DNA of 64,000 bases, taken from positions 416,001 through 480,000 of the forward strand of contig JAOZFT010000004.1 in assembly GCA_027492035.1 (NCBI GenBank), given 5' to 3'. The notes below the pieces were generated by a model that saw nothing but the letters and a program-made list of their open reading frames with translations, searched no databases and was not told where the DNA came from. Source of the stretch: Thermoproteota archaeon (GTDB lineage: Archaea > Korarchaeota > JAOZGF01 > JAOZFZ01). Positions 1 to 64,000 of this stretch are shown in pieces. How positions within the stretch are numbered: position 1 is the first letter of the stretch; the number at the start of each line of letters is the position of its first letter. The position numbers were made by a program, and so were the translations under genes.

Positions 1-287
1 AAAATATTAGCTATTTCTCTTGCAAAAAGTACGTTTATGACGGGTTTCGCAAGCTCTATATACCCAAAATGACCTGGACATTTCTCTATTGACCCACCGC
101 ATGTTCTACATAAATATCTAGGCTCCAAGACCCCTAGTCTTGGATCCATTACACCTGATTCAACAGGCAAGCCGTCAGTGTCATATGTTTTCGGCAAAAC
201 AATTTTTGTTGCAGCCATTTTTCTTATATCTGTGGGGCTCAATAAACTTAACTTCAGCGATTTTATGTGCCGCTTGTGCAAAATCAA
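1..287 (-). CDS. rpoA1: RNA polymerase subunit A' (N-terminal part, runs off window)
   Basis: Manual translation from TTG 287: ...LLSPTDIRKMA...GVMDPRLG...CRTCGGSIEKCPGHFGYIELAKPV; directly follows rpoB. Confidence 0.95.
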   Translation of the reverse strand, partial: MILHKRHIKSLKLSLLSPTDIRKMAATKIVLPKTYDTDGLPVESGVMDPRLGVLEPRYLCRTCGGSIEKCPGHFGYIELAKPVINVLFAREIANI

Positions 288-290
288 GTT

Positions 291-3200
291 TTACTCCCCC
301 TCTTCACTTTTAATTTGGGGTTTTAACCCTAAACTCATTATTTCTTGTAAAAACAGCTTGAAAGCGTATGATGTTTCAATTAATACAACATCTGCATCTT
401 TTCCATGGATTGGGCAAACAAATGACTTAGACTTCCTATCGTAATAACTCAGCATTCCGCATTTCTTGCAAACATAAATGTCGTACTTGTCTGAAGACTC
501 CTGCAACCTTTCTAACAGAGTTGCAGAGGCACCATGGCCGACGATAGCGTCTTTTTCCATTTCACCTATTCTTAAACCCCCCTCCCTAGCTTTTCCCTCT
601 GTTGGCTGCCGCACTAACATATTCACTGGACCTATTGCCCTAGCATGCATTTTATCTGCAACCATGTGGTAAAGACGCTGATAATAACTAATACCTATGA
701 ATATTTCAGCCTCCATTATTTCCCCTGTTTTTCCATTGTACATTACCTCTTTCCCTGTTGGTTTAAATCCTAACTTTTGGAGTTGTTTTCTTAATTCTTC
801 CTCTTTCTCTCCCTCGAAAGGGGTTGCATTCACTCTTTCTCCTCTTAAAGCACCTACTTTACCGGCTAAGATTTCAAGTAACTGGCCCACTGTCATTCTG
901 CTGGGTATGCTATGGGGGTTCATTATGATGTCTGGCGTTATTCCATCCTTTGTGAAAGGCATGTCTTCCTGGGGAACTATCAACCCTATGACTCCCTTTT
1001 GGCCATGTCTAGATGTGAATTTATCTCCTATTTCTGGGATCCTTAAATCCCTAACCTTTACCTTAACTATTCTGTTTCCTTCGTTATCAACTCCTATAAG
1101 TACTTTGTCAACATACCCTTTTTCCCCATATCTTAGCCTGACGGAAGCATCCTTTCTTTCCATCTCCCCCCCAAACCTTAACCGTGTATACGATGAAATA
1201 AATCTTGGAGGACTTGTTTTCCCTATCACTACTTCATCGTTTTCTAGATATATTTCAGGTTCAACTATTCCATCTTCTCCTATTTTATTATAGGCTTCAG
1301 GTGCAAATCTTCCCTTCACTTCTTCTCCGGGTATTTCTATTTTGTCCTCTTGCCCTCCAGCGTATCTTGCCTCAACAGTTTCATATCTTCGGTAAAAATA
1401 ACTTCTCCCAAGTCCTCTTTCAATTGCTGCTTTATTAATTATTAATGCATCATGCATGTTGTATCCTTCATAAGTTAACACTGCTACTACAAGGTTTTGA
1501 CCTGCAGGTCTTAAGTCGTAGTTTACAAGTTTCGAGATTTCTGTATAAACCATGGGGCGTTGAGGATAGAACAGAATGTAACTTCTGCTATCTACTCTCT
1601 CCCTGAAATTGGTCAAATATATCCCTAGCGCTTGCTTGACCATGTTAGCACCTATATTGTTTCTAGGGGCAGCATTGTATTCAATGAAAGGGATTATCCC
1701 TGCAGAAACACCGAAAATAGCACTTGGAGAAACTTCTAAATGTGTTGTTTCCTCTGTTACTTTATCTAAGGTTTCAGCGATTAAGGTCATTTCTTCTTCG
1801 TCAGCATCTAAAAATTCAAGAACTCCCTCTTTTGTCAGTGTTTCCCAGGTTATCTCTCCTTTCTTAAGTTTCTCAATATGTCTTTTTGTTAATTTAGGTT
1901 TTCCGTCTTCAACCACAATTAAAGGTCTTCTTGCTCTTCCTGGGTCGCAGTTTATTCTCACTTCCTCCCTGTCTTCGAAGTATACTGTATTGACTTCCTG
2001 TGAAACAAGGCCTTTCCTTCTTAATCTAATAATTCTTCTAACTAACTCAGTAGGTTGTTCAGTGTAGCCGATAAGTATATTATTAACGTAAACTCCTGCA
2101 TAATTTTCATTCCTTACCTTAACTCTTTCAAGAGGGATAACTCCAAGTTCATAACATTTTGATTTTACGCTTTCTGGGTTTGTACCAACTGACACCTGGC
2201 ATAAAATAGCCATGTTCTTAACTAATCCGCAATTCGGTCCTTCAGGCGTCTCAAAGACACAGATGCGACCGAAATTTGTTCCGTGAAGTGCTCTGGCTTC
2301 GAATTGGGGATAGCTTCTGCTGAGGGGAGAAACAACTCTTCTTATATTGGAGAGGGCGGCTAAATAATTTGCTCGTTCCAGTATCCTTGTTACACCAACT
2401 TGTGTACTGGTCCATTGGCCAGTTGCCATTGCACTCATTATTTTTGTCGTTATGATTGCTGGTTGAATTATTCTCTCAGTTTTTTCTTTCTCTATCTCTA
2501 CCTGCTTTAAAGGTAGTTTTTCAAGTTGATAAAGGATATCTTTTACCATAGATGCGAAAGCCATTCGGAAAAGGTTTTCCAGTCTAGGCCCTACCAGCAA
2601 CAGCCTTTTGTTTCCATAATGGTCCCTATCTATGGTTACAAATTTGCCTCTTTCGAAATTAATCATTTGTCTAATTATTTCCAACACAAATTTAGCCTTT
2701 TTTACTCTATCCTTAACCTCTACACCAACATCTGGCAAGAAATTCCGGTCTAAAGTTAATTCAGCTCTATTTATCCTTTGTTCTCTTGGATAAGCAGGAA
2801 CTATCCTTCTCCCTATATAATCTAAAGCTTCTTCTTGATCCATGACGCCGGCTTCCGAGGCTTCCTCAATGCTTGGGAGAAGCTCGATGGCATACATTTC
2901 ATCTGTACCTATCCCTTGAACTATTTCACGATCGCTTTTCAACCCTAAAGCTCTTAATAGAATAACAACTGGAATAGGGCCCCTCACTCCCAAGATATTA
3001 GTTAAGAACGTTCCATCTCTTTTCCTGTTTATTTCCAGTGAACTGTTAATTCCTTCTCTTCTGTAATACCTTTCAGCTTTAACCTTTTCCGATCCTTTAC
3101 TTTGGAAGTTTATCACTAATTGCCCTGGTGCCCTATCCTCCTGGGCAGGTATCACTCTCTCAGATCCATTAATTATGAAGTACCCTCCTGGATCTAAGGG

Positions 3201-3683
3201 GTCTTCTTTAAGTTTTATAAGTTCTTCCCTGCTTTTGTCTTTAAGCACACAGAGTTTTGATTTCACCATTATTGGGATATCGCATAAATGAATTTCCTTC
3301 CTTTCAGTAGGGGAACCGTCCACTAGTTTTATAACTTCCACATAAACAGGAGCTGTGTAAGTTAAGTTTCTTTCTCTGCACTCATGAGGAGTTATTGGAT
3401 GATAAGATCCATCTACTTCGACAAATTCAGGTTTACCTACTCTCACTTCTCCAAATTCCAAGGATAAATTTGTTGAAGAGGCTGTGATGCGTTTAGTTTG
3501 ATTCATAACCCTTTGGATTCCCTCTTCAACGAATCTATTATAGGAATCAAGTTGTTGCTTAACTAATCCTTGGCTTTTAACTAAGACTTCCATTAAAGTT
3601 CTCAAGTCCTCGTTATCAATTTCTCCACTACTCCCCCTTTTCATTTTTCCTTCTCCATTCTTTTTCATGGGAAAACTACTCAA
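291..3683 (-). CDS. rpoB: RNA polymerase subunit B (unsplit); true start may be ATG 3668 or 3644
   Basis: GYFIINGSER, ETPEGPNCGLVKN, GDKFTSRHGQKG, GGLRIGEME, C-terminal Zn ribbon. Confidence 0.98.
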   Translation of the reverse strand: MSSFPMKKNGEGKMKRGSSGEIDNEDLRTLMEVLVKSQGLVKQQLDSYNRFVEEGIQRVMNQTKRITASSTNLSLEFGEVRVGKPEFVEVDGSYHPITPHECRERNLTYTAPVYVEVIKLVDGSPTERKEIHLCDIPIMVKSKLCVLKDKSREELIKLKEDPLDPGGYFIINGSERVIPAQEDRAPGQLVINFQSKGSEKVKAERYYRREGINSSLEINRKRDGTFLTNILGVRGPIPVVILLRALGLKSDREIVQGIGTDEMYAIELLPSIEEASEAGVMDQEEALDYIGRRIVPAYPREQRINRAELTLDRNFLPDVGVEVKDRVKKAKFVLEIIRQMINFERGKFVTIDRDHYGNKRLLLVGPRLENLFRMAFASMVKDILYQLEKLPLKQVEIEKEKTERIIQPAIITTKIMSAMATGQWTSTQVGVTRILERANYLAALSNIRRVVSPLSRSYPQFEARALHGTNFGRICVFETPEGPNCGLVKNMAILCQVSVGTNPESVKSKCYELGVIPLERVKVRNENYAGVYVNNILIGYTEQPTELVRRIIRLRRKGLVSQEVNTVYFEDREEVRINCDPGRARRPLIVVEDGKPKLTKRHIEKLKKGEITWETLTKEGVLEFLDADEEEMTLIAETLDKVTEETTHLEVSPSAIFGVSAGIIPFIEYNAAPRNNIGANMVKQALGIYLTNFRERVDSRSYILFYPQRPMVYTEISKLVNYDLRPAGQNLVVAVLTYEGYNMHDALIINKAAIERGLGRSYFYRRYETVEARYAGGQEDKIEIPGEEVKGRFAPEAYNKIGEDGIVEPEIYLENDEVVIGKTSPPRFISSYTRLRFGGEMERKDASVRLRYGEKGYVDKVLIGVDNEGNRIVKVKVRDLRIPEIGDKFTSRHGQKGVIGLIVPQEDMPFTKDGITPDIIMNPHSIPSRMTVGQLLEILAGKVGALRGERVNATPFEGEKEEELRKQLQKLGFKPTGKEVMYNGKTGEIMEAEIFIGISYYQRLYHMVADKMHARAIGPVNMLVRQPTEGKAREGGLRIGEMEKDAIVGHGASATLLERLQESSDKYDIYVCKKCGMLSYYDRKSKSFVCPIHGKDADVVLIETSYAFKLFLQEIMSLGLKPQIKSEEGE

Positions 3684-3921
3684 TAACTACTCTATAAGAT
3701 ATTGCTTTTCCAGAAACAGGGCTTCGACGGGTAATTTTAATGATGTCTCCCTTCTTTACATTCATACCCCTCAAGGCAGGATCATCTACTCTTATTTTAG
3801 GCAATTTCTCTTTATCTGTATGAAATCTTTTAAGTACTTCTTTTGCTTCCCTTTCAGTAAGTACTTCATGTAAAGGAACAAGGACATGTTTAGAGATGAT
3901 GCTACTTTCCTTTTTCTTCAT
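3676..3921 (-). CDS. rpoH: RNA polymerase subunit H (Rpo5)
   Basis: HVLVPLHEVL...LPKIRVDDP...GDIIKITRRSP...YRVV; upstream of rpoB. Confidence 0.97.
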   Translation of the reverse strand: MKKKESSIISKHVLVPLHEVLTEREAKEVLKRFHTDKEKLPKIRVDDPALRGMNVKKGDIIKITRRSPVSGKAISYRVVIE

Positions 3922-3963
3922 TTTACACCCTTTTCTCTTACATCCTCTAAAACATATGGGAAA

Positions 3964-4054
3964 TGGGCCCGGCGGGATTTTCAGATTCCTCCCTTTGAAC
4001 CCGCGACACCCGGGTTAAAAGCCCGGTGCTCTAGCCTTGCTGAGCTACGGGCCC
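3964..4054 (-). tRNA. tRNA-Lys(UUU) with 16-nt T-loop intron (3978-3993, position 59/60)
   Basis: GGGCCCG acceptor stem, CCGGG-CTTTTAA-CCCGG anticodon arm; TTCAAA|intron|T with TTCA/TGAA central helix. Confidence 0.92.
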
Positions 4055-4118
4055 TAGCAAAGTATTCTCCTGCTCTTTTTTTTCTAGTTCATCGTAGTCA
4101 TTGAAAAATAGGAAAAAA

Positions 4119-4237
4119 TCCCGTCGGCAGGATTTGAACCTGCGAACCTGCCGGTTTCTGCATGGGCGACTGCTGTCGAAACCTCCTCCTCTAGAGGTTT
4201 CTACAGCCGGCCGCTCTACCAACTGAGCTACGACGGG
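4119..4237 (-). tRNA. tRNA-Tyr(GUA) with 45-nt intron at 37/38 (4156-4200)
   Basis: CCCGTCG/CGACGGG acceptor (C1-G72), GCCGG-CTGTAG|intron|A-CCGGC, CTGT/GCAG helix, GGTTCAAATCC T arm. Confidence 0.92.
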
Positions 4238-4344
4238 GCTGAATTTACCTCTATTCCACCTATTACTTTCACTTATTTTTCCCTTTATATTCTTATTCGA
4301 CTTGACTTTAAGGTAATGAATGTTTTTTTAAATTTTTCTCCATG

Positions 4345-5475
4345 TTACATAAGTTTTATATTCCTTTTTAAGGTTAGGTTTCTTGCCTGGATCCATTTGG
4401 CTAATTTATCCTTTATAATTACTTCTGTTTCTTTTAACTCCTTTATGCTTTTGCTTCCAGTCAAAAACATAACAGCTTTTAATTCATTTTTTAATTGTTC
4501 CATTTTTTTAATTACTTCCTCTCTTTTTAAGTTATATATCCATCTTAAAACAGGTAAAGCGGTGCCTGCTAGATCTGAACCTATAGCTAGAACCTTAGCT
4601 ATTTCTAAACCTGTTCTTATCCCTCCACTTCCAATTATTTCTATTTTATCCTTTACAGCTGATTTCACTTCAAGCAACGTCGCAGCTGTAGGTATTCCCC
4701 AGTCCCATAGGAGGGAACCTAATTGCTCTTTCTCCCTTTCTCCATGTAATGTAGCTCTTACTTTTTCTACTGCACTCCAACTTGTTCCACCTGCGCCGGA
4801 AATATCTATTGCACTGACTCCTGCTTTTAAAAGTTTTTCAGCTAATTCTTTAGTTATTCCTGCTCCTGTCTCCTTTATAATAACTGGAACAGGTGAATAG
4901 CTGCAAACTTCCTCTATTTTCTTAAGTGCATATTTAAAATTAAGGGATCCTTTCATTTGAAGAATTTCTTGTAAGGGGTTTAAGTGAATAGCTAAGGCAT
5001 CTGCCTCCACCATGTTAATGATTTCCTCTAATTCTTTACTGCCAAAGCCATTCAGAAACTGCGTTATCCCTATATTAGCCATTATAAAACTGTCTGGTGC
5101 CTCCCTTCTGATAACTTTGAAACTTTCTATATCTCCATTTTTTTCTAAAGCTGCTCTTTGGCTACCTACCCCTGCACCCACCCCGACCTCCTGGATTATT
5201 TCCCCTATTCTTGCGTTTATTTTCTTTGAGTAGGGATGTCCCCCAGTTATCCCTGTTATAACGAGTGGGAAACTGAATTTATAACCTAAAAAGGTTGTTT
5301 CTGTTTCTATTTCGTCGAAAGAAACTTCAGGCAGTGCTTGATGCAAAAACAGAACATCCTCTAGCCAAGTGGTTTTTTTTATTGCTTCAATATTGTACCC
5401 AACACATATTTGGAGATGTTCAAGTTTCCTGCTGGCTGTTTCAGATTCAAAAACTTTTTTTTCTGAAAAATTCAA
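4345..5475 (-). CDS. fni: Type 2 isopentenyl-diphosphate delta-isomerase
   Basis: RKLEHL, ITGITGG, GVGSQRAAL, HLNPLQE, KETGAG, GAGGTSW, SGGIRTGL. Confidence 0.96.
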   Translation of the reverse strand: MNFSEKKVFESETASRKLEHLQICVGYNIEAIKKTTWLEDVLFLHQALPEVSFDEIETETTFLGYKFSFPLVITGITGGHPYSKKINARIGEIIQEVGVGAGVGSQRAALEKNGDIESFKVIRREAPDSFIMANIGITQFLNGFGSKELEEIINMVEADALAIHLNPLQEILQMKGSLNFKYALKKIEEVCSYSPVPVIIKETGAGITKELAEKLLKAGVSAIDISGAGGTSWSAVEKVRATLHGEREKEQLGSLLWDWGIPTAATLLEVKSAVKDKIEIIGSGGIRTGLEIAKVLAIGSDLAGTALPVLRWIYNLKREEVIKKMEQLKNELKAVMFLTGSKSIKELKETEVIIKDKLAKWIQARNLTLKRNIKLM

Positions 5476-5510
5476 TTTTCCACCTTCCTTATCTCCTTTT
5501 AAAGCTTTAT

Positions 5511-6389
5511 TTAACTTATTTCAATGGCAGCATAACCCACTATTGCTTCTGGATTTCTTGATATTTCATAGGATGTGTAGTATTTCAGTAACTTAACTTC
5601 TTTATAATTAAGTTTTTCAGCTAAGTTAAGTAAAGCAGAGACAGGTGAATAGCCACACATGGTTGTTCCTGTTTCCATAACTGTAGTTAATAGTTTCTCA
5701 CCGTCTAAGTTGCGGATTATATTTATTAATTTCATATCGTTCTCTTTAATCCATTCTAGAATACTCTCTACATTTTCTGTTCCAGCTGGGCAATAGCCAT
5801 ACATTACACCATAATGGGTGAAATCAGAAGAGGCTATTACCGCAATTTCTTTTACCTCATCTTTCAAAACATCGGCTAAAGACTCAGCAAACTTTTTTAT
5901 TTTAGGGTATGAGGTTTCAGAAACTATTACAGGAACTATCTTCACTTCAGGGTTTACGTACTGCAGAAAAGGGAGCTGGACTTCAATGGAGTGCTCATAT
6001 AAATGTGGATTATTGCTAACCTTAGCAACTTCTACCTCCCCAACTATTTCTTCCCTTAACTCATTGTTAACTTCTATTTCACCTAAAGGTGTCTTCCAGT
6101 GGCTGAAGGAGTCTAAGAAAAACCCTCTATATCCTTCATGACTTGTGCCAAAAATTATTGCGGTATCAATATCTTCCTGCGTTGAAATAATTTTGTAAAC
6201 CCATGCTGCAGCAGGGCCTGAGTATACATAGCCTGCATGTGGAGTCACAAAACCAAAACTTTTCCTCCTCTTCTCAATTTTTGCACCCCTAGGTCCCAAG
6301 GACGAATTGAAACATTCTTCTATTGTTTCAATTAAAGTTTTTTTTGATGCGGGGTAGAAGCCGATGGCTATAGGCTGTCTTACTTTCAA
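5511..6389 (-). CDS. amrB: AmmeMemoRadiSAM protein B / MEMO1 family
   Basis: RQPIAIGFYP, PHAGYVYSG, EHSIEVQLPFLQ, ASSDFTHYG, TMCG, VGYA. Confidence 0.93.
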   Translation of the reverse strand: MKVRQPIAIGFYPASKKTLIETIEECFNSSLGPRGAKIEKRRKSFGFVTPHAGYVYSGPAAAWVYKIISTQEDIDTAIIFGTSHEGYRGFFLDSFSHWKTPLGEIEVNNELREEIVGEVEVAKVSNNPHLYEHSIEVQLPFLQYVNPEVKIVPVIVSETSYPKIKKFAESLADVLKDEVKEIAVIASSDFTHYGVMYGYCPAGTENVESILEWIKENDMKLINIIRNLDGEKLLTTVMETGTTMCGYSPVSALLNLAEKLNYKEVKLLKYYTSYEISRNPEAIVGYAAIEIS

Positions 6390-6477
6390 AATCTTCTCAT
6401 CTCTCTAGCTCTCTCGTTGAGGAGTTCCCCTCGGGAGGATGTGATCATGAGGGGTGAGAAATTTTAATTCTTCTTCT

Positions 6478-6660
6478 GTTGGGTAAGTTTGTGTAGGGCT
6501 GGGGTAGTCCAAAACCGCTCCTGTGGAGGCTGAAATCTCTACGGCCCGCCTTCCACACAGGTTGTAGAGAAGGAGTTCCACTTGCTGAAACCTCCATTGT
6601 GAATGGAGGAAAATCATGCTTGGTTGCTGAAGTAGAAAACCTTCTATGAAGGTTGGGTAA
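6478..6660 (+). ncRNA. Putative structured RNA of unknown class (alternatively an 86-aa minus-strand ORF, 6405-6665)
   Basis: Three hairpins each preceded by GCTGAA; G-U pairs favour the + strand; more GC-rich than typical intergenic DNA here. Confidence 0.35.
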
Positions 6661-6661
6661 T

Positions 6662-7294
6662 TCATACACTTACACCTACTTCTGTTTCAAAATCTTTGGC
6701 TGTTAAGTTAATCTCTCCATCGGGCGGTATCTCCCCTCTCTCCCTTAAAATTTGCCGCGCTAAAACCCAGTAAATTAATGCTAAAGATTTTCTGCCTTTG
6801 TTGTTAGCTGGAATTATGAAATCAACAAAAGTTGTTTGATTATTTGTGTCACAAAGGGCTATAACCATTATCCCTTCCTTAGCCGCTTCAATCATTACTC
6901 TTTTATCGAGTTTTGGATCTGAAATAAACACAACTTCTGGTTCTATGTAGTCCTCTGAAAGATAGTTAGTGAATTTTCCAGGTGGAGTTCTGCCAGCTAC
7001 AGCTTGGAAACCTGTTATTTCACTGAATTTCTTCACAGGTTTTAAAGCATAAATTCTGGAGGAAGTTACAAATACTTCTCCTGGTTTAAATCTTGCTAAA
7101 TATTTTGCAGCCACTCTAATTCTTTCATCTATCTTCCTTATATTTAAAACATAAAGGCCGTCTGGTCTTAAAGAGTAAATGAATTTTCGCATGGGTTTAG
7201 TAGCTATCTTTGTCCCTATATGTACCCCTGCCTTTAAATAAACACTTCTTTCCACTAAAAAGGTGTATCTTTCCTTTCTGCTTTCTGTAGGCAT
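6662..7294 (-). CDS. rps2: 30S ribosomal protein S2 (uS2)
   Basis: YLKAGVHIGT, RPDGLYVL, GRTPPGKFTN, ALCDT, IPANNKGRKSLA. Confidence 0.97.
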   Translation of the reverse strand: MPTESRKERYTFLVERSVYLKAGVHIGTKIATKPMRKFIYSLRPDGLYVLNIRKIDERIRVAAKYLARFKPGEVFVTSSRIYALKPVKKFSEITGFQAVAGRTPPGKFTNYLSEDYIEPEVVFISDPKLDKRVMIEAAKEGIMVIALCDTNNQTTFVDFIIPANNKGRKSLALIYWVLARQILRERGEIPPDGEINLTAKDFETEVGVSV

Positions 7295-7532
7295 TTATTC
7301 ACCTTCGTTTTCTTCTCTTTTTTCGTAGGCTAATATTTCATCTGCCAAGTCTAAATGTGTCAAAAACATCCTTCTGCAGCAGTATCTTTTTATTCCTAAT
7401 TCATCTAAGGCTTCTTTTTTACTTTTCCCTTGCTTAAGTAATTTAAGGTAATCCTCCCAAAGATGACCTATAAGTTTTCCACAGGTGAAGCACCTTCCGC
7501 GTCATTCAACATGACTTTACGGGTATATGCAT
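7295..7532 (-). CDS. rpoN: RNA polymerase subunit N (Rpo10), two exons: 7532-7517 and 7494-7295; 71 aa after splicing
   Basis: Spliced product [21 protein letters not shown]...LDELGIKRYCCRRMFLTH...; expected position between rps9 and rps2; absent from the ORF track because the intron carries a stop. Confidence 0.93.
7495..7516 (-). other. 22-nt BHB intron in rpoN mRNA
   Basis: CCGU-[AAA]-GUCAU-guuga-AUGAC-GCGG-[AAG]; cutting after bulge nt 2 joins GTA A|GG TGC (Val-Arg-Cys). Confidence 0.88.
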
Positions 7533-7548
7533 CCCTAAACCCCCTTTT

Positions 7549-7971
7549 TTATCTTTTCGATTTCTGGAACCTCGCTCTTGCTCCTCTCCCTCCGAATTTC
7601 TTGCTTTCTTTCAATCTTGCATCTTCAACTAACATAAACCTGTCATATTCTAAGAATTTATTTTTTAAGGTTTCTCTCGTTTTTTCATCCTTAATCCATT
7701 TAAGAAGAGCTCTTGAAATAGCTACTTGAACTGCTTCAGCTTGTCCCATGTAACCTCCCCCCTTGGCTTTAGCCTTTATGTCTATATTCTTTGTAATTTC
7801 CTCCCCAGCTAATAAAAGGGGCTCCATTATTTTCCATTTCGCAATTTCAGGTTGAAATATCTCAAGTGGGATATTGTTTATTTTTACCTTCCCTTTCCCT
7901 TTTTTAATCGTAACAGAAGCTCTTGCTGTCTTTCTTTTTGCACTTGCGAAAACAAATTCTCCGTTTACCAT
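7549..7971 (-). CDS. rps9: 30S ribosomal protein S9 (uS9)
   Basis: KRKTARA, GGGYMGQAEA, YDRFMLVED, KKFGGRGARARFQKS. Confidence 0.97.
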   Translation of the reverse strand: MVNGEFVFASAKRKTARASVTIKKGKGKVKINNIPLEIFQPEIAKWKIMEPLLLAGEEITKNIDIKAKAKGGGYMGQAEAVQVAISRALLKWIKDEKTRETLKNKFLEYDRFMLVEDARLKESKKFGGRGARARFQKSKR

Positions 7972-7974
7972 TCC

Positions 7975-8430
7975 TTAACTCATCCTCCAATCGCTCGTTA
8001 GCTCCGCTATCTCCCTTAAAGTTATCGTAGAACTTCTTACACTTAATTTTGAACTGGTTAATGAATCCACTTTCTCTTTTTTAACATTTTCAAGTTCTGC
8101 AGGTACCCCTAAAAAAACTCTTAACATTTTGTATGCCTGTCTCCCCTTCCCCTTTTTGTAAGGAAGCATTCCTCTAACTGTTCTCTTAAACAACCTATCT
8201 GGTCTTGCATAGTAAAATGGCCCTTTTCGAGGGTTAGCGAGGTTTTTTCTCCATTTCCTCTTTAAATACTCCCTTAAAACCTTTTGCCTCTTTCCACTCA
8301 CTACTATTTTTTCTGCATTAACTACAGCCACTTTTTTACCGTTTAACAACTTTTTTGCTACATATGAAGCCAATCTGCCCAGTATTGTTTGCTCTCCATC
8401 CAGTACAATGTCGAAATTCACTTTGTTCAC
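7975..8430 (-). CDS. rpl13: 50S ribosomal protein L13 (uL13)
   Basis: ILGRLASYVAKKLL, VVNAEKIVVSG, RTVRGMLPYK. Confidence 0.97.
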   Translation of the reverse strand: MNKVNFDIVLDGEQTILGRLASYVAKKLLNGKKVAVVNAEKIVVSGKRQKVLREYLKRKWRKNLANPRKGPFYYARPDRLFKRTVRGMLPYKKGKGRQAYKMLRVFLGVPAELENVKKEKVDSLTSSKLSVRSSTITLREIAELTSDWRMS

Positions 8431-8789
8431 CTTAAAATTTTAATATTTGATCCCTTAGGGTTTAATTCGGCAATTTCTGTCAGTTTTAAAGCTCTTCCTT
8501 TTGCCTCCACTATTTTCTCAACTGCCCTTTTTGAGAAGGAGTAAGCTGCTACATTCACTTCATGTTTCAGGGTTCCCCCACCAAGTACCTTACCAGGCAC
8601 TATCACATATTCTCCTTTACCAGTTAATCTATCTATTTTACTTAAGTTCACCACTATCCTCTTTCTTTTGCTCCTTGAAAGGAGTTCAGCTACTCTTCTC
8701 CAGATCTTAGCCTTTTCTTCCCTTGATTTCATTTTAAGGAATGTTATCAACTCTTTCAGTTCTTCACTGGCAGGTTCTTTCTTTACCAA
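8427..8789 (-). CDS. rpl18e: 50S ribosomal protein L18e (eL18)
   Basis: KIWRRVAELL, VNLSKI, VPGKVLGGG, AAYSFS, NPKGSNIKIL. Confidence 0.96.
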   Translation of the reverse strand: MVKKEPASEELKELITFLKMKSREEKAKIWRRVAELLSRSKRKRIVVNLSKIDRLTGKGEYVIVPGKVLGGGTLKHEVNVAAYSFSKRAVEKIVEAKGRALKLTEIAELNPKGSNIKILR

Positions 8790-8831
8790 TTTCAGTTCCT
8801 CCTCTAAGTTTTTAGGGGGAAGAGGCTAGGC

Positions 8832-8894
8832 GAGGCTCAGTTTTCCAGGTTCTCATCATTTTTTTCAAGCTCTGCGTAGGTACTTCACAGCCTC
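8832..8894 (-). ncRNA. Putative C/D-box guide sRNA
   Basis: GAGGC stem, degenerate C (GTGAAGT), guide, D' TTGA, C' ATGATGA, guide GAACCTGGAAAA, D CTGA, GCCTC stem. Confidence 0.6.
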
Positions 8895-8925
8895 CCCTTA
8901 CAATGAAGATTTTATAAAACCTTAC

Positions 8926-10020
8926 CTATTTTTCATTTATAAACCTATCCTTTAACTTTTTGAGAACCTGGGGTAATGTTGTGTATTCCATTTCGTGGGC
9001 GCTTAATCTGTGGGGCATAAAGGGGCCGTGTTTCCTTAAGTAGTCGCTGACAAAATTGGCCATATCTCTCGCGTTGTTAAAAGCTGGATCATCAAATAAA
9101 TCAGCCGGGCCTATTAGTAAACCATTTGAAACTTGGAAACCCAATGCAACTATTCGTGGGGGGCCGTCAAATCTAGTGCATTTGGCATCTTTTAGCCCCA
9201 CAGGCATTAAGGGACCTATATGGCTTCCTCGCATCCATCCAGCCACTAGATGGGGGAAACTGAAACCCTCCAGTATTTCCCCAATGGCTGGCAATCCATG
9301 CTGAGCCCTAACTATCGCTACTGGGTCATCTTTACCCACGTATTTCCCCGCTATCAAATTCACTTTATCTGTACTCACCGATGCAGCTACTGTTCCATCC
9401 TTCTTTGAAACCTCCTTTATAACATATTTACCTGTTGTTCCTATTAAAGCCAAAATGTCGTACATTTCCTCTGGACTGCTTAACTGAAGCATATCACCTG
9501 TGTAAACATCAGTTATTTTGAAATTGAAGCCCTCATGCATTTTTGGGTCTATAACCAAGCCTGCTGTACAGAAAGGGTCTGAAAAAATTCTGAAAAGAGG
9601 TAAATTGAAAGCTCCAGGTTCTGTTTTGTCAGCCATTAAAACTACGACAGGTTCTGATTTCCTCTCTTCAAATTCCAGCTCGGCTACACCTGGACCCATA
9701 CCTCTGACGTTACCTGAAAAGGCTTCTTTGAGAATATCTTGCCCAGCAGCATAAAGGTGCATCTCTTGAGCTTTTTGTTTACATTTATTAAATGCTTCCC
9801 AGGCTAGGCTGTGCACTTCACTGCTATTTTTTCCTTTTCTATGACTCATCACCAGCTCTAAGTCGTCTCCGCAATTAGTTACAAAAAAATCTTTTATTAT
9901 CCCCTCCTCTTTCCCCCTCTTTAAGTTCTCCTTAGCTGTGTCAAGCAGTGGCTTTGGCACTATGTGATGTCCTGCTAGTGACCCTACATCAGCCTTTATT
10001 ACCGAAATTGTAACCTTCAA
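8926..10020 (-). CDS. fbp: Fructose-1,6-bisphosphate aldolase/phosphatase (class V)
   Basis: ISVIKADVG, CGDDLEL, LYAAGQD, FSGNVRGMGPG, DKTEPGAFNLP, YVGKDDP, GWMRGSH, RFDGPP. Confidence 0.97.
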   Translation of the reverse strand: MKVTISVIKADVGSLAGHHIVPKPLLDTAKENLKRGKEEGIIKDFFVTNCGDDLELVMSHRKGKNSSEVHSLAWEAFNKCKQKAQEMHLYAAGQDILKEAFSGNVRGMGPGVAELEFEERKSEPVVVLMADKTEPGAFNLPLFRIFSDPFCTAGLVIDPKMHEGFNFKITDVYTGDMLQLSSPEEMYDILALIGTTGKYVIKEVSKKDGTVAASVSTDKVNLIAGKYVGKDDPVAIVRAQHGLPAIGEILEGFSFPHLVAGWMRGSHIGPLMPVGLKDAKCTRFDGPPRIVALGFQVSNGLLIGPADLFDDPAFNNARDMANFVSDYLRKHGPFMPHRLSAHEMEYTTLPQVLKKLKDRFINEK

Positions 10021-10076
10021 TTATTTCCCCTCGACCAAATGCTTAAAATTGTTTTCTTAAATTGGTAAAAGGGACA

Positions 10077-12593
10077 TTAGTTAAAAAAACTTTCTAAAGT
10101 TTTAGACCCTATTATTTCGTCGAAATCTAGGTTAAGGGCATCAAGTACTTGTTCAAAAGTTGTTTTTAATGTTTCAACATATTTATCAATGTCTATTTCG
10201 CTTTTCTTTGTGAGACTTAACGGTTTAACTCCTATTTTGCCTTTTGTTTTGATGAAATTTATTGTGTCTCCTGGTTCTATGTTTACTCCCTTCTTTTCAA
10301 GCATTCTTGCAGCTTTAACATGTTGAGGAGTTGTTTTAGTGTACCTGTTTAATGGCTTTGTCAAAGAAACTTTAAAGGAGAGATCCTCCAGGTTAAATGT
10401 TTTGTTTTTAAGTGCAAGATACTTTTCCTTAATTATTTTCTGTATTTCCTTCTTGGCTTCTTTAAATTCTTGTTCAGTTTTCACTTTCCCTAAAATCTCA
10501 ACCATTTCATAAAAAGCGGTCTTTATGAAGGGGGGAGTGTTCTTCTTTTTCCCTATAAGACCCTTTATATCCACTGTGCCGTCAAGATAAACCCCTATGT
10601 AATTCTTTTTCCTTTTCGATAAGGCAACATATCGATAAATCTTGTCTATATCCATATCTATGCTGAATTTCTCCTCAACCCATCTCATAAGTTCCTCTAT
10701 AACTTTTTTAGGTGGTTTTTCAAGAAAAACAGAATCTGTGTCACCATAAATTACTTTTATTCCCCTTCTTTGAGATTCCTTCATGACTTCTATGATCAAA
10801 TGTCTACCATAAGCTGTTATGCTTTCTGCCACAGGTGGACAGTAGTAGCTGAATGTTTCAGCACCTAAAACACCATAAGATGCGTTCAATATGACCTTAA
10901 GAGCTTGCTGTATGACTTTATTTTTTTCTCTTTCTTTTACAGGTAAATCCTTGGCTTTGGATTTTGGTTTGAACCACCTCACTCTTACATCCCTTAAAGA
11001 TCCCATCAAAACAGAAATTAAGCCTCTTCGCCTCGTACAAACCCAATGAGGTGTGTCAGGAACTTTGTTTCCTCTACACCCCGGATCGTTACAGTTAATT
11101 GTTTCGTAACTTAAGTTTCTACTTTTTATTAAGCTTGGATAAAGACTGGCGAAATCTAGCACTGTGACGTTGAAATGAACTCCTTCAGCCGGTGGAATAA
11201 TCACAGCCCCCTTGTACTTTTTTCCCTGAATTACAGACTTTGTTTTTGCTTCTCCCTTCTTTTCAATAATGTCCTCAGAGTTTGGAATCAATAACCCCCT
11301 TTTTCGGTGTTCGTAGTTTAAAAGGTTTCTTATCCAAGCTGAAACTCCTGTCCTTGTCACATCTTCTAAACTTAATCTAGAAATTTTACTGATCAAAATG
11401 ATTAAGTTCATAACTAGGCCGTCATTGAAAGTTGTTAACTCCATTGTCAATTCGGAATCTCTAAGACAGTATTTGGCGAGTTGCTCCAAAGTCAACTGTG
11501 AAATCTCTTCTTCTAATTCTATTTTCCCTTTAGAGAGTAAAGCTGTTGACACTTCATCAAGAGTTGCGTTTCTGTATCTTTCAGAGAAAGCGTAAACTTG
11601 GATTGACCTGTTATGAAAGAATTTATAAAGGTCTAAATGAAGCCCAGGCTCTATTTTAAACGAATCTTTTCCTTCCTTTAAAGGAATCTCCTTCCGGTTT
11701 ATTCCAAGTTTTTCAGCTCTATGAGCCAAGTAGGGTAAATCAAAGTTGTCTCCGTTAAAAGTAACCAGTAAAGGAATATTTTTTATTTCATTAAATATCT
11801 CCCTGATCATTTCTTGTTCAGAATTGAAAAAGTAAACCTTCGCCCTCTCTTTCAAACTTTCCAAATTCCCCTCTTTTACAGAAACTCTCTTCAGTAGAAA
11901 TATTTTCCGTTCTGACTTATTACTGACTAGAGTTGCAGCTATTACTGGGTAATTAGCTTCTTTTGCGTAAGGTATCCTCCCAACTTTTGGAGAGAAAACT
12001 TCTATGTCTAAAGCTGTTCTGGTGATATTAGGTATGGTAGCTGATAACAACTTAAACCAGTTAGCTGTTTCTTTATAAACTTCTGGGTCGAAAAGGAGCT
12101 CCTCCCTGAATAAGTTTTTCCATTTTTCATTTTTCCCGTTTTCTTTTTCAACCCTTTTTAAGGAGCCGCTTTCACTGATGAGATATTCCTCCCCAATTAT
12201 AAGCTTATGATCATAAATATAATTGTTCCTGTATTTTATTTTATCCTCCCATAAGTGAGCGCTTAACTTTTTTCTTTCGAAAACTTCTCTTATGCTGTTT
12301 CTCCTTCCACTTATCCATAAAGGATCTTCAACCTCTATTTTTGTAAATTTCCTTTTCTTGTTTAGTAATGTATCGAAAAGAGTTACTTCTTTAAAGCTAA
12401 GAACAGCTTGTTGTATTTCTTTATCTAACACTTTCTGTACTTCTTCTTTGGTTAAATCCGTTAAACAATAAGGTCTATGACCGGTTGAATCAGCTACTTT
12501 CAAAATTATTTCTTTTTCAGGGTTATAGAATTTCATTATTGCCTTCTTTTCTTTTCCATCATAATTTACGCCAAGTAAAAAGCCTCTTTCCAT
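10077..12593 (-). CDS. polB: Family B DNA polymerase (PolB1 type)
   Basis: Exo DIE and FNGDNFDLPY; DFASLYPS; KVILNASYG; YGDTDS; N-terminus typical of PolB1. Confidence 0.96.
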   Translation of the reverse strand: MERGFLLGVNYDGKEKKAIMKFYNPEKEIILKVADSTGHRPYCLTDLTKEEVQKVLDKEIQQAVLSFKEVTLFDTLLNKKRKFTKIEVEDPLWISGRRNSIREVFERKKLSAHLWEDKIKYRNNYIYDHKLIIGEEYLISESGSLKRVEKENGKNEKWKNLFREELLFDPEVYKETANWFKLLSATIPNITRTALDIEVFSPKVGRIPYAKEANYPVIAATLVSNKSERKIFLLKRVSVKEGNLESLKERAKVYFFNSEQEMIREIFNEIKNIPLLVTFNGDNFDLPYLAHRAEKLGINRKEIPLKEGKDSFKIEPGLHLDLYKFFHNRSIQVYAFSERYRNATLDEVSTALLSKGKIELEEEISQLTLEQLAKYCLRDSELTMELTTFNDGLVMNLIILISKISRLSLEDVTRTGVSAWIRNLLNYEHRKRGLLIPNSEDIIEKKGEAKTKSVIQGKKYKGAVIIPPAEGVHFNVTVLDFASLYPSLIKSRNLSYETINCNDPGCRGNKVPDTPHWVCTRRRGLISVLMGSLRDVRVRWFKPKSKAKDLPVKEREKNKVIQQALKVILNASYGVLGAETFSYYCPPVAESITAYGRHLIIEVMKESQRRGIKVIYGDTDSVFLEKPPKKVIEELMRWVEEKFSIDMDIDKIYRYVALSKRKKNYIGVYLDGTVDIKGLIGKKKNTPPFIKTAFYEMVEILGKVKTEQEFKEAKKEIQKIIKEKYLALKNKTFNLEDLSFKVSLTKPLNRYTKTTPQHVKAARMLEKKGVNIEPGDTINFIKTKGKIGVKPLSLTKKSEIDIDKYVETLKTTFEQVLDALNLDFDEIIGSKTLESFFN

Positions 12594-12764
12594 TTATTTA
12601 CCACTATAAAGGTTTTTGATTCCCTCTTTTCTTAGAAAAAGAGGAAACTTAAAAATTTTGGTGATCTTTCTTGTCAGCCCTTCTTTCTATGATAAAAGGA
12701 AGAATTTTTTAAATCTATTTTTGTGTATGAAGAGGGTATAGAAGAAATGAAAAGCAATGAAGGG

Positions 12765-13043
12765 TTAATTTCTTATTTCAAGCCATTCTAAAGGTATATC
12801 CTGATATACTCCACTTCCTCTTATCCTTCTTCTAATGATTAAAGGCAGGACTTTCTTTTTCAATTCAAGTTTGGCGATTTCAACGGGGTCAATTAAATTA
12901 GGAGGCAGTTCAATTAAAATAGGTGCTCCTACTTCAATCTGTAAAGCTCTAGCAGAAATTATTGCTACTCTTTCATATTTAGTTAAAAAGGGAGGTCCTA
13001 TTTTCACCTTCCCGCTTAAGTTGGAAGAGTTTTTTTTAGGCAA
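12765..13043 (-). CDS. rpoK: RNA polymerase subunit K (Rpo6)
   Basis: LTKYERVAIISARALQIEVGAP...IAKLEL...LPLIIRR. Confidence 0.95.
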   Translation of the reverse strand: MPKKNSSNLSGKVKIGPPFLTKYERVAIISARALQIEVGAPILIELPPNLIDPVEIAKLELKKKVLPLIIRRRIRGSGVYQDIPLEWLEIRN

Positions 13044-13105
13044 AGATGATTAACCTCAAAAAATGAGGGAAGGTTTTTGTTTTTCACCTCTCAATAACTT
13101 ATCCT

Positions 13106-14767
13106 TTAATAAGGTGGAGCTCCCCCTGGATAACTTTGAGGTAACGGCTGTGCACCTGCTCCCTTCCCTTTCTCCATTTTACCTGCAGCTATTACATCGT
13201 CTATTCTCAATATCATTTCTGCAGCTTCAGTAGCTGAAGCAATGGCTTGTTTTTTGACTCTGGTGGGTTCAATTACTCCTTCCTTTATCATATCCTTTAT
13301 TTCTCCTGTATTTACTTCAAAACCTGTAGTGAGGTTACCTTGTTTATGTGCAGCTCTTAGCTCGGCTATTTTGTCTATTTGATCAAATCCCGCATTTGTA
13401 ATTAGAACCTTAGGTATTACTTCCACTACGTCCGCAAATGCTTTTACTGCAAATTGTTCCCTTCCACCAAGAGTTTCTGCATATTCCCTTAATTTCCTTG
13501 ACACCTCTATTTCTACTGCTCCCCCACCTGGCACAACTTTTCTGTCTTCCATCACATTTCTCACAACAGCTATCGCATCATGTATGCTTCTTTCAGCTTC
13601 CTCTACTACATGTTTTGCAGCTCCTCTGATAAGTATGGTTACGGCCTTCGGGTTTTTACAGTTTTCAACGAAGACCATTTTATCCTCTCCTACCTTCCTT
13701 TCTTCAACTAGCCCTGCATAGCCTAAATCTCCTTCTGAAAGTTCTTCTATATTGGTTATTATTCTTGCACCTGTTGCTTTAGCTAATTTTCCCATATCTG
13801 ATTTCTTAACCCTTCTCACTGCTAAAATATCTGCTTTTGCAAGGAAGTGTTGGGCTACTTCATCTATCCCTTTTTGGCAAAAGACAACGTTTGCCTTTGC
13901 TTCTTTAATTTTGTCCACCATTTCTCTCAACAACTCTACTTCTTGGTCGAGAAATGCTTTCATTTGTTCAGGGTTTGAAATTCTGATTTTTGCATCTATT
14001 TCTGTTTTCTCTATCTCTAACGGGTTCTGGATTAAAGCTATCCTTGCATTCTCCACTTTTTTTGGCATATCTGAATGGACAACTTCTTTATCAATAACCA
14101 TCCCCCTTATTAACTGCGTTTCAGCTATTGACTTACCTTCTTTCTTCTCAACTTTTATATTATCTATGTCAACTTTGACTTTTCCGTTCTGTTTTGTTTT
14201 TACTATGTCTGCTGCTTGCACTATTAGTTCAGCAAGTTCTTTTCTTGATCCTGCCACATCCTTTGAAGCCAAAGCCGTTTCAGCAACTTTCTTCAGGGTC
14301 TCCACATCTCCCTCTTTAACCTCTATTGCTAAACTGTCAATTATTTCAGCTGCTTTTCTAGCTGCCTTTTTGTATCCTTCAATTATCACTGTAGGATGTA
14401 TCTCTTGGTCGACTAATTCTTCAGCTACTTTTAAGAGTTCACCTGCTAACACCACCACACTTGTAGTGCCGTCTCCTGTTTCGTCATCCTGAGCTTTAGC
14501 CACTTCAACCATCATTTTAGCTGCAGGATGTTCAACATCCATTTCTTTCAGCATAGTTGCTCCGTCACTAGTTATTACAATGTCCCCCAGTGAATCCACC
14601 AGCATTTTATCCATCCCCATTGGGCCAAGTGAGGTTTTCAAGGATTCAGCTATGGTTTTAGCCACTTCTATGTTTATTCTTAAAGCACTTCTTCCAACTT
14701 CTCTAGTCGTTCCTTCCTTAAGAATTAAAATAGGCTGACCACTTGGCGTCTGAGCTGCAATAGCCAA
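13106..14767 (-). CDS. ths: Thermosome (group II chaperonin) subunit
   Basis: [36 protein letters not shown]. Confidence 0.97.
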
Positions 14768-15036
14768 TTAAATCACCTCAGAAAATGTGAAAGAAATTAT
14801 TTCATCAAACAACAAAAGTGAAGAGTTAAATGTGTTTATGAAGATGCTTCTTCAGGGAAATTATTTTCTGGAAAGAAACACCTTAAAAATTTGTCCCACA
14901 TTTATTCATATCTTTTTTAAAAATCCAATTTAAAAGTTTCGTTTTATAATGTTTCAGAAATACATTACTGGTTTATGTTTTTAAATTATTTGCCTCGAAA
15001 GAAATTGCTTTTTTTCAAAAATAAGTATCTGTTATT

Positions 15037-15768
15037 TTAATTTTTTAGAAACAGCAATCTTATAGTAAATAAAGCAGCAGCTACACTGAAGGGTACTGTA
15101 AAATTGTCGAAGGGTTTAGCTGGACCTACACTTATGAATTCAACCACTGTAGCTATAACCGACACAGCTAAAGAAATAATTAGTAATGTAGGTACAGAAA
15201 ACTGGGTTGCTTGAAAGCTCTTAACCAATAATTCACCAGCCAATGCACCTATAAAACCAAAAATAAACATGGCTAGACTTCCTTCTAAACTCTTATCTTT
15301 ACTTATCAACGTATGCCTCTTTTTCGCTCTTTTCCCAATTATTGCAGCGGCACCGTCACCCCAAGCCATTACAAAAGTTGAAACGATTGCTACATCTTTA
15401 TAGGAGCTAAAAAACAATAGGACAAGAAGGAATATTGACACTATGTAGTAAAGGGGGCCATAAGCGTGGAGTTTACTTTTGCCATATTCTTCGCCGATCA
15501 TGGCTTGAGAGAATATTCCCCTCTCTTTCTTAAGAAACTGGTAAGCTGTTAATAACCCTAACCCTCCTGCAACAACCAAGGGATAAACGACGTGGCTGAA
15601 CCAAAGAATGAAAATCACACTCAATCCTGCAAACAAATGAATAGATTTACGAGTTATCTCTGTACTGAGTCCAAGTTTCCTCCTTAACCCTTCAGAAATC
15701 AAAATGATGAAAAATACATATAAATAAGCTAAAGCAACTAAAAAAATGTCCATCCACATAGACATCAC
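15037..15768 (-). CDS. Polyprenol/phytol/dolichol kinase family membrane protein
   Basis: RKSIH, MAWGDGAAAIIG, KSLEGS, DNFTVP; multiple TM helices. Confidence 0.85.
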   Translation of the reverse strand: MMSMWMDIFLVALAYLYVFFIILISEGLRRKLGLSTEITRKSIHLFAGLSVIFILWFSHVVYPLVVAGGLGLLTAYQFLKKERGIFSQAMIGEEYGKSKLHAYGPLYYIVSIFLLVLLFFSSYKDVAIVSTFVMAWGDGAAAIIGKRAKKRHTLISKDKSLEGSLAMFIFGFIGALAGELLVKSFQATQFSVPTLLIISLAVSVIATVVEFISVGPAKPFDNFTVPFSVAAALFTIRLLFLKN

Positions 15769-15860
15769 TTAAAAAAGAAACATTTTCAAGTACACTTTCC
15801 CTAAAAAACTCCTTGTTCTTTAAAAAAGAATGCTTTTTTTAAAAACTAGGAGTTAGGAAA

Positions 15861-17114
15861 ATGTTATATAGAAGAGTCCCAGAAACTTTGAGAAGGATGA
15901 ACTCTTTAAAAAGCCACATTCATAAAGTAAGGGTTTTAACCGGTCTTTTTAGGGAAGCAAAACCTACTGAACTTCCCTGCCTGATTTCTCTCCTATCAAG
16001 GCAATTCTTCTTTCCTTGGGACACTAAGCGTTTTAGGCTCGGTATCTACCATCTTTCTAAGGCAGTAACTGAAATTTCAGTTGCTAACTTAGTTATGAGA
16101 GAGTTACAGGTCTCTAAGGAACTAATACATCTTTTCATTAAAGATTTCAATAAATTAAAGAAGCAAACTTCTCTAATTGGGGAACAGCCTTTGTCCATAA
16201 CTGAAGTTTGTTCTCACTTAAAAAAAATACTTGAACTAAAGGGAAAAGGTAGTTTAAGGCAGAAAAAAAGTTTCCTGCAGGCTCTTTTTTTAAGGGCTAG
16301 TAAGGAAGAAGTTGAAAATTTGGTTAAAATAATCTTTCAGCAACCCATATCTATAAAACAGGAAGAACTAATGCTCTCAGCCCTTTCAAACTTTTTCTCC
16401 ATGCCCCTCTCAACCATCAAAGAACTTTATTTCTATAATCCCCACTTCAAGAAATTAACAGAGGCCCTTATCCTCTTAAAAAACTCAGAAATGAAAGGAG
16501 TCCTTGGCATTACTCTTTTTAAACCTTTAAAACCTATGAACATGGTTACAGTTAAAGAAATAAATGAGGTTACAAAGAAAATTTCTAACCCTGCCTTCCT
16601 TAACTTCCTAAAAGGATTGGAAGTTCAAATTCATTGTTTAAAAAACAAGGAAATTAATTTCAAAATATATACGCATAACCTTGTCGATTTCTCCAACAGG
16701 TTAAAAAAAATCAAAGAAATATTACCGGCAATCAACCATAAAAACTTCATTTTAGAAGCTGAACTCTTAAGTAACGGGAAGCATCCTCTCAGAAGAAAAA
16801 ATCAACCCTCCAAAGAATTAGCTTCAAAGATAAGTAATAAATCTGTTTCCAAAATCGAAATTCAACTGTTATTGGTTGACATTCTCTTTCTTGATGGATT
16901 AAACCTTGCTAAAGAACCAGGAGATATAAGGCTTTCCACTTTACAAAGACTAAAAGTTAAAGAAGGCTATGGAATCATTAAGCCAACAGTTTATTCTCTT
17001 CAAGAGTTCAAAAAAATGGATATAGGATTTGGGGACTACTTAGTAAAGGATAAAAATGCACCATATTACTTAAGCAATAAACTCCTCATTAGAGGAAAAA
17101 GAGGAAATTGTTAA
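15861..17114 (+). CDS. Degenerate ATP-dependent DNA ligase-like protein (DNA-binding domain plus decayed adenylation domain)
   Basis: LSITEV...GKGS...LQALFLRASKEE, KPLKPM, VQIH, FILEAE, VDILFLDG align by eye with lig at 40365-42143; KxDG is replaced by FLKG. Confidence 0.65.
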   Translation: MLYRRVPETLRRMNSLKSHIHKVRVLTGLFREAKPTELPCLISLLSRQFFFPWDTKRFRLGIYHLSKAVTEISVANLVMRELQVSKELIHLFIKDFNKLKKQTSLIGEQPLSITEVCSHLKKILELKGKGSLRQKKSFLQALFLRASKEEVENLVKIIFQQPISIKQEELMLSALSNFFSMPLSTIKELYFYNPHFKKLTEALILLKNSEMKGVLGITLFKPLKPMNMVTVKEINEVTKKISNPAFLNFLKGLEVQIHCLKNKEINFKIYTHNLVDFSNRLKKIKEILPAINHKNFILEAELLSNGKHPLRRKNQPSKELASKISNKSVSKIEIQLLLVDILFLDGLNLAKEPGDIRLSTLQRLKVKEGYGIIKPTVYSLQEFKKMDIGFGDYLVKDKNAPYYLSNKLLIRGKRGNC

Positions 17115-17457
17115 ACCGTATAGATTTCACTCTCCATGTGTCTTTGCGCCATGTAAAGATACAAAGGCTGTTTCATGAGGTGCATGTTGAAAAGGCTGAG
17201 GAAGTTGTTGAAAGAAAAACAAAAATCAAGGAAACGGTGAAAAACATAATTGGGAGGGTGGCATGCTATCTGTAGAATCTCCTGAAAAGGTTACGTTAAA
17301 AAATGAAAGAATCCGTGAGCAAAGAAGGGTCCACAGCCCTTTATCATATTTTAAAAGAATGAAAGTTATGTCAAAACACAATTTCTCATTACGCAAAAAA
17401 GGGTGTAATGAAGAAAGTTAAGTAATGCGTTAGACAAGCCTAATTATATAAGGAGGA

Positions 17458-17549
17458 CGCCCCGGGCGGGATTTGAACCCACGTCAATGGCTCGACAGGC
17501 CATTATGCTCTCCGTTTTCGGTTTTAAAGCCGGGCTACACCACCGGGGC
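17458..17549 (-). tRNA. tRNA-Asp(GUC) with ~16-nt D-arm intron (about 17508-17523)
   Basis: GCCCCGG/CCGGGGC acceptor, ATGGC-CTGTCGA-GCCAT anticodon arm, T arm; oversize D arm with CTTT/GGAG helix. Confidence 0.88.
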
Positions 17550-17714
17550 ATTTAAGTAAGTAATGTGCTGTTTTTTAAAATATTCCCTTTTACCCCCTTA
17601 ATAAATATTTCTCTTCTCTTTCTTATCATACTTTAATTTGTTTTTAGTTTTGTTTTTTAATGGGTTTAAGGAGTGAATATTATTTTTTACTTTTGTTGGT
17701 TAAAATGTTTTACT

Positions 17715-18644
17715 TTACCAGTTAATTCTTCCAGTTTCCCTTTTCCTGAAGTGGTAAGCAATTCTGTAAGCTTTAGATATTAAGTAATTGTATTTAAATT
17801 TACGTTTGACAGAGTCCAGGTCCTCTCCAACTATCTCATAATCCATTCTCCCCACCCCCTTATGGGAAGCTTTCCTTATGTGTCCTATCAAGTAGGGATG
17901 GAAGCCCATTACTTTTGCTGCGACAGTGTCTGTGGCTACAGGATCCTTGCCTCCAATTAATAAATTTAGGTGGAGGGGTTGACCATAGGTTGGCCCTCTT
18001 TCGCTTTCCATGGCTATTACTCCATCTATCAAACCGAAGTCAGGCTTCATAGCTATGTTTGCATCTACAATTGCCTCATCTAACTTGTCATGGAAATGTA
18101 TTTTCATTCGGTATGGTATTGCTCCAAATTGGTTTTTTAATACACCTGTAACTTTAGTTAACAAGTGGGTTTTTAATTTTGCAAGTGAAATAAAGTAATT
18201 CGCTTCAGCTAAGGTTTTTGAAACTTTGATTTCCTTAAACCTTAACCCATCTATTTTCTTCTTAACAAGTTCGTCTTTTGACAGGTTCAGGAAAGATGCA
18301 TTCCATTTCTCAATTACTTCAGGGTACCCTAACCATTTAAAGTAAAGGGTCGCATCTGTACCTGTGGCATTGCTTTCAGCCACTATAATTTTTAGGTTAC
18401 GGTAATTTATTCTTAAATATTTCAGTAAAGCATTTAAAACCCTTCTGTCAGTTATTGAACCTGTTTCCTCTGTTCTTAAACTGTTAATATTTATTTTAAT
18501 TAGGACTGTGTCATTGTCGTCGATTCCTAAACCGTTAACTAACTCTATAACTTTGGTTACACCTTTGAAAATAGAGGCAGGGTTGCCATGTTTAATTTTA
18601 ACAATTGCAACCTTCTCTCTTCCTTGTCTACTGCTCCAATTCAT
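17715..18644 (-). CDS. DUF362 domain protein
   Basis: VLIKIN, AESNA, ISLAKLKTH, TGVLKNQFG, IDGVIAME..GP, DPVATD. Confidence 0.85.
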   Translation of the reverse strand: MNWSSRQGREKVAIVKIKHGNPASIFKGVTKVIELVNGLGIDDNDTVLIKININSLRTEETGSITDRRVLNALLKYLRINYRNLKIIVAESNATGTDATLYFKWLGYPEVIEKWNASFLNLSKDELVKKKIDGLRFKEIKVSKTLAEANYFISLAKLKTHLLTKVTGVLKNQFGAIPYRMKIHFHDKLDEAIVDANIAMKPDFGLIDGVIAMESERGPTYGQPLHLNLLIGGKDPVATDTVAAKVMGFHPYLIGHIRKASHKGVGRMDYEIVGEDLDSVKRKFKYNYLISKAYRIAYHFRKRETGRINW

Positions 18645-18806
18645 TTTTCTCCACTCTCTTTTTTAAGGAAATATTTAAAGCCTTCCACAAACACTTCAAA
18701 ACAATAGGTTTTACTATGTTTCTTTGAAAAATATTTTTGATTTAAAAGGTGAATGTATTAAAAAATCCCTGTAGAAACCTTAAAAACAGGTTTTAGGTGT
18801 CTCTCT

Positions 18807-19856
18807 TTGCAAAAACTGAAGGTAGGAATAGTAGGGTGTGGGGTTGTTTCTAGACGGGCTCACATTCCCGCTTGGTTGAATGAACCCAGGGTTAAAATTA
18901 AGGCATTGGCTGATGTTAATGAGAGGGCATTAATTAAAGCTAAAAAGTTAGTAGGTGAAGTAAAAACATATTCAAATTATTTTGAGCTTTTAAAGGAAGA
19001 TTTGGACATTATAGATATTGCTACTCCTCCGGAAACACATAAAAAAATAATTCTTGATTCTTTAAAGGAAGGGAAACATGTGTTGGTTGAGAAACCTGCT
19101 GTTTTGGAAAGCAGAACCTGTAACTTAATTAATGAATTGGCTCAAAAGAAGGGGTTAGTTGTTGGGGTGATTCAGAATCACCGTTACATACCTGCCGTAA
19201 TCAATGCAAAGGAAACCATAAAGGGGGGGTTAATAGGTAAACCTGTCAGTTTTAATGTTCAACTTTTTCAAGCAATACCGGGAAGCTGGGCTCATTCACT
19301 TTGGCAGTTCTCTTCAGAAAAAGGTGGAGGTTTACTTTTCAACACAGTAATACATGTAATTGATCTACTGATTTGGTTTTTCGGGGAAGTGACTGAGGTT
19401 TACTGCTTAGGAGGTAAATTCTTTGAAGGGCTAGATACTGAAATGTTTATTGAAGCCTTGGTTAAAACTGAAAAAACAGTGGGTTCAATAGAATCAGCAT
19501 TAATAACTGGTTCTTTTTATCATTCAATGGATATAAGAGGCACAGCTGGTTCAATTAACATAGATTTGAGAAACAATTATTTAAGGGTTTCCCATTCCCA
19601 CGTTACACCCTTAGAAGACTTTATACATAGCTCAAAAAAACTGTTTCAAACATTTTACTCATTGGTTAAAGGGAAATATATGGGAGGGTACCTAATTTTT
19701 CATCAACCTTTAATTAAAGATTTTGTTTCCTCTGTCATAGAAAGAAGTGAACCTCCAGTATCTATTCTGGAAGCAAAAAAATCTTTGAAAGCAATAGAAG
19801 CCATGTTCGCTTCACTAACTAAAGGTGAACCTGTTAAATTAAAAGATGAAACTTAA
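18807..19856 (+). CDS. Gfo/Idh/MocA family oxidoreductase
   Basis: VGIVGCG, IATPPETH, GKHVLVEKP, GGGLLFNTVIH. Confidence 0.92.
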   Translation: MQKLKVGIVGCGVVSRRAHIPAWLNEPRVKIKALADVNERALIKAKKLVGEVKTYSNYFELLKEDLDIIDIATPPETHKKIILDSLKEGKHVLVEKPAVLESRTCNLINELAQKKGLVVGVIQNHRYIPAVINAKETIKGGLIGKPVSFNVQLFQAIPGSWAHSLWQFSSEKGGGLLFNTVIHVIDLLIWFFGEVTEVYCLGGKFFEGLDTEMFIEALVKTEKTVGSIESALITGSFYHSMDIRGTAGSINIDLRNNYLRVSHSHVTPLEDFIHSSKKLFQTFYSLVKGKYMGGYLIFHQPLIKDFVSSVIERSEPPVSILEAKKSLKAIEAMFASLTKGEPVKLKDET

Positions 19857-19872
19857 CAGGTGGTGTTTAACT

Positions 19873-20550
19873 TTGGAAATCCGAATTTTATCCCATACGC
19901 CAAACCCTGAATTAATAGTTGCTTTGGCTGCGCGTCAAAGCTGGTCTTCAAAAAAAGTAGAGGATTTGAAAAAGGAGTTGACACCTGAAAAAGTTTCCAG
20001 CTTCTTGCGTAAACTCTACAAAATGCATCATCTTTCTCCCTTTGAACATGCAAACTTCACGTTTTTGGTGGAAGGAATTTCTAGGGTTACAAGCCATCAG
20101 CTTGTAAGGCATCGAATAGCCTCCTACACCCAACAAAGTCAGAGACATGTGGAGGTAACTGAGGGAAAATTTGTTGTACCTGAAACAATTAAAAACAAAT
20201 CTTCAACACATAGCCTCTACACTAAAGCAGTGAAGTCTGCAGTTTCTATTTATAAGAAACTTATAAATGAGGGGGTACCTCTTGAAGATGCAAGATACGT
20301 TCTTCCTAGTTCCGTCACAACCAGAATAATTTTCACTATGAACGCGAGAGAACTGCTTCACTTTTTCAAATTAAGAACATGTATAGCTGCTCAATGGGAA
20401 ATAAGGAAAGTAGCAGAAGAAATGCTGAAATTAGTCAAAGAAATAGCACCTAACCTCTTCTACTACGCCGGTCCACCATGTGTAGAAGGTATATGCCCAG
20501 AAAAAAAATTCTGTGAACTTTTCAAAAAATATTACAAGAAAAAGAGTTGA
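19873..20550 (+). CDS. thyX: FAD-dependent thymidylate synthase
   Basis: HLSPFEH, ISRVTSHQLVRHRIASYTQQSQR, EDARYVLP, NARELLHF, AQWEIR; TTG start inferred from SD. Confidence 0.95.
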   Translation: MEIRILSHTPNPELIVALAARQSWSSKKVEDLKKELTPEKVSSFLRKLYKMHHLSPFEHANFTFLVEGISRVTSHQLVRHRIASYTQQSQRHVEVTEGKFVVPETIKNKSSTHSLYTKAVKSAVSIYKKLINEGVPLEDARYVLPSSVTTRIIFTMNARELLHFFKLRTCIAAQWEIRKVAEEMLKLVKEIAPNLFYYAGPPCVEGICPEKKFCELFKKYYKKKS

Positions 20551-20577
20551 AATCTCCCGAAAAAGGGAGGGTCACAT

Positions 20578-21393
20578 TTGAGGTTTGCAGTAAAAATTTT
20601 TTATGACGGAGAAAACTTTAAAGGGTTTCAAAAGCAACCTAATGTACCTACTGTAGAGGATGAAATCCTTAAAGCCCTTAAGGCATGTGGTTTAATTCGC
20701 GACGGAAAAGAAAGCATGTTCAACTATGCAGGGAGAACAGATGCTGGTGTCCACGCTTTAGGACAAGTTATTTCCTTCAACTCCATAAAGGATGAAATCG
20801 ACATTTTCAGTCTAAATGATTACTTACCCTACGAAATAATAGCTTGGGCATATATTGAAGTTGATCCTGATTTTAACGCTAGAAAACATGCCTACTTAAG
20901 ATGGTACAGGTATGTAACTCCTTATAATGGGGAAGAAATAAGCAAGATGAAGGAAGCTGCAAAACTGCTTATTGGCACCCACGACTTCTCCTATCTCTCC
21001 AAACCAGTGAAGGATCAAGTTCAAACGAGAAGAGAAATCAAAACTGCTGTTTTAAGGAAAGAGCATGAAAACATTGTTTTCGACATAACAGGCGCCAGTT
21101 TCCTTTGGAAAATGGTTAGGAAAATCTGGTCAGCCTTGCAAATGGTTGGAAGAAGAGAAATAAGTGTTGAAGACTTCAGAAAGTTACTTGACAAAGAAAA
21201 AAATATACCTTTAACACCTGCAGAGCCTGAAAACTTGGTTTTAATGGATGTTTTTTACGAAATCCCCTTCATAGTCAGTAGCTTTGCAGTTAAAGAAATA
21301 ATTTATTACCTGAAAAAGAAACAAAAGAACCCTAAAGAGAGAAGGCCTGTTTTCCAATCTATTATTGAAGACTTACAAACAAGGATTAAGTAG
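20578..21393 (+). CDS. truA: tRNA pseudouridine(38-40) synthase
   Basis: YDGENFKGFQKQP, AGRTDAGVHA, GTHDFS, SFLWKMVR. Confidence 0.95.
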   Translation: MRFAVKIFYDGENFKGFQKQPNVPTVEDEILKALKACGLIRDGKESMFNYAGRTDAGVHALGQVISFNSIKDEIDIFSLNDYLPYEIIAWAYIEVDPDFNARKHAYLRWYRYVTPYNGEEISKMKEAAKLLIGTHDFSYLSKPVKDQVQTRREIKTAVLRKEHENIVFDITGASFLWKMVRKIWSALQMVGRREISVEDFRKLLDKEKNIPLTPAEPENLVLMDVFYEIPFIVSSFAVKEIIYYLKKKQKNPKERRPVFQSIIEDLQTRIK

Positions 21394-21481
21394 GTAATGA
21401 AAGGCTTTTTGCAACAAAAACTTTTAAATTTTTGAAGAATGGATATAGGCTGAGAAAATTTTTCTTTCAAGGTGTTTCTAA

Positions 21482-22639
21482 TTGATAGGTAAATACGACT
21501 TAATAGTTGTGGGTGCAGGACCTGCAGGCTTAGCTGCTGCTGGAAAAGCTGCTGAAGAAGGGCTAAAAACAATTATTTTAGAGAAACATAACGGCATAAA
21601 GGCTTGGAAACCATGTGCAGAGGGAGTAAGCAAACCAACATTTAAAACAGCAGATATAGAACCGGAAGAAAAAATTATCGATAACGTTACTTCAGCAAGA
21701 GTTTACGCTCCGAATGGCAAATATATAGATATAAATGAGGAAGGGTATAACATCAATAAATCAGCTTTCCTTTTTGAAATGGCTAAAAAAGCAGCTGAAG
21801 CAGGGGCTGAATTAAAAGTAAACACTCCTGTACACAGTGTATATTTCCAAGAAGGCAAAGTTTCAGGTGTCACTACCTCTAAAGGAAAAATATACGGGGA
21901 AATAGTAATTGGAGCTGATGGAATTTATTCAGTAATAGCTAAAACAGCTAATTTCAACAGGGAAGGATACGAGTTGATACCTGTTCAACAGTATAAACTA
22001 ATTAATGCTTCTATTAAGGAACCAAACGTGGCTAGGATTTATTTAGGTAAAGAAATAGCTCCCTTAGGTTACGCTTGGATTTTCCCAAAAAGCAGTAAAG
22101 TGGCTAATGTTGGGTTAGGTGTCCGAGGCAAGCCCGTTACATTCTATATGAAAAAGCTCTTGAAAGACCATCGGGATGAATTTAAACACTCTCAAATAGT
22201 TGAAATTGCAGGTGGAGCTGTGCCAATAAGCGGTTTAACTAAAGAAGTAGTGAAGGATCGCATTATTCTTGTAGGAGATGCTTCTGGTACAGTTATACCT
22301 TTCACTGGAGCCGGTATTCATTCCTCAATAGCTGCAGGTATTACAGCAGCTGAAGTTTCAGCTGAAGCCATAAGTGAAGAGAACCCTTCCAAAGACAATT
22401 TAAAAAAGTTTATTGAACGTTACAACAAATACTGGGGAACTAGAATAAAGAAAAGCTATAGGGTAATGAAACTTTTCGAAAAATTATCTGACAACGACTT
22501 AAATGAATTAGCTGAGGTCTTAACTCAGCAAGATGTCATAGACTTAGCAAACGGGTTTAACCCTAGAAGAGTAGCTAAGAAATTGCTTAAAAAACCTATA
22601 TTTGGTGCTAAGTTGGCATCCAAACTTTTCTCTGTTTAA
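21482..22639 (+). CDS. Geranylgeranyl reductase family flavoprotein (DGGGPL reductase-like)
   Basis: GAGPAG, KPCAEG, GADG, GYAWIFPK, NVGLG, VGDA...PFTGAGI. Confidence 0.9.
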   Translation: MIGKYDLIVVGAGPAGLAAAGKAAEEGLKTIILEKHNGIKAWKPCAEGVSKPTFKTADIEPEEKIIDNVTSARVYAPNGKYIDINEEGYNINKSAFLFEMAKKAAEAGAELKVNTPVHSVYFQEGKVSGVTTSKGKIYGEIVIGADGIYSVIAKTANFNREGYELIPVQQYKLINASIKEPNVARIYLGKEIAPLGYAWIFPKSSKVANVGLGVRGKPVTFYMKKLLKDHRDEFKHSQIVEIAGGAVPISGLTKEVVKDRIILVGDASGTVIPFTGAGIHSSIAAGITAAEVSAEAISEENPSKDNLKKFIERYNKYWGTRIKKSYRVMKLFEKLSDNDLNELAEVLTQQDVIDLANGFNPRRVAKKLLKKPIFGAKLASKLFSV

Positions 22640-22651
22640 AGAGGTGTTTCT

Positions 22652-23764
22652 ATGGAGAAACTGAATAAGTTACTTTTGTTTGAATTACATAAAAACCTTA
22701 ACGCTAAATTTTTTGAGTTTGCAGGTTGGAAGATGCCTTCCCAATATTATAAACCCAGTCAAGAACACCTAGCTGTTAGAAAAAGTGTTGGAATCTTTGA
22801 TGTCTCCCACATGGGAAGATTCAGGTTCAAAGGAGGCAAGGTGAAGGAGTTCATTCAATATTTAACAACCAATGATGCAAGGCTTTTAGAAGAGAGAGCA
22901 ATGTATACCTTAATTTGTCGTGAAAATGGCGGAATAATTGACGACGCAATCTTTTTTAAGGACAGCAAAGGTTTTGGGGTTGTTGTTAATGCTTCAAACA
23001 GAGAAAAGGACTATAATTGGTTCCTGAAAAACGCTAAAGATTTCAGTGTAGAAGTGAAGGACTTAACTTTTGATTCCGTAATGCTTGCTGTTCAAGGACC
23101 TAAAGCGGAGGCAACCTTGCAAAAATTAACAGATTTTGAACTTGTTAAAATGAAAAGATTCGGACAGGCTGAGATTAAACTAGTGAACTTACCAGTTAAT
23201 ATAACGCGAACTGGCTATACAGGCGAAGACGGTTTCGAAATAATATTTTGGAAAGCTTCAAAAAACATTAACCAAGCTTTTAACCTTTTTGAAGAGATAC
23301 TGAACGCAGGGAAGGAATACGAAATTAAACCATGCGGTTTAATAGCTAGAGATACTTTGAGACTTGAAGCGGGAATGGTTCTTTACGATCACGATATTAA
23401 CGAATCCATAACTCCTTTAGAAGCTAACTTAGGCTTTGTGGTTAAATTCAACTTTGGTTCTTTCATAGGGAAAGAGAAACTAATGGAGCAAAGTAAAAAG
23501 GGGGTTGAAAAAATAAGGGTAGGTTTTGAAATGATTGAAAGAGGATTTCCAAGGCCTGGAGACAAAATATATAGCAAAGAAAGGGTTGAAATAGGGGCGG
23601 TGACAAGTTCAGGCAAACCACCCACTTGTAAGAATCCCATAGGGATGGGTTATGTAAAACTGCGCTACAGCGAACCCGGCGAAAAAATATTTATTGAAAC
23701 TAAGACAGGCGTTAAGAAAGCGAAAATAACTAAGCTCCCTTTCTGTGCACTTAAAAGAATTTAA
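22652..23764 (+). CDS. gcvT: Glycine cleavage system T protein
   Basis: FAGWKMP, FDVSHMG, GGIIDD, AVQGP, RTGYTGEDGFE, RDTLRLEAG. Confidence 0.96.
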   Translation: MEKLNKLLLFELHKNLNAKFFEFAGWKMPSQYYKPSQEHLAVRKSVGIFDVSHMGRFRFKGGKVKEFIQYLTTNDARLLEERAMYTLICRENGGIIDDAIFFKDSKGFGVVVNASNREKDYNWFLKNAKDFSVEVKDLTFDSVMLAVQGPKAEATLQKLTDFELVKMKRFGQAEIKLVNLPVNITRTGYTGEDGFEIIFWKASKNINQAFNLFEEILNAGKEYEIKPCGLIARDTLRLEAGMVLYDHDINESITPLEANLGFVVKFNFGSFIGKEKLMEQSKKGVEKIRVGFEMIERGFPRPGDKIYSKERVEIGAVTSSGKPPTCKNPIGMGYVKLRYSEPGEKIFIETKTGVKKAKITKLPFCALKRI

Positions 23765-23986
23765 AATAACTTAGAAAAAAGAAATTCAGAATTTTTTCCT
23801 TGAATTGAAAAATTCCTGTTTTAAATTTTTCATTAAACAAAGTTCAATTATTTCTCGATATCTACTCTTCTTCTTCATTTCTTCTTTGAAAAAATGTTCA
23901 TTATAAAGGTTGTCTATTTTATTTTTTTATTTTTTTAGCGCTAAAATTAAATAATTTAAAAGAAAGGCTACAATTTGGTGCTCTAA

Positions 23987-25333
23987 GTGAAAATAAGGTT
24001 TCCGAAAATAGTTGTTACACCGCCAGGGCCACGTGCCAGAGAGCTTTTAAAAGCAGATAGGAAATATATCTCCCCGAGTTATGTAAGATGGTTCCCTTTA
24101 GTGGTGGAAACAGGTAAAGGAGCCATTATTAAAGATGTAGATGGAAATGAATACATAGACTTTAATGCAGGAATAGCTGTCTTAGCCTTAGGTCTATCCA
24201 ATGAAGAAATCAATGAAGTAGTTTGTAAACAGGTGAAGAAGTTAATCCATTACTCTAACACTGACTTTTATTATGAACCATCAATAAGATTAGCTGAAAA
24301 ATTGACTAAAATAACCCCCGGCTCCGCAGAAAAAAAGGTTTATTTCGGAAACAGTGGAACAGAAGCCGTTGAAGCTGCAATTAAGTTAGCTCGTTGGCAT
24401 ACTACTAAAAGCCGTATAATAGCTTTCATAGGTGCTTTTCACGGAAGGACTCTGGGATCCCTAAGTTTAACTGCCAGTAAGACTGTTCAAAGGGCCAGGT
24501 TCAGCCCTTTTATACCAAACGTAACACATGTCCCTTACCCTTACTGTTACAGGTGTCCCTTCAACTTAGAACCTGAAAGTTGCAACTACTACTGTGTCGA
24601 TTTTATTGAGGAATGGGTTTTAGAAAAGTATGTACCACCCGAGGAAGTAGCAGCTATAATTTTTGAACCGATCCAAGGTGAAGGAGGATATATAGTTCCG
24701 CCAATCGGTTACTTTAGGAAATTGAAGAAACTTGCAGACAAGTACGGAATATTACTTATCGACGATGAAGTTCAAGCTGGAATGGGTAGGACAGGTAGAT
24801 GGTGGGCTATTGAACATTACGATGTAATTCCTGACATTATTTGCAGCGCCAAAGCCTTAGCTAATGGCTTACCTTTAGGTGCAGCAATAGCTAAAGCTGA
24901 AATTATGGATTGGCCTGGAGGTTCTCATGCAAGTACATTTGGGGGTAACCCGGTGGCGTGCGCGGCGGGATTAAAGGTTTTAGAGATAATGGAGAAAGAA
25001 AATTTGCTTTCACATGTAAAGGAAATGGGGAATTATTTATTGGCAAGATTCAAAGAAATGAAGGAGAACTATGAAATAATCGGAGATGTGCGTGGTAAAG
25101 GGTTAATGATAGGGGTTGAGTTAGTTAGAGACAGGGAAAAAAAGACCTATGCAAAAAAGGAAGCTGAGGAAATAATAACTGAAAGTTGGAAAAGAGGACT
25201 GGCAATCATCACTGCAGGTGTGTCAACTTTAAGAATTTCACCTCCCTTGATAATATCTAAAGAACTTGTTGATACAGGACTTGAAATTTTGGAGGGCCAA
25301 ATAAAGGAGGTAAACAAAAAAATCTTCCCTTAA
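23987..25333 (+). CDS. Class III PLP aminotransferase (acetylornithine/4-aminobutyrate family)
   Basis: NSGTEAVEAAIK, AFHGRT, EPIQGEGG, DEVQAGMGRTG, AK, STFGGNP. Confidence 0.92.
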   Translation: MKIRFPKIVVTPPGPRARELLKADRKYISPSYVRWFPLVVETGKGAIIKDVDGNEYIDFNAGIAVLALGLSNEEINEVVCKQVKKLIHYSNTDFYYEPSIRLAEKLTKITPGSAEKKVYFGNSGTEAVEAAIKLARWHTTKSRIIAFIGAFHGRTLGSLSLTASKTVQRARFSPFIPNVTHVPYPYCYRCPFNLEPESCNYYCVDFIEEWVLEKYVPPEEVAAIIFEPIQGEGGYIVPPIGYFRKLKKLADKYGILLIDDEVQAGMGRTGRWWAIEHYDVIPDIICSAKALANGLPLGAAIAKAEIMDWPGGSHASTFGGNPVACAAGLKVLEIMEKENLLSHVKEMGNYLLARFKEMKENYEIIGDVRGKGLMIGVELVRDREKKTYAKKEAEEIITESWKRGLAIITAGVSTLRISPPLIISKELVDTGLEILEGQIKEVNKKIFP

Positions 25334-25404
25334 CTTTTTTTGAGCTCCTTTACTTTTAAAGGGTTTTCTTTTCCTATAGCCACCAGAAAATTTAATTGTG
25401 AGGT

Positions 25405-26758
25405 CTACTTTCTAATTTTTATGTATTGGTAGGCTTCAGCAGCTGTCTCGAAACAGTAATGTACCTCTTGGAAGCTTTTTTTGAATTCTTTTACATCATT
25501 TAATACTTTCTCAGGTTTCTCTTTGTCTATTATTACTCTTTTCATAAAGTCTGCAATTTCCTCCATGTCTTGTTCCTTCATCCCTAGCCTTGTAACTTCA
25601 CTTGTACCTAGTCTTATTCCGCCTGGATGCTCGTAATGTCTCCCTTCCCGAATATCCCAGGGTAAAAGGTTTCTATTAACTATTATGTTTGCCTTTTCCA
25701 GTTCTTTTTCAATTGCTGCACCATCTCCATACTCCGAAATATCTACGAGTAATGTATGACTCTCAGTGAACCCTTTGTCAGCTGCTACCACCTTGAAGCC
25801 TCTCTCATAAAGTGATTCCCCAAGTTTTTTTGCGTTCCTAATTATTTGTTTTGCGTATTCTTTTCCAAACTTTAGGTGCTCAGTTAAAGCTATAGATAAA
25901 GCTGCTACGCAGTTTAAGTGGTGGTTACTCACTAGCCCAGGGAAAGTAGCTCTTTTAATTTCCTCGAAACACTCCTTTTTCCCTACAACCATCCCATGTT
26001 GAGGACCTGGTAAAGTCTTGTGGGTTGACATTGAAATCACGGCTGCTCCTTCCCGCAGAGGGTCCTGAAACAAACCTGCCCCTATTAAGCCCGCTACATG
26101 AGCTGCATCATAAGCCATAACTGAACCTACTTCTTGAGCTGTTTCGACGAACTCTTTCACTGGATGTGGAAACAAGAATACACTCCCTCCAAACATTAAC
26201 AGTTTAGGTTTCTCCCTCTTTATCTTTTTTATGGATTTATCTACGTCAATGTTCATTTCTTCTTCATTGAATTCGAAGTATTCCACGTTTAATCCTTTCA
26301 CAGCACCTGCTGTGCCTCCTATGAATGAACCAGTTTTTGATTTTAAAGGACCAGCTGAAATATGTCCCCCCTTACTTATAGGTAAGGCGAAAATTTTGTC
26401 TCCTGGTTCGGTGAAGGCCGTATAGACAACTAAATTGGCCACAACACCAGAAATAGGTCTTACGTCAGCAAATTCTGACCGGAAAAGTTCTTTAGCTAAC
26501 TCAATAGTTATTTCTTCCACTTCATCTATATATTTGCAGCCTGCATAAACTCTCTCTCCGGGCCAACCCTGCAGAAGCCCTTAGTTTTCATCTAAGGACT
26601 TACTCTGCGTATCTGTGCCCGAAGTCAGAAACTAATGCCTCTCTGACAGCTGGACTCGTCACATTTTCACTGGCAATTAAAGGGATGGCATCTATAAACC
26701 ATTCATGATGTTTCTTCAACAAATCGAAAATTCTTCTGTAACTTTCTTCAGGTTCCAA
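25405..26758 (-). CDS. glyA: Serine hydroxymethyltransferase, two exons: 26758-26603 and 26568-25405; 439 aa after splicing
   Basis: Exon 1 LIASENVTSPAVREALVSDFGHRYAE joins exon 2 GWPGERVYAGCKYIDEVE...YDAAH...STHKTLPGPQ; SD GGTGATGG before TTG start. Confidence 0.93.
26569..26602 (-). other. 34-nt BHB intron in glyA mRNA
   Basis: GCAG-[AGU]-AAGUCCUUAG-augaaaa-CUAAGGGCUU-CUGC-[AGG]; cutting after bulge nt 2 joins GAG|GGT (Glu-Gly); intron carries in-frame TAA and TGA. Confidence 0.9.
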
Positions 26759-26895
26759 ATTCCATCACCATCCTTTAAAAATCCTTCAAACTTAAATGAT
26801 TCCCTTCAAAACCTTTATATTTTTATGTTTTCTAATAAGGATTGAGAAATTACCTAAATTCCTTCAATTTTTTTCTCTGAAAACCTATCTAAGCT

Positions 26896-28032
26896 TTGGA
26901 AAATATGTCAGAGGTTAAAAAAATGGCGGAAGCCGAAGTTACTTTAAGCGGTGAACTAAAAGGGAGAAAGGTATTCTTAGAAGGTCCAAAAAAGTCCATA
27001 CAAGAGTACATAAATAAAGGCTTTGGTTATTGGGAGGCTGACTCTGAAACTTTAGAGCTTCACCTCATAGAAGCCCTTTATCTCCTAGAAAAAAATAAGA
27101 TAAATCTTTATAAAGGGGAAAAACAGTTGGAAAGGAGCGATTTACTTAATGAATTGAAGGAGAACGAAAATGATTTCTTAAGATACCTTGTTTACAAAGA
27201 TTTAAGGGATAGAGGGAGGATAGTAAAGATTGGACCCTTAGATTTCCTTAGGCTCTTTGTTGGCCAGTATAAACCTGAGGATTCTGTTTCAAGATATTTT
27301 ATTTTCGCTTTATCTGAAGAAAAGCCTATGCTGTTTCAAACACTTACGAAGTTAATAAACGAAAGCTCGAAACTTAGGAAAGAACTACTGTTAGCCATAG
27401 TCAACGATGAAGGAATAATCTCTTACTATGTTACACGGAAAATAGATATTTTATCAATTGATGTTCCACATTTAGATTTTGAAAATGTTGAAGCTTACCT
27501 GTACGGTGACCGTTTAGTCATTTGGAACATAGAAAAAGCCAGAGAACTGTATGAGAAAGGTTTTTTCGGGCATCCGATAGGGATAAGGAAACCTAAATCC
27601 TTTGAGTTTGAACAACCATCTCTCCTGTCTCTCTACGAAGCCCATTACTTGCTGAAAAAGAAAAAAATAAAAGTCATCGACCCAAAAAACGGTAAAGAAC
27701 TGGATCTGGAATCTTTCGTAGAGAAAGCTAAAAGTTTAAGGGAAAGGTTTGACATACGTTGTCAAGTATATGACTACTGGCGTGACAAGGGCTATGTGGT
27801 GAAAAGTGGTTCACTGTACGGTGTAGACTTTATAATCTATTTAAGAGGCCCTGGAATGGATGAACATTCAAAGTACATGAACCATGTTTATTCAGAAAGT
27901 TCAAGTTTCATACCCTTAGAAATTATTAGGGCGGGAAGAGTAGCTACTACTGTAAGGAAAAAACTAATCTTATCTTTATTAAACAAAAAGGGGGAGATAA
28001 ACTTTTACAAGTTTTCTTGGCATAAACCTTAA
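26896..28032 (+). CDS. endA: tRNA-splicing endonuclease, two fused units (structural plus catalytic)
   Basis: Unit 1 LHLIEALYL/YLVYKDLRDRG; unit 2 with catalytic Y (SGSLYG), H (DEHS), K (VRKK) and GHPIGIRKPK loop. Confidence 0.95.
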   Translation: MENMSEVKKMAEAEVTLSGELKGRKVFLEGPKKSIQEYINKGFGYWEADSETLELHLIEALYLLEKNKINLYKGEKQLERSDLLNELKENENDFLRYLVYKDLRDRGRIVKIGPLDFLRLFVGQYKPEDSVSRYFIFALSEEKPMLFQTLTKLINESSKLRKELLLAIVNDEGIISYYVTRKIDILSIDVPHLDFENVEAYLYGDRLVIWNIEKARELYEKGFFGHPIGIRKPKSFEFEQPSLLSLYEAHYLLKKKKIKVIDPKNGKELDLESFVEKAKSLRERFDIRCQVYDYWRDKGYVVKSGSLYGVDFIIYLRGPGMDEHSKYMNHVYSESSSFIPLEIIRAGRVATTVRKKLILSLLNKKGEINFYKFSWHKP

Positions 28033-28052
28033 AGAACGATTTCGGTGAGCAA

Positions 28053-29429
28053 TCAAATTTTCAAAAGTTTATCCTCGTATTTCTTTAGGTAGAGGGCTGC
28101 TTCACCTACGTCCATAAAAAGCTTATCCACTTCCTCTACGTCGTCAACCTCCACTTTTTCGCGTTTCCTTATCTTGGCTTTCTGACCAGCTAAGCTAAGA
28201 AGCTGTACGGCGTAACGTAGAGAAGAATTTGCGCCTATTTCAACCAATTTATTAAGGGCATCCTCTTCAATTTTCACTTTTTCCTCTTCAGCTCTAATTT
28301 TAAGTATCTCTTTTATTTCTTCCGGATTGTACTCTTTCGTGCCAATGATTACAGATCTATCAATTAGATCTAAAGGGAACCCTAACGGGCTTGCCACATC
28401 TGTGCCTCTTATTTTGGTTACTCCCCTGTTAGTTGCAAGAATTATTATAGGTACTAACTCGCTCTCCATCGACCTACTGAGGAAACTAAAGGCTTCAAGA
28501 TCCAGCAAATGGGAATCATCAATAAACAGAACTCCTGGGTGAATGAATGCCTTCCCTGAATCCACCCACTCTTTCACTTGTTTATCCACTTGCAGCCTTA
28601 TTTCAGGGTCTATTTCCTTCTTTTCAACTCCTCCGAAGAACAAAGACAGGATTCCCCCACCTGCTCTTTGTTTAGCCACAATATTGTCTAAATCGTTCAA
28701 AGTCATTGTGTAAACGAACTCTTTTTCTTTCAGTATTTCTCCTGCAGGTCTAGGCACTTTTACTTCAGTATCTACATCCAGCTTCTTTCCTCTCTCACTA
28801 TCGAGGGAAACACCTGCCTTTACTACCCTACCTGTCTCTGCGTCTATTTGAATAACATCCCCTTCAACTATCCCCTGTTGAATTATTTGTTCAGCTATGC
28901 TTGACCCTGCTTCTATTGTTTTTTCCTCCTCTAATGTTTTCAATTTGATTTTTACGCTATGAGGAACTTTTTGGTATGGATTGTAAGGGTGAGGCCTTGT
29001 CTCTATATCCACTGAAACAACTTCTCCTTCATATATCTTCCTCATTTCATGAATTTCGACTCCTATGCTTTTTCTTAAGGCTTCGATCAATATCTCTGTT
29101 TTCTTTCTTTCGCTACTATAAATTTCGCTTCCACTCATCTGGATAAAGGGTACATTTACTCCTAATTCTTTTGAAATTGCTATTGCGATTGCTGTTTTGC
29201 CTGTTCCTGGAGGACCTGCTAAAATTATTGTTTTCCCGCTTAACTTTCCCTCTTTGATCATGTTGACAATTATCCCTGCTGCTTCTCTAGCTTTCAACTG
29301 ACCAACCATGCCATCTTTCTTAAAAATAGCTTTTAAGTTTTCATCTAAACCTAGGCCTTTGATATGAGTGTGCGCACCAATTCTTTCAAATCCTCTTGAG
29401 GTTTCTTTTACCTCTTTTATTAAGGACAA
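28053..29429 (-). CDS. TIP49/RuvB-like AAA+ ATPase
   Basis: RIGAHTHIKGLGLD, GPPGTGKT, GSEIYS, PGVLFIDD, ATNRG, PLDLIDR, SLRYA. Confidence 0.95.
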   Translation of the reverse strand: MSLIKEVKETSRGFERIGAHTHIKGLGLDENLKAIFKKDGMVGQLKAREAAGIIVNMIKEGKLSGKTIILAGPPGTGKTAIAIAISKELGVNVPFIQMSGSEIYSSERKKTEILIEALRKSIGVEIHEMRKIYEGEVVSVDIETRPHPYNPYQKVPHSVKIKLKTLEEEKTIEAGSSIAEQIIQQGIVEGDVIQIDAETGRVVKAGVSLDSERGKKLDVDTEVKVPRPAGEILKEKEFVYTMTLNDLDNIVAKQRAGGGILSLFFGGVEKKEIDPEIRLQVDKQVKEWVDSGKAFIHPGVLFIDDSHLLDLEAFSFLSRSMESELVPIIILATNRGVTKIRGTDVASPLGFPLDLIDRSVIIGTKEYNPEEIKEILKIRAEEEKVKIEEDALNKLVEIGANSSLRYAVQLLSLAGQKAKIRKREKVEVDDVEEVDKLFMDVGEAALYLKKYEDKLLKI

Positions 29430-29437
29430 AATCTATC

Positions 29438-29500
29438 ACCTCAGTAGCCGACGATCATCACTTTTCAAAACTTTATTAAGGGGCATAATTTTTCAGGGGA
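29438..29500 (-). ncRNA. Possible C/D-box sRNA or K-turn in the TIP49 leader
   Basis: TTGA-AAA-GTGATGA-TCGTCGGCTA-CTGA, running into the SD GGTGAT; no clear upstream C box. Confidence 0.35.
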
Positions 29501-29894
29501 AGATAAAAAGGTTTCTCAAAACTTAAACTTGGAGAAGCTGCTTTTAAGAGAAAAATTATCTACTTAAATTAAAAAATGATCAACGAAAAATTTAAATATT
29601 CTCTTTTGCTTCAGAAAGAACATCTTCTTTTGAGGGATGAAGAGTGAAAGGCGGTCGTCAAACAAATAATTAAAGCTTCGTGCGATAACTCTCTACCTTT
29701 ACTTGATAAATATAAGCAACTACAACTTATTTCTTCTTTCCTTCCCTATTCCCCTATTTCTTACTCCTTTAAACACTCTTTTATTTTGTATACCTATGTC
29801 TTCTTTTCATTTCTCCTTTCTAAGTTTCTTTATTTTCTTCAAACTTCACTCACATCCCAAACTACTTGAGTCATTTAGAAAGGTGCTTCATATA

Positions 29895-31802
29895 ATGGTG
29901 AAAATAAAACTGCCAAACGGGGAAATAGCTAAAGGAAAAATTGGAGAAAGGATAATTGATTTTTTACCAGGAAAAATAGGTTTAGTGGCTAAAATAAACG
30001 GTAAACTCTTCGATTTAACAAATAAAATTCCTGAAAGCTGTAAAGAAGTAGAAGTACTTGATTTTAATAATAGGGAAGGTAAAGCGACATATTGGCATAC
30101 AACCTCTCACATACTTGCACAGGCTGTTAAGGAACTATACCCTAAAGCATTACTTGGAATAGGTCCCTCAATTGAAACAGGATTCTATTACGACTTCGAC
30201 CTTGGAAGTAAGGTTTTCACTCCCCAAGACCTTGAAAAAATAGAACGTAAAATGAAAGAAATAGTTAATAAAGACATCCCCCTAATAAGGAAGGAAATAA
30301 GTAAATCTAAAGCCCTGAAACTTTTTAAGGAAAGGAGAGAGAAATACAAAATAGAATTGATTAAGGAGTTAAAGGAAGAAAGGATAACTGTTTACTGGCA
30401 AAATAACTTCGTTGATTTATGTAAAGGGCCTCATTTACCATCAACAGGCTACGTTAAACACTTAAAATTAATTAATTCCTCCTCCTCTTATTGGAAAGGG
30501 AATGAAAGAGGGCCTACCCTGCAAAGAATATACGGTGTATCCTTCCCTTCAAAAGAGCTTCTTGAACAATACCTCTACAAACTTGAGGAAGCGAAAAAAA
30601 GAGACCACAGAATCATAGGAACTAAACTTGATCTATTCTCTATCCATGAAGTTTTAGGAGCCGGGTTAATTTGTTGGCACCCGAAAGGGGCCATTATAAG
30701 AAGGGAAGTAGAGAACTTTTGGGTTAAAGAACATCTAAAAAGGGGGTATCAACTCGTATATACCCCTCATATAGCGAAATCGGAACTTTGGAAGACGTCA
30801 GGCCACATGAGTTACTATAAAGAATACATGTACACACTAGAAAAGGAAAACGAGGAATATGTCTTGAAACCAATGAACTGCCCATTTCATGTGTTAATCT
30901 ACAAATCTAAAACCAGAAGCTATAGAGACCTACCTATTAGATATTGTGAGTTAGGCACTGTGTACAGATATGAAAAGTCAGGGGTCCTACATGGCTTGTT
31001 AAGGGTAAGAGGCTTCACTCAGGATGATGCGCATATCTTTTGCACTCCAGACCAACTAAAAGAAGAAGTGATGGGGGTAATTGATTTGATGCAATTTATA
31101 TTACAGGGTTTGGGTTTTAAGGAATATAAGGTAACTTTATCTACAAGAGATCCAACCAAGCCTGAAAAATACATGGGATCGGATGAGGATTGGTTTAATG
31201 CCCAAAGAGCGCTGTCTGAAGCCTTGAAGAAGAAGGGATTAGAGTTCATGGAGGCACCTGGAGAAGCCGTGTTTTACGGCCCAAAAATAGATGTTAAATT
31301 GATTGATTCCTTGGGAAGAGAATGGCAAGGCCCCACTATACAGGTTGATTTCAATCTCCCCAAGAGGTTTGATGTAACATATGTTGGACCAGATGGGAAA
31401 GAACATCTTGCTGTCATGGTTCATAGAGCTTTACTTGGCTCCTTTGAAAGGTTCTTTGGACTATTAATAGAACATTATGCTGGAGATTTTCCGCTATGGC
31501 TTGCTCCAGTGCAAGTTAAGGTTATTCCCGTCAGTGACAAAAACTTGAATTATGCAAGAGAAGTTTACAGAACCCTTTATAATGAAGGGTTCCGTGTTGA
31601 ACTTGATGACAGAGCGGAAACGATGAATTACAAAGTAAGGGAAGCTGAAATGCAAAAAATAAGGTATATGGTAATAATTGGGGGAAAAGAAGAGAAAGGG
31701 AAAAACGTCTCAGTTAGGAAAAGAAAAGAGGGAAATATTGGCGTAATACCTCTAAATGCCTTCATAAAAATGTTAAAGAAAGAAATAACAGAGAAAATTT
31801 AG
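29895..31802 (+). CDS. thrS: Threonine--tRNA ligase, bacterial/eukaryotic type (TGS plus N2 editing domain)
   Basis: HTTSH, GFYYDF, DLCKGPH, RDHR, KPMNCP, RVRGFTQDDAH, FYGPKID; start MVKIKLP. Confidence 0.96.
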   Translation: MVKIKLPNGEIAKGKIGERIIDFLPGKIGLVAKINGKLFDLTNKIPESCKEVEVLDFNNREGKATYWHTTSHILAQAVKELYPKALLGIGPSIETGFYYDFDLGSKVFTPQDLEKIERKMKEIVNKDIPLIRKEISKSKALKLFKERREKYKIELIKELKEERITVYWQNNFVDLCKGPHLPSTGYVKHLKLINSSSSYWKGNERGPTLQRIYGVSFPSKELLEQYLYKLEEAKKRDHRIIGTKLDLFSIHEVLGAGLICWHPKGAIIRREVENFWVKEHLKRGYQLVYTPHIAKSELWKTSGHMSYYKEYMYTLEKENEEYVLKPMNCPFHVLIYKSKTRSYRDLPIRYCELGTVYRYEKSGVLHGLLRVRGFTQDDAHIFCTPDQLKEEVMGVIDLMQFILQGLGFKEYKVTLSTRDPTKPEKYMGSDEDWFNAQRALSEALKKKGLEFMEAPGEAVFYGPKIDVKLIDSLGREWQGPTIQVDFNLPKRFDVTYVGPDGKEHLAVMVHRALLGSFERFFGLLIEHYAGDFPLWLAPVQVKVIPVSDKNLNYAREVYRTLYNEGFRVELDDRAETMNYKVREAEMQKIRYMVIIGGKEEKGKNVSVRKRKEGNIGVIPLNAFIKMLKKEITEKI

Positions 31803-31816
31803 CTTTCTTAAAGGAA

Positions 31817-31911
31817 TGGACCGGGTGGGATTTGAACCCACGACCTCCGCGAATCTGCTTTAAAGATTTAAATCGCCAACGCGGCGTTCATTCCAACTGA
31901 ACTACCGGCCC
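31817..31911 (-). tRNA. tRNA-Ala(GGC) with 21-nt intron at 37/38 (31853-31873)
   Basis: GGGCCGG/CCGGTCC acceptor with G3-U70, CCGCG-TTGGCG|intron|T-CGCGG; relaxed BHB (TTGG/GCAG). Confidence 0.9.
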
Positions 31912-31940
31912 TTCCACTATTCATATGCCCATTGTTACCT

Positions 31941-32129
31941 CTATTTCACTCTTACTTTATTAAATTTTTTGTTTTGCCAGTTGTATCTCCTAATTCTTTT
32001 TGATTTACCGAAACCGCATGCTGCACAGTACTTTCCCCTTACGTTGTAAGAGTGTCTTCCGCATCTTCTGCACCTTATGTGTGTTTTTCCTCTGGATCTT
32101 TTGCCCATTGACGGTGTTCCCTTACCCAT
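31941..32129 (-). CDS. rpl37e: 50S ribosomal protein L37e
   Basis: KGTPSMGKR...[13 protein letters not shown]...CAACGFG. Confidence 0.97.
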
Positions 32130-32373
32130 ATTTCTTCACTTCCGCTGCAGGTGAAACTATAACTACTGTATCCCCCCTGACAATGATTCTCCCTAACTTC
32201 CTGGTTTTCTCCTCCATTATTTCATCTGATTCACTTAAAACAAGGTTCATGTGTGAATCGAAACTCTCTAACACTCCCCTTATTTCGGAGCCGTTTCTCA
32301 ATCTGATAAACACTACTCTCCCAACTGCTTTCGAAACATAATCTAAGGCTGTTTCTGTCTCGGTTTTCTCCAA
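32122..32373 (-). CDS. Sm-like archaeal protein (SmAP/Lsm)
   Basis: [27 protein letters not shown]; upstream of rpl37e as usual. Confidence 0.95.
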
Positions 32374-32739
32374 TACTTCTCCCCTATCACTTTTCCATTT
32401 AAAACTTATAAAATTTGCGTTATTTTTTTAATTTAAGAAGGGCAGTTTTACTTTCCAATTTACTGCAATTAAAAATTTTTCTCCTTCAAACCCTTTGAAG
32501 GAGGCTGCGTGTTACTTTTAAAAATTTCTTTTTAAAAAGAAACCTTTTTTCTTTCTTGGAAAGTTTATCCCTCAAAATTTAAATAGGTTATCTGGAAAAA
32601 GTGGTTACTTTTTAAAAGTTAATTCTTCTATTTTAAAAGCAAGAGTTTATGGAAATCTTTAACTTAAAAAACTTTATGTGCATGAAGAAAATGGAAGGGT
32701 GAACGCCCTTTCCTTTTTTTGGTGGAAAGGTGAGGATTT

Positions 32740-33129
32740 TTGTCTTTTTTTAAAAAATTATTTGGGAGAAGAGAAAGTGAAGAAGAGGAAAAACCAAGTG
32801 AACTTTCCAGTTTAATGTTAGACACTGAACAAGTTTCAGACAGTGAAATATCTCTTCCAGAAATCCCTGTTGAAGGTGAAGAAGTAATCTATATTAAACC
32901 TTATCGTTTAAGGTCTTTAGAAGACGTTGACACCGTCATCAAAGAAGTTATGGAGGAAAACAATATAGTGATACTTGATGTGACAACTTTGTCAAGGGAC
33001 AGAGAAACTATAAGAAGAGTGATTGAGAGGTTAAGGGGGGCAGTGGCAACTAGAGGTGGAGACTTAGGCCGTATACCCAGCGAAAGATTGATTATAACAC
33101 CTAAATTCGTTAAAATTTGGAAAAAGTGA
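32740..33129 (+). CDS. sepF: Cell division protein SepF
   Basis: N-terminal amphipathic MSFFKKLFG; NIVILDV...GGDLGRI...LIITP..VKI. Confidence 0.85.
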   Translation: MSFFKKLFGRRESEEEEKPSELSSLMLDTEQVSDSEISLPEIPVEGEEVIYIKPYRLRSLEDVDTVIKEVMEENNIVILDVTTLSRDRETIRRVIERLRGAVATRGGDLGRIPSERLIITPKFVKIWKK

Positions 33130-33168
33130 TAGTGAGGAGAGTTTCTTTCTTAGGTTTCCTCTTTTTCC

Positions 33169-35094
33169 TTAACACAACCTAACTCCTTCCAAATTAGTTG
33201 GTACTGTGGTTTCAATTTTTCTCATGGACCTTATGGCATGGGCTAACTCTTGAGATTTAGACTTCTCCCCATGCACTATTATTACTCTTGAAGGTTTAGG
33301 TTGTATTTTACCGGCATAAGATAAAAGCTGCATCCAGTCTGAATGTCCTGAAAAGCCTTCCACAGTGTAAACATCCATTTCTATTCTTATTATTTCTCCT
33401 CGTCCGTCGTTTGTCATGTAAACATTTCCTCCTTTACCTTGTCTCTGCACTTCCCTCCCTAATGTTCCATTTACTTGGTAACTGACAAAAATTATGCTGT
33501 TACGCTGGTCTGAAGCCATGTTTTTAAAGTATTCAACGGAAGGCCCTCCCGTGAGCATGCCTGAAGTAGCCAATATAATTGCTGAACCTTGCTGTAAAAT
33601 ATCTAATCTGGCCTCCCTACTCGAAATAGGTGTAAACAGTTCCGAAGTGAATGGATTCATTGATCTGTGAAGTATTTTATTCCTTAATGACTCCGACAAA
33701 AAGGAGGGATAAGTTGTATGAATGGCGTTTGCTTCAGCTATCATTCCGTCAACATAGACAGGTGCCTCAATCAATTTTTTCCTGTTGAAGTTTTTTTCAA
33801 GAATTAGAAGGATTTCTTGAGCTCTTCCTACACCTAGAACAGGTATCAAAACTGTTCCTTCCCTCCTCAAGGTTTTGTTAATGTATTCGATGAGTAATGC
33901 TTCAGATTTCTCCCTGGGGGGAAGAATATTTTTCACGGACCCGTAGGTTGATTCCATAATTAATGTTTCCAATCTTGGGAAACGGTATTCACTTCTTTCT
34001 AACAGGAGTGTCCTTTCAAACTTGAAGTCTCCAGTGTAAACGATATTATGCAGTCCCTCCCCAATATGGATATGGGTTATAGCTGAACCTAAAACATGTC
34101 CTGCATTGTAAAAAGTAATTTTCACTTCTGGTGAAATGTTAGTAACTGTTTCATATTCTAAGGGTATTGTGTGCAGAAGCTCCTCTTCTATGTCTTTAAA
34201 GGTGTAAATTAAAGGCCTTCCTTCTTTTCTGGCAACTTCTATATAATCCAGTTGTAGAAGCGCCATTAAATCTCTAGTTGGTTCTGTACAATAAACTGGT
34301 CCTCTGTAACCATACTTGAAAAGTAAAGGAACTGCTCCGCAATGGTCTAAATGTGCATGTGACACAACCACTGCATCTAACTCATCTATATCCAGCTCCG
34401 GTGCCCCTAAATAAGGAAGAAAATCCCTTTTTGAACCTAAGTTTATGCCACAGTCAAGTAAGATATTGCTTTCCTGCGTTTGAAGCAGGAAGCAGCTTCT
34501 ACCCACCTCTTTTGACCCGCCTAAACTTATCATCCTAACCCAGCTGTTCTTAAACACAGGTATCCTATGGATTCTACCTCCAGCCTTAGTGTAGAAACTT
34601 AGTCTTTGAGCAGAGTTGCCATAAACTATGTGCCTAACTGCGTGAATAATGCTTGATTTCACAATTTTTGATTCAACTGGTTTCCTTATTACTTTAGGTG
34701 TCCATAATGTCCTTTCTTTTATTTTTTGTAAGTTTTCTCCTTTTTGTCCAATGACAAGTCCAGGTTTTCCAGCTTCAATTATTACTTCCCCGAAAACAGA
34801 GTCGAAGTAGTACCTTTCGATATTAGCTTCTTTCTGGACAATTTTCTCTATTTCTCCTTTAGCTTTTTTAGGATCAAGCAGAAGGCTTCTCTCAAGTCTG
34901 ATGACTACTCTCTCCTTTAAAACCTTAGCTATTTCAGCAATGTAGTTGTCTGATTCTAAAAAGAAGGAGATATTGTCTGTATAAATCACGATGTAAGGGC
35001 CTTCATACCTTACTGAATTTATTTTAACAAAGTTTCCTGTTAAATCATAAATGACCCTACTTATTTTCTGCTGCAGCCCCTCTTCCTCCATCAT
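33169..35094 (-). CDS. beta-CASP ribonuclease aCPSF1 / FttA
   Basis: KH domains, EVGRSC, SHAHLDH, AGHVLGS, MESTYG, TSGMLTGG, GFSGHSD; adjacent to psmB. Confidence 0.95.
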   Translation of the reverse strand: MMEEEGLQQKISRVIYDLTGNFVKINSVRYEGPYIVIYTDNISFFLESDNYIAEIAKVLKERVVIRLERSLLLDPKKAKGEIEKIVQKEANIERYYFDSVFGEVIIEAGKPGLVIGQKGENLQKIKERTLWTPKVIRKPVESKIVKSSIIHAVRHIVYGNSAQRLSFYTKAGGRIHRIPVFKNSWVRMISLGGSKEVGRSCFLLQTQESNILLDCGINLGSKRDFLPYLGAPELDIDELDAVVVSHAHLDHCGAVPLLFKYGYRGPVYCTEPTRDLMALLQLDYIEVARKEGRPLIYTFKDIEEELLHTIPLEYETVTNISPEVKITFYNAGHVLGSAITHIHIGEGLHNIVYTGDFKFERTLLLERSEYRFPRLETLIMESTYGSVKNILPPREKSEALLIEYINKTLRREGTVLIPVLGVGRAQEILLILEKNFNRKKLIEAPVYVDGMIAEANAIHTTYPSFLSESLRNKILHRSMNPFTSELFTPISSREARLDILQQGSAIILATSGMLTGGPSVEYFKNMASDQRNSIIFVSYQVNGTLGREVQRQGKGGNVYMTNDGRGEIIRIEMDVYTVEGFSGHSDWMQLLSYAGKIQPKPSRVIIVHGEKSKSQELAHAIRSMRKIETTVPTNLEGVRLC

Positions 35095-35131
35095 GTCCCC
35101 TTTTTCCTTGAAAATTTTTAAGTGTAAATTT

Positions 35132-35800
35132 TCATATGTTGTCAAGAATCTTCTTCTTTTCTTCTTGAGTTAGTAAATGAACCCCCTTATTTGTTATTAC
35201 TGCTACGTCTATGCCGTCTCCTGTAGCACTGTCTCGGGAGATGGCTGACGATAAAGCACTGACAGCTAATTTTTCAGCTTCTTCTATAGTCAAATCTTTA
35301 CTGTACCTGCTCTCCAGAACTCCTATAGCTATAGGAGATCCTGAACCTGTAACTGTGTAGTCTTCGGAAGTTATTGAACCAAAAAATTCCACGTTGTAAA
35401 GGTGAGGTCCTTCTTCATCCACTCCCCCAACTAAGAACTGTGTTAGGAAAATGTTTGGTCTTGCATTAAATAATATGTTACCTAATAATGTAGCAAGTAT
35501 CCTGATTTTTATTTCTTCATTTTTCTCTAATCCATAAATTTTAGATACTGATTTAATATATCGTGTAAGTACTTGTGCATCAGCCACTAAACCAGCAATT
35601 GTTGCAGCTGATTTATCTGTCACTTTAACTATTTTATTTGCGTTTTTGTGGATTATCAGGTTCTCTGCTGTAGCTCTTTTGTCAGCAACTAACAACACGA
35701 AGTTTTTACCCTTCAAACCTATAGTGGTGGTTCCCTTAACCTTTCTTAAGAAATTATCCACGTTTTTCTTCACAAATAAGTTCTGCAACTGATTCACCAT
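35132..35800 (-). CDS. psmB: Proteasome beta subunit
   Basis: KG|TTTIG propeptide site, ADKRAT, AGLVADAQ, GSGS, RDSATGDG. Confidence 0.95.
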   Translation of the reverse strand: MVNQLQNLFVKKNVDNFLRKVKGTTTIGLKGKNFVLLVADKRATAENLIIHKNANKIVKVTDKSAATIAGLVADAQVLTRYIKSVSKIYGLEKNEEIKIRILATLLGNILFNARPNIFLTQFLVGGVDEEGPHLYNVEFFGSITSEDYTVTGSGSPIAIGVLESRYSKDLTIEEAEKLAVSALSSAISRDSATGDGIDVAVITNKGVHLLTQEEKKKILDNI

Positions 35801-36036
35801 TTTATTTAAAGAAATGGGACAGAACACGTTGGTAAAGGAAGTGGAAGCATTAACTTATTCATGGGAGGAGGAAGTGATTCTTGGAAAGAGGAAAGAACAA
35901 AAGTTTTTTATTTTATTAAGAAGTTCGTTTCACGAATTAACATAGAAAGATGGTATCAATTATTCTTAAATCTTTCCTTTTTTAGGAAGTATTTTTATGG
36001 AAACTTTATTTTCCCCTTTTCAAAGATGAGTGTAAC

Positions 36037-36486
36037 ATGACCGTTTACACTTTAATAGATGAAGGTTTAGCTAAGAAAGGATTTTCTTTTATCTTTAACG
36101 GGGGCACTAAAATATGTGAAACCTGTGGGTTAAAGTCTGTTTGTTTAAACAATTTAGAGAAGCAGCGGAGGTTTGTGGTTGTTTCGGTTGAAGATAAAAG
36201 CTTCCTTTGTCCATTAACAGGTAAAAAACAAAAACTTGTCCAAGTTGACTTTGAACCGGTTGAGGCTGCTGTAAACATGCAGAATATTTTTACAAATGTT
36301 CCTTTCAATTACCAAGGAATTAACTGTGAATTCGTTAACTGCGAAAACTATCTTTACTGTAATTCACCATACTTGAGAAATGGTGAAGTTTGTATTATTT
36401 TGGAAACAATAAAAGAAGTCCAGCGGTGCAGAAAGAATTACAAATTAACCCTTTGCAAAGTTTTGCCCAGGAAATATATGGAATAA
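36037..36486 (+). CDS. UPF0179 family protein
   Basis: TLIDEGLAKKG...CETC...C..NLEKQR Cys-rich pattern. Confidence 0.8.
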   Translation: MTVYTLIDEGLAKKGFSFIFNGGTKICETCGLKSVCLNNLEKQRRFVVVSVEDKSFLCPLTGKKQKLVQVDFEPVEAAVNMQNIFTNVPFNYQGINCEFVNCENYLYCNSPYLRNGEVCIILETIKEVQRCRKNYKLTLCKVLPRKYME

Positions 36487-36497
36487 GGTTTAGTTTC

Positions 36498-37286
36498 TTA
36501 TTTCTTCCCCTCTTTTTCTCTCCCTTCCCTCTTTTCACCTAATTTAAAAACTTCTATTATTTTTGCTTTCCTGTATTTAGGTGTGTATTTTTTCACATAG
36601 TTAATGAATTGCAATTTTTTAAGCAGTAAGTCTTCAGACAATAAAATGTTTTCCGGTAACTCCACTTCCACTAACTCATTGTTCAAAGAAATTTTCTTTG
36701 GGGGTACACCAAAAACTTCCTTAAAAAGTGCTTTAATTTTTTCGTTAGGACTCCTTATAATCTCCTTTATTTTCACTTTATAGGTGACTTCATGGCCTGC
36801 TTGAGGGTGGTTAAAATCAACAATCACCCTCCCCGCATTTACAGCTTTAATTGTTCCTACCGCCCCTTCCAGTTGCACTTTCATTCCAGGTTTTGGGTTA
36901 ATGTTTCTTTTCGTAAACCTTCTTAGAATATATGTTTTAACTAGGTTAGGGTCACGTTCTCCAAAAGCTTCTGAAGGCTTTAAAGTAATTGTTGTTTCTT
37001 CCCCTTCTTTCATCCCCACAAGTTTCTTTTCAAGTTTATCTAGTAACCATTTAGAACCTACAATGTCAAGTCTAGGCCCATATTTAACATGTTCATCAAA
37101 AATTTTGTTTTCTTCAGCTACTCTTCTACTGGTTGTGTCAAAAACTGACCCGTCTTCGATTCTGGCAGTATATTCCACCCGAATAAAATCTCCGAAATCA
37201 ACTGTTTCCTCTTTACTCCTAACTATTCTTGCTTCTTTAACGCCACTCTTCACTGCAGACTTGCTCTCCTTAACTGTTTTAGACAT
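36498..37286 (-). CDS. Long-type FKBP peptidyl-prolyl isomerase (SlyD-like)
   Basis: GDFIRVEYT, VFDTT, PSEAFGERD, VDFNHPQAG. Confidence 0.93.
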   Translation of the reverse strand: MSKTVKESKSAVKSGVKEARIVRSKEETVDFGDFIRVEYTARIEDGSVFDTTSRRVAEENKIFDEHVKYGPRLDIVGSKWLLDKLEKKLVGMKEGEETTITLKPSEAFGERDPNLVKTYILRRFTKRNINPKPGMKVQLEGAVGTIKAVNAGRVIVDFNHPQAGHEVTYKVKIKEIIRSPNEKIKALFKEVFGVPPKKISLNNELVEVELPENILLSEDLLLKKLQFINYVKKYTPKYRKAKIIEVFKLGEKREGREKEGKK

Positions 37287-37477
37287 CGCAAAACCCTCTA
37301 AACCCTTGAAGAATTCCTCAACGAATTTTATCCCTTTTTAAATGATTCTGTTTAGGTCCTAAAAATTTAGATGAAGTCTCTTTTCCTCTAGAAAATCTGT
37401 GAAGGAATTTTTCTTTTAAATCATTACGTTTTCTCACAGACTTATTTTTTAGAAAGGTTCTCTAAGGAAAATCATAT

Positions 37478-38929
37478 TTAACCTTTCACAACCCCTACAG
37501 GTTTCATCCTGACTACTAACAGAGAAACTCCTGCTTTATGCATGGATAAAGTAACTTGATCGACATTTTTATAGCTTCCAGGTGCCTCTTCTGCAGCTAC
37601 AGCGAAAGATGCAGGTTTTACATAGATCCCTCTGCTCTGGAGTTCACTTACTACCTGCCTACCTGAATACCTCCTCTTCGCTGCTGCTCTGCTTAAAGTC
37701 CTCCCGCTTCCATGACATGTTGAACCGAATGTTTCCTCCATTGCTTTCTTTGTTCCAATTAAAACATAAGATGCAGTGCCCATTGAACCGGGAATTAATA
37801 CAGGTTGTCCAATTTCTCTATATTCTATAGGTATTTCTTTCCTCCCTGGCCCGAAAGCACGTGTAGCTCCTTTTCTATGCACATAAACCCTAATTTTTTC
37901 CCCATCCACTTCATGTTCTTCAAGTTTCGCGATGTTATGAGCAACATCATAAACTACCTTCATTCCAAGGTCTTCAGAGCTTGCGTTGAAGATTTTCTCA
38001 AAGGTTTCCCTTGTCCAATGTGAAATAAATTGTCGATTAGCGAAGGCATAATTTACTGCACATTTCATTGCTTTAATGTAATCCTCAGCCTCTCTCGACT
38101 TCACATATGCGCAGGCAAGCTGTTTATCCGGTAACTTAAAATCCAGTTTGTTTGAATAGCCAAGCATAACCTTTAAGTAATCTGTTGCTATTTGATGACC
38201 GAATCCCCTGCTTCCCGTGTGGAGCATGACAACAATTTGTCCAAGTTTTTGGAAACCAAGTTTCTCAGCTATTTCTTTATTGAAGATTTTGTCTACAACT
38301 TGAATTTCTAAGAAGTGATTACCTGACCCGAGGCTCCCCAATTGGGGGCAGCCTCTTTGTTTAGCTCTTGAGCTAACCTTAGCGGGGTCAGCTCCTTCCA
38401 TCTTTCCGTTTTCTTCAATATATCTTTCATCACTCTCTAAACCGTAACCATGCTCAATAGCCCATTGGGCACCTTCAACACAGATTTCCTCTATCTCTCT
38501 AACCGTGAAACGGATTTTCCCTTTACTTCCCAAACCTGAAGGCACATTTTCAAACAATTTATCAATTAAATTTTTCAATTTAGGCTTCACATCCTCAAAA
38601 GTAAGAGAAGTAACCATTACCCTAACTCCGCAGTTAATATCGAAACCCACTCCTCCAGGGGAAATAATTCCCTCTTCAGTGTCAAAGGCAGCAACCCCGC
38701 CAATGGGAAAACCATAACCCCAATGTATGTCAGGTAAACCTATAGCATATTTCTGTATCCCAGGGAGCATGGTTATGTTAGCTAACTGATCTAAGGCTCC
38801 TTTCTCAACTCCTTGGAGCAAAGATTTTAAAGCAATAACTAAACCCTCTGTTTTCATGCCTTTCTTATAACTTTTAGGAAGTAACCATCGCACTTCATCT
38901 ATTTGTTTCAGGAAAGACTCAACTCCCAT
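37478..38929 (-). CDS. rtcB: RNA-splicing ligase RtcB
   Basis: PDIHWGYGFPIGGV, GFDINCG, GSGNHFLE, HTGSRG, DVAHN, VHRKGAT, STCHGSGR, EEAPGSYK. Confidence 0.97.
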   Translation of the reverse strand: MGVESFLKQIDEVRWLLPKSYKKGMKTEGLVIALKSLLQGVEKGALDQLANITMLPGIQKYAIGLPDIHWGYGFPIGGVAAFDTEEGIISPGGVGFDINCGVRVMVTSLTFEDVKPKLKNLIDKLFENVPSGLGSKGKIRFTVREIEEICVEGAQWAIEHGYGLESDERYIEENGKMEGADPAKVSSRAKQRGCPQLGSLGSGNHFLEIQVVDKIFNKEIAEKLGFQKLGQIVVMLHTGSRGFGHQIATDYLKVMLGYSNKLDFKLPDKQLACAYVKSREAEDYIKAMKCAVNYAFANRQFISHWTRETFEKIFNASSEDLGMKVVYDVAHNIAKLEEHEVDGEKIRVYVHRKGATRAFGPGRKEIPIEYREIGQPVLIPGSMGTASYVLIGTKKAMEETFGSTCHGSGRTLSRAAAKRRYSGRQVVSELQSRGIYVKPASFAVAAEEAPGSYKNVDQVTLSMHKAGVSLLVVRMKPVGVVKG

Positions 38930-39082
38930 TTTCTTACCTCCTCTCAACCCTTTTTTTTAACATTTGTGCCTTTAAAAAATCTAGGAGAACAAAATAAAAA
39001 CAGAAACCTTTTAAATATTTCATAGGAAAAATAAAGCTTTAAAATGTAAAGTAAATAAATTTTCCTCAATAAAAGGAAATGG

Positions 39083-39748
39083 ATGGTTGTTTTGATAGAA
39101 GATGAAATGAGAAAAGCTTTAGTTAAATTAAAAAAAATAAATGAAATGTTTGATTCATTAATTGTTTCAAGTTCAGACGGTCTCCCAGTAGCCTCTTTTG
39201 TTAAGAAAAAAGAGGATGAAGACAAATTATCAGCTATGACTGCAACTCTTCTTGCAATAGGGGAAAGGATAACAGATGAACTTGACGTTGGAGGAATGGA
39301 AGAAATCTGGATACGGGGGAAAAACAAGGATGTGTATTTTAAATCGATCGGTTATGATTTGATACTGGCAGCCACAATCAACAAACCAGCTAAACTAGGT
39401 GTAATCCTTTACGATGCAAAAAAGGCAGTTAATCAACTTAGGAAACTTGCTGAAGAAGCCCAGAAACAGTATGAAACACCAGAATTACAGGCAAATGTGA
39501 AAATAGAGGAAAGAATAGAGGGGGAGCTAGAAAAAACTGAGAGGGAAGGGGTAGAAGTAAAAACAGGAGAAGAATTGGAAGTATCTCCAGCTTCAGGTTC
39601 AATTGAAGAAATCGAACATGAACCATTAAAAGAAGAGAAACAGGAAGAAAAGGAGGGGAGAGTAGAAACCAAGAAGCCGGTGGAAGAGACTAAGGAAAAG
39701 AGGGAAGAGGAGGAAACAAGTGGAGAAGAGATCAGCTGGTTCTATTGA
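39083..39748 (+). CDS. Roadblock/LC7 (MglB-like) protein with acidic C-terminal extension
   Basis: IVSSSDGLPVAS...LSAMTATLLAIGERI...AKLGVILYD; Glu-rich tail. Confidence 0.88.
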   Translation: MVVLIEDEMRKALVKLKKINEMFDSLIVSSSDGLPVASFVKKKEDEDKLSAMTATLLAIGERITDELDVGGMEEIWIRGKNKDVYFKSIGYDLILAATINKPAKLGVILYDAKKAVNQLRKLAEEAQKQYETPELQANVKIEERIEGELEKTEREGVEVKTGEELEVSPASGSIEEIEHEPLKEEKQEEKEGRVETKKPVEETKEKREEEETSGEEISWFY

Positions 39749-40337
39749 AACCCCCCCTGAAGCTTTTCTAAAAAGTGAAGACTCCTCTAAAAAAGTAAAA
39801 ATTTTAGTTACAGGTCCTTTCAACGCAGGAAAAACAACCTTCATAAAAACTTTAAGTATAATTCCTCCTGTATTGACTGAAAAAAAGATTTACTTAGGCA
39901 ATGCCAAATGTTCAACAACTTTAGCCCTTGACTTCGGGATAACTTATTTGCAAAACTATAAATTATATCTTTTCGGCACTCCTGGACAAGAGAGGTTTAA
40001 TTTCCTCTTGGAAATCTTAAGCAAAGGAATTGATGGCTGTATAGTTCTGTTAGATGTTACGAACCGGGCTTTTGATGAGGACTTAAAAAAGTACTTGTCA
40101 CTCTTTGGGAAGGGAAAAGTACCTATGCTAATAGCTTTGAACAAAACAGATCTGAAAGAAGTAAACATTGAGATCTTGAAAGAAAAGCTTCATGTAAACA
40201 TTCCTCTCATAAGCATAACAGCTAAAGACAAAAGTTCCTCAATGAAAGCATTAGAAAAAATAATTTCACTTATTACGCAACCCTTTACTGAAAAACTTGG
40301 TGAAAAACAAGAAAAAGTTGTTGTATCAATCGATTAA
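39720..40337 (+). CDS. Small GTPase (MglA/ATP-GTP-binding family)
   Basis: GPFNAGKTT, TTLALDFG, LFGTPGQERF, NKTD, TAK. Confidence 0.9.
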   Translation: MEKRSAGSIETPPEAFLKSEDSSKKVKILVTGPFNAGKTTFIKTLSIIPPVLTEKKIYLGNAKCSTTLALDFGITYLQNYKLYLFGTPGQERFNFLLEILSKGIDGCIVLLDVTNRAFDEDLKKYLSLFGKGKVPMLIALNKTDLKEVNIEILKEKLHVNIPLISITAKDKSSSMKALEKIISLITQPFTEKLGEKQEKVVVSID

Positions 40338-40364
40338 AGCCTGTTCTTTCTCTTATTCATGTTT

Positions 40365-42143
40365 TCATTTTTCCTCTATCTTCTTAAGTTGTTTATTGTA
40401 CATTTCAATTATTTCCTTCGTGGTAGTTGCTTGTTCAGCTGATTTATCGTCTCTGTACCTTCCAGTAAACCTCGGAAACCTAATTGCTAAGCCAGCATCT
40501 TCTCTAACTGAATTTTTGGCGCAAGTGTGTACAGGGCTTAACGTTATTTCATCACCAATTACTTCAATAACTTTACTTGGGACAAACCAGACGTCTGCAT
40601 CCAACTCAGCCCTAACTCTGGCGTGTCTACTTTCCATTTTGAAAGGGTTCAAAATTTTTGGTAAATTCGATAAGTCCTCATCAGTGAAACCGGTACCGCA
40701 CTTACAAACTGTTTCAAAAACATCCTCTTCAGAGTTGTAGGAAGCAAGCAAAAGCGCACCATAAATTCCTTTCCTTTTCCCTTTGCCGTAGTAAGCTCCA
40801 ACAATCACTAGGTCAACTGGTTCAATCATTTTACTCATGTAAGAACGTTTAAGTTTAATCCATAGAAATTCTCTCTTCCCAGCTCTATAAATTGATTTTT
40901 CAGATATGTCCTTAGCTATTAATCCTTCACAACCATCCTCTATAGCCCTTAAAAAGAAGTTTTCCATTTCTTCAGGACTTGAAACAATTTCTGACTCAAC
41001 AATTTTTGTTCTTTCCCCTTCAGAAAGAACTTTCCCTAAAACCTCTCTCCTCTCCAAATAACTCCTGTTTGTTAAGTCCTCACCATCAACGAATAAACAC
41101 TCAAACACCATAAGGGAGACAGGGTACTCTCTTAAAGCTTCCTGAATTCCGTACTTTCTTCTCCTATGCATTAGTTCCTGGAAAGGCCTTAATTCCCCTG
41201 TTTCAGGTTCAACAGCTACACATTCAGCTTCAAATATTGCAGTATCAGCTTTAACATGTAGTTTAGTCAGTTTAACAACGTCAGGATAATGGAAAGTGAT
41301 GTTTTCAAGTCTTCGAGAAAATATGGAAACGTTATCTCCAACTTTATGGATTTGCATCCTTTCTCCGTCATATTTATACTCAACAGCGCATTTTCCACCC
41401 ATTTTCTCCAAAATTTCTTCTGGCGAAGCAAGCCTCTGAGCTAGCATAGGTCTTAAAGGAATACCTGGATGAACCCTAAACTCTTTCAATCCATCCAAAC
41501 CCTTAGAGGCAACTGTTTCAGCTACAAGACCTAAGTCGCTGGAAATATTATAAGCTCTCTCTAAAACAATTCTTTGATCCCTTGAACCCAAGAAATGTAG
41601 AGCTAAAGCCTCTAGAATAGTGGCATCAGCTACTCCCAGCCTTAATCTACCAGTCACGATTCTGAGAATGTATTTACCCTCCAAAGGAGAAGCTTTCATT
41701 AATAAACCGGCTAAAATGTCTAATTTAATATCTTGAGATTTTTTACCTGAAGCCCTAGCTATCTTATCTAACCCATTATAAACCTCCTTAAGCTCCAAAT
41801 CTTCTTCTTTACCAAGAAAAGACAAAAGAGAAGACTGAGTTTTAATTCTTAAAGCCTTTTCGCAAGTTAAACCTAAATCACCTGTTTCAACAAACCAACT
41901 ACTCAATTTCTTCAAACTAATCCCTGTAGCTCTTTCTATACCTCTTAAAGCCAATTTATCAGCTATGCCAATCTCTAAACCAACATAGTCAGGATGAAGT
42001 TTTCCCTGCAATAAATTAACCAACCACTTTATTTCATTTACAGGAGTAACCTTAAACAAATCCACGATTAGATCAATCATTTCCAACCTTTTGGTAGTAG
42101 CTTCGATCCTGTTACAGAACTCAGCGAAAATCTTAAACTTCAT
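40365..42143 (-). CDS. lig: ATP-dependent DNA ligase
   Basis: PMLA, EYKYDGERMQIH, EGLIAK, WIKLK, KCGTGFTDE, IRFPRF. Confidence 0.97.
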   Translation of the reverse strand: MKFKIFAEFCNRIEATTKRLEMIDLIVDLFKVTPVNEIKWLVNLLQGKLHPDYVGLEIGIADKLALRGIERATGISLKKLSSWFVETGDLGLTCEKALRIKTQSSLLSFLGKEEDLELKEVYNGLDKIARASGKKSQDIKLDILAGLLMKASPLEGKYILRIVTGRLRLGVADATILEALALHFLGSRDQRIVLERAYNISSDLGLVAETVASKGLDGLKEFRVHPGIPLRPMLAQRLASPEEILEKMGGKCAVEYKYDGERMQIHKVGDNVSIFSRRLENITFHYPDVVKLTKLHVKADTAIFEAECVAVEPETGELRPFQELMHRRRKYGIQEALREYPVSLMVFECLFVDGEDLTNRSYLERREVLGKVLSEGERTKIVESEIVSSPEEMENFFLRAIEDGCEGLIAKDISEKSIYRAGKREFLWIKLKRSYMSKMIEPVDLVIVGAYYGKGKRKGIYGALLLASYNSEEDVFETVCKCGTGFTDEDLSNLPKILNPFKMESRHARVRAELDADVWFVPSKVIEVIGDEITLSPVHTCAKNSVREDAGLAIRFPRFTGRYRDDKSAEQATTTKEIIEMYNKQLKKIEEK

Positions 42144-42479
42144 GATACGCCCCCAAAAAAGGTCTCAAAATTCCTCCTATATATAAAAAAAGGGAATCCT
42201 TTAAAAATTTTGGAAGAGCCACTTACCATAAATTTTTCCATGGTTAAGAGTTAAGCAGCTGGCAATTTTAAGAAAGTTTCATTTAGTTATTAAAAAGCTC
42301 TCTTGCTTGTTACGAGGGAGTGGGTCATGGAAACAAGGGGACATTTAAGCCATCTGTTCCTTATCCTTCCTTTCCTCAAGTACATTTTGGTAACTGTAAA
42401 CCTGTACAGCATTAAATTTTTAAATAACACTTTTGAAATATTCCTAAGAACAAGAACTTACCTCAAAAACATAGAAAAT

Positions 42480-42606
42480 GCACCGGTAGTCTAGCCAGGA
42501 AGGACTCCAGCCTGCCAAATCAGGCACTTGCAGAACGCTGGTGACGCGGGTTCAAAATCTATAAAGAGTGAAATACTCTTTATGGATGAAATTCCCGCCC
42601 GGTGCA
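42480..42606 (+). tRNA. tRNA-Gly(GCC) with two introns: 18 nt at 37/38 (42518-42535) and 36 nt at 59/60 (42557-42592)
   Basis: GCACCGG/CCGGTGC acceptor; CTGC/GCAG and TTCA/TGAA central helices; 73 nt after removal. Confidence 0.92.
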
Positions 42607-43140
42607 TTTCTTTTTTCTTCTCTCTCGCTACTTCCATTTAACCTTTTTAATGGTTCCGCCAATAAATTTATCCTTGGAACCTTTGTATAGGCTGCTGAAT
42701 TTTTCTGCATCCTTTTCCTTCCTTATAGTAAGAAAGAATAACTCCAAAAATATTGTTCATCTTATGCAAAGAAACTCAGTTGCGGTAGCTGAGTTCAGAG
42801 AAAGGTACAATTAATAAAGCAGTATAAGGTGAAATGTATAACATGACTGTTAAACAAGTAAGGTTCTTCCCGTAACATGTCTCCAATGAACTCTTAGGGT
42901 TATGCAACTTTTTGGAGGAGGAAATGTTGCGGAAGTTGTTTTTTTGAAGTTGATAAATCAATTCTTTTGGCACTACTTTTAAATAGTACTTGAATGGTTA
43001 TGAAAGGGAAAGTTTTCTTATTTTCATAAGAGAAGTTAAAGGATTGGAGGTGTGATTACTCTATTTTTAAAAAGCTTCTTGAAAAGTCTCTACTTTCTTT
43101 GTTTCCAAAAGTGTTAAAATAGTTTTTGGAGGTGTTTTTA

Positions 43141-44850
43141 TTGGGGGGAGAATCAAAGGTTGACGGTAATAGAAATGGTTACGTTATAGTTACAGCTGCT
43201 TTGCCCTATGCTAACGGTGAAATACATTTGGGCCATGTTACTTCTACTTATTTGCCTGCCGACATATTTAGCAGGTACCTTAAACTCAAGGGAAGGAAAG
43301 TGCTTTACATTTCTGGAACTGATGATCATGGCACTCCCATCCTGATTCAAGCTGAGAAAGAAGGAATTCCTCCTGAGGAATTAGTGAGGAAATGGCTTTC
43401 AAGGGATATTGAGGATTTTTCTAAACTTGGTATAGAATTCAGTATCTTCTATAAGACTCATTCACCCGAAAACATTGAGTTAACCCAACGTTTTTTTGAA
43501 AACATTTATAAGAAAGGATTTATTTTTAAACAAGAAATTGAGCAATGGTATTGTGGAAATTGTAAAAGGTTTCTTCCTGATCGTTACGTCGTAGGCACTT
43601 GTCCCTTCTGTGGTGCAGAGAATCAATACTCTGACGGTTGTGAAGTTTGTGGAAGGGCATTTCCTTCCTACATGATTAAGGAACCTAAATGTATTGTTTG
43701 TGGATCTACCCCTTTCCTTAAAGAAAGCATTCATTACTTTTTTAAATTGTCAAGTTTCTCAGACCAGTTGAGGGGGTGGTTGGTAAGTAATAGTAACTTG
43801 CAACCAGAAGTCAGAAATTATGTTCTAAAATGGATTGAGGACGGATTAAAAGATTGGGATATAACTCGAGACATCAGTTGGGGTGTTCCTATCCCTCTAA
43901 ATGAAAAAGATGCTGAAGGTAAAGTTCTTTACGGCTGGTTTGACAACCATTTAGGGTACATAGCTTTCACTTACAAATACTTCCGTGACCATATGGGGGA
44001 AGAAGTAGATACTAGAAAGATTTGGAATTCTTCAGTTATTTACCACTTTATCGGAAAAGATATTGTTTATCACCATTACCTATTTCTTCCAGCTATGAGA
44101 ATGGCTGAAGGGAGCTTTAAACTTCCAGATTACCTCCCTACCAGGGGGCATTTGCTCCTTCAAAACGAGAAATTCTCTAAAAGTAAGGGTTGGTACATTA
44201 GTTTAAGAAATTTCCTTGAAATCTTCCCGCCTGACTACCTAAGGTTTTACTTGGCTCTAACAACTCCCTACAGCCAAAAAGATGTAAATTTTGACTGGGA
44301 CGATTTTCAATTAAAACTGAACAACGAGTTAATAGCTAACATAGGAAACTTCATTCATAGAGTTTTAACCTTTACATACTCATACTTTGAAGGAATAGTT
44401 CCTGAACCTTCAGAAATGGAAGAACTTGACTTAAAATTTGTTGATGACTTAAAACAGGCAGTGAGGGATGTTGGAGAATTAATGGATGAAATAAAACTTG
44501 ATAAAGCTTTGAAGAGAATACTGGATTTCTCAACAAGTTGTAACCGTTACTTCCAATCCAGTGAACCATGGGGCAAGAGAGATAAAGGGAAAACATGTAT
44601 TTATTTATCTATAAACGCTGTAAGGACACTTTCAATTCTACTTTGGCCCTTTATCCCTTTTACAATAGAAAAATTATGGAATACCTTAAACATTCCTAAA
44701 TCCTTTAGAAACTCTAGTTTAATCAGTTGGAGCTCGGTTTCAGAACTAAAAATAAAGCCAGGCCATAAAATAAACAAACCTTCTGTGCTCTTTAAAAGGA
44801 TGGATAAGGAAATAATGGAACAGAAAGAAAAATTCAAAAAGAAACATTAA
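43141..44850 (+). CDS. metG: Methionine--tRNA ligase (no C-terminal tRNA-binding domain)
   Basis: ALPYANGEIHLGH, GTDDHG, Zn knuckles, WDITRD, FIGKDI, KFSKS. Confidence 0.96.
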   Translation: MGGESKVDGNRNGYVIVTAALPYANGEIHLGHVTSTYLPADIFSRYLKLKGRKVLYISGTDDHGTPILIQAEKEGIPPEELVRKWLSRDIEDFSKLGIEFSIFYKTHSPENIELTQRFFENIYKKGFIFKQEIEQWYCGNCKRFLPDRYVVGTCPFCGAENQYSDGCEVCGRAFPSYMIKEPKCIVCGSTPFLKESIHYFFKLSSFSDQLRGWLVSNSNLQPEVRNYVLKWIEDGLKDWDITRDISWGVPIPLNEKDAEGKVLYGWFDNHLGYIAFTYKYFRDHMGEEVDTRKIWNSSVIYHFIGKDIVYHHYLFLPAMRMAEGSFKLPDYLPTRGHLLLQNEKFSKSKGWYISLRNFLEIFPPDYLRFYLALTTPYSQKDVNFDWDDFQLKLNNELIANIGNFIHRVLTFTYSYFEGIVPEPSEMEELDLKFVDDLKQAVRDVGELMDEIKLDKALKRILDFSTSCNRYFQSSEPWGKRDKGKTCIYLSINAVRTLSILLWPFIPFTIEKLWNTLNIPKSFRNSSLISWSSVSELKIKPGHKINKPSVLFKRMDKEIMEQKEKFKKKH

Positions 44851-45380
44851 ATTATTCCTAAAAGTTCAAGATACATCCTTTTCTCTATTTTATTCCTCTC
44901 TAAACCAAGCATTTCAAAAACTCTATAGATTTCCTTCCTCCCCTTCTCTATATCCCTCCTTTCCTTGCTTTCAATTTCTAAGAAGAAACCTAATCTATCC
45001 ACATAAACTATATCAACTATTGTGTTGTTTAATTCGTAGGTTCTCTGTTTCTTCTTTTTTATTCCTAACTCAATAAATCCAAGTCTCCGAAGGACTTTCT
45101 TCATCTTTTTAGGATCTGGAATTTCTAGTTCAACTTCCCTCTTAGCTTCATCAAATCCTTTACGCGGCTCTTTATAAGTTAAAAAACTTTTCTTTACATC
45201 CCCAGCCTTAACTTTCCTAACCCTTATCTCTCTCTTATTAGCGGTTAAGTTTAGTTTAGGGTGGTCGTAGTAAGTATCTATAATCTCTTTTTCCCCTATT
45301 TTCTTCCCGTTTAAATTCTTTATTTTTTCTTCAACCTCTTCAGGGTTTTCAAGCCAAGCCTTAATTTCTATTTCGTACAT
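44847..45380 (-). CDS. CYTH-domain protein (class IV adenylate cyclase-like)
   Basis: EIEIK, DTYY, IRVR, LTYK, REVE, LGFFLEIE. Confidence 0.88.
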   Translation of the reverse strand: MYEIEIKAWLENPEEVEEKIKNLNGKKIGEKEIIDTYYDHPKLNLTANKREIRVRKVKAGDVKKSFLTYKEPRKGFDEAKREVELEIPDPKKMKKVLRRLGFIELGIKKKKQRTYELNNTIVDIVYVDRLGFFLEIESKERRDIEKGRKEIYRVFEMLGLERNKIEKRMYLELLGII

Positions 45381-45383
45381 TCT

Positions 45384-46325
45384 TCACCACTTAACAATGT
45401 TTGAAAAATATTTCTCCCCCTCCGAATAAATTTGATACTTGTCATATCTTGGCGACCTGTGGACGAGAATCAATTTTTTAACATTTGCTTCTGAAGCTAT
45501 TTGTGCAGCGTCTTTAACAGTTAAATGTTTATACTCCTCTGCTTTATCTCTCCTATCCTCTAAATAAGTTGCTTCGCTGATTAAAATTTCAGCTCCTTCA
45601 GCAGCTTTTACCACATTTTCACAAGCCTCAGTATCCCCGGTGTAAACAACTTTTGAGCCAGGTGTTTCATAGAAATAATCCCTTATCTCTACTTCCCTTC
45701 CCCTTATTTTAACAGGTACCCCTTTCATTAATAGAGGAATGTACTCTTTAGGTATTCTATCTTCTTCAACTTTTTCCTTGTCAATGCACAGCATCTTTTT
45801 CTCCTCTATTATGTAGCCAAGGTTGAGTACTGTATGCTTCGTTTCAAAAGGTTTCACAACTACGTGTTTGAAGTTTATTTTTTCGTCAGGTTTAACTGTT
45901 TTCACTTCTACGTTCTCCCAAGTTTTTGTCTCTGCGATAAATAAAGTTACTTTGCCTTTAACTGTTTCGGGGCAAAAAATTTTGATTTTGTGATTTTTAT
46001 AAGCCATTCCTATGTAGTAAAGTAAGGAACCTAAACCATAGAAATGATCAGGGTGGCTGTGGGTAATAAAGACAGCGTTGAGACGGGAAAAACTAAACTT
46101 TTTCTTAACTAAAGCAATTGTTGCCCCGTCTCCGACGTCAAAAAGGAAGTTTAAACCGGTTGTTCTATACAGTATTGAAGTGTTTACTCCAGCTATTGAG
46201 TCACCGACTACTTCCACATGCACCTTCTCCACCTTTCTCAAGCCAATATGGACAGAAAAACCTTTTAAAAAATAAGTCCTTGAGATAAAAAGGTTACAAC
46301 TCTTTAATTTTATTTCCTCCTTCAA
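45384..46325 (-). CDS. rnz: Ribonuclease Z-like metallo-beta-lactamase (true start probably downstream)
   Basis: LFDVGDG, THSHPDH, YTGDT, EATY, HLT, LILVHRSPRY. Confidence 0.8.
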   Translation of the reverse strand: MKEEIKLKSCNLFISRTYFLKGFSVHIGLRKVEKVHVEVVGDSIAGVNTSILYRTTGLNFLFDVGDGATIALVKKKFSFSRLNAVFITHSHPDHFYGLGSLLYYIGMAYKNHKIKIFCPETVKGKVTLFIAETKTWENVEVKTVKPDEKINFKHVVVKPFETKHTVLNLGYIIEEKKMLCIDKEKVEEDRIPKEYIPLLMKGVPVKIRGREVEIRDYFYETPGSKVVYTGDTEACENVVKAAEGAEILISEATYLEDRRDKAEEYKHLTVKDAAQIASEANVKKLILVHRSPRYDKYQIYSEGEKYFSNIVKW

Positions 46326-46356
46326 TTCCCCATAAGTATTTTTGAGGCGTACGCTT

Positions 46357-47697
46357 ATGAAGAAACAGGATTTCCTTTACCTTCCCCTTCTCCTTTTTAT
46401 GGGTTCCATTTTATTTTATTTTGCCAGTTTCACAGGTTTAACCTATGACGGTGGATTGTATGCCTCGCTCGGCCTCAGTCTTTTTTCTGGGGAGGGATAT
46501 GTTTTTAATGGTTTACCGGGTGATGTGCCGCCTCTTCTTCCTCTTCTTTTATGTTTAGGGTTTCTGTTGTTCGGAAGTGAAGGTTACCGCTATGTAGTTC
46601 CTTTCTTTTCCCTGATAGGGTTGATTTCTTTTTATTTAGTGCTTAGAGATAAAATGGATGAGAAAGCAATTTTGTTATGTGTTTTGATTTTCTTCTTTAA
46701 CCCTGTTTTTCTTGAGGTAGCTACGAATGTTGCTACTGACTCCCTCATTTTAACTTTCGTTTTCTCAGCTTTACTTGTTGCCGAAAAATTTAAAGTTTCT
46801 TTTAAAAAGTACTTTTTAATGGGTTTACTCTTCAGTTTCGCTTTTTTAACCAAATATAGCGCCCTCCTTCTCTTTGCCCCTGTTTTTTTCCTAGTTTTAA
46901 GGGATAATGATAAGAAAATTCTGGTTTCGCTTCTTGTTTCAACCTCGTTTATTTCACCATGGATTTGGTGGTGTTTAGAAAATTGGGGAGTTCCTTTAAA
47001 GTCTCATTCAACCTACCTCCTAAATTATTTGTTTATGAACTTTCCAAGGTTTTATAGGGTCATAATCCCTTTACTTATCAAATATTCTCCAGAAACTGTT
47101 TTCATCCTTGGTTCTATATTTTTCTCCCTAGAAACTAAACGTTCATGGAGGAGGGTTTTGAGGAATGAATGGTTTCAATTCTTAATTCTTCCCTTGCTCG
47201 CTGTAGCTGTTTGGAAAGATAAAGAAATAAGGTACTTGTTACTTAGCTTTGCGGCATTAACCGTGGGAGCTTGCAAATTGGTTGACATCTTCAGGTTGAA
47301 AAAGAAAATTTACCTGTTCCTGATTTTGCTTTTGGTTGCTTCTTTGTTTTTTCAAGCTAATCAAGGATTAAAAATAACCTACGGTTGCGCTTTAGATTAT
47401 AAACTTCTAGAAGATGCTGGTTTATGGCTTAAAAAGAATGTTCCGGGAAATGTCTCGGTTTTGACTCAGTCCTACCGCCAAATGCATTTCTTTTCAGGGA
47501 AAATAACTTATCAGTTCCCGAGAGATAAAAACAGGGTTTTCCGCTACATTAAAGAAAAGAATATCTCATACATAGTAGTTGACACCTACGAAAAAACAAC
47601 CCCCTCTTACGCCTATTCCTTGTTTAAAAACTTTAAAGTAGCAGCTTCTTTCCAAGATAAACATGGGAAAGTAATTATTTACTGCCTAAATCCGTAA
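46357..47697 (+). CDS. GT-C fold membrane glycosyltransferase (ArnT/PMT-like)
   Basis: YDGGLY, PPLLP, TDSL, AFLTKY, KEIRYLL; many TM helices. Confidence 0.75.
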   Translation: MKKQDFLYLPLLLFMGSILFYFASFTGLTYDGGLYASLGLSLFSGEGYVFNGLPGDVPPLLPLLLCLGFLLFGSEGYRYVVPFFSLIGLISFYLVLRDKMDEKAILLCVLIFFFNPVFLEVATNVATDSLILTFVFSALLVAEKFKVSFKKYFLMGLLFSFAFLTKYSALLLFAPVFFLVLRDNDKKILVSLLVSTSFISPWIWWCLENWGVPLKSHSTYLLNYLFMNFPRFYRVIIPLLIKYSPETVFILGSIFFSLETKRSWRRVLRNEWFQFLILPLLAVAVWKDKEIRYLLLSFAALTVGACKLVDIFRLKKKIYLFLILLLVASLFFQANQGLKITYGCALDYKLLEDAGLWLKKNVPGNVSVLTQSYRQMHFFSGKITYQFPRDKNRVFRYIKEKNISYIVVDTYEKTTPSYAYSLFKNFKVAASFQDKHGKVIIYCLNP

Positions 47698-47705
47698 GAA
47701 AACCT

Positions 47706-49244
47706 TCATTTTTGTGCAAATAGGTATTTTGACCATTTCAGGTAATACCTCTTTATCACAGCATCCCCTGTGAAATCGTATAGTTCCTTTAAAAGTTTAA
47801 CATGGTACTGATGGTAATGAGGCTTCGCAACATTTCCTTTTGCATCATAAAGGGTTGTATTGTTGGAGTCATATTCCTTCAAATGTTTCTTTGCTTCATT
47901 AAACCCTTTCAAGAATAAATCATAAGCTTTCATGTTCCCTGTTTCGTTATAGTAAATATAAAGCCCTTCCAAAGAAGTTAGAAAACCGTTTAAGACGTAA
48001 TTTTTTGAACCTGGATACTCAGCAAACCACCATTCATGGTTTCTATCCGTCTCCCTTACCCCACCGTTCTCTGATTTAACATAAAAGCTGTTCAGCACCG
48101 AATCCCCTATCTCCAATAATTGTTCATACTTTGTTAACTTGTACGCATGCGCCAAAACTTCCAAATATAGACCTTGAGCCATTCCCGAAATCCATGGAGG
48201 ATTTAAACCCGCATAAGGGAAACGGAAATAATACTCTAAGCAGGTAAAACTTAACCCTCTTTTCCCCACATCCAGTACTGTTTTATAATCCTTAGTTAAG
48301 GCCTCAACTTTATCTATAGTTAATTCATTGCCTGTTATACTTTTCAAAATTATAAACTGGTTTATATACTCCCCTTCCATGCTCCACTTCAAGAAATAAC
48401 TTGGTAATTTGAATGAAACAGTAACCCATTGATTAGTTGAGTTACATCTGAAGAACCCTAAAGAACCGAATCCCCTGTTTGTTAATGTCTCAACTTCATA
48501 TTCTCCGTTGCCTTCATCCAAGAAGTAAATTTTTATTTCATAACTTCTGTTCCGTCGAAGTTTTAAGTAAACTCCTCCTTCTCTTCCTTCGTCTAAAAAC
48601 AGGGTTCTAACGGTTCTGTTCTGTAAAATGTAGGGTTCACTCCACCAATATCTTGGAAGGTTAAAAACTATGTGGTTCTCCCCTCCCAAATCATAGGCTT
48701 CCCACCTTAAAACTTGGTAATTTTTTAACCAGTCCAGCCCTTCAAAGAAAAAGGTTAGGTACTCCTTTCTATGCCTGTCGAGGTAGTCCTGGTAGCAACC
48801 TAGTGTAAACCAAGTAACTGTCTCCGGGTTGAATTCGAGTTTTTCCCTCCCTTCTAAATTATACAAAACGGCTAAAAAATTTTCATCATCTATTTTAACA
48901 ACTTCTTTTGAACTAATTATTGCTAATCCATGCCCACTTAAAGATTTTTCCCTCCACTCCTCCAATATCCCCTTCTCTTCTTCAATAATTTTTGTTAAGT
49001 TGGTGTTTAAAGACTCAGTTTTTAAAATATTTATTTTTCTTTTTAAAGAGGCCATTCCTTCTTCTAAACAAATCATCTTATTGTTAACTCTTTTCTTCTC
49101 CACTTTAACCCTTAAATATTCCATTTCATTTTCAAGTTTATTTATCCTCCCTCCAAAAAAGTAAAGTATCAGAAAAAATTGTAAGAAATTAAGTGAGATA
49201 AGGGTGATCACAAGCATTAAGAGAAATTTCTTGTTTAGTTTCAT
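47706..49244 (-). CDS. D-glucuronyl C5-epimerase family protein, membrane anchored
   Basis: WISGMAQG, WFAEYP, YVLNGFLTSLEGL, YD...YHQYHVKLL; N-terminal TM plus coiled coil. Confidence 0.8.
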   Translation of the reverse strand: MKLNKKFLLMLVITLISLNFLQFFLILYFFGGRINKLENEMEYLRVKVEKKRVNNKMICLEEGMASLKRKINILKTESLNTNLTKIIEEEKGILEEWREKSLSGHGLAIISSKEVVKIDDENFLAVLYNLEGREKLEFNPETVTWFTLGCYQDYLDRHRKEYLTFFFEGLDWLKNYQVLRWEAYDLGGENHIVFNLPRYWWSEPYILQNRTVRTLFLDEGREGGVYLKLRRNRSYEIKIYFLDEGNGEYEVETLTNRGFGSLGFFRCNSTNQWVTVSFKLPSYFLKWSMEGEYINQFIILKSITGNELTIDKVEALTKDYKTVLDVGKRGLSFTCLEYYFRFPYAGLNPPWISGMAQGLYLEVLAHAYKLTKYEQLLEIGDSVLNSFYVKSENGGVRETDRNHEWWFAEYPGSKNYVLNGFLTSLEGLYIYYNETGNMKAYDLFLKGFNEAKKHLKEYDSNNTTLYDAKGNVAKPHYHQYHVKLLKELYDFTGDAVIKRYYLKWSKYLFAQK

Positions 49245-49449
49245 TCAGAACCACTACTTTCTAGGAAGTAAATTTTTAAAAGGAAAGGCCTTTTCCCTGT
49301 TAAGGTTCTCACCAACAAAATTTTTGTGAATACCCCAATTCATTTAATTTAAAACTTATAAAGTCTACCTCTTTACGCCCCCCCCCTTATTTAAAAAAAC
49401 TGAAGTAAAGATTTTAATTAAAAATATTAAAGAAAGGAGGAAAGGAACA

Positions 49450-50937
49450 TTGCTTTCAACCAAACAAAATAAATTAATGGCTGTTTTGACAAAAAGAGGA
49501 TTCATTTTCCCTTCTTTCGAAATATATGGTGGAGTAAGCGGCTTCTACGACTACGGAGACCTTGGAACGAAACTTAAAAGGAAAGTCCAAAACATTTGGT
49601 ACAACTTATTTGTGGCAGAAGAAAATGCTTTCGAAATAGACACAAGGACCATTTTGCCGAAACCTGTGCTCCAAGCAAGTGGTCACCTTGAAAAATTCAC
49701 AGACCCTGTTGTGCAGTGTCAAAAATGCAGAGGAGTTTTCAGGGCAGATCACATAATACAAGATAAACTGGGAATTATTGTGGAAGGGTTTCCTGCAGAA
49801 GAACTGGATAAAATAATTAAGAAAAACGATTTAAGATGCCCTAAGTGTTCAAGTCATTTATCTAAAGTGACAGAGTTTAATTTACTCTTTAAAACATTTA
49901 TAGGGCCTGAGCAGAAAGAAAGAGAAGCCTTTTTAAGGCCTGAAACTTGTCAGGGACATTTCTTGCTTTTCAAAAGATTGTTTCAACTAAATGGGAATAA
50001 ACTACCACTCTTTGTTGCTCAAATTGGGAGATCGTACAGAAATGAGATTTCGCCGCGGGGAGGCCTCATAAGACTTAGAGAGTTTGATCAAATGGAACTT
50101 GAAATATTTGTTGATCCAGAAAAAAAGACTCATCCCAACTTTAAAAAATATGAAAAAGTTAAATTGAAAGTTAAGCCTCTTGATTCAGAAGAGAAGGAAG
50201 TAACTTGTAAAGAATCTGTAGAAGGGGGAATTGTTTCGCATGAACTAATGGGTTACTCCTTAGCCAAATCCAAAGTTTTCTTCAGAGAAATAGGAGTACC
50301 TGAGAAACATATAAGGTTTATTGAACTGTCAAAGGATGAAAGGCCTTTTTACGCCTTAGAAACCTGGGATACACAAATTTGGAGCGAAACATTTGGTTGG
50401 GTAGAGGTTACAGCTAACAACGACCGCGGAGCACATGACCTAGAATCCCACATGAGGGGAAGCGGTGAAAAATTAACAGTTAGAAATGAAGAAGGAGAAG
50501 AATTTATCCCTCATGTGATAGAAATGAGTTATGGGTTAGACAGGCCCATCTACTGCTTACTTGAATCTGTTTTTGTTGAAAATGATGGAAGGAACTGGAG
50601 CTACCTTAAACTAAATGGGAAAGTTGCACCTATTGAAGTAGCTGTTCTTCCCGTGGTTAATAAAGAGGAAATGGTTAAGAAATCTCTTGGGATATACAAT
50701 AAATTAAGAAAGAAATTTAATGTTAAACACTTGACAGGTTATGTTGGGAAGAATTACGCTAAAATGGATGAAATAGGTGTACTTTACTGTGTAACGGTTG
50801 ACGGGGAAACTTTTAAAAACAACACAGTAACTATAAGGGATAGAGACTCAAGGAAACAAGTAAGAGTTGGAGTTGATGAGTTAAATCAAATATTGGAAGA
50901 TTTAGTTTCAGGAAAGAAAAATTTCGAAGAACTATGA
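49450..50937 (+). CDS. glyS: Glycine--tRNA ligase (alpha2 type)
   Basis: RGFIFPSFEIYGG, ASGHLEKFTDP, LRPETCQG, RNEISPR..LIRLREF, PHVIE. Confidence 0.96.
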   Translation: MLSTKQNKLMAVLTKRGFIFPSFEIYGGVSGFYDYGDLGTKLKRKVQNIWYNLFVAEENAFEIDTRTILPKPVLQASGHLEKFTDPVVQCQKCRGVFRADHIIQDKLGIIVEGFPAEELDKIIKKNDLRCPKCSSHLSKVTEFNLLFKTFIGPEQKEREAFLRPETCQGHFLLFKRLFQLNGNKLPLFVAQIGRSYRNEISPRGGLIRLREFDQMELEIFVDPEKKTHPNFKKYEKVKLKVKPLDSEEKEVTCKESVEGGIVSHELMGYSLAKSKVFFREIGVPEKHIRFIELSKDERPFYALETWDTQIWSETFGWVEVTANNDRGAHDLESHMRGSGEKLTVRNEEGEEFIPHVIEMSYGLDRPIYCLLESVFVENDGRNWSYLKLNGKVAPIEVAVLPVVNKEEMVKKSLGIYNKLRKKFNVKHLTGYVGKNYAKMDEIGVLYCVTVDGETFKNNTVTIRDRDSRKQVRVGVDELNQILEDLVSGKKNFEEL

Positions 50938-51144
50938 ACCTTCACCCTTCAAGGGACGTGTAACCTTCCACAATTGAAACCTTTTTGGCAAGAAGTTCCA
51001 TGTTAGGTACTTCCTTCTTGAAAATATTTAAAAGAAAGACTTAGAAAAGTTTTTTAGACCATTTACTTTTTTTAAAAAACTAAATGAGAGGAGAAGGAAA
51101 AGAAGCTGTTAAGCACGGTAGTGAAAAGGTTAAGAAGTGTTAAT

Positions 51145-52290
51145 ATGAGAAAGGCAGTGACCTGTTTCTTAAAAACAAACTTCCACGACCATACCTTTTA
51201 CAAAACACAGTTAAACGAATTGAAGAAACTTGTTCAATCCCTGAATTACCAAGTAATTAATTCATTTACTCAAACGAGGAAATCCCCGAAATCTTCAACA
51301 CTCTTCGGTAAAGGCAAGGTAAAGGAACTGAGAAACTATGTTGAGAAAAACCAAGTTGAACTTGTTGTTTTCTACAACCTTTTAACTTCTAAACAGAAAT
51401 ACAATTTAGAAGTAGAGATAGGGAAAGAAGTAATTGATAGGTACGAATTAACTTTAAGAATATTTAACAAAATGGCTTCAGATCGCCTTTCTAAACTGCA
51501 GATTGAGTTAGCTTCCATAAAGAAACTTTTTCCGTACTATAAACTGAAAGCTTCACAGAAATATTTTAAAGAAAGACCTGGGTATATGGGGGGAGGGGAA
51601 TACATTTATCACAACGTGCTTTCCGGTTTAAGGAAACTGGAAAACAAAATAACTAAGGAAATAGAGGCTCACAAGGAAAGGAAAAAAGAAAGGATACTTA
51701 AAAGGAAAAGAAAGGGAACGAAAATAGTTTGTTTAGTAGGGTATTACAATGCAGGTAAAACAAGTATCTTCAATGCAATAACTAAGTGCAATAAACAAGT
51801 CAGCGACTTCCCTTTCACAACAATTGCAAGTAAATACTCAATGCGGTACAGTAAAGGAGAAAGTTTCCTTATTGTAGACACAATAGGATTTGTTTTAGAC
51901 ATTGACCCACAGCTCATATCCTCTTTTGAAATAAACTTACTTGATATGCAGCACGCTGATTTATTGCTTCATGTTATAGACGTAACTGACAATTTTGAAA
52001 CAATTAAATTGAAGTATGAAACAACAAACCGGATTTTGGATGAAATAGGGTTGAAGGAAAGGAGCCAAATCTATGTATTGAACAAAATAGATTTGCTGCC
52101 TCAGGAATTAATTGAAGAAAGAACAAAAAAATTAAAAAAGTTAATTAAGGGACGGATTTACGCGGTTTCTGCCCTTAAAAGGAAGAATTTGCAAGAATTG
52201 ATTGAAGGAATAATGCAAGTTCTTTACCGGAAGAGAAAAGAGAAACCTTTGGCGGTCGTGGCCAAAAACTTTCGAAATCAACCTGTGTAA
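51145..52290 (+). CDS. hflX: GTPase HflX
   Basis: GKGKVKEL, VIDR, KLQIELA, GYYNAGKTS, DTIGF, NKID, SA. Confidence 0.9.
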   Translation: MRKAVTCFLKTNFHDHTFYKTQLNELKKLVQSLNYQVINSFTQTRKSPKSSTLFGKGKVKELRNYVEKNQVELVVFYNLLTSKQKYNLEVEIGKEVIDRYELTLRIFNKMASDRLSKLQIELASIKKLFPYYKLKASQKYFKERPGYMGGGEYIYHNVLSGLRKLENKITKEIEAHKERKKERILKRKRKGTKIVCLVGYYNAGKTSIFNAITKCNKQVSDFPFTTIASKYSMRYSKGESFLIVDTIGFVLDIDPQLISSFEINLLDMQHADLLLHVIDVTDNFETIKLKYETTNRILDEIGLKERSQIYVLNKIDLLPQELIEERTKKLKKLIKGRIYAVSALKRKNLQELIEGIMQVLYRKRKEKPLAVVAKNFRNQPV

Positions 52291-52325
52291 TGCTGGCCTT
52301 TCCAGAAATTTTAGATTATGTAGTT

Positions 52326-53648
52326 TCAACTGCCTCCCTCTCTCGTTAATAGGTCTTCAGCTGTCGCTTGGCCCTTCTCAAGAATTTCTTGTTCATTTAG
52401 TTTGGTGAATTCCCTGTTCTCCAGCAGAATTTCCCCGTCCACCATCACAGTAGTCACTTCACTACCCTTAACCGAGTAAACTATTTGTGAAATGATGTTG
52501 TGGACTGGAGTTAAACTCGGCTTGTCCAAGTCTAATATAATAAGGTCTGCTTTGCTGCCCTTTTCCAAAGAACCCACTTTTTTTAGCGATAAAGCCTCTG
52601 CACCTTTTAGAGTTGCAAGTTCCAAAACTTTCCAAGCAGGTAAAACTGTAGGGTTTAAGAAATACCCCTTATGGATTAAGGCAGTTACTTTCATTGTCTC
52701 AAACATGTTGAGAGAGTTATTGCTAGCTGCTCCATCTGTTCCTAAACTCACTGTTACTTCCTTGTTTAACATTTTAGGGATAGGTGCGAAACCGGAAGCT
52801 AACTTTAAATTGCTTACAGGGTTATGTGAAACCTTCACCCCCCTCCTTTTTAATGTGTTAATTTCTTCTTCAGTCACCCAAACCACATGTGCAGCTAATG
52901 TTTTCTTCCCTAAGATCTTTAACTTATCTAGGTATCCTACTACTCCCTCTGAGCCTATCTTTACGTGGAAAGCCTTTTTTATTTTTCCTATTTCATCCTT
53001 TGTCTCAGCAACATGAATATGTACTCCCACATTATATTCTTCAGCTAGTGCAGTTACTTCCTCCAAGAACTTAGGTGAACAAGTGTAGGGGGAATGTGGC
53101 CCCAAAAAAACTTTAAGTCTACCGTTTAAAGCCCCGTTAAATTTCTTTATTATTCTTTCAGACTCCTTTAACTCCTTTTTACCCTTTTCTTCCGAACCTA
53201 ACTCGATCATTCCGTGAGAAATAACAGCTCTCAACCCTGTTTCTTTAACAGCCTTCACTACTTCATCCATGAAAAAGTACATATCTGAAAAGGTGGTTGT
53301 TCCTGTTTTTATCATTTCTAAACAAGCAAGTAAAGTACCAATGTATACATCGCTGCCTTTCAATTTAGCTTCCAAAGGCCATATTTTCTTAGTTAACCAT
53401 AGATTAAGTTCCATATCATCAGCGTAGCCCCTGAACAAGGTCATAGCTGCGTGAGTGTGGGTGTTTATTAAACCAGGCATGATTACTTTCCTTTCACCCC
53501 CTAACTTCTCATACCCTCCATACCTCCTTCTCAACTGTGAAAAATCACCTACCTCAATTACTCTATCTCCTTCAACCACTAACCCTCCATCCTTAACTAT
53601 TTTTTTAGGTGTTACAATTAAATATTTCCCATGAATAAGGTACTCCAT
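52326..53648 (-). CDS. Amidohydrolase, MTA/SAH/5'-deoxyadenosine deaminase family
   Basis: PGLINTHTH, PHSPYTCS, HVAET, AHVVW, NPVSNLKLASG, GTDGAASNN; divergent from ahcY. Confidence 0.88.
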   Translation of the reverse strand: MEYLIHGKYLIVTPKKIVKDGGLVVEGDRVIEVGDFSQLRRRYGGYEKLGGERKVIMPGLINTHTHAAMTLFRGYADDMELNLWLTKKIWPLEAKLKGSDVYIGTLLACLEMIKTGTTTFSDMYFFMDEVVKAVKETGLRAVISHGMIELGSEEKGKKELKESERIIKKFNGALNGRLKVFLGPHSPYTCSPKFLEEVTALAEEYNVGVHIHVAETKDEIGKIKKAFHVKIGSEGVVGYLDKLKILGKKTLAAHVVWVTEEEINTLKRRGVKVSHNPVSNLKLASGFAPIPKMLNKEVTVSLGTDGAASNNSLNMFETMKVTALIHKGYFLNPTVLPAWKVLELATLKGAEALSLKKVGSLEKGSKADLIILDLDKPSLTPVHNIISQIVYSVKGSEVTTVMVDGEILLENREFTKLNEQEILEKGQATAEDLLTREGGS

Positions 53649-53735
53649 CCCCTTCACCTTGTTATGAAATTCTCTCGACAAAAAAGAGAATTAATTAAAA
53701 TCTTTTTCAAACTTTTCTTAAAAGGTGAAAAATTA

Positions 53736-55010
53736 ATGAAGAGTTTAGTCAAAGACATGAACTTAAAAAGGAAAGGAAAAATTAAAATTGAATGGGCAGA
53801 AAACTTTATGCCTACCTTGAAAAGGATTTCTGAAAATTTGAAAAAGGAAAAGCCTTTTAAAAGTTTAAGAGTAGGGATGGCTCTACATTTAGAGGCAAAG
53901 ACAGCAGTTTTGGTGAAAACTCTCCACGAAGGAGGAGCTGAAGTATACATAACTGGATGCAACCCGGAAACAACTCAAGATGACGTGGCGGCAGCAACCA
54001 CTGAATTTGCACATGTCTATGCTTGGAGAGGAGAAACAAAAGAGGAGTACTATGAAAATTTAAACAGAGTCTTAGATAATAAACCGCACATAATTATTGA
54101 TGACGGTGCAGATTTAATGGTGCTTTTACATACTGAAAGAAAGGAATTGCTTGACCTAGTTATTGGAGGATGCGAAGAGACGACGACAGGAGTAAAAAGG
54201 TTAAGGAATATGGAGAAAAGAGGAGTCTTGAGGTTTCCGGTGATAGATGTGAATGATGCTTATATGAAACATCTCTTTGACAACCGGTACGGGACAGGTG
54301 AGTCTGCCCTATTTGGTGTATTAAATGCTACAAATTTAACATTAGCCGGTAAAAATGTTGTGGTTGCAGGCTATGGTTGGTGTGGGAGAGGAATAGCTTT
54401 AAGGGCTAAGGGGTTAGGAGCTAAAGTGACGGTTACGGAAGTTGACCCAATTAAAGCTGTCGAAGCCTACATGGACGGTTTCAATGTTTCGCGCCTTATT
54501 GACGCCGTTAAAACAGCAGATATAGTGATAACTGCTACTGGAGTTAAAAAAATTGTTAAAGAGGAACATTTTAAGGCTGCAAAAAATAACTGTATATTCG
54601 CTAATGCAGGCCATTTCAATGTTGAAATATGGATTCCGGACTTGGAGAAAATGGCTAAAGAAAAGAGGAAGATCAGGTATTTTGGGTTACCTTATAACGA
54701 TTTTCTTGTTGAAGAGTATGTTTTAAAGGATGGGAAGAAACTTTACTTACTTGGTAAAGGGAGGTTGGTGAACTTGGTTTGTGGGCAAGGGCATGCGACA
54801 GAAATAATGGATATGAGCTTCAGTTTACAGGCTGAATCAACTAAGTATCTAGTGTTAAACAAAGGGAAATTAGAGAAAAAGGTTTATTCTGTACCTAAAG
54901 AAATAGATGAGGCCGTTGCAAGGTTTAAGCTTGAAGCACTCAACATCAAAATAGATGAATTGACGCAGGAGCAAATGAGGTACATTAATGAATTCCTTTT
55001 GGGAACTTAA
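53736..55010 (+). CDS. ahcY: Adenosylhomocysteinase
   Basis: LHLEAKT, DDGAD, EETTTG, KHLFDNRYGTG, GYGWCGRG, NAGHF, GRLVNL. Confidence 0.97.
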   Translation: MKSLVKDMNLKRKGKIKIEWAENFMPTLKRISENLKKEKPFKSLRVGMALHLEAKTAVLVKTLHEGGAEVYITGCNPETTQDDVAAATTEFAHVYAWRGETKEEYYENLNRVLDNKPHIIIDDGADLMVLLHTERKELLDLVIGGCEETTTGVKRLRNMEKRGVLRFPVIDVNDAYMKHLFDNRYGTGESALFGVLNATNLTLAGKNVVVAGYGWCGRGIALRAKGLGAKVTVTEVDPIKAVEAYMDGFNVSRLIDAVKTADIVITATGVKKIVKEEHFKAAKNNCIFANAGHFNVEIWIPDLEKMAKEKRKIRYFGLPYNDFLVEEYVLKDGKKLYLLGKGRLVNLVCGQGHATEIMDMSFSLQAESTKYLVLNKGKLEKKVYSVPKEIDEAVARFKLEALNIKIDELTQEQMRYINEFLLGT

Positions 55011-55052
55011 AATTTTATTAAACTTCTTTAAGTTCCTTCCTTCTCTCCTTTC

Positions 55053-56711
55053 CTAAACAGTCAATGTTTTTGTTAAGTAAATTTCTGCAGCTGATACAGG
55101 TTGTGTTAGTTCAAAGTTTTCTAGAACTTGAGGGTGAATTTCTCCTAAGTACCCTATACTTTTTTCACCCTCTAAAATTTCAGCTGTCCTACCTTCCAGG
55201 AAGGGAGGACGATTTTTTTCCTTTACTTCCCATCTCTTATTTAATATTTGTGAAAGGGTTTCTAACACTGCTTTTGCGTCTGTGTAGGTTGTTTCAGGTG
55301 AAGATATTAAATATGCAATATTTATTTCTTCACTAACTCCTGTTTCAGCTCCTTCGTCAGGTTTAATTACATACCCTATCTCAAAAATTTTCTGGGGATA
55401 CTCATATCTTTTATTGTACTTAAGCACTTCAAGAAGTGAAGGAAGTAAAGTGTCTCTCAAAACATTATATTCAAGTGAAACAGGGTTTTCTATTTCGACA
55501 AGTTTTCTTTTTGGTAAAAGCATTTTCGCTGTTAATGTCTCAGAACTTGATTGAAGGAAAGTTAAGCATTCTATAAAACCCATTCCTGTCATTAACCTCC
55601 TCAACTCATTTATTTTCTCAATCTGTCGGTTTCTTTGAGGCGAAGTGAAAATCTTAGGTATTCTTAATTGAAACTTGTCGTAACCGTAGGTGATAGCTAA
55701 ATCTTCAACGATGTCTATTTGATGCATTATGTCTGTTCTATAAGCTGGGACCAAAACTTCAATGTGGTTTTCAGTTACTCTTTCAACTCCAAATCTGGAT
55801 TTTAGTAGTAACTTAATTATTTCTTCTTTTGAAAGAGTTACACCAAGTATTTTTTGGACATAATTAACATTTAATGTTACTTTTTCAGGTGTTAAATTAG
55901 GGAGCCATTTACTTGCTTTTGGATAAATCACTTCTACGCTTTCAATGGTTGCTCCTCTTTCAGCAAACATTGTACAGAGAATGTTCAAGGCTTTGTTTAC
56001 AGCTCTGAAGCTTGTTCCGGTTACATCTATAAAAAGATTGGTTGTTTTTTCAGTGACTTCTGTCAATGTTGAATTTATTATCGGGGGGAAGGATAAAACT
56101 CTATCCATTTTATCAATTATTAACGGGTATTTTTCTTTCCCTTCCAAAATATAACCGTAAGTTCTTCCTTTTTCATTTTCTTTAAGTATCTGCTTCAGAG
56201 TCATCTCTCTTTCCTCATGTAGAGGAGTGAATGAGTATTGTTCAGGATCTGCTGGAATGTATGAAAAAGGAGGTTCAACTTTGTCTAAGTCATGTAAACC
56301 TATAGCCACTTTTCTCCTCTTTCTTCCATGTGTGTCATGGATTTTCTCCTGAATTTGCATTATTTGTTTGACAAAGTTGTCAGTTAATTCTAAGTCTCTC
56401 ACCACCCCTGCAGCAATGTAAGGTCTCACTTCAGCCATTCCTTCTCCTACCTTCACTTGTACATATCCCCTCTCGACTGTATAGTTAGGCAGTCCTCTTT
56501 CAATGTTTAATAGCCCCCTTAAGTTTCTAGCTAACCCTTCAACCGACAACATATCGGGTCTATTTGGAAACACTTCAATATCTAGTTCTGACTCATGTTC
56601 CCTTTCTATGGGTGTTCCCTGCATAGCTAACCAGTAAATTAAGTTTTTCCTTGTTAATTTAACCCCTAATAAATTGTATAAATCTTCCTCATTTACTGTT
56701 ATCACAGCCAT
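55053..56711 (-). CDS. pheT: Phenylalanine--tRNA ligase beta subunit
   Basis: PNRPDMLSVEG, VRPYI, QEKIH..GRKR, SFPPIINS, YRTDIMH, GEIHP. Confidence 0.96.
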   Translation of the reverse strand: MAVITVNEEDLYNLLGVKLTRKNLIYWLAMQGTPIEREHESELDIEVFPNRPDMLSVEGLARNLRGLLNIERGLPNYTVERGYVQVKVGEGMAEVRPYIAAGVVRDLELTDNFVKQIMQIQEKIHDTHGRKRRKVAIGLHDLDKVEPPFSYIPADPEQYSFTPLHEEREMTLKQILKENEKGRTYGYILEGKEKYPLIIDKMDRVLSFPPIINSTLTEVTEKTTNLFIDVTGTSFRAVNKALNILCTMFAERGATIESVEVIYPKASKWLPNLTPEKVTLNVNYVQKILGVTLSKEEIIKLLLKSRFGVERVTENHIEVLVPAYRTDIMHQIDIVEDLAITYGYDKFQLRIPKIFTSPQRNRQIEKINELRRLMTGMGFIECLTFLQSSSETLTAKMLLPKRKLVEIENPVSLEYNVLRDTLLPSLLEVLKYNKRYEYPQKIFEIGYVIKPDEGAETGVSEEINIAYLISSPETTYTDAKAVLETLSQILNKRWEVKEKNRPPFLEGRTAEILEGEKSIGYLGEIHPQVLENFELTQPVSAAEIYLTKTLTV

Positions 56712-56729
56712 TGAAGCCACCAACAATTT

Positions 56730-58304
56730 CTAGATAGGGTAGGTTCTCAACCACTTAATGTCGTTGAAGTAAGGGAATCTTATGTCCCCTAAATTATATT
56801 TCCTCATCGTTAAGCGATCAAGCCCTAAACCCCAAGCTAGGACAGGTATATCTTTCCCAAGCAGCGGAACCACTACTTCTGGCCTAAATATGCCTGCCCC
56901 ACCTAACTCAATCCATTCTCCTCTTTCAGGGTCGTAAACTTCAGGTTCTACTGACAATTCGGTGTAAGGGAAGTAACCAGGCCTATATCTGGTTTTTGTG
57001 AAACCTAATCTTGAAAAATACTCATTTAAGTAACCTAACAAGTCCCTAAAGGTAACTGATTCACTTACAACTATTCCTTCCACTTGGTAAAACTCATGTA
57101 AATGGGTTGGATCCAAGTTTTCACGCCTAAAAACCTTCCCTATTGAAAAAATTTTCGCTGGAGGTTTAATTTTAGTTAAGAAACGTGCGGAGACGCTTGT
57201 AGTGTGGGTTCTTAAAACGATTTTTTTGGCTTCGCTTAAACTCCACTTATATCTCCAACCTGAAGAACCTGTTACCCATCCATTTTCATGGGTCTCTTTA
57301 ACCTTTTTAATGAGTTGTCTTGGAGGCATTTTCTTCGTTTCAATGTTTTTTATGTATAATGTATCAGCTAATTCACGGGCTGGATGATCTTGAGGCTGGT
57401 AAAGAGCATCAAAACACCAGAAAGCAAGCTCCACTATAGGACCTATGGCTTCGGTGAAACCCATATCAAACCAGATTTCTCTGATTTTATCTGCAATTGA
57501 AAGGGTTGGGTGCAATCTACCTACCGCTGTAGGTGCAACAGGTGCGTAAACGTCGTACTTTTTCAGGGTGACTTCACGCCATTTACCAGTTTCTATAAGT
57601 CCAGGGGTTAGGTTTGAAACTGTTATTTTAAGAGGAATCTCATAATTAAGTAATTCTTTACCGAAAGAAGTTAGCTCAGCCCTCTCCTCCACAACTTCCT
57701 TCGTCACTAAAAGATTTCTTCTCTTCAAGGTTTTAATTAGTTCTTCTTCATTCTTTATGCCTAAAGGTAATTCAACCCATGTACCTTTCCTCCATAAGGT
57801 CTTAAGCACTGTTTCCTCAGGGAAAAACGGAAGAAATTCACTACCTCCATTCTTAAGCCTGACAAATGGTTCGTTGTTTCTCTTGACAATTTCTATCAGC
57901 CCTTTCCTTTTTAACCAACCTAATGACCTATTAAGTTCAACTGTGTTCTGGTCCAGGAAGTTTTTCAGTTCATCTAAAGATGCTTCACCACCAATTTTCT
58001 TTAGGTGCTCCAGCAACTTCTTTTCAGGTAAGTGTGTTTCAGCATACTTTATTCCTTCTCCTGTTAATTTAGCCTTCTTTATTCTTTCTTTGTGTAAGGT
58101 GATTATTCCATATTTTTGCAACCTAAGTAAACCTCTAACCACCGCAGATCTATCCATTTTCAATGTTTCAACTAATAAAGAAGTTGTTAAAGTATGTGGT
58201 TGTTGTTTAAAGGCTAAAAGAATTTTTTTATCTTGTAAGGAGAACTTCTCTCTAATTTCCTTTAAAACTTGTTTTAAATCAACCTCTAAATTATCCCTAT
58301 ACAA
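56730..58304 (-). CDS. pheS: Phenylalanine--tRNA ligase alpha subunit
   Basis: FDALYQPQDHPAR, LRTHTT, FRRE, EFYQVEG, FPYTE, GAGIFRPE, AWGLG. Confidence 0.97.
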   Translation of the reverse strand: MYRDNLEVDLKQVLKEIREKFSLQDKKILLAFKQQPHTLTTSLLVETLKMDRSAVVRGLLRLQKYGIITLHKERIKKAKLTGEGIKYAETHLPEKKLLEHLKKIGGEASLDELKNFLDQNTVELNRSLGWLKRKGLIEIVKRNNEPFVRLKNGGSEFLPFFPEETVLKTLWRKGTWVELPLGIKNEEELIKTLKRRNLLVTKEVVEERAELTSFGKELLNYEIPLKITVSNLTPGLIETGKWREVTLKKYDVYAPVAPTAVGRLHPTLSIADKIREIWFDMGFTEAIGPIVELAFWCFDALYQPQDHPARELADTLYIKNIETKKMPPRQLIKKVKETHENGWVTGSSGWRYKWSLSEAKKIVLRTHTTSVSARFLTKIKPPAKIFSIGKVFRRENLDPTHLHEFYQVEGIVVSESVTFRDLLGYLNEYFSRLGFTKTRYRPGYFPYTELSVEPEVYDPERGEWIELGGAGIFRPEVVVPLLGKDIPVLAWGLGLDRLTMRKYNLGDIRFPYFNDIKWLRTYPI

Positions 58305-58544
58305 AGAAAACAGCCCTCCTTAACTTAGGTTTCTGAAGAAAAATATTCTGGTGAAGAAAAGGTGTTCTTAACTGCTTGTCTTAAGTTCATGGTTCTTATC
58401 ATGTTTAAGTAAATTGGCAGAGCATCACATCCACCGAAAAAGGAAGTATAATGTCTCCTTTAAAACATTAAATTTAAGGAGGAAATGGTTAAGTGGAAGG
58501 ATATTTATATCTTTAGGTTTTTCTAAGAAAAAGGGCGATCTGTT

Positions 58545-59474
58545 GTGAAAAAAATAGACTTGATTTCGGTAGGGAACTTAAACGTCGATATTACCTTGAA
58601 AGTTGATAAGTTCCCTGAACCTGACCAAGAAATAGAAATTAATTCTTCTTTAATTTCTCCTGGGGGATCGGCTTCAAACACCGCTGTTGCTGCATCAAGG
58701 TTAGGGTTGTCGGTTGGTTTCATAGGGAAAGTGGGAGACGATTTGATGGGTATCATGGCGTTGGAGGACTTAAAAAGAGAAAGAATAGATATTAGTCAAG
58801 TTAAAAAATTGAAGGGTATAGCTACAGGTTTAGTGGTTGTTTTTGTTTTTCCAGATGGACAGAGGGCCATGATTGCAAATCATGGTGCTAACTTACATAT
58901 GGAGAAAAATGACCTAGAAAGTGAGTTTATAAAAGTAAGTGAGGCAGTTCATGTTGGAGGAGGGAAAATTGAAGTTGCTGAGGAAGCTTTGAAAATAGCT
59001 AAGGAACAGGGTAAGTTAACTTCCTTTGACCCAGGTTCAGTTCTTTCCTCTCTAGGTTTAGAAAAACTAAAGAAAATTTTGGAGAATGCAGACTTGGTTT
59101 TCCTAAACAGGAAAGAGTTACGAGCCATAACAGGCTTTGGAGATGAAAGGGGTTTAAAGAAAATTTTAGAAGCTGATGTGAAGCTAGTTATTTTAAAAAT
59201 TGGTGAAGGTGGGTCCTTAGTTTTTAGTGAAGAAGGGAAAGTTGAAGCTAAGGCCTTCAGCGTCCCAGTTGTAGATACAACTGGAGCTGGAGACGCTTTC
59301 AATGCAGGTTTCTTAGCTTCATTTATAAAGGAAAGGGATGTTTTTAAAGCGTGCGTAGTTGGTAACGCTGTGGCCGCTTTAAAAATAACTGAAGTAGGAG
59401 CAAGATCCGGTTTACCTACTAAAAACGAACTTAACGAGTTTTTAAATAGTAAAGGATTTAAGTTCAACCTTTAA
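58545..59474 (+). CDS. PfkB/ribokinase family kinase
   Basis: PGGSASNTA, GKVGDD, FDPG, DTTGAGDAFNAG. Confidence 0.92.
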   Translation: MKKIDLISVGNLNVDITLKVDKFPEPDQEIEINSSLISPGGSASNTAVAASRLGLSVGFIGKVGDDLMGIMALEDLKRERIDISQVKKLKGIATGLVVVFVFPDGQRAMIANHGANLHMEKNDLESEFIKVSEAVHVGGGKIEVAEEALKIAKEQGKLTSFDPGSVLSSLGLEKLKKILENADLVFLNRKELRAITGFGDERGLKKILEADVKLVILKIGEGGSLVFSEEGKVEAKAFSVPVVDTTGAGDAFNAGFLASFIKERDVFKACVVGNAVAALKITEVGARSGLPTKNELNEFLNSKGFKFNL

Positions 59475-61244
59475 TTTATTAATTGCTTCTTCAATCTCTG
59501 TTTGCTGCTCTCTAAGTAACGTTTCTTTGTTTATCAAGAAGTAGAAAGGAATCTCATCTACTTTTTTGAAAGCAAACTCTGCAGTATAGTGTGTTTCCAG
59601 AAGAATAGAGTCTAGGTATGTTAGCCCTATTTCAGCCTCTCCACTCCTTACTGCTTGGTAAACAAAATGCTCATTTTTTAAAAAAATTTTCTTCGAGGTC
59701 TTAAAATCCTCCAAGAAACCAACTGGTAATGTGATTGAGGAAGGTAAGGCGATTACTTTACCCTTTCTTGAAAGTAAAGCAATGGACTCTTCTTTGAAAG
59801 TGAAAAGCACAATTTTCCTGTTAAATTTTCCCAAAACCTTTATTTCAGGACTTGTAGGTTTCTCCTTTGAGAAGGCGATGTGGCATTCATTTCGAAGTAA
59901 TGAATCTTTTGCGAAGAAACTTGAACCATAAATTTTCCTTAAATTAAAGGGGGCTAGTTCAGCCAGTTTTTCAGTAAATAAACTTTTCTCACCTATCAAT
60001 GTAATTTTTTCCCCTTCAAACCAAGGAAAAAGATTAACCTCAACTTTTTCTCCTCTATACAGTTGCTGGACTTCTCTTTTAACAAAAACATATCCATCAG
60101 CAAGAGAAAAAAGAGTTAAGTGGCCTGATATCCTCGACACCGGACACGCATAGGAACTATTCTTAAATTTAACAAGGTAAACATATAATATTTCATCCCT
60201 CTCAGGCCTCCTAAAAATTTTTCTTGAGAGCACAGCTGATTCTTTTCTTGTTTTTATTCTTTTACCTGAAAGTTTAGAAATGAAGGGAGCTGCTAACAAA
60301 CTGTAAATTGTGAAGGAAGAGGTTGGTTGCCCAGGTAACCCCAAAATTAATTTGTTTTCTTTTACAGCTACAATTGTGGGTTTACCTGGCTTAGAAGAAA
60401 GACCATGGATAAGTAATTCAGGTTTTATGAAAGATTCTACAGCCTTTAAAGTTACATCCCCTTCCCCTTTAGAGGAGCCTCCAATAACAAGGATCATGTC
60501 GCTACTGCCCCATATGTCGAGAAGGGTTTCGCCTAAAAAGTTTTCATTATCTTCCCTAACTGAGAAATACTTAACTTCTCCTCCTAAACTCTCTACTAAC
60601 GCTCCTAAGGTGTAAGAGTTTATATTGTATACTTTCCCTTCCGACAGCGGTTCCCCAGGTTCCAAAATTTCAGGTCCTGTCGACACAATGGCAACTCTTG
60701 GCTTCTTATAAACTTTCACTATTTTCCTTCCTATAGAAGCCAATAAACCTACCTCCACAGGCCCTATTTCAACTCCTTCACGTAAAACAAGTTCACCCTC
60801 ACTTATATCTGAACCAGCTTTCAAAATATTCTCTCCAGGATAAGTTGGGCGGAAAACACTGACTTCAGAGTCCTTAACTGAAGTGTACTCTACCATTACT
60901 ACGGAATCAGATCCTCTTGGTATCATTGACCCTGTTGCGACGTAAACACAAGTCTTAGGTTTCAAAGAGAAGAGGCATTTCTCACCTACATTTACTTTAC
61001 CTACCAACAACAACTTAACAGGGCTCTCTTCTTCAGCATTCAATGTATCTAAAGAACGTACAGCGTACCCGTCAACCGTAGATCTATTGAAGGGTGGAAC
61101 GTCGAAGGGAGAATAAATTTTTTCTGCTAACACTCTCCCAAAGGATTTCTCTAGGTTAATTTCTTCAACTTTCTTCTCCGCTGTAAGCTTGTTCCTTATT
61201 ATTTTCTTGCATTCGTCAATGGTTAAGAGCGAGAGAAACTTCAA
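59442..61244 (-). CDS. moeA: Molybdopterin molybdotransferase MoeA with degenerate C-terminal periplasmic-binding-like domain
   Basis: GRVLAE, PPFNRSTVDGYA, ATGSMIP, KPGKP, GLPGQP. Confidence 0.88.
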   Translation of the reverse strand: MKFLSLLTIDECKKIIRNKLTAEKKVEEINLEKSFGRVLAEKIYSPFDVPPFNRSTVDGYAVRSLDTLNAEEESPVKLLLVGKVNVGEKCLFSLKPKTCVYVATGSMIPRGSDSVVMVEYTSVKDSEVSVFRPTYPGENILKAGSDISEGELVLREGVEIGPVEVGLLASIGRKIVKVYKKPRVAIVSTGPEILEPGEPLSEGKVYNINSYTLGALVESLGGEVKYFSVREDNENFLGETLLDIWGSSDMILVIGGSSKGEGDVTLKAVESFIKPELLIHGLSSKPGKPTIVAVKENKLILGLPGQPTSSFTIYSLLAAPFISKLSGKRIKTRKESAVLSRKIFRRPERDEILYVYLVKFKNSSYACPVSRISGHLTLFSLADGYVFVKREVQQLYRGEKVEVNLFPWFEGEKITLIGEKSLFTEKLAELAPFNLRKIYGSSFFAKDSLLRNECHIAFSKEKPTSPEIKVLGKFNRKIVLFTFKEESIALLSRKGKVIALPSSITLPVGFLEDFKTSKKIFLKNEHFVYQAVRSGEAEIGLTYLDSILLETHYTAEFAFKKVDEIPFYFLINKETLLREQQTEIEEAINKLKVELKSFTI

Positions 61245-61263
61245 AAACTCATCACCTAAAGTC

Positions 61264-61932
61264 TTAATCTACAAATTGAAGTTCTCCTCTGTGCTTAGAG
61301 AAATTGAGTAGGAAATTGTTAAATTTAAAAATGGGTACGATAGAAACTCCGGAATACTTCTTTAAAACTTGCTCGAATGAAGTAACAAACACAGGAAACA
61401 CATTCACAGGTTTCGGGTTATCTTTCTCAAGGTAATTTTTTAACTGTTCCACTTTAAAATGGAAATTTGAAACTCCTTTCTTAACTGAACTAAGCCTGCT
61501 TTTCCTCCACACGCTCCAATGTTTACATTCTATAGCAAGAAAAACGTTTCTTCTTTTTCCTAGTACATCTATTTCATATTTTCTGTGGTTCCATTTAAAA
61601 AGGAAATGTTTCCTTGTTTCAAATGAAAACTTCTCCAAACCTGCAGCTACAATTTCTTCAAATTCTTTCCAAGTGAGGGAAAAAACAACATCCTCCTTTC
61701 TCTCACTTAAAGAGAAAAGTAGAACAGCTAATTTACTTCTTGAAAGAAATAAACTTTTTCCTTTATCTCTTAAAAATTTACTTTTTACTATTGATAACTC
61801 AAGTAATTTCTCAATAGTTTCATTTCCTACAGCTTTTAGCAAATCATGGTTCAACGGTTGGTTAGGTATCGAGAACTTTAAAAGTTTAAAACAGCCATCT
61901 AGGAAACGTTGGCGATTGAAACTAATACTCAT
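61264..61932 (-). CDS. PD-(D/E)xK nuclease (Mrr-like/NERD) domain protein
   Basis: WKEFEE...EIDVLG...IECKHW. Confidence 0.7.
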   Translation of the reverse strand: MSISFNRQRFLDGCFKLLKFSIPNQPLNHDLLKAVGNETIEKLLELSIVKSKFLRDKGKSLFLSRSKLAVLLFSLSERKEDVVFSLTWKEFEEIVAAGLEKFSFETRKHFLFKWNHRKYEIDVLGKRRNVFLAIECKHWSVWRKSRLSSVKKGVSNFHFKVEQLKNYLEKDNPKPVNVFPVFVTSFEQVLKKYSGVSIVPIFKFNNFLLNFSKHRGELQFVD

Positions 61933-62032
61933 TTAACTTGAACCTCTTTTAAAAGAAAGAAACTTCCCCAAAAAAAGTTAATATTAAAGTGGGTGTATAG
62001 CAATAAAAAATTAGCTTTACATGGGAAGGTAG

Positions 62033-63040
62033 GTGGAGAATGTGGATCTTAGTTTTCTTCGGAGTCTTCAGTTTTCACGTATACTAGTAACTGGTGGAGC
62101 AGGTTTTATAGGCAGTCATTTAGTGGAGGAATTGGTTAGACAAGGGTTTCATGTAAGAGCCGTAGATAATTTATCCACGGGTAAAATTCGAAATTTAAAG
62201 AAGGTTTTGGGAAGCAGTAACTTTGAATTTTTAAAAGGAGACTTAACGGATTTAAGAGAAGCTGAACAGGCTTTAAAAAACATTGACATGGTTTTTCATT
62301 TAGCTGCTGAGCCCTCAGTTTTAGAAAGCTACCATGAACGCGCGAAACACTTCAAAAATAACTTTTTCTCAACATTTAATGTGTTAGAAGCTGCTAAACA
62401 AAATAGAACAGTTAAATGGATAATTTTCTCATCCTCTTCTACAGTATATGGGGAAGCAGGGGTTCTGCCTACTCCGGAAAATTACGGCCCTTTACTTCCA
62501 ATTTCTATTTATGGAGCCTCTAAATTGTCATGTGAAGCTTTGCTCTCAACCTATAGCCATTACTTCGGTTTTAAAGTCACAATTTTCAGGTTAGCTAATA
62601 TAATTGGGTCTAGATTGACACATGGAGTAATACTTGATTTCATAAATAAGTTAAGTATAGATAAGAAAAAATTGGAGATATTGGGGAATGGGAGACAAGA
62701 GAAGTCTTATTTATACATCAAAGATGCAATTGAAGGTTTTTTTTACGGCATAAGAAGTCAAGAAAGCAAAGAGACTAGTTTAGAAGTGTTTAATCTTGGT
62801 TCAAGTGACAGAATCACTGTAAATGAAATAGCTGAAATAGTAGTTAAGGAAATGGGACTAGAGAATGTGAGGTTCATTTATAGAGATGATGTGGGTGATG
62901 GGAGAGGGTGGCTCGGTGACGTGAGGAAAATGCATATTTCAATAATGAAGCTGCTGAAAACAGGTTGGAAGCCTAAACATACAAGTAGAGAAGCTGTTGA
63001 ACACACAGTAAGGGAAATTTTGGAAGAAATTCAGAAATAA
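62033..63040 (+). CDS. NAD-dependent nucleotide-sugar epimerase/dehydratase
   Basis: VTGGAGFIG, HLAA, SSSTVYG, YGASK, GWLGDV. Confidence 0.92.
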   Translation: MENVDLSFLRSLQFSRILVTGGAGFIGSHLVEELVRQGFHVRAVDNLSTGKIRNLKKVLGSSNFEFLKGDLTDLREAEQALKNIDMVFHLAAEPSVLESYHERAKHFKNNFFSTFNVLEAAKQNRTVKWIIFSSSSTVYGEAGVLPTPENYGPLLPISIYGASKLSCEALLSTYSHYFGFKVTIFRLANIIGSRLTHGVILDFINKLSIDKKKLEILGNGRQEKSYLYIKDAIEGFFYGIRSQESKETSLEVFNLGSSDRITVNEIAEIVVKEMGLENVRFIYRDDVGDGRGWLGDVRKMHISIMKLLKTGWKPKHTSREAVEHTVREILEEIQK

Positions 63041-64000
63041 TTACTTTCTTCTATTTTTCTTCAGAACTTTGTTAACTTCCTGCTCAACCAGTCGGTAAAC
63101 TGTTTCACCAGGCACTTTTCCCCTAAATTCCTGCATTACTATACCCATTATTTTATTTATGCTTTTTTCTTTGAAGGAAAGAATTAAATCCTTCTTTTCA
63201 CTCACCGTTTTCTCCACCGCCTTTTTAACATCTTCTTCTGAAACTTTTTTCAAGTTAAGTTGTTTAACAGCTTCTTCAGTTGTTAATTTGGGTGTTTCAG
63301 CTATTTTTTGCAGGATTAAGGGGATAGCTTCTTTACTTATTTTCCCTTTCTTGAAAAGGGATAATGTTTCAATTATTTCCTTTTTTTTCAAGTTTTTAAT
63401 GGGGATTCCTTCTCTTTTCAGCGATTTCAAAGTGTTTAAAATCGTGAAAGCAACTGTTTTAGGTTCTGCACCTGAATACTCTACTGCTTCCCTAAACAAT
63501 TCATCCTTATCCTCGATAAGCAGTTGTTTTGCTGTTTCTTCTCTTATTGAGTACCTTCTAGACAATTCTTTAACTAGTTCATCGGGTGAGGAAGGTATCT
63601 TTCTCCTTATTTCATTAATGTATTCCTCCCTTAATTTAATTGGAGATATATCTGTCTCAGGGTACATTCTTGAGGGACCTGGTAGTGGTCTTAAGTATTC
63701 TGTAGTCCCATCTTCTAAAGGCTTTCTTGTTTCAGAGGGTACTCCTATAAGGGCTTGTTTAGCCCGGTCAACAACTGCCTCCAAGGCTTTTTTAGCTTTT
63801 TTTAAGTCATCCACCACTAACACTGCAGCATCTTTCTCTCGGCAATTTAATTGTTTTAATAATCCCTCTGTTTCCTCCACCGAGATACCATAACTTGGTA
63901 ACTCGTCACTGTGGAAAATTCCCCCAACTCCAGCTATCTTTTTTGCATAAGTGGAAAGTTCGTAACCGAATGTTTTTCCTTCTTGAATTTCTAAACTGAG
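63041..64000 (-). CDS. gatE: Glu-tRNA(Gln) amidotransferase subunit E (C-terminal part)
   Basis: Open to the window edge; GGIFHSDELP, GVPSETR, LRPLPGPSRMYPETD, Yqey-like tail. Confidence 0.95.
   Translation of the reverse strand, partial: LSLEIQEGKTFGYELSTYAKKIAGVGGIFHSDELPSYGISVEETEGLLKQLNCREKDAAVLVVDDLKKAKKALEAVVDRAKQALIGVPSETRKPLEDGTTEYLRPLPGPSRMYPETDISPIKLREEYINEIRRKIPSSPDELVKELSRRYSIREETAKQLLIEDKDELFREAVEYSGAEPKTVAFTILNTLKSLKREGIPIKNLKKKEIIETLSLFKKGKISKEAIPLILQKIAETPKLTTEEAVKQLNLKKVSEEDVKKAVEKTVSEKKDLILSFKEKSINKIMGIVMQEFRGKVPGETVYRLVEQEVNKVLKKNRRK

What the first reader, a model, noticed from the sequence alone, without database searches (positions are those of the whole stretch)
7495..7516. 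22-nt BHB intron in rpoN (RNA polymerase subunit Rpo10)
Minus strand: ATGCATATAC CCGT AA|A GTCAT gttga ATGAC GCGG AA|G GTGC. Unspliced it reads MHIPVKSC-stop. Spliced it gives 71-aa [12 protein letters not shown]...RYCCRRM, with the junction inside the Arg codon just before the Zn-binding CxxC. The helix is CCGU/GCGG with bulges AAA and AAG. The gene sits in its conserved position between rps9 and rps2 and the rest of the frame is intact, so it is unlikely to be a pseudogene. Splicing would act on a polycistronic ribosomal-protein mRNA and make RNA polymerase assembly depend on EndA/RtcB (inference).
Basis: partly seen in the sequence, partly recalled or inferred. Interest (0 to 1): 0.9.

Follow-up and report, generated by a model that had tools for sequence, protein, structure and literature searches.

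The report
Splicing-type intron in archaeal rpoN gene
The only gene for a small, essential RNA polymerase subunit in this archaeon is interrupted by 22 bases that fold into the signal cut by the tRNA-splicing enzyme, so the message probably has to be spliced before the protein can be made, something reported so far for only one other archaeal protein-coding frame.

Summary
On the minus strand, rpoN (Rpo10) runs 7532-7295 and is interrupted after codon 5 by 22 nt (7516-7495). These fold into a strict bulge-helix-bulge: 4-bp helix CCGU/GCGG, bulges AAA and AAG, 5-bp inner hairpin. Cutting after the second base of each bulge restores the P-V-R-C N-terminus seen in 29 of 30 relatives' loci (71 aa). 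Unspliced, the frame stops after 8 codons, exon 2 has no start codon, and no single frameshift can join the frames. It is the only rpoN in the genome. A sister genus carries a 22-nt insert at the same place: 7 of 22 bases differ, every pair is kept, and two pairs are compensatory. The other 39 rpoN genes found in the phylum are uninterrupted. The window encodes the splicing endonuclease and RtcB. The same genome's cbf5 has a 23-nt BHB intron at the catalytic Asp codon, as do 15 more genomes of the phylum. No RNA data could be obtained, so splicing itself is inferred. Verdict: most likely a real endonuclease-type mRNA intron in a new host gene. This is a new member of a known kind, and none of my literature searches found a report of it.

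The parts
7517..7532 (-). rpoN (Rpo10) exon 1: ATG plus 4 codons (MHIPV) plus the first base (A) of the junction Arg codon.
   Evidence: A 16-nt spacer with a G-rich, Shine-Dalgarno-like run separates it from the rps9 stop at 7551-7549.
7495..7516 (-). 22-nt BHB intron: third base of the 5' bulge, inner hairpin, 3' strand of the central helix, and the first two bases of the 3' bulge.
   Evidence: It is unique in the genome at up to 3 mismatches.
7295..7494 (-). rpoN exon 2: GG of the Arg codon, then CFTCGK...RYCCRRM... and the stop TAA (7297-7295).
   Evidence: (RNA_pol_N positions 7-58, E 1.6e-25).
7490..7530 (-). Whole hBHBh' motif. Outer helix UAC 7525-7523 with GUG 7493-7491; in the MFE fold the outer helix is GCAU 7530-7527 with GUGC 7493-7490 instead. 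Central helix CCGU 7522-7519 with GCGG 7500-7497. 5' bulge AAA 7518-7516. 3' bulge AAG 7496-7494. Inner helix GUCAU 7515-7511 with AUGAC 7505-7501. Loop GUUGA 7510-7506.
7549..7971 (-). rps9, immediately upstream of rpoN.
   Evidence: Ribosomal_S9, E 1.3e-38.
6662..7294 (-). rps2. Its ATG directly follows the rpoN stop codon.
   Evidence: Ribosomal_S2, E 3.5e-21.
26896..28032 (+). Splicing endonuclease EndA, 378 aa. One chain carries two tandem repeats, each an N-terminal domain plus a catalytic domain.
   Evidence: The C-terminal half is closest to crenarchaeal catalytic alpha subunits (2cv8_A, E 3.9e-35). The N-terminal half weakly matches structural beta subunits (2zyz_A, E 4.9e-07).
37481..38788 (-). 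RtcB RNA ligase, the enzyme that would join the two exons.
   Evidence: PF01139 positions 1-426, E 5.5e-174, open frame 492 aa, no internal stops.
3964..4054 (-). tRNA-Lys(UUU) gene with a 16-nt strict BHB intron in the T-loop. It serves as an internal control for the cut rule.
   Evidence: Rfam tRNA, 91 nt against a 71-position model. In one search, the same cut rule gives a 75-nt sequence that ARAGORN calls tRNA-Lys(ttt).

Best explanation
The 22 nt at 7516-7495 are an archaeal endonuclease-type (bulge-helix-bulge) intron in the coding region of the single rpoN gene.

Proposed mechanism:
1. The gene is transcribed with the neighbouring ribosomal-protein genes (inferred).
2. The region around codons 3-8 folds into an hBHBh' motif (shown by folding).
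3. The splicing endonuclease encoded at 26896-28032 cuts after the second base of each 3-nt bulge (inferred; the rule is validated in silico on a tRNA and on cbf5 of the same genome).
4. RtcB, encoded at 37481-38788, joins the exons (inferred).
5. The spliced mRNA reads ...CCC GUA A|GG UGC... and encodes a 71-aa Rpo10 with the conserved P-V-R-C-x-x-C start (computed).

Unspliced RNA can give only an 8-residue peptide. The intron was probably gained once, in the ancestor of the family that holds this genome and its sister genus.
For: (1) Frame. Removal at the canonical bulge positions gives [12 protein letters not shown]... of 71 aa. In 29 of 30 relatives' loci the N-terminus is ...P-[V/I]-R-C....

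(2) Structure. The BHB is the MFE fold in G000, and its core persists in a 76-nt context.

(3) Conservation. G001, in the same family but another genus, has a 22-nt insert at the same codon. Seven of the 22 bases differ. That is about as diverged as exon 2 (18 of 60 bases), yet all 9 pairs involving the intron are kept and 2 of the 5 inner-helix pairs are compensatory. Seven random substitutions keep all 9 pairs in 3,735 of 500,000 trials. Sliding the register drops pairing from 92.9% to 21-50%.

(4) Distribution. Of the 41 genomes with an rpoN match among the phylum's 43, only G000 (model 5-58) and G001 (model 6-58) lack the N-terminus. The other 39 start at model position 1. G002, in the same order, is intronless.

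(5) No way round. There is a single rpoN copy, no start codon in the exon-2 frame in either genome, and in G000 the frame-0 stop lies upstream of the last stop of the exon-2 frame.

(6) Machinery. EndA and RtcB are both present.

(7) Precedent in the same cell line. cbf5 of G000 has a 23-nt BHB at the catalytic Asp codon, G001 has a 15-nt one, and 16 of 17 interrupted cbf5 loci in the phylum have exactly one in-register BHB there.

(8) Specificity. 135 sites passed the relaxed genome scan. Of these I re-folded 30, picked by eye as those with the shorter introns. Only rpoN and cbf5 have the BHB as the free MFE.
Against: No RNA-level evidence exists. No RNA run was listed, so neither a spliced junction nor a circular intron has been seen.

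Only two intron-bearing sequences exist. The shuffle control is therefore not significant: 121 of 500 shuffles reach the observed covariation.

In G001 the MFE fold is not the BHB. A 7-bp outer helix AAUACCC/GGGUGUU competes with it. In a 76-nt context the explicit BHB conformer scores -12.6 against an MFE of -24.8, and in G000 the strict conformer scores -8.2 against -21.2.

The contiguous outer helix in G000 is only 3 bp.

BHB-like motifs as such are common in this AT-rich genome, at about 5e-4 per position.

Both genomes are metagenome-assembled and 93-94% complete, so an unassembled second copy cannot be strictly excluded.

The 5' splice site lies 16 nt from the start codon, inside the footprint of an initiating ribosome (recalled knowledge). 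How the endonuclease gains access on a translated operon mRNA is unexplained.
Confidence: 0.85

Rival explanations
1. rpoN is a pseudogene, or a gene inactivated by a 22-nt hairpin insertion, and Rpo10 function is dispensable or supplied from elsewhere.
For: Unspliced, the frame ends after 8 codons. Both genomes are incomplete MAGs at 93% and 94%.
Against: The downstream 65 codons are intact and score 89.5 bits against RNA_pol_N. The same arrangement survives in a second genus at about 30% nucleotide divergence, with an intact exon 2 and a preserved structure. Only one copy is found. rpoN is found in 41 of 43 genomes of the phylum, and the two misses are 66% and 71% complete.
Confidence: 0.04
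2. The insert stays in the mRNA and the ribosome gets across it by recoding, either a programmed frameshift or a translational hop (bypass) over the hairpin.
For: A stable hairpin followed by an in-frame stop just after the break resembles what I recall of bypass and frameshift sites. In G001 alone, a single +1 shift between the last stop of the exon-2 frame and the frame-0 stop would be geometrically possible.
Against: In G000 the frame-0 stop (nt 25-27 from the ATG) precedes the last stop in the exon-2 frame (nt 29-31), so no single shift can connect them. For a hop, the codon before the landing point (GGA) does not match the take-off codon GUA. The repeated AAG would land in the wrong frame, and that repeat is absent in G001. 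A shift in G001 would insert 7 residues and replace the invariant V-R before the Cys. The conserved 4-bp helix with two 3-nt bulges is not needed for recoding.
Confidence: 0.03
3. The insert is an assembly or sequencing artefact of a metagenome-assembled genome.
For: The genome is a 42-contig MAG, and I could not lay reads on it because no runs were listed.
Against: An independent MAG of another genus has an insert of the same length at the same site that differs in 7 of 22 bases. An artefact would not show compensatory changes. The same genome shows the known cbf5 intron at its published position.
Confidence: 0.02
4. The BHB is cut, but mainly as a regulatory switch. Cleavage without efficient ligation, or slow splicing, throttles Rpo10 synthesis rather than simply maturing the mRNA.
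For: In G000 the MFE outer helix includes bases of the AUG (GCAU 7530-7527), and the 5' splice site is 16 nt from the start codon. [quoted passage not shown]
Against: The masking of the start codon is not conserved. In G001 the likely GTG start lies 18 nt upstream of the central helix and outside the outer helix. Nothing here measures rates. This rival is a refinement of the best explanation, not an alternative to splicing.
Confidence: 0.06

Closest known systems
cbf5 pre-mRNA BHB intron of Crenarchaeota (Watanabe 2002, recalled through citations; Yokobori 2009, PMC2738675, passages read).
   Same: It is a short intron (16-44 bp in that paper) inside a protein-coding frame, flanked by a BHB motif. 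It must be removed to make the protein, it has a lineage-specific distribution, and gene callers miss it. The same genome here carries one at the published position, between the first and second letter of the catalytic Asp codon.
   Different: The host gene and site differ: rpoN codon 6 (Arg) against the cbf5 catalytic Asp. There is no sequence similarity between the two introns of G000. The rpoN intron is found in 2 genomes of one family, against 16 genomes for cbf5 in this phylum. The first exon is only 16 nt. cbf5 splicing has experimental support; this intron has none.
BHB intron in the 5'UTR of the Haloferax volcanii HVO_1309 mRNA (Schwarz 2020, PMC7714728, passages read).
   Same: It is an mRNA substrate of the archaeal splicing endonuclease outside tRNA and rRNA.
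   Different: It lies in the untranslated leader, not in the reading frame, and it was confirmed in vivo and in vitro.
Archaeal tRNA BHB introns, including those at non-canonical positions (review PMC4090602, passage read).
   Same: The motif definition is the same: a 4-bp helix flanked by two 3-nt bulges. The size range is the same (medians of 12-25 nt), and presumably so are the enzymes. A 16-nt T-loop intron of tRNA-Lys lies 3.5 kb away in the window.
   Different: The substrate is an mRNA with no tRNA body, and the reading frame rather than an RNA fold is what is restored.
Unconventional cytoplasmic splicing of HAC1/XBP1 mRNA in eukaryotes (recalled; RtcB's role in XBP1 splicing is mentioned in the abstract of PMC8718801 in the listing).
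   Same: It works alike: a protein endonuclease cuts at paired stem-loops in an mRNA, an RtcB-type ligase joins the exons, and the reading frame changes.
   Different: The endonuclease is different (Ire1), the signal is different, and the event is stress-regulated. This comparison concerns mechanism only, not membership.

Membership tests
Archaeal BHB (splicing-endonuclease-type) intron | A 4-bp central helix flanked by two 3-nt bulges on opposite strands. | tested here: met
   CCGU/GCGG with bulges AAA and AAG is in the MFE fold. All 4 central pairs are present in both genomes. The definition comes from PMC4090602.
Archaeal BHB (splicing-endonuclease-type) intron | Flanking helices on both sides (the strict hBHBh' form). 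| tested here: met
   The inner helix is 5 bp in both genomes. The outer helix is 3 bp contiguous in G000, or 4 bp with a 4-nt internal loop in the MFE fold, and 5 bp in G001. In G001 a rival outer pairing is more stable.
Archaeal BHB (splicing-endonuclease-type) intron | Cuts at the symmetric bulge positions give a functional product. | tested here: met
   In silico only. The spliced frame gives P-V-R-C and 71 aa. The same rule gives a 75-nt tRNA-Lys and GTLDP in cbf5.
Archaeal BHB (splicing-endonuclease-type) intron | The structure is maintained by covariation among homologues. | tested here: inconclusive
   There are 2 compensatory pairs and 0 disrupted pairs among the 9 pairs involving the intron. 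With only 2 sequences, 121 of 500 shuffles score as high. The substitution simulation gives 0.75%.
Archaeal BHB (splicing-endonuclease-type) intron | The splicing endonuclease and an RtcB-type ligase are encoded. | tested here: met
Archaeal BHB (splicing-endonuclease-type) intron | Spliced RNA, or excised or circular intron, is observed. | not testable with these tools
   No RNA holder was listed, so read laying could not be used.
cbf5-type pre-mRNA intron (same insertion event as in Crenarchaeota) | It is located in cbf5, between the first and second letter of the catalytic Asp codon. | tested here: not met
   The rpoN insert lies in a different gene and codon. The genome's own cbf5 intron does meet this feature.
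Programmed ribosomal frameshift | A single shift connects the upstream and downstream frames without crossing a stop. | tested here: not met
   In G000 the frame-0 stop precedes the last stop of the exon-2 frame.
Translational bypass (hop) | Matching take-off and landing codons place the ribosome in the downstream frame. | tested here: not met
   There is no GUN before AGG. The AAG...AAG repeat lands in the wrong frame and is absent in G001. The feature list for bypass is recalled, not taken from a call.

The most novel reading that the evidence does not exclude
The rpoN intron is a de novo, selectively maintained gain of an endonuclease-type intron in an essential transcription gene. It would make the supply of RNA polymerase depend on the tRNA-splicing enzymes (EndA and RtcB), coupling transcription capacity to tRNA maturation capacity. 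The splice site sits inside the footprint of the initiating ribosome, so splicing and translation initiation would compete on each transcript. With cbf5 introns in 16 genomes of the same small phylum, this lineage would be a place where such introns actively colonise protein genes, a living model for how protein-gene introns can arise without a spliceosome.
Probability: 0.2. Interest if true: 0.8.

Novelty: new member of a known kind. Interest (0 to 1): 0.66.

Why it matters
For more than twenty years, cbf5 has been the only archaeal protein-coding frame known to be interrupted by a BHB intron. The 2020 study I read still says so, apart from one 5'UTR case.

A second host gene, and one that encodes a core RNA polymerase subunit, would show three things:
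- Endonuclease-type introns can settle in other essential genes.
- Gene callers silently lose such genes. Here no ORF of at least 30 aa is called for rpoN.
- Marker-gene and completeness estimates for such lineages can be biased.

It also offers a compact substrate of about 45 nt for testing how an mRNA is spliced in a cell where transcription and translation are coupled.

Tried and rejected
Expression data: the look-up of sequencing runs on window 6600-8500 listed no RNA holder. This says nothing about expression.

More carriers: the genome contigs pattern scan found only the G001 contig. Two metagenome-contig scans, one with the strict pattern and one with a relaxed pattern, found 0. Both patterns are tied to this sequence family, so rpoN introns with other sequences elsewhere in the Archaea are not excluded. 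Only this phylum's 43 genomes could be reached with the genome search.

Genome-wide search for further interrupted genes:
- The loose scan gave 49,127 motifs, 36,766 raw candidates and 828 two-exon candidates, mostly bridges between adjacent genes.
- After the coding filter 503 remained. With an intron of at most 60 nt and E of at most -4, 2 remained: rpoN and C9:121424-121458, which looks like an ordinary gene boundary.
- This strict scan missed cbf5 because of one unpaired base in its outer helix.
- The relaxed scan gave 16,118 motifs, of which 135 passed.
- I re-folded only 30 of the 135, picked by eye as those with the shorter introns, and only the best 14 were printed. The other 105 were not assessed.
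- A candidate on C3 (35 nt, -11.2 kcal/mol) has no Pfam match on either half and was dropped as unresolved.
- A motif-free scan for orphan second exons gave 211 noisy rows, without rpoN in the top 45, and was not used.

Intron mobility: the 22-mer has no second copy in the genome at up to 3 mismatches.

Known RNA families: only tRNAs pass the gathering score in the window. Around the site there is only a chance SNORD91 hit on the other strand, at E 0.7.

Start-codon masking as a conserved regulatory feature was rejected, because it is not conserved in G001.

The hard constraints were not enforced for every candidate. Some printed structures lack the central helix, so those energies are approximate.

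Literature searches: (Rpo10 + intron + archaea: 0 papers), and 70 (rpoN + bulge-helix-bulge: 0 papers). Subscription journals are not covered. The supplements of PMC2738675 (intron sizes per species) are closed and were not seen.

Full report
**What is there**

On the minus strand, rps9 ends at 7549. After a 16-nt G-rich spacer comes an ATG at 7532-7530.
- The frame reads MHIPV, then K-S-C-stop.
- One base out of frame, starting right after a TGA, an open stretch reads [18 protein letters not shown]...RYCCRRM... down to TAA at 7297-7295. The rps2 ATG follows directly at 7294.
- That stretch matches Pfam RNA_pol_N positions 7-58 with E 1.6e-25.
- The neighbours are L18e, L13 and S9 upstream and S2 downstream.
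- No ORF of 30 aa or more is listed for rpoN itself, so ordinary gene calling would lose the gene.

**The motif**

The 48 nt at 7531-7484 fold, as the minimum-free-energy structure, into these parts:
- an outer helix GCAU/GUGC;
- a 4-bp helix CCGU/GCGG;
- two 3-nt bulges, AAA and AAG, on opposite strands;
- an inner 5-bp hairpin GUCAU/AUGAC with the loop GUUGA.

The energy is -13.6 kcal/mol with z -2.2, and 4 of 200 shuffles fold as well. This fits the definition of the archaeal splice signal, a 4-bp helix flanked by two 3-nt bulges (review PMC4090602, passage read). A directly stacked outer helix UAC/GUG of 3 bp is the alternative.

Cutting after the second base of each bulge removes 7516-7495, which is 22 nt. 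It joins ...CCC GUA A to GG UGC..., giving a 71-aa protein that starts [12 protein letters not shown].

I validated the cut rule on two other substrates of the same genome:
- The tRNA-Lys(UUU) gene at 3964-4054(-) has a 16-nt BHB in its T-loop, and the rule gives a 75-nt sequence that ARAGORN calls tRNA-Lys.
- cbf5 is described below.

**Is it more than chance?**

The motif alone is not. Compact strict motifs occur 1870 times in 3,736,386 positions. On one strand of contig C9 there are 296, against 138-165 in block shuffles.

What is rare is a BHB in the single register that repairs the frame:
- 359 of 2,000,000 random 22-mers of genome composition placed at this site form one with an inner helix of at least 4 bp.
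- 127 of 2,000,000 do so with an inner helix of at least 5 bp.
- 226 of 500,000 shuffles of the true insert do so.

The product also reproduces an invariant feature. In 29 of 30 relatives' loci the N-terminus is ...P-[V/I]-R-C-[F/Y]-[T/S]-C-G (in the 30th locus my pattern found no frame).

**Relatives**

The genome (G000: 1.87 Mb, 42 contigs, 93% complete) has one RNA_pol_N match, covering model positions 5-58. The phylum as held contains 43 genomes.
- 41 have a match. The two without are 66% and 71% complete.
- 39 of the 41 start at model position 1.
- Only G000 and G001 are cut short, and G001 matches positions 6-58.

G001 is in the same family but a different genus. Its DNA reads CCGU AAA GCCGU UUUAA ACGGC GCGG AGG GUGU, again 22 nt at the same codon. 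Splicing gives ...[11 protein letters not shown]. G002, in the same order, has an uninterrupted [12 protein letters not shown].

Between G000 and G001, 7 of the 22 intron bases differ. That is about as diverged as exon 2, where 18 of 60 bases differ. The seven differences are distributed as follows:
- 4 are two compensatory pairs in the inner helix (U-A to C-G and A-U to G-C);
- 2 lie in the loop;
- 1 lies in the 3' bulge;
- none breaks a pair.

On the alignment, 26 of 28 cells pair. The two misses are the outermost outer-helix pairs in G000. Sliding the 3' partners by 1-3 columns drops pairing to 21-50%.

With two sequences the shuffle control cannot be significant: 121 of 500 shuffles reach the observed covariation. 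A simulation of 7 random substitutions keeps all nine intron pairs in 3,735 of 500,000 trials.

One point against: in G001 the free MFE is not the BHB but a competing 7-bp outer helix. In 76-nt contexts the explicit BHB conformers are well above the MFE.

**Rivals**

- *Pseudogene.* This is unlikely for a single-copy core RNA polymerase subunit whose second exon and interrupting structure are both preserved across two genera.
- *Alternative start.* There is no ATG, GTG or TTG in the exon-2 frame between the last upstream stop and the Cys motif in either genome.
- *Frameshift.* In G000 the frame-0 stop precedes the last stop in the exon-2 frame, so one shift cannot join them. In G001 one shift could, but it would add 7 residues and destroy the invariant V-R.
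- *Hop.* There are no matching take-off and landing codons in the right frame.
- *Artefact.* Two independent assemblies carry different but structurally equivalent inserts.

**Machinery and precedent in the same lineage**

The window encodes a 378-aa splicing endonuclease with two tandem repeats, each an N-terminal domain plus a catalytic domain. The C-terminal repeat is closest to crenarchaeal catalytic subunits, and the N-terminal repeat weakly matches structural subunits. The window also encodes an intact RtcB.

All three tRNA genes that Rfam finds in the window are long (91, 95 and 119 nt against a 71-position model). ARAGORN without intron search finds none of them.

While checking cbf5 as a control, I found it split in G000.
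- One frame ends ...AGHLGTLDP... and another continues ...NVTGVLPVALG....
- Between them lies a BHB that is the MFE fold: CCCU/AGGG, bulges AGA and AAA, inner CCCCU/AGGGG.
- The cut rule removes 23 nt, between the first and second letter of the catalytic Asp codon.
- That is the position Yokobori et al. give for the crenarchaeal cbf5 intron. They also list Korarchaeum cryptofilum as intronless (PMC2738675, passages).

G001 has a 15-nt version.

Across the phylum, 40 of 43 genomes have a TruB_N match, and 17 of these look interrupted, with internal stops or a truncated match. Of those 17 loci, 16 have exactly one in-register BHB at that codon. The introns are 15-33 nt, and their inner helices differ widely but always pair. 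The 17th locus, G013, is cut by a contig end. So endonuclease-type mRNA introns are established in this clade, and rpoN is a second, younger host.

**Genome-wide specificity**

135 sites pass my relaxed BHB, ORF-merging and coding filters. Of these I re-folded 30, chosen by eye as those with the shorter introns. Only cbf5 (-19.3 kcal/mol) and rpoN (-13.6) have the BHB as the unconstrained MFE. The rest were not resolved, and relaxed motifs may have been missed.

**Comparison with what is known**

[quoted passage not shown] The 2025 endonuclease structure paper cites only the cbf5 papers for protein-coding genes.

Searches for Rpo10 + intron + archaea and for rpoN + bulge-helix-bulge found no paper. 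Three broader searches found no other host gene. The library lacks most subscription journals, and supplements were closed.

**Verdict**

This is most likely a genuine BHB intron in rpoN, gained in the ancestor of one family of a small archaeal phylum. The sister MAG's record calls it a Thermoproteota archaeon. That the phylum is korarchaeal-like is my guess, based on genome sizes and on the intronless cbf5 of one closed 1.6-Mb genome.

It is a new member of a known kind. What is missing is any RNA-level or biochemical evidence. How the endonuclease reaches a site 16 nt from a start codon in a tightly packed operon is an open and interesting question.

Noticed in passing
L037:1494-1516 (+), which is G000 contig C9:310022-310044, outside the window.: cbf5 of this genome is interrupted by a 23-nt BHB intron between the first and second letter of the catalytic Asp codon. 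This is the same position as the published crenarchaeal cbf5 intron. The BHB is the MFE fold at -19.3 kcal/mol.
   Followed up: yes
L048 and L052-L066 (cbf5 loci of G001, G002, G027, G010, G012, G019, G035, G036, G022, G009, G013, G020, G026, G038, G023 and G018).: With G000, 16 of 17 interrupted cbf5 genes in this 43-genome phylum carry one in-register BHB (15-33 nt) at the Asp codon. Genera g4 and g8 are mostly intact. This extends the cbf5 intron well beyond Desulfurococcales and Sulfolobales, and may bear on when it was gained.
   Followed up: partly
Window 3964-4054 (-).: tRNA-Lys(UUU) has a 16-nt strict BHB intron in the T-loop, a non-canonical position. The other two tRNA genes in the window (4119-4237 and 31817-31911, both minus strand) are 119 and 95 nt, and their introns did not fit my strict motif.
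   Followed up: partly
Window 26896-28032 (+).: The splicing endonuclease is a single 378-aa chain. Its N-terminal repeat resembles structural beta subunits and its C-terminal repeat resembles crenarchaeal catalytic alpha subunits, so it looks like a beta-alpha fusion. I did not examine whether it carries the loop linked to broad substrate range.
   Followed up: no
G000 whole genome.: ARAGORN with intron search calls only 23 tRNAs, and 22 of them lie on contig C9 (666 kb of 1.87 Mb). 16 of the 23 are called with introns, some with odd anticodons (Pyl, SeC). Either many tRNAs are missed because of unusual introns, or the other contigs are tRNA-poor.
   Followed up: no
G000 C3:1294-1328 (-), which is L051.: A 35-nt BHB-like motif (-11.2 kcal/mol) would join two overlapping open frames of 144 and 98 aa. 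Neither half has a Pfam match, so it stays unresolved.
   Followed up: partly
Window 7533-7548 (-) and L032 around 958-975.: G001's rpoN has no ATG. The only in-frame start is a GTG that overlaps the rps9 stop codon, which gives three extra N-terminal residues compared with G000.
   Followed up: no

Follow-up and report, generated by a model that had tools for sequence, protein, structure and literature searches.

In the literature we searched, splicing of an archaeal coding sequence has been shown for cbf5 only. Its pre-mRNA intron occurs in Desulfurococcales and Sulfolobales (Watanabe 2002; Yoshinari 2006; Yokobori 2009, PMC2738675). The accessible part of PMC2738675 describes it as short (16-44 nt), ORF-less, bounded by a BHB motif that EndA cuts, placed within a conserved motif and missed by gene callers. 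Two works that it cites, its references 39 and 50, predicted additional introns. According to the portion of Schwarz 2020 available to us (PMC7714728), an intron in the 5'-UTR of Haloferax volcanii HVO_1309 is likewise an mRNA BHB cut by EndA. The same motif and enzymes serve the BHB introns of archaeal tRNAs, which are also missed by annotators and have been gained independently, repeatedly so in Asgard archaea (bioRxiv 10.64898/2026.10.13.758758). The available text of that preprint concerns tRNA genes only; 'mRNA' and 'cbf5' occur nowhere in it. A more distant parallel is XBP1/HAC1, whose mRNA is cut and ligated without a spliceosome. In the accessible part of PMC13149111 the nuclease is IRE1, acting with an RNA ligase on two separate stem-loops under stress regulation, so that this is an analogy and not membership of one class.

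Here we analyse a window of 64,000 nucleotides of archaeal DNA in which rpoN and glyA are interrupted by short inserts. These are very probably pre-mRNA introns of the cbf5 type, cut out at BHB motifs by EndA, with the exons joined by a ligase. Like the cbf5 intron as PMC2738675 describes it in the part available, they are short (16-36 nt in this genome), contain no endonuclease ORF, lie within conserved motifs, escape gene callers and are predicted EndA substrates. Unlike it, they occur outside the Crenarchaeota orders, in rpoN, glyA, alba and rnhB, with five inserts per genome, several sites per gene and, in other genomes, three inserts in one mRNA. They also differ from the HVO_1309 intron, which lies in an untranslated region: inserts that break the coding frame would have to be removed.

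Inserts in rpoN and glyA and the enzymes encoded nearby

The relevant features of the window are as follows.

7295..7494, minus strand: rpoN exon 2, holding the zinc-binding cysteines; the first start codon within it is codon 41
7495..7516, minus strand: rpoN BHB insert, 22 nt
7517..7532, minus strand: rpoN (Rpo10) exon 1; begins with the ATG at 7532 and is 16 nt long
25405..26568, minus strand: glyA exon 2, 387 codons; SHMT profile match from model position 51
26569..26602, minus strand: glyA BHB insert, 34 nt, inside the conserved YAEG motif; begins with an in-frame stop
26603..26758, minus strand: glyA exon 1, 52 codons; TTG at 26758 is the best candidate start
26896..28032, plus strand: endA, 378 aa, two fused units, divergent from glyA; passes the Pfam cut-off
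37478..38929, minus strand: rtcB RNA ligase, full-length Pfam match above the cut-off

The original prediction described frame-breaking inserts of 22 and 34 nt, each folding into a 4-bp helix with two 3-nt bulges. The inserts are real (7516-7495 and 26602-26569), and both form a strict BHB. In rpoN the central helix CCGU/GCGG and its two 3-nt bulges are joined by a 5-bp intron stem and a 3-bp exon stem; the minimum-energy fold includes the motif (-13.6 kcal/mol, z -2.4, with 4 of 200 shuffles equally stable). The glyA insert has the central helix GCAG/CUGC, again between two 3-nt bulges, with a 10-bp intron stem and a 2-bp exon stem (z -2.9; 2 of 200 shuffles equally stable).

As had been proposed, both genes regain their frame and their conserved residues when each bulge is cut after its second base. 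A spliced alignment of glyA to the sister-genus protein, made without reference to the motif, jumps at exactly the predicted cut bases. The spliced N-terminus of rpoN aligns without gaps to that of an intact relative, and the Pfam PF01194 match in this genome starts at model position 5. Exact junctions are now defined for rpoN (7517/7494) and glyA (26603/26568).

How would the mRNAs be processed? In the pre-mRNA, four exon bases would pair with four intron bases close to the intron 3' end, with a 3-nt bulge on either side. The EndA of this archaeon would cut each bulge after its second base. The exons would then be joined by an RNA ligase, probably RtcB, so that full-length Rpo10 and SHMT are encoded. 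We infer cleavage, ligation and the identity of the ligase from what is observed: the sequence, its geometry, the restored frame, the conservation of site and pairing, and genes for both enzymes, which lie within the window as originally claimed. The C-terminal unit of EndA is closest to crenarchaeal catalytic subunits, and an alignment with those of A. pernix and S. tokodaii shows a shared loop lysine (A. pernix K44), which has been linked to broad specificity (PMC6379350). We infer that this genome's EndA may be of the broad-specificity type.

The concern that intact second copies of rpoN or glyA might exist was addressed directly: none was found in the genome, which is 93% complete and has a single rpoN match. 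The suspicion that gene callers are misled was well founded, for in public collections GlyA is shortened to 371 or 307 aa. Such truncated calls would distort marker sets and metabolic reconstructions.

Inserts in the rest of the genome and in other archaea

The assembly comprises 42 contigs and belongs to a class of three genomes. Genome-wide searches for frame breaks linked to BHB motifs, as proposed, added alba, rnhB and cbf5 to rpoN and glyA, giving five mRNA-type BHB inserts; that in cbf5 is the known intron. Those in alba and cbf5 are strict BHBs. The rnhB insert is a weak one with a 2-bp stem, and in the partition function it does not form a BHB (probabilities of 0.0 and 0.05). This counts against splicing, as does an in-frame ATG in alba, two codons into exon 2. 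Among other genes considered, pcm is intact in this genome, in the sister-genus genome G001 and in G002, fbp in the window is one uninterrupted 364-aa frame, and no full-length match to carB was found in this genome.

A loose BHB pattern alone matches 44,181 times on both strands of the whole genome. The evidence is therefore the coincidence of the motif with a frame break, not the fold itself. Of 1472 BHB candidates at alignment ends, three restored homology (gain of at least 25), whereas in the four symmetric controls of wrong geometry, with 1376-1681 candidates apiece, none did so. The two asymmetric controls each yielded a single match, and these were the true glyA and alba inserts again. 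Only one of 167 in-frame inserts folded as a BHB, that of alba. Our first BHB filter returned noise except for glyA, and the results of the spliced-alignment scan rest on a stricter one. Its sensitivity is incomplete: it missed rpoN, whose exon is only 5 codons, and cbf5, for which the reference proteins are split as well. A homology-free scan of all contigs placed four of the five inserts within the six best folders and found no further convincing BHB insert. Such scans do not discriminate by themselves (770 candidates with the true geometry versus 725-796 with wrong ones). Other breaks (for example C9:581240, C9:510397, the C7 frameshifts and C13:5759) lack a BHB and are read as gene boundaries, reference fusions or alignment noise. 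The original estimate that many mRNAs are spliced, drawn from two cases in about 50 genes, was too strong: five were found in the genome, where the homology scans covered 672 of the 1626 ORFs that reach 100 aa.

Mapping in related genomes was also suggested at the outset. G001 has an rpoN insert at the identical site with two compensatory stem changes; a point against splicing is that its exon-2 frame, read by eye, stays open through the insert. In 38 other relatives rpoN is intact. The rnhB insert also recurs in G001 at the identical site, with a different length and sequence. Close relatives do without each of the introns; for glyA, 29 loci of relatives were examined and none has it.

Inserts at the glyA site are present in metagenomes. 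A search pattern that required no pairing returned 55 loci, of which 29 were glyA and 26 chance matches; a BHB is found at the window's site in 29 of 29 of the former and 0 of 26 of the latter. In these 29 glyA loci the inserts are 26-33 nt long; twenty-seven have all four central pairs and a stem of 5-11 bp, and two have three of four pairs. Many of the loci are close kin, with 22 distinct inserts. On a set of 23 distinct inserts, pairing holds in 99.1% of cells, and covariation is 0.764 versus 0.250 when shuffled (a shuffle that ignores relatedness); sliding gives 0.197 at most. Across from the wobble base of the alanine codon, the intron base tracks it (CG 10, GC 9, AU 4). Inserts at one site with unrelated sequence and retained pairing in independent genomes strongly support the core of the original prediction, that these are probable mRNA BHB introns processed by EndA and RtcB.

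The predicted trait is not confined to this lineage, since distant archaea carry inserts in the same small group of genes. Across archaea there are four sites in glyA, two in rpoN and two in alba. At the second rpoN site, all five loci extracted carry an insert, of 31-43 nt and with a stem of 9-16 bp. An Odinarchaeota-labelled genome and two relatives have three inserts in one glyA, and an rpoN insert at a site other than the window's. Metagenome contigs with three glyA inserts exist as well. The genome G041 was considered as intron-dense and rejected (188 gene loci in 344 kb, with convincing BHB inserts in glyA alone), and a check of five genomes showed alba and rnhB to be intact in them.

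Recurrence in a few conserved genes, within conserved motifs and at several nearby sites, points to repeated independent gains, the introns persisting at sites that tolerate nothing but their exact removal. Splicing of coding sequences by EndA and RtcB is likely to be a recurrent layer of archaeal gene expression hidden by annotation, and not an oddity of cbf5. Single genomes would then depend on splicing for no fewer than five essential mRNAs, that of an RNA polymerase subunit among them. Without any spliceosome, Asgard-labelled archaea would already be making multi-intron mRNAs (that of glyA, with three introns). If so, EndA and RtcB would gatekeep core gene expression through five obligate mRNA introns, and three introns in one Asgard-labelled archaeal mRNA would bear on the way in which tolerance of introns arose before the spliceosome.

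Alternatives to splicing, and the origin and function of the inserts

Could the ribosome instead be carried past each hairpin by frameshifting, bypass or readthrough, leaving the RNA uncut? Every insert is a hairpin, often with a stop adjacent, and the accessible part of PMC3119797 reports frameshifting in split genes of archaea. The stop positions in rnhB and cbf5 would leave room for a single frameshift. In rpoN and glyA, however, both frames are blocked. Within the rpoN insert, stops stand at position 9 in the exon-1 frame and at position 13 in the exon-2 frame; in both genes the exon-1-frame stop comes ahead of the last stop in the exon-2 frame, and a single frameshift therefore cannot rescue either. 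Inserts at the window's glyA site are 26 to 34 nt long and cover all three frames, which no single recoding rule fits, and the covariation sits on the exon-intron helix that defines the EndA cut. We consider recoding very improbable. Assembly error, or decay into pseudogenes with small hairpin insertions, is less probable still. The assembly is fragmented and incomplete, but recurrence at identical sites in independent genomes largely refutes this reading; the truncated glyA call is found on 5 contigs, and glyA exon 2 is open throughout with 78% identity to the sister genus. The gene rpoN encodes an essential RNA polymerase subunit, and the genome offers no other match for it. Inteins are ruled out because all five inserts break the frame or contain an in-frame stop. 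Group I and II introns have self-splicing cores of hundreds of nucleotides, which inserts of 22 and 34 nt do not hold, and a match to either family is lacking among the Rfam results for the window.

Two further proposals are compatible with splicing by EndA and RtcB. The introns may have spread by collaborative homing, in which a free-standing endonuclease cuts an intron-less site and a mini-intron that breaks the site is copied along, as the available part of PMC3984707 describes for phage introns. The patchy distribution, the conserved-motif sites and the several nearby sites per gene are in keeping with this. So is a quick tree that places the window's glyA among its relatives lacking the intron and separates it from the 27 further intron-bearing rows; this takes two changes, of which the starred branches force only one. 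Against it, no endonuclease-like gene was seen next to any of this genome's five introns (as judged from the N-termini of their neighbours), among 19 Pfam-scanned neighbours of intron-bearing glyA loci, or, as called, before rpoN in L222 or L177. The LAGLIDADG families PF14528 and PF00961 have no match in this genome, elsewhere in which other nuclease families may occur. Homing would require later loss of the nuclease genes, and we hold it only tentatively. That the introns act as a switch, coupling RNA polymerase assembly, chromatin, RNA processing and one-carbon supply to EndA/RtcB activity, seems unlikely to us. Four of the five host genes act on nucleic acids, the rpoN and rnhB introns are retained across two genera, and a Haloferax 5'-UTR BHB intron influences expression, as reported in the accessible portion of PMC7714728. 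Yet close relatives manage without each intron, sites vary within a gene, and G001 has the same head-to-head glyA/endA arrangement with an intron-less glyA. The rarity of exact deletion explains persistence equally well.

tRNA genes of the window

Five tRNA genes lie in the window.

3964..4054, minus strand: tRNA gene, anticodon TTT by eye; T-loop insert
4119..4237, minus strand: tRNA gene, anticodon GTA; anticodon-loop insert
17458..17549, minus strand: tRNA gene, anticodon GTC by eye; D-loop insert; missed by Rfam
31817..31911, minus strand: tRNA gene, anticodon GGC; anticodon-loop insert, three of four central pairs by eye
42480..42606, plus strand: tRNA gene, anticodon GCC by eye; anticodon-loop and T-loop inserts; missed by Rfam

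Rfam detects three of the five, and ARAGORN without its intron mode detects none. A relaxed ARAGORN run over the whole genome gave 118 calls, mostly false, which were not used. The claim that all five carry BHB-type introns holds in part: each has one or more extra segments, while the junctions, judged by eye, are in part relaxed forms of the BHB.

Inserts, splicing enzymes and tRNA genes in the window

The original prediction placed frame-breaking bulge-helix-bulge (BHB) inserts of 22 nt in rpoN, which encodes the RNA polymerase subunit Rpo10, and of 34 nt in glyA, which encodes SHMT. Both are confirmed in coordinates, helix and bulges: each has a 4-bp helix flanked by two 3-nt bulges, and excision after the second bulge base regains the frame. 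It also placed endA and rtcB in the window, and both genes are there and intact.

Window features
7532, minus strand: start of rpoN; the first 16 nt precede the insert
7516-7495, minus strand: rpoN insert, 22 nt
26602-26569, minus strand: glyA insert, 34 nt, after 52 codons
26896-28032, plus strand: endA, a single fused two-unit protein

In both interrupted genes the exon-1 frame meets its stop before the final stop of the exon-2 frame; within exon 2, the first start codon is codon 41 (rpoN) or codon 16 (glyA). Given this order of stops and the lack of an early start in exon 2, neither a single frameshift nor re-initiation can yield the whole protein.

RtcB has a role in the ligation of exons. 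At 378 aa, the window's EndA is a fused protein; its C-terminal unit is nearest to crenarchaeal catalytic subunits and retains a loop lysine matching A. pernix K44 (residue number counted from the alignment), a residue linked to broad specificity in PMC6379350. The fused protein with a crenarchaeal-type catalytic unit occurs in all five genomes checked in the window's phylum (loci L269-L276 compared); in G041, a genome with a record labelled Candidatus Odinarchaeota, and in four relatives, the subunits are encoded by two separate genes. As predicted, five tRNA genes in the window carry inserts. By eye, so do the majority of tRNA genes in the window's genome (G000), several with two or three (D-loop, anticodon, T-loop); examples on the window's contig (C9) lie at 139285-139409, 224642-224762, 256423-256539 and 334079-334211.

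Covariation and multiple sites in glyA

None of the glyA loci of 29 relatives has a frame-breaking insert. Metagenomes were queried with a DNA pattern that specified the sequences on either side of the glyA insert, 10-40 nt apart, and placed no demand on pairing. This gave 55 matches, 29 of which are glyA by tblastn, and every one of the 29 has an insert of 26-33 nt at the window's site. Four central pairs and a stem of 5-11 bp are formed by 27 of these inserts and three central pairs by the other two; the BHB motif appears in none of the 26 chance matches. In a set comprising the window's insert and 22 distinct others, 99.1% of cells are paired. Covariation is 0.764, against 0.250 when shuffled (0 of 500) and 0.09-0.20 with partners slid; kinship inflates the shuffle test, while the slid control retains kinship. 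Within this set the intron base opposite an alanine wobble base varies in step with it. Recoding is argued against because insert lengths span all three frames. A TGA ends the glyA match in three relatives (L016, L023 and L024; G024, G006 and G004), whose protein is probably shorter and normally terminates there.

A single glyA can hold more than one insert. Seven of the 29 metagenome loci (L295, L301, L306, L312, L313, L316 and L323) carry three BHB inserts, near residues 32, 53 and 276; in the third, three of the four central pairs form and the stem is 9 bp long. G041 (L332) and its relatives G046 (L357) and G047 (L358) have glyA inserts at the identical three sites. A fourth site, lying 13 nt further downstream than the window's, is occupied in three further relatives of G041, G069, G059 and G079 (L364, L365 and L366), by inserts of 38-41 nt with four central pairs and an interrupted intron stem. 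The remaining 17 glyA loci of this set comprise 16 with no break and one (L373) with two small compensating shifts and no BHB. The SHMT calls of cluster P0107 (nine members, 361-384 aa) start just past the YAEG region and may have been truncated by an insert close to the fourth site.

Five inserts in one genome and their relatives

The G000 assembly, in which the window occupies C9 416001-480000, is 1.87 Mb in 42 contigs and 93% complete; its class is represented by three genomes in the collection used. A loose BHB pattern matches it 44,181 times, and homology-free filters do not separate true BHB geometry from wrong geometries; the criterion used was a BHB coinciding with a frame break, not a BHB by itself. 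A jump-permitting, BHB-blind aligner was given 1062 reference proteins from four other genomes (G001, a sister genus, G002, G009 and G026), and covered 727 merged loci, 684 kb and, counting ORFs with 100 aa or more, 672 out of 1626. It recovered the glyA break and two further breaks with BHBs, in alba and rnhB.

Further coding-sequence inserts on contig C9
232046, minus strand: alba insert, 36 nt, containing a stop (BHB-blind spliced alignment)
314158, minus strand: rnhB insert, 16 nt, within the catalytic motif (BHB-blind spliced alignment)
310022, plus strand: cbf5 intron of the known type, 23 nt

A guided scan gave a large gain in 3 of 1472 candidates against none in each of four symmetric control geometries. 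When all contigs were scanned without homology, cbf5, rpoN, alba and glyA were among the six best folders of 156 filtered candidates; the rnhB insert gave no BHB fold, and no further convincing BHB candidate emerged. These searches could overlook genes for which no homolog was sampled, motifs of relaxed form and very short exons, and the homology-free scan could also overlook inserts above 80 nt. The G000 total is five (rpoN, glyA, alba, rnhB and cbf5). The predicted mechanism is very probably right, but the predicted scale of many mRNAs was too generous.

The rpoN profile matches 40 of 41 genomes; 38 matches begin at model position 1, and only those of G000 and G001 are truncated. The G001 insert, also 22 nt, has the identical base position; its central helix is unchanged, and the intron stem differs by two compensatory changes. 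Among 110 rpoN loci the motif is intact in 106 of 107 scored (of the three unscored, one, L222, is interrupted); the sole exception, L177, carries the G001 insert and hence is not independent. Among 41 genomes around G041, five have an rpoN match cut short at model position 7; each of them (G041, G046-G049; L222, L388-L391) carries a BHB insert, 31-43 nt long with a stem of 9-16 bp, at a second site that lies 3 nt further downstream than the window's. Overall intron density in G041 is not high: across 188 loci in 344 kb, glyA alone has inserts.

The rnhB match begins at model position 8 in G000 and G001; by eye, the G001 insert occupies the same site with 23 nt of different sequence and forms a 6-bp stem and three of the four central pairs. 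For alba, the match begins at position 2 in 36 other genomes, and in G001 an insert of 62 nt lies, by eye, 8 nt further downstream than the one in G000. Short open frames make up 16 of 39 cbf5 matches; BHBs are found in G001 and G002, and are the top fold in four of six additional loci. A pcm insert of 20-29 nt with a BHB, absent from G000, G001 and G002, occurs in three further families of this phylum (L266 in G020, L267 and L091 in G026, L136 in G009).

Mechanism, origin and precedent

Very probably, EndA would cut both bulges and a ligase would then join the exons. The motif geometry, the logic of the reading frames, the conservation and the presence of the enzymes are shown; cleavage and ligation are inferred from the established pathway for tRNAs and cbf5 (PMC2738675). 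By every testable feature each insert is a cbf5-type intron.

That a gene can be occupied at more than one site, and that the introns are patchily distributed, suggests repeated intron gains, and a quick glyA tree needs two changes for the intron site, though these are not forced. Collaborative homing, a process described in PMC3984707, fits this pattern, but no nuclease gene was found beside those introns that were examined. A regulatory role for the introns is possible, though unsupported.

Full-text searches, with subscription journals mostly beyond their reach, found no paper reporting BHB introns in rpoN, glyA, alba or rnhB in its title or abstract opening; the supplement of a genome paper may list some. 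According to two papers, splicing was confirmed for cbf5 alone in 2009, two references having predicted introns in other genes (PMC2738675), and in 2020 cbf5 was the sole other case, to which a 5'-UTR intron was added (PMC7714728). What is new here is in usage: one host gene encodes an RNA polymerase subunit, a single genome has five such introns, a gene can be interrupted at any of several sites, and one mRNA can contain three.

Elsewhere in the window (39083-40337, plus strand) lies an MglB/MglA-like pair: a Roadblock/LC7 protein whose tail is long and acidic, and after it a small GTPase.

Follow-up and report, generated by a model that had tools for sequence, protein, structure and literature searches.

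The glyA gene for serine hydroxymethyltransferase (SHMT) is interrupted on the minus strand, at positions 26569-26602 of the window (the whole 64,000-nucleotide stretch of DNA analysed), by a 34-nt insert that we consider, with a probability of about 85%, to be a bulge-helix-bulge (BHB) intron of the glyA pre-mRNA. The insert has the BHB shape, and inserts of the same shape are located at the same site in many uncultured archaea; thus, it is most likely that a core metabolic enzyme depends here on RNA splicing. The predicted parts of the locus are as follows.

26603-26758, minus strand: glyA exon 1, 52 codons from TTG at 26758 to GAG (Glu52) at 26605-26603, assigned with the ORF list and Pfam
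26569-26602, minus strand: predicted 34-nt BHB intron, whose first base is nucleotide 3 of the 5′ bulge (U of UAA) and whose last is nucleotide 2 of the 3′ bulge (AG)
25405-26568, minus strand: glyA exon 2, 387 codons plus stop, matching Pfam SHMT profile positions 51-399

The insert was recognised in a preliminary description, and its position, its length and its minus-strand letters were found as described when the sequence was re-read against the ORF list of the window. The two statements on the reading frame were reproduced as well. TAA directly follows codon 52 (GAG, Glu), where the upstream ORF (26600-26758, 52 aa) ends, and the computed removal of the 34 nt gives a single frame of 1320 nt, or 439 codons plus stop, encoding an uninterrupted SHMT. 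The Pfam SHMT profile matches the upstream piece with positions 6-50 (E = 2.8e-5) and the downstream piece with positions 51-399 (E = 2.9e-67). Because the profile splits exactly between positions 50 and 51, the insert is a clean insertion relative to the SHMT family. Shifting both cut points by 1 or 2 nt toward the 5′ end leaves the spliced product identical, since AG precedes both boundaries.

Exon 2 is 78% identical to the corresponding part of the uninterrupted gene of a relative, genome G001, versus 51-64% for intron-bearing SHMTs. The exon-1 piece was found by tblastn to be 65-68% identical to pieces located upstream of inserts in two other loci (L055 and L107). A search for a second SHMT gene in the 93%-complete genome found none, the next match having an E-value of 2.5e-5 and 26% identity. 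The protein collection holds a 307-aa SHMT fragment 99% identical to the glyA product; a near-identical full-length SHMT is absent from it, and the best full-length match is 78% identical. No second copy of the 34-mer exists in the 1.87-Mb genome, even when up to 6 of its positions may differ, and the 27-nt intron hairpin is likewise single with up to 5 substitutions, which rules out the insertion of a MITE or another repeat.

Archaeal BHB introns are characterised by a helix of 4 bp between two 3-nt bulges that lie on opposite strands, and this arrangement was found in the glyA insert. All elements of the geometry drawn in the preliminary description, including the GCAG/CUGC helix, the AGU and AGG bulges, the 10-bp stem and the exon pairings, are present. 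They are located as listed below, the outer pairing being taken from RNAfold.

26605-26608, minus strand: exon-1 (5′) strand of the central 4-bp helix, GCAG, made up of the Ala codon and the first base of the Glu codon, pairing with 26571-26574
26571-26574, minus strand: 3′ strand of the central 4-bp helix, CUGC, within the intron
26602-26604, minus strand: 5′ bulge AGU, with the cut predicted from BHB geometry between G26603 and U26602
26568-26570, minus strand: 3′ bulge AGG, with the cut predicted from the same geometry between G26569 and G26568
26575-26601, minus strand: intron hairpin, a 10-bp stem (26601-26592 with 26584-26575, one G-U pair) and a 7-nt loop
26556-26624, minus strand: outer exon-exon pairing, AC (26610-26609) with GU (26567-26566) beside the bulges and a distal 8-bp helix (26624-26617 with 26563-26556)

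The rule that each bulge is cut between its second and third nucleotides was derived from a passage on dU14/A15 in the available part of PMC12397907. Cuts placed in this way remove 34 nt and restore both the YAE|GW junction and the 439-codon frame. The appearance of GCAG at both insert ends was also considered as a target-site duplication; it corresponds to the palindromic central helix, and it is absent in homologues with GCGG/CCGU.

The 76-nt segment folds with a minimum free energy (MFE) of -35.1 kcal/mol, compared to -18.4 ± 2.9 kcal/mol in 200 shuffled sequences (z = -5.85), and 0/200 shuffles were as good. The register of the RNAfold MFE structure differs slightly from the BHB drawing and includes a 5-bp helix GCAGA/UCUGC, one 3-nt bulge and one 4x4 internal loop. 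For the BHB exactly as drawn, the energy is -29.1 kcal/mol, 6 kcal/mol above the MFE, which corresponds in the nearest-neighbour model to a Boltzmann weight of about 2e-5. The exon-side helix beside the bulges comprises only 2 bp in this genome, in addition to the distal 8-bp helix, and in most homologues it is one invariant pair, with an A-U pair in 17/98. The motif is relaxed on the exon side because the bulge-adjacent exon helix is so short. As read by eye from the DNA, the matching exon positions of the intron-less G001 pair less well.

Same-site inserts in glyA are found in at least three high-level lineages and in many metagenome contigs. A first, very degenerate pattern found at least two true SHMT genes with the insert among the 120 genome-contig stretches listed. 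The two belong to named metagenome-assembled genomes (MAGs), a Bathyarchaeota MAG with an insert of 30 nt and a Nitrososphaerota MAG with an insert of 18 nt, both containing in-frame stops. A structure-blind pattern, in which 15-45 nt separate the exon flanks, matched 115 metagenome contigs, whose inserts measure 26-39 nt; this pattern fixes the exon flanks and detects only genes using TAC and the codons listed in it. In the classes of the two MAGs it matched 19/401 and 4/151 genomes, the denominators being genomes and not pattern-fitting genes. BHB-shaped inserts at this site span 18-39 nt overall. Their lengths show no preference for multiples of three, and all three frame classes are represented. 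Among 98 distinct insert sequences, 54 are frame-shifting, 95 contain an in-frame stop and none lacks both, so that all of them break the frame.

The comparison of these homologues demonstrates that the BHB structure is maintained in evolution through compensatory changes. When the central helix is read at a fixed distance to both exon ends, 97.2% of cells in the 98 sequences are paired, versus 26-70% with the partner slid by 1-2 positions. The third central pair, which joins the third base of the exon Ala codon to the intron 3′ end, is GC in 82, AU in 9, CG in 6 and GU in 1 of the 98 sequences, and is unpaired in none. Non-canonical pairs occur in the central helix as G.A at the fourth pair in 9/98 sequences and at the first pair in 2/98. 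In the MAFFT alignment (A1), 85.0% of cells are paired, versus 72.9 ± 0.5% after shuffling, and the covariation score is 0.418 versus 0.190 for shuffled (0/500 shuffles reach it) and 0.07-0.135 for slid alignments. In the intron stem of the homologues, 85.5% of cells are paired, with compensatory changes in all eight pairs nearest the bulges; changes on both sides were found in 9/14 pairs. RNAalifold, used without a given structure, finds 3/4 central-helix pairs (19:61, 20:60, 21:59) and six intron-stem pairs.

The genes of the enzymes presumed to cut the glyA transcript and to join its exons are both encoded in the window.

26896-28032, plus strand: splicing endonuclease gene, 378 aa, divergent neighbour of glyA, with two stretches each of Pfam tRNA_int_endo and tRNA_int_endo_N
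37478-38956, minus strand: RtcB RNA ligase gene, with PF01139 at C9:453481-454788 (window 37481-38788), 578 bits, full profile 1-426

The C-terminal half of the endonuclease matches the crenarchaeal catalytic subunits 2cv8, 3p1z_B and 2zyz_B, and residues 91-184 match the structural subunit 2zyz_A. The RtcB gene is 11 kb from glyA. A functional tie between glyA and the adjacent endonuclease gene was rejected: the divergent pair is also found in G001, where glyA has no intron, and is present in no metagenome locus.

The Rfam gathering scan of the window detected only three tRNAs, whose genes are 91-119 nt long, and ARAGORN found none of these three in the window. The length of these genes and their being missed by ARAGORN fit interrupted tRNA genes. 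The cbf5 gene of this genome is split by a 23-nt insert, which RNAfold folds as a BHB; this predicted intron was defined from the RNAfold structure and a refined short-intron scan, and the Cbf5 model NF003280 matches with positions 3-66 before it and 68-309 after it. A 62-nt candidate for the cbf5 intron was rejected, as it contains the conserved KAGHLGTLDP codons. The suggestion of the preliminary description that the phenomenon extends beyond RNA-processing genes is borne out: glyA is a metabolic gene, and the same genome contains the cbf5 intron.

A strict BHB scan of the genome produced 232,561 motif matches, 13,472 ORF-joining candidates and, after tighter filters, 182. The short-intron scan gave 4,721 candidates, among which glyA ranked third. 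The cbf5 insert was among the best 60 of the 4,721, and within these best 60 glyA and cbf5 were judged to be the sole convincing candidates. Ten further candidates, picked by eye from the same 60, were judged false from their flanking translations, also by eye; they looked like fusions of adjacent genes (thiolase and zinc-ribbon protein; CRISPR RAMP-like protein), like non-coding sequences or like a T-run frameshift in a dinB-like gene. The BHB scan recovered no expected tRNA introns in the window, and its single match within a tRNA gene looked spurious. The scan is blind to relaxed motifs, and the genome-wide search for introns in coding sequences is therefore not exhaustive. Five overlapping or abutting same-strand ORF pairs in the window, considered as possible split genes, were all assigned by Pfam to separate genes (proteasome/FttA, Roadblock/GTPase, UPF0179, NERD/MoeA and PheRS alpha/beta).

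Within its own phylum, the insert was found in this genome only, 1/43 by the exon-flank pattern, and the glyA loci of 29/29 relatives are uninterrupted, encoding DFGHRYAEGW(P/V)GERVYAG in one frame with no gap. The comparison with sister genomes that had been proposed thus had a divided outcome. The closest relatives have no counterpart of the insert, so there is no support for it from within its own lineage, but inserts at the same site exist in other archaeal lineages. A recent lateral donor was not found, the nearest intron sharing 26/34 aligned positions. As regards the origin, the SHMT tree would accommodate either one gain in the line of this genome or retention with two losses in the phylum.

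This restriction to a single genome of the phylum, together with the difference between the MFE structure and the exact BHB, is what might be expected if glyA had recently been inactivated by a 34-nt hairpin-forming insertion that is kept in the RNA, the resemblance to a BHB being irrelevant here. Such an inactivation seems improbable. The insert matches, to the nucleotide, the site occupied in 115 metagenome contigs and 25 genomes (the two named MAGs and 23 further), with covariation. Both exons are otherwise intact across 439 codons and the gene has no second SHMT copy to replace it, as far as the search described above could find. Moreover, the genome has a cbf5 intron as well as genes for the enzymes that would cut and join the RNA.

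It is very improbable that the gene yields two separate chains, an N-terminal peptide of 52 aa and an internally started C-terminal protein, which assemble without splicing. Split genes occur in archaea, and an in-frame GTG at 26520 opens a 371-aa ORF, but a start at this codon loses 16 codons, GWPGERVYAGCKYIDE, conserved in 29/29 relatives. No conserved in-frame start was seen at the head of exon 2 in the homologues, which were read by eye, and the BHB covariation would be left unexplained.

Even less credit can be given to a ribosome passing the insert by translational bypassing of the phage T4 gene 60 type, by stop-codon readthrough or by frameshifting. The stop codon right after the last codon of exon 1, followed by a stable hairpin, superficially resembles the T4 gene 60 hop. 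However, the take-off and landing codons do not match: exon 1 ends with GCA GAG and exon 2 is preceded by UGC AG, so that landing there loses Glu or changes the frame. No matching codon pair was found in this genome or, reading by eye, in the homologues. The homologous inserts of 18-39 nt fall into all three frame classes, which excludes translation through the insert, and a covarying exon-intron helix in 3-4-3 geometry serves no purpose in bypassing.

An assembly or sequencing artefact is the least probable explanation of all, since inserts of the same architecture are located at the same site in independent assemblies of many metagenomes and MAGs, and the insert is structured and unique, with no duplication of flanking DNA. 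Group I and group II introns are ruled out by size: their ribozyme core needs a few hundred nucleotides, and the insert has 34 nt (18-39 nt in homologues).

For the BHB intron, we infer from the sequence that this organism cuts and ligates the transcript, where exactly the cuts lie, and that the intron is circularised. In the glyA transcript, GCAG at the end of exon 1 would pair with CUGC near the intron 3′ end, giving the 4-bp helix with a 3-nt bulge at each end, with the 10-bp hairpin and the exon-exon pairing on either side. The archaeal splicing endonuclease would cut each bulge between its second and third nucleotides. The enzyme is presumably the product of the adjacent gene, a single chain that appears to join structural and catalytic units of the crenarchaeal type. 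RtcB would then join the exons and restore the codons of ...RYAE|GWPGER..., and the 34-nt intron would probably be circularised. Full-length SHMT of 439 aa would be made from spliced mRNA only, the unspliced mRNA ending at TAA after 52 codons.

It may be suggested, very tentatively and as a rather unlikely extension, that the intron is not neutral. It could be an old intron kept in several deep lineages, which ties the synthesis of a one-carbon enzyme to tRNA-splicing activity as a checkpoint similar to HAC1/XBP1. Alternatively, it could be a BHB intron able to enter this one strongly conserved site anew, either through reverse splicing or through short-patch conversion with foreign glyA DNA as the donor; re-insertion would explain the presence of the insert in this genome alone among 43 of its phylum.

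If the BHB reading is true, mRNA splicing by the tRNA endonuclease reaches beyond one RNA-modification gene to a housekeeping metabolic gene in many uncultured archaea. The alignment of the glyA family is a natural case of covariation between a synonymous codon position and the intron, and the family raises the question of how distantly related lineages come to gain such introns at the same site. In intron-bearing genomes, glyA will be shortened or missed by gene callers, which can distort reconstructions of one-carbon and glycine/serine metabolism, for example in Bathyarchaeia. Among the matches listed from the protein collection, 4/120 SHMT entries are only 384-399 aa long, and these short entries may reflect truncation caused by the intron.

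The glyA insert is very likely a genuine BHB intron of a known type, in a second protein-coding family beside cbf5. The cbf5 intron was reportedly studied by Watanabe (2002), Yoshinari (2006) and Yokobori (2009; PMC2738675); no intron position was found in the accessible text of PMC2738675. According to the available parts of the literature, the tRNA splicing endonuclease cuts out the cbf5 pre-mRNA intron of Crenarchaeota, and the exons are then ligated; this intron occurs patchily, having been both gained and lost, and it is associated with crenarchaeal-type endonucleases of broad specificity (PMC10485636, PMC12397907, PMC7714728). In the accessible text of a 2020 paper, cbf5 is given as the only reported mRNA BHB intron besides the HVO_1309 leader (PMC7714728). 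The literature, in its accessible portions, reports cbf5 alone as a coding-sequence BHB intron; supplements may list further mRNA substrates. In the accessible text of papers other than subscription-only ones, none joins SHMT or glyA with BHB introns, the lone co-occurrence being a review of circRNA in cancer (PMC13682049).

Like the glyA insert, the cbf5 intron is a short intron in a coding sequence, flanked by a (relaxed) BHB. The genes differ, cbf5 encoding an RNA-modification enzyme and glyA a PLP-dependent metabolic enzyme, and splicing of cbf5 has been demonstrated experimentally, whereas the glyA intron is predicted here from DNA. With the BHB intron in the 5′ UTR of Haloferax volcanii HVO_1309, too, the splicing endonuclease has a substrate that is an mRNA and not a tRNA or rRNA. 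In contrast to glyA, this intron is located in an untranslated leader and leaves the reading frame untouched, and, as the available text states, circRNA-seq revealed it and in vitro work confirmed it (PMC7714728). The splicing of HAC1/XBP1 in eukaryotes by IRE1 and tRNA ligase or RtcB, as described in the accessible part of PMC13149111, resembles the proposed glyA splicing in that a short frame-changing mRNA intron is removed independently of the spliceosome and the unspliced product is different or truncated; it differs in the endonuclease, in the recognition structure and in its demonstrated regulatory role. The archaeal BHB introns of tRNA and rRNA, including those at non-canonical positions, share with glyA the succession of a 3-nt bulge, a 4-bp helix and a 3-nt bulge, the same presumed enzymes and a similar short length. 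Unlike them, the glyA intron is hosted by an mRNA, and the exon half of its motif is constrained by codons, which is seen as covariation between a synonymous position and the intron.

The genome under study (G000) is archaeal and comprises 1.87 Mb in 42 contigs, being 93% complete; the window covers positions 416001-480000 of its contig C9. Its glyA gene, encoding serine hydroxymethyltransferase (SHMT), is found in two pieces:

26600-26758, minus strand: upstream open reading frame of 52 codons, with a TTG start and TAA directly after ...DFGHRYAE
25405-26568, minus strand: downstream frame coding for the remainder of SHMT

As was found by a Pfam comparison, positions 6-50 of the SHMT profile match the upstream piece and positions 51-399 the downstream piece, and for this reason the 34 nt at 26569-26602 read as a clean insertion relative to the SHMT family. 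Excision of the 34 nt in silico (by script) gives one 439-codon frame, and the product is identical when both cut points are shifted by 1 or 2 nt 5'-ward, because AG precedes both boundaries. The open reading frames, the profile split and the restored frame confirm the insert as it was located in the preliminary description. With up to six substitutions tolerated, it occurs only once in the genome and therefore is not a repeat element.

The insert had been drawn there as a bulge-helix-bulge (BHB) intron, and all the pairings proposed can be drawn from the sequence:

26608-26605 (exon, GCAG) with 26574-26571 (intron, CUGC), minus strand: central helix
AGU and AGG, minus strand: bulges
10 bp with a 7-nt loop, minus strand: intron stem
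two pairs AC/GU beside the bulges and a distal 8-bp helix, minus strand: exon-exon pairing

The 76-nt segment folds at -35.1 kcal/mol, compared with -18.4 ± 2.9 kcal/mol in shuffles (z = -5.85; none of 200 shuffles was as good). The RNAfold optimum is shifted to an adjacent register, with the exact BHB trailing it by 6 kcal/mol, which counts against the drawing.

SHMT is present in 38 of 41 related genomes. The motif DFGHRYAEGW(P/V)GERVYAG is gap-free and in a single frame in all 29 returned loci other than that of the genome under study, including the same-family relative G001, where exon 2 is 78% identical. A pattern search for the exon flanks with a gap of 15-45 nt matched the genome under study alone among 43 genomes of its phylum. 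Since the motif of relatives is uninterrupted and the pattern has this sole match, the comparison with sister genomes proposed earlier brought no support within the lineage.

The flank pattern consists of the exon flanks and a gap, and is blind to the gap content. A looser version applied to genome contigs returned at least 120 stretches, mostly chance matches in GC-rich bacteria; tblastn of both exons against all 120 identified two true SHMT genes among the matches listed. These are a Bathyarchaeota MAG gene with a 30-nt insert and a Nitrososphaerota MAG gene with an 18-nt insert, each containing an in-frame stop. By eye, the 18-nt insert reads as a minimal BHB (GCGG/CCGC, bulges AGA and AGG, 4-bp stem). 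The stricter pattern matched 115 metagenome contigs with inserts of 26-39 nt, as well as 19/401 and 4/151 genomes in the classes of the two MAGs (the denominators being all class genomes sampled). Since particular codons are demanded by the pattern, these figures are minimum counts. An assembly artefact is an unlikely source of the insert, since the same architecture is shared by many independent assemblies. Besides, four of the best 120 SHMT hits (P0016, P0062, P0089 and P0107, one named as Sigynarchaeota archaeon) have 384-399 aa versus the usual ~432-448 and may represent gene calls limited to exon 2, made in genomes that share this intron.

The window also encodes splicing machinery and tRNAs:

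26896-28032, plus strand: splicing endonuclease, 378 aa, divergent neighbour of glyA (Pfam)
37478-38956, minus strand: RtcB RNA ligase gene (match 37481-38788), at a distance of 11 kb from both glyA and the gene for the endonuclease
3964-4054, minus strand: tRNA gene, 91 nt (Rfam)
4119-4237, minus strand: tRNA gene, 119 nt (Rfam)
31817-31911, minus strand: tRNA gene, 95 nt (Rfam)

The C-terminal half of the endonuclease matches crenarchaeal catalytic (alpha) subunits (2cv8, 3p1z_B, 2zyz_B), and residues 91-184 match the structural (beta) subunit PAE0789 (2zyz_A) and NEQ261, the N-terminal half being the one that resembles the crenarchaeal beta subunit. The protein thus looks like a structural and a catalytic unit in one chain, as if the heterotetrameric type had been fused, set against the alpha'2 and epsilon2 types by the PDB hit list only. 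In a passage of PMC12397907, loops of crenarchaeal-type endonucleases are linked to relaxed substrate recognition. ARAGORN detected none of the window's three Rfam tRNA genes. Their sequences suggest inserts at non-canonical positions, such as the T-arm of the tRNA at 3964-4054, and the gene at 4119-4237 possibly has two; read by eye, at least one of the three genes is interrupted outside the anticodon loop.

The divergent endonuclease-glyA pair was also observed in G001 (locus L002, G001:C209, positions 22-762 and the adjoining glyA). Since glyA there is intron-less and the pair is absent from all metagenome loci looked at, a functional link was set aside; the adjacency is probably coincidental and reflects plain synteny. 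That glyA is dead in the genome under study alone is, judged from DNA, improbable: the exact shared site, intact exons, single gene copy and presence of the machinery fit poorly with it.

Pooling the genome under study with both MAGs and the metagenome matches, and discarding duplicates, left 98 distinct sequences. The insert shifts the frame in 54 of them and contains an in-frame stop in 95, with no sequence lacking both. In A1, the MAFFT alignment of insert-bearing glyA sequences, the insert opens with the codon TAG in 74/98 and TAA in 4/98, its first base being bulge nucleotide 3 and the other two the start of the stem; with 78/98 introns opening in this way, unspliced mRNA would be expected to terminate at once. 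The inserts can be regarded as untranslated, because their lengths span all three frame classes. Synthesis of SHMT as a two-piece protein without splicing would leave 16 conserved codons untranslated. Translational bypass or readthrough of the 34 nt fails, there being no matching codons and the insert lengths falling in mixed frame classes.

Pairing was counted at fixed distances from both exon ends, without alignment or structure fitting. Over the 98 sequences, 97.2% of the cells of the 4-bp central helix are paired, compared with 26-70% once its 3' partner is displaced by 1 or 2 positions; for the intron stem the figure is 82.6%. In A1, 85.0% of cells are paired versus 72.9 ± 0.5 in shuffles, and the covariation score is 0.418 versus 0.190 ± 0.008 (0/500 shuffles reach 0.418; slid partners give 0.07-0.135). 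The most telling pair, between the third base of the exon Ala codon and the intron, is GC in 82 sequences, AU in 9, CG in 6, GU in 1 and unpaired in none. Without an input structure, RNAalifold predicts 19:61, 20:60 and 21:59 out of the four pairs of the central helix, along with six pairs of the intron stem. There are two weak points: the exon-side helix beside the bulges is in most sequences approximately a single invariant C-G pair (A-U in 17/98), and the fourth central pair is G.A in 9 of the 98.

For the SHMT tree, 128 loci with near-full exon-2 coverage were taken; after removal of one with an internal stop and merging of identical sequences, 112 rows were obtained, of which 85 carry the insert and 27 lack it. 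The genome under study adjoins G001 (support 98) within a clade of its own phylum that has 100% support, where either a single gain in this genome or retention with two losses would fit. The neighbouring clades are all insert-bearing, a picture biased by collection through the insert pattern. The closest intron shares 26/34 aligned positions, so no recent donor is evident among the introns compared.

Sequence anatomy, frame restoration, homologous inserts and covariation together support the earlier reading of the 34 nt as a BHB intron, to which we assign a probability of about 0.85, held at that level because the call is made from DNA. It is very likely that the glyA introns, all at one conserved site, form a family that is widespread and had gone unremarked. 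In the openly accessible main texts searched, no paper was found that connects SHMT or glyA with BHB introns.

Elsewhere in the genome, a DinB/Dpo4-like DNA polymerase gene (contig C20, 79355-79400, minus strand) shows an apparent frame change at a seven-T run, before ...VEEKLNPSIKNKPVIVG. Either a sequencing error or a frameshift could account for it; a BHB intron was rejected here.

A second split gene lies outside the window:

G000:C9:310022-310044 (L291:1494-1516 in the extracted locus): 23-nt BHB intron of cbf5

The insert directly follows the codons for GHLGTL, and the downstream part is in another frame; positions 3-66 of the NCBIfam Cbf5 model NF003280 match upstream and 68-309 downstream. 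RNAfold folds it as a BHB in which CCCU pairs with AGGG in the helix, the bulges are AGA and AAA, and the stem has 5 bp. According to a statement in PMC7714728 (2020), apart from the HVO_1309 leader no archaeal mRNA other than that of cbf5 had been reported to contain a BHB intron, so the genome under study, as judged by this fold, also has the single type of BHB intron reported before in a coding sequence. The glyA intron is very likely of the same known kind, that of introns which the endonuclease splices out of archaeal coding sequences.
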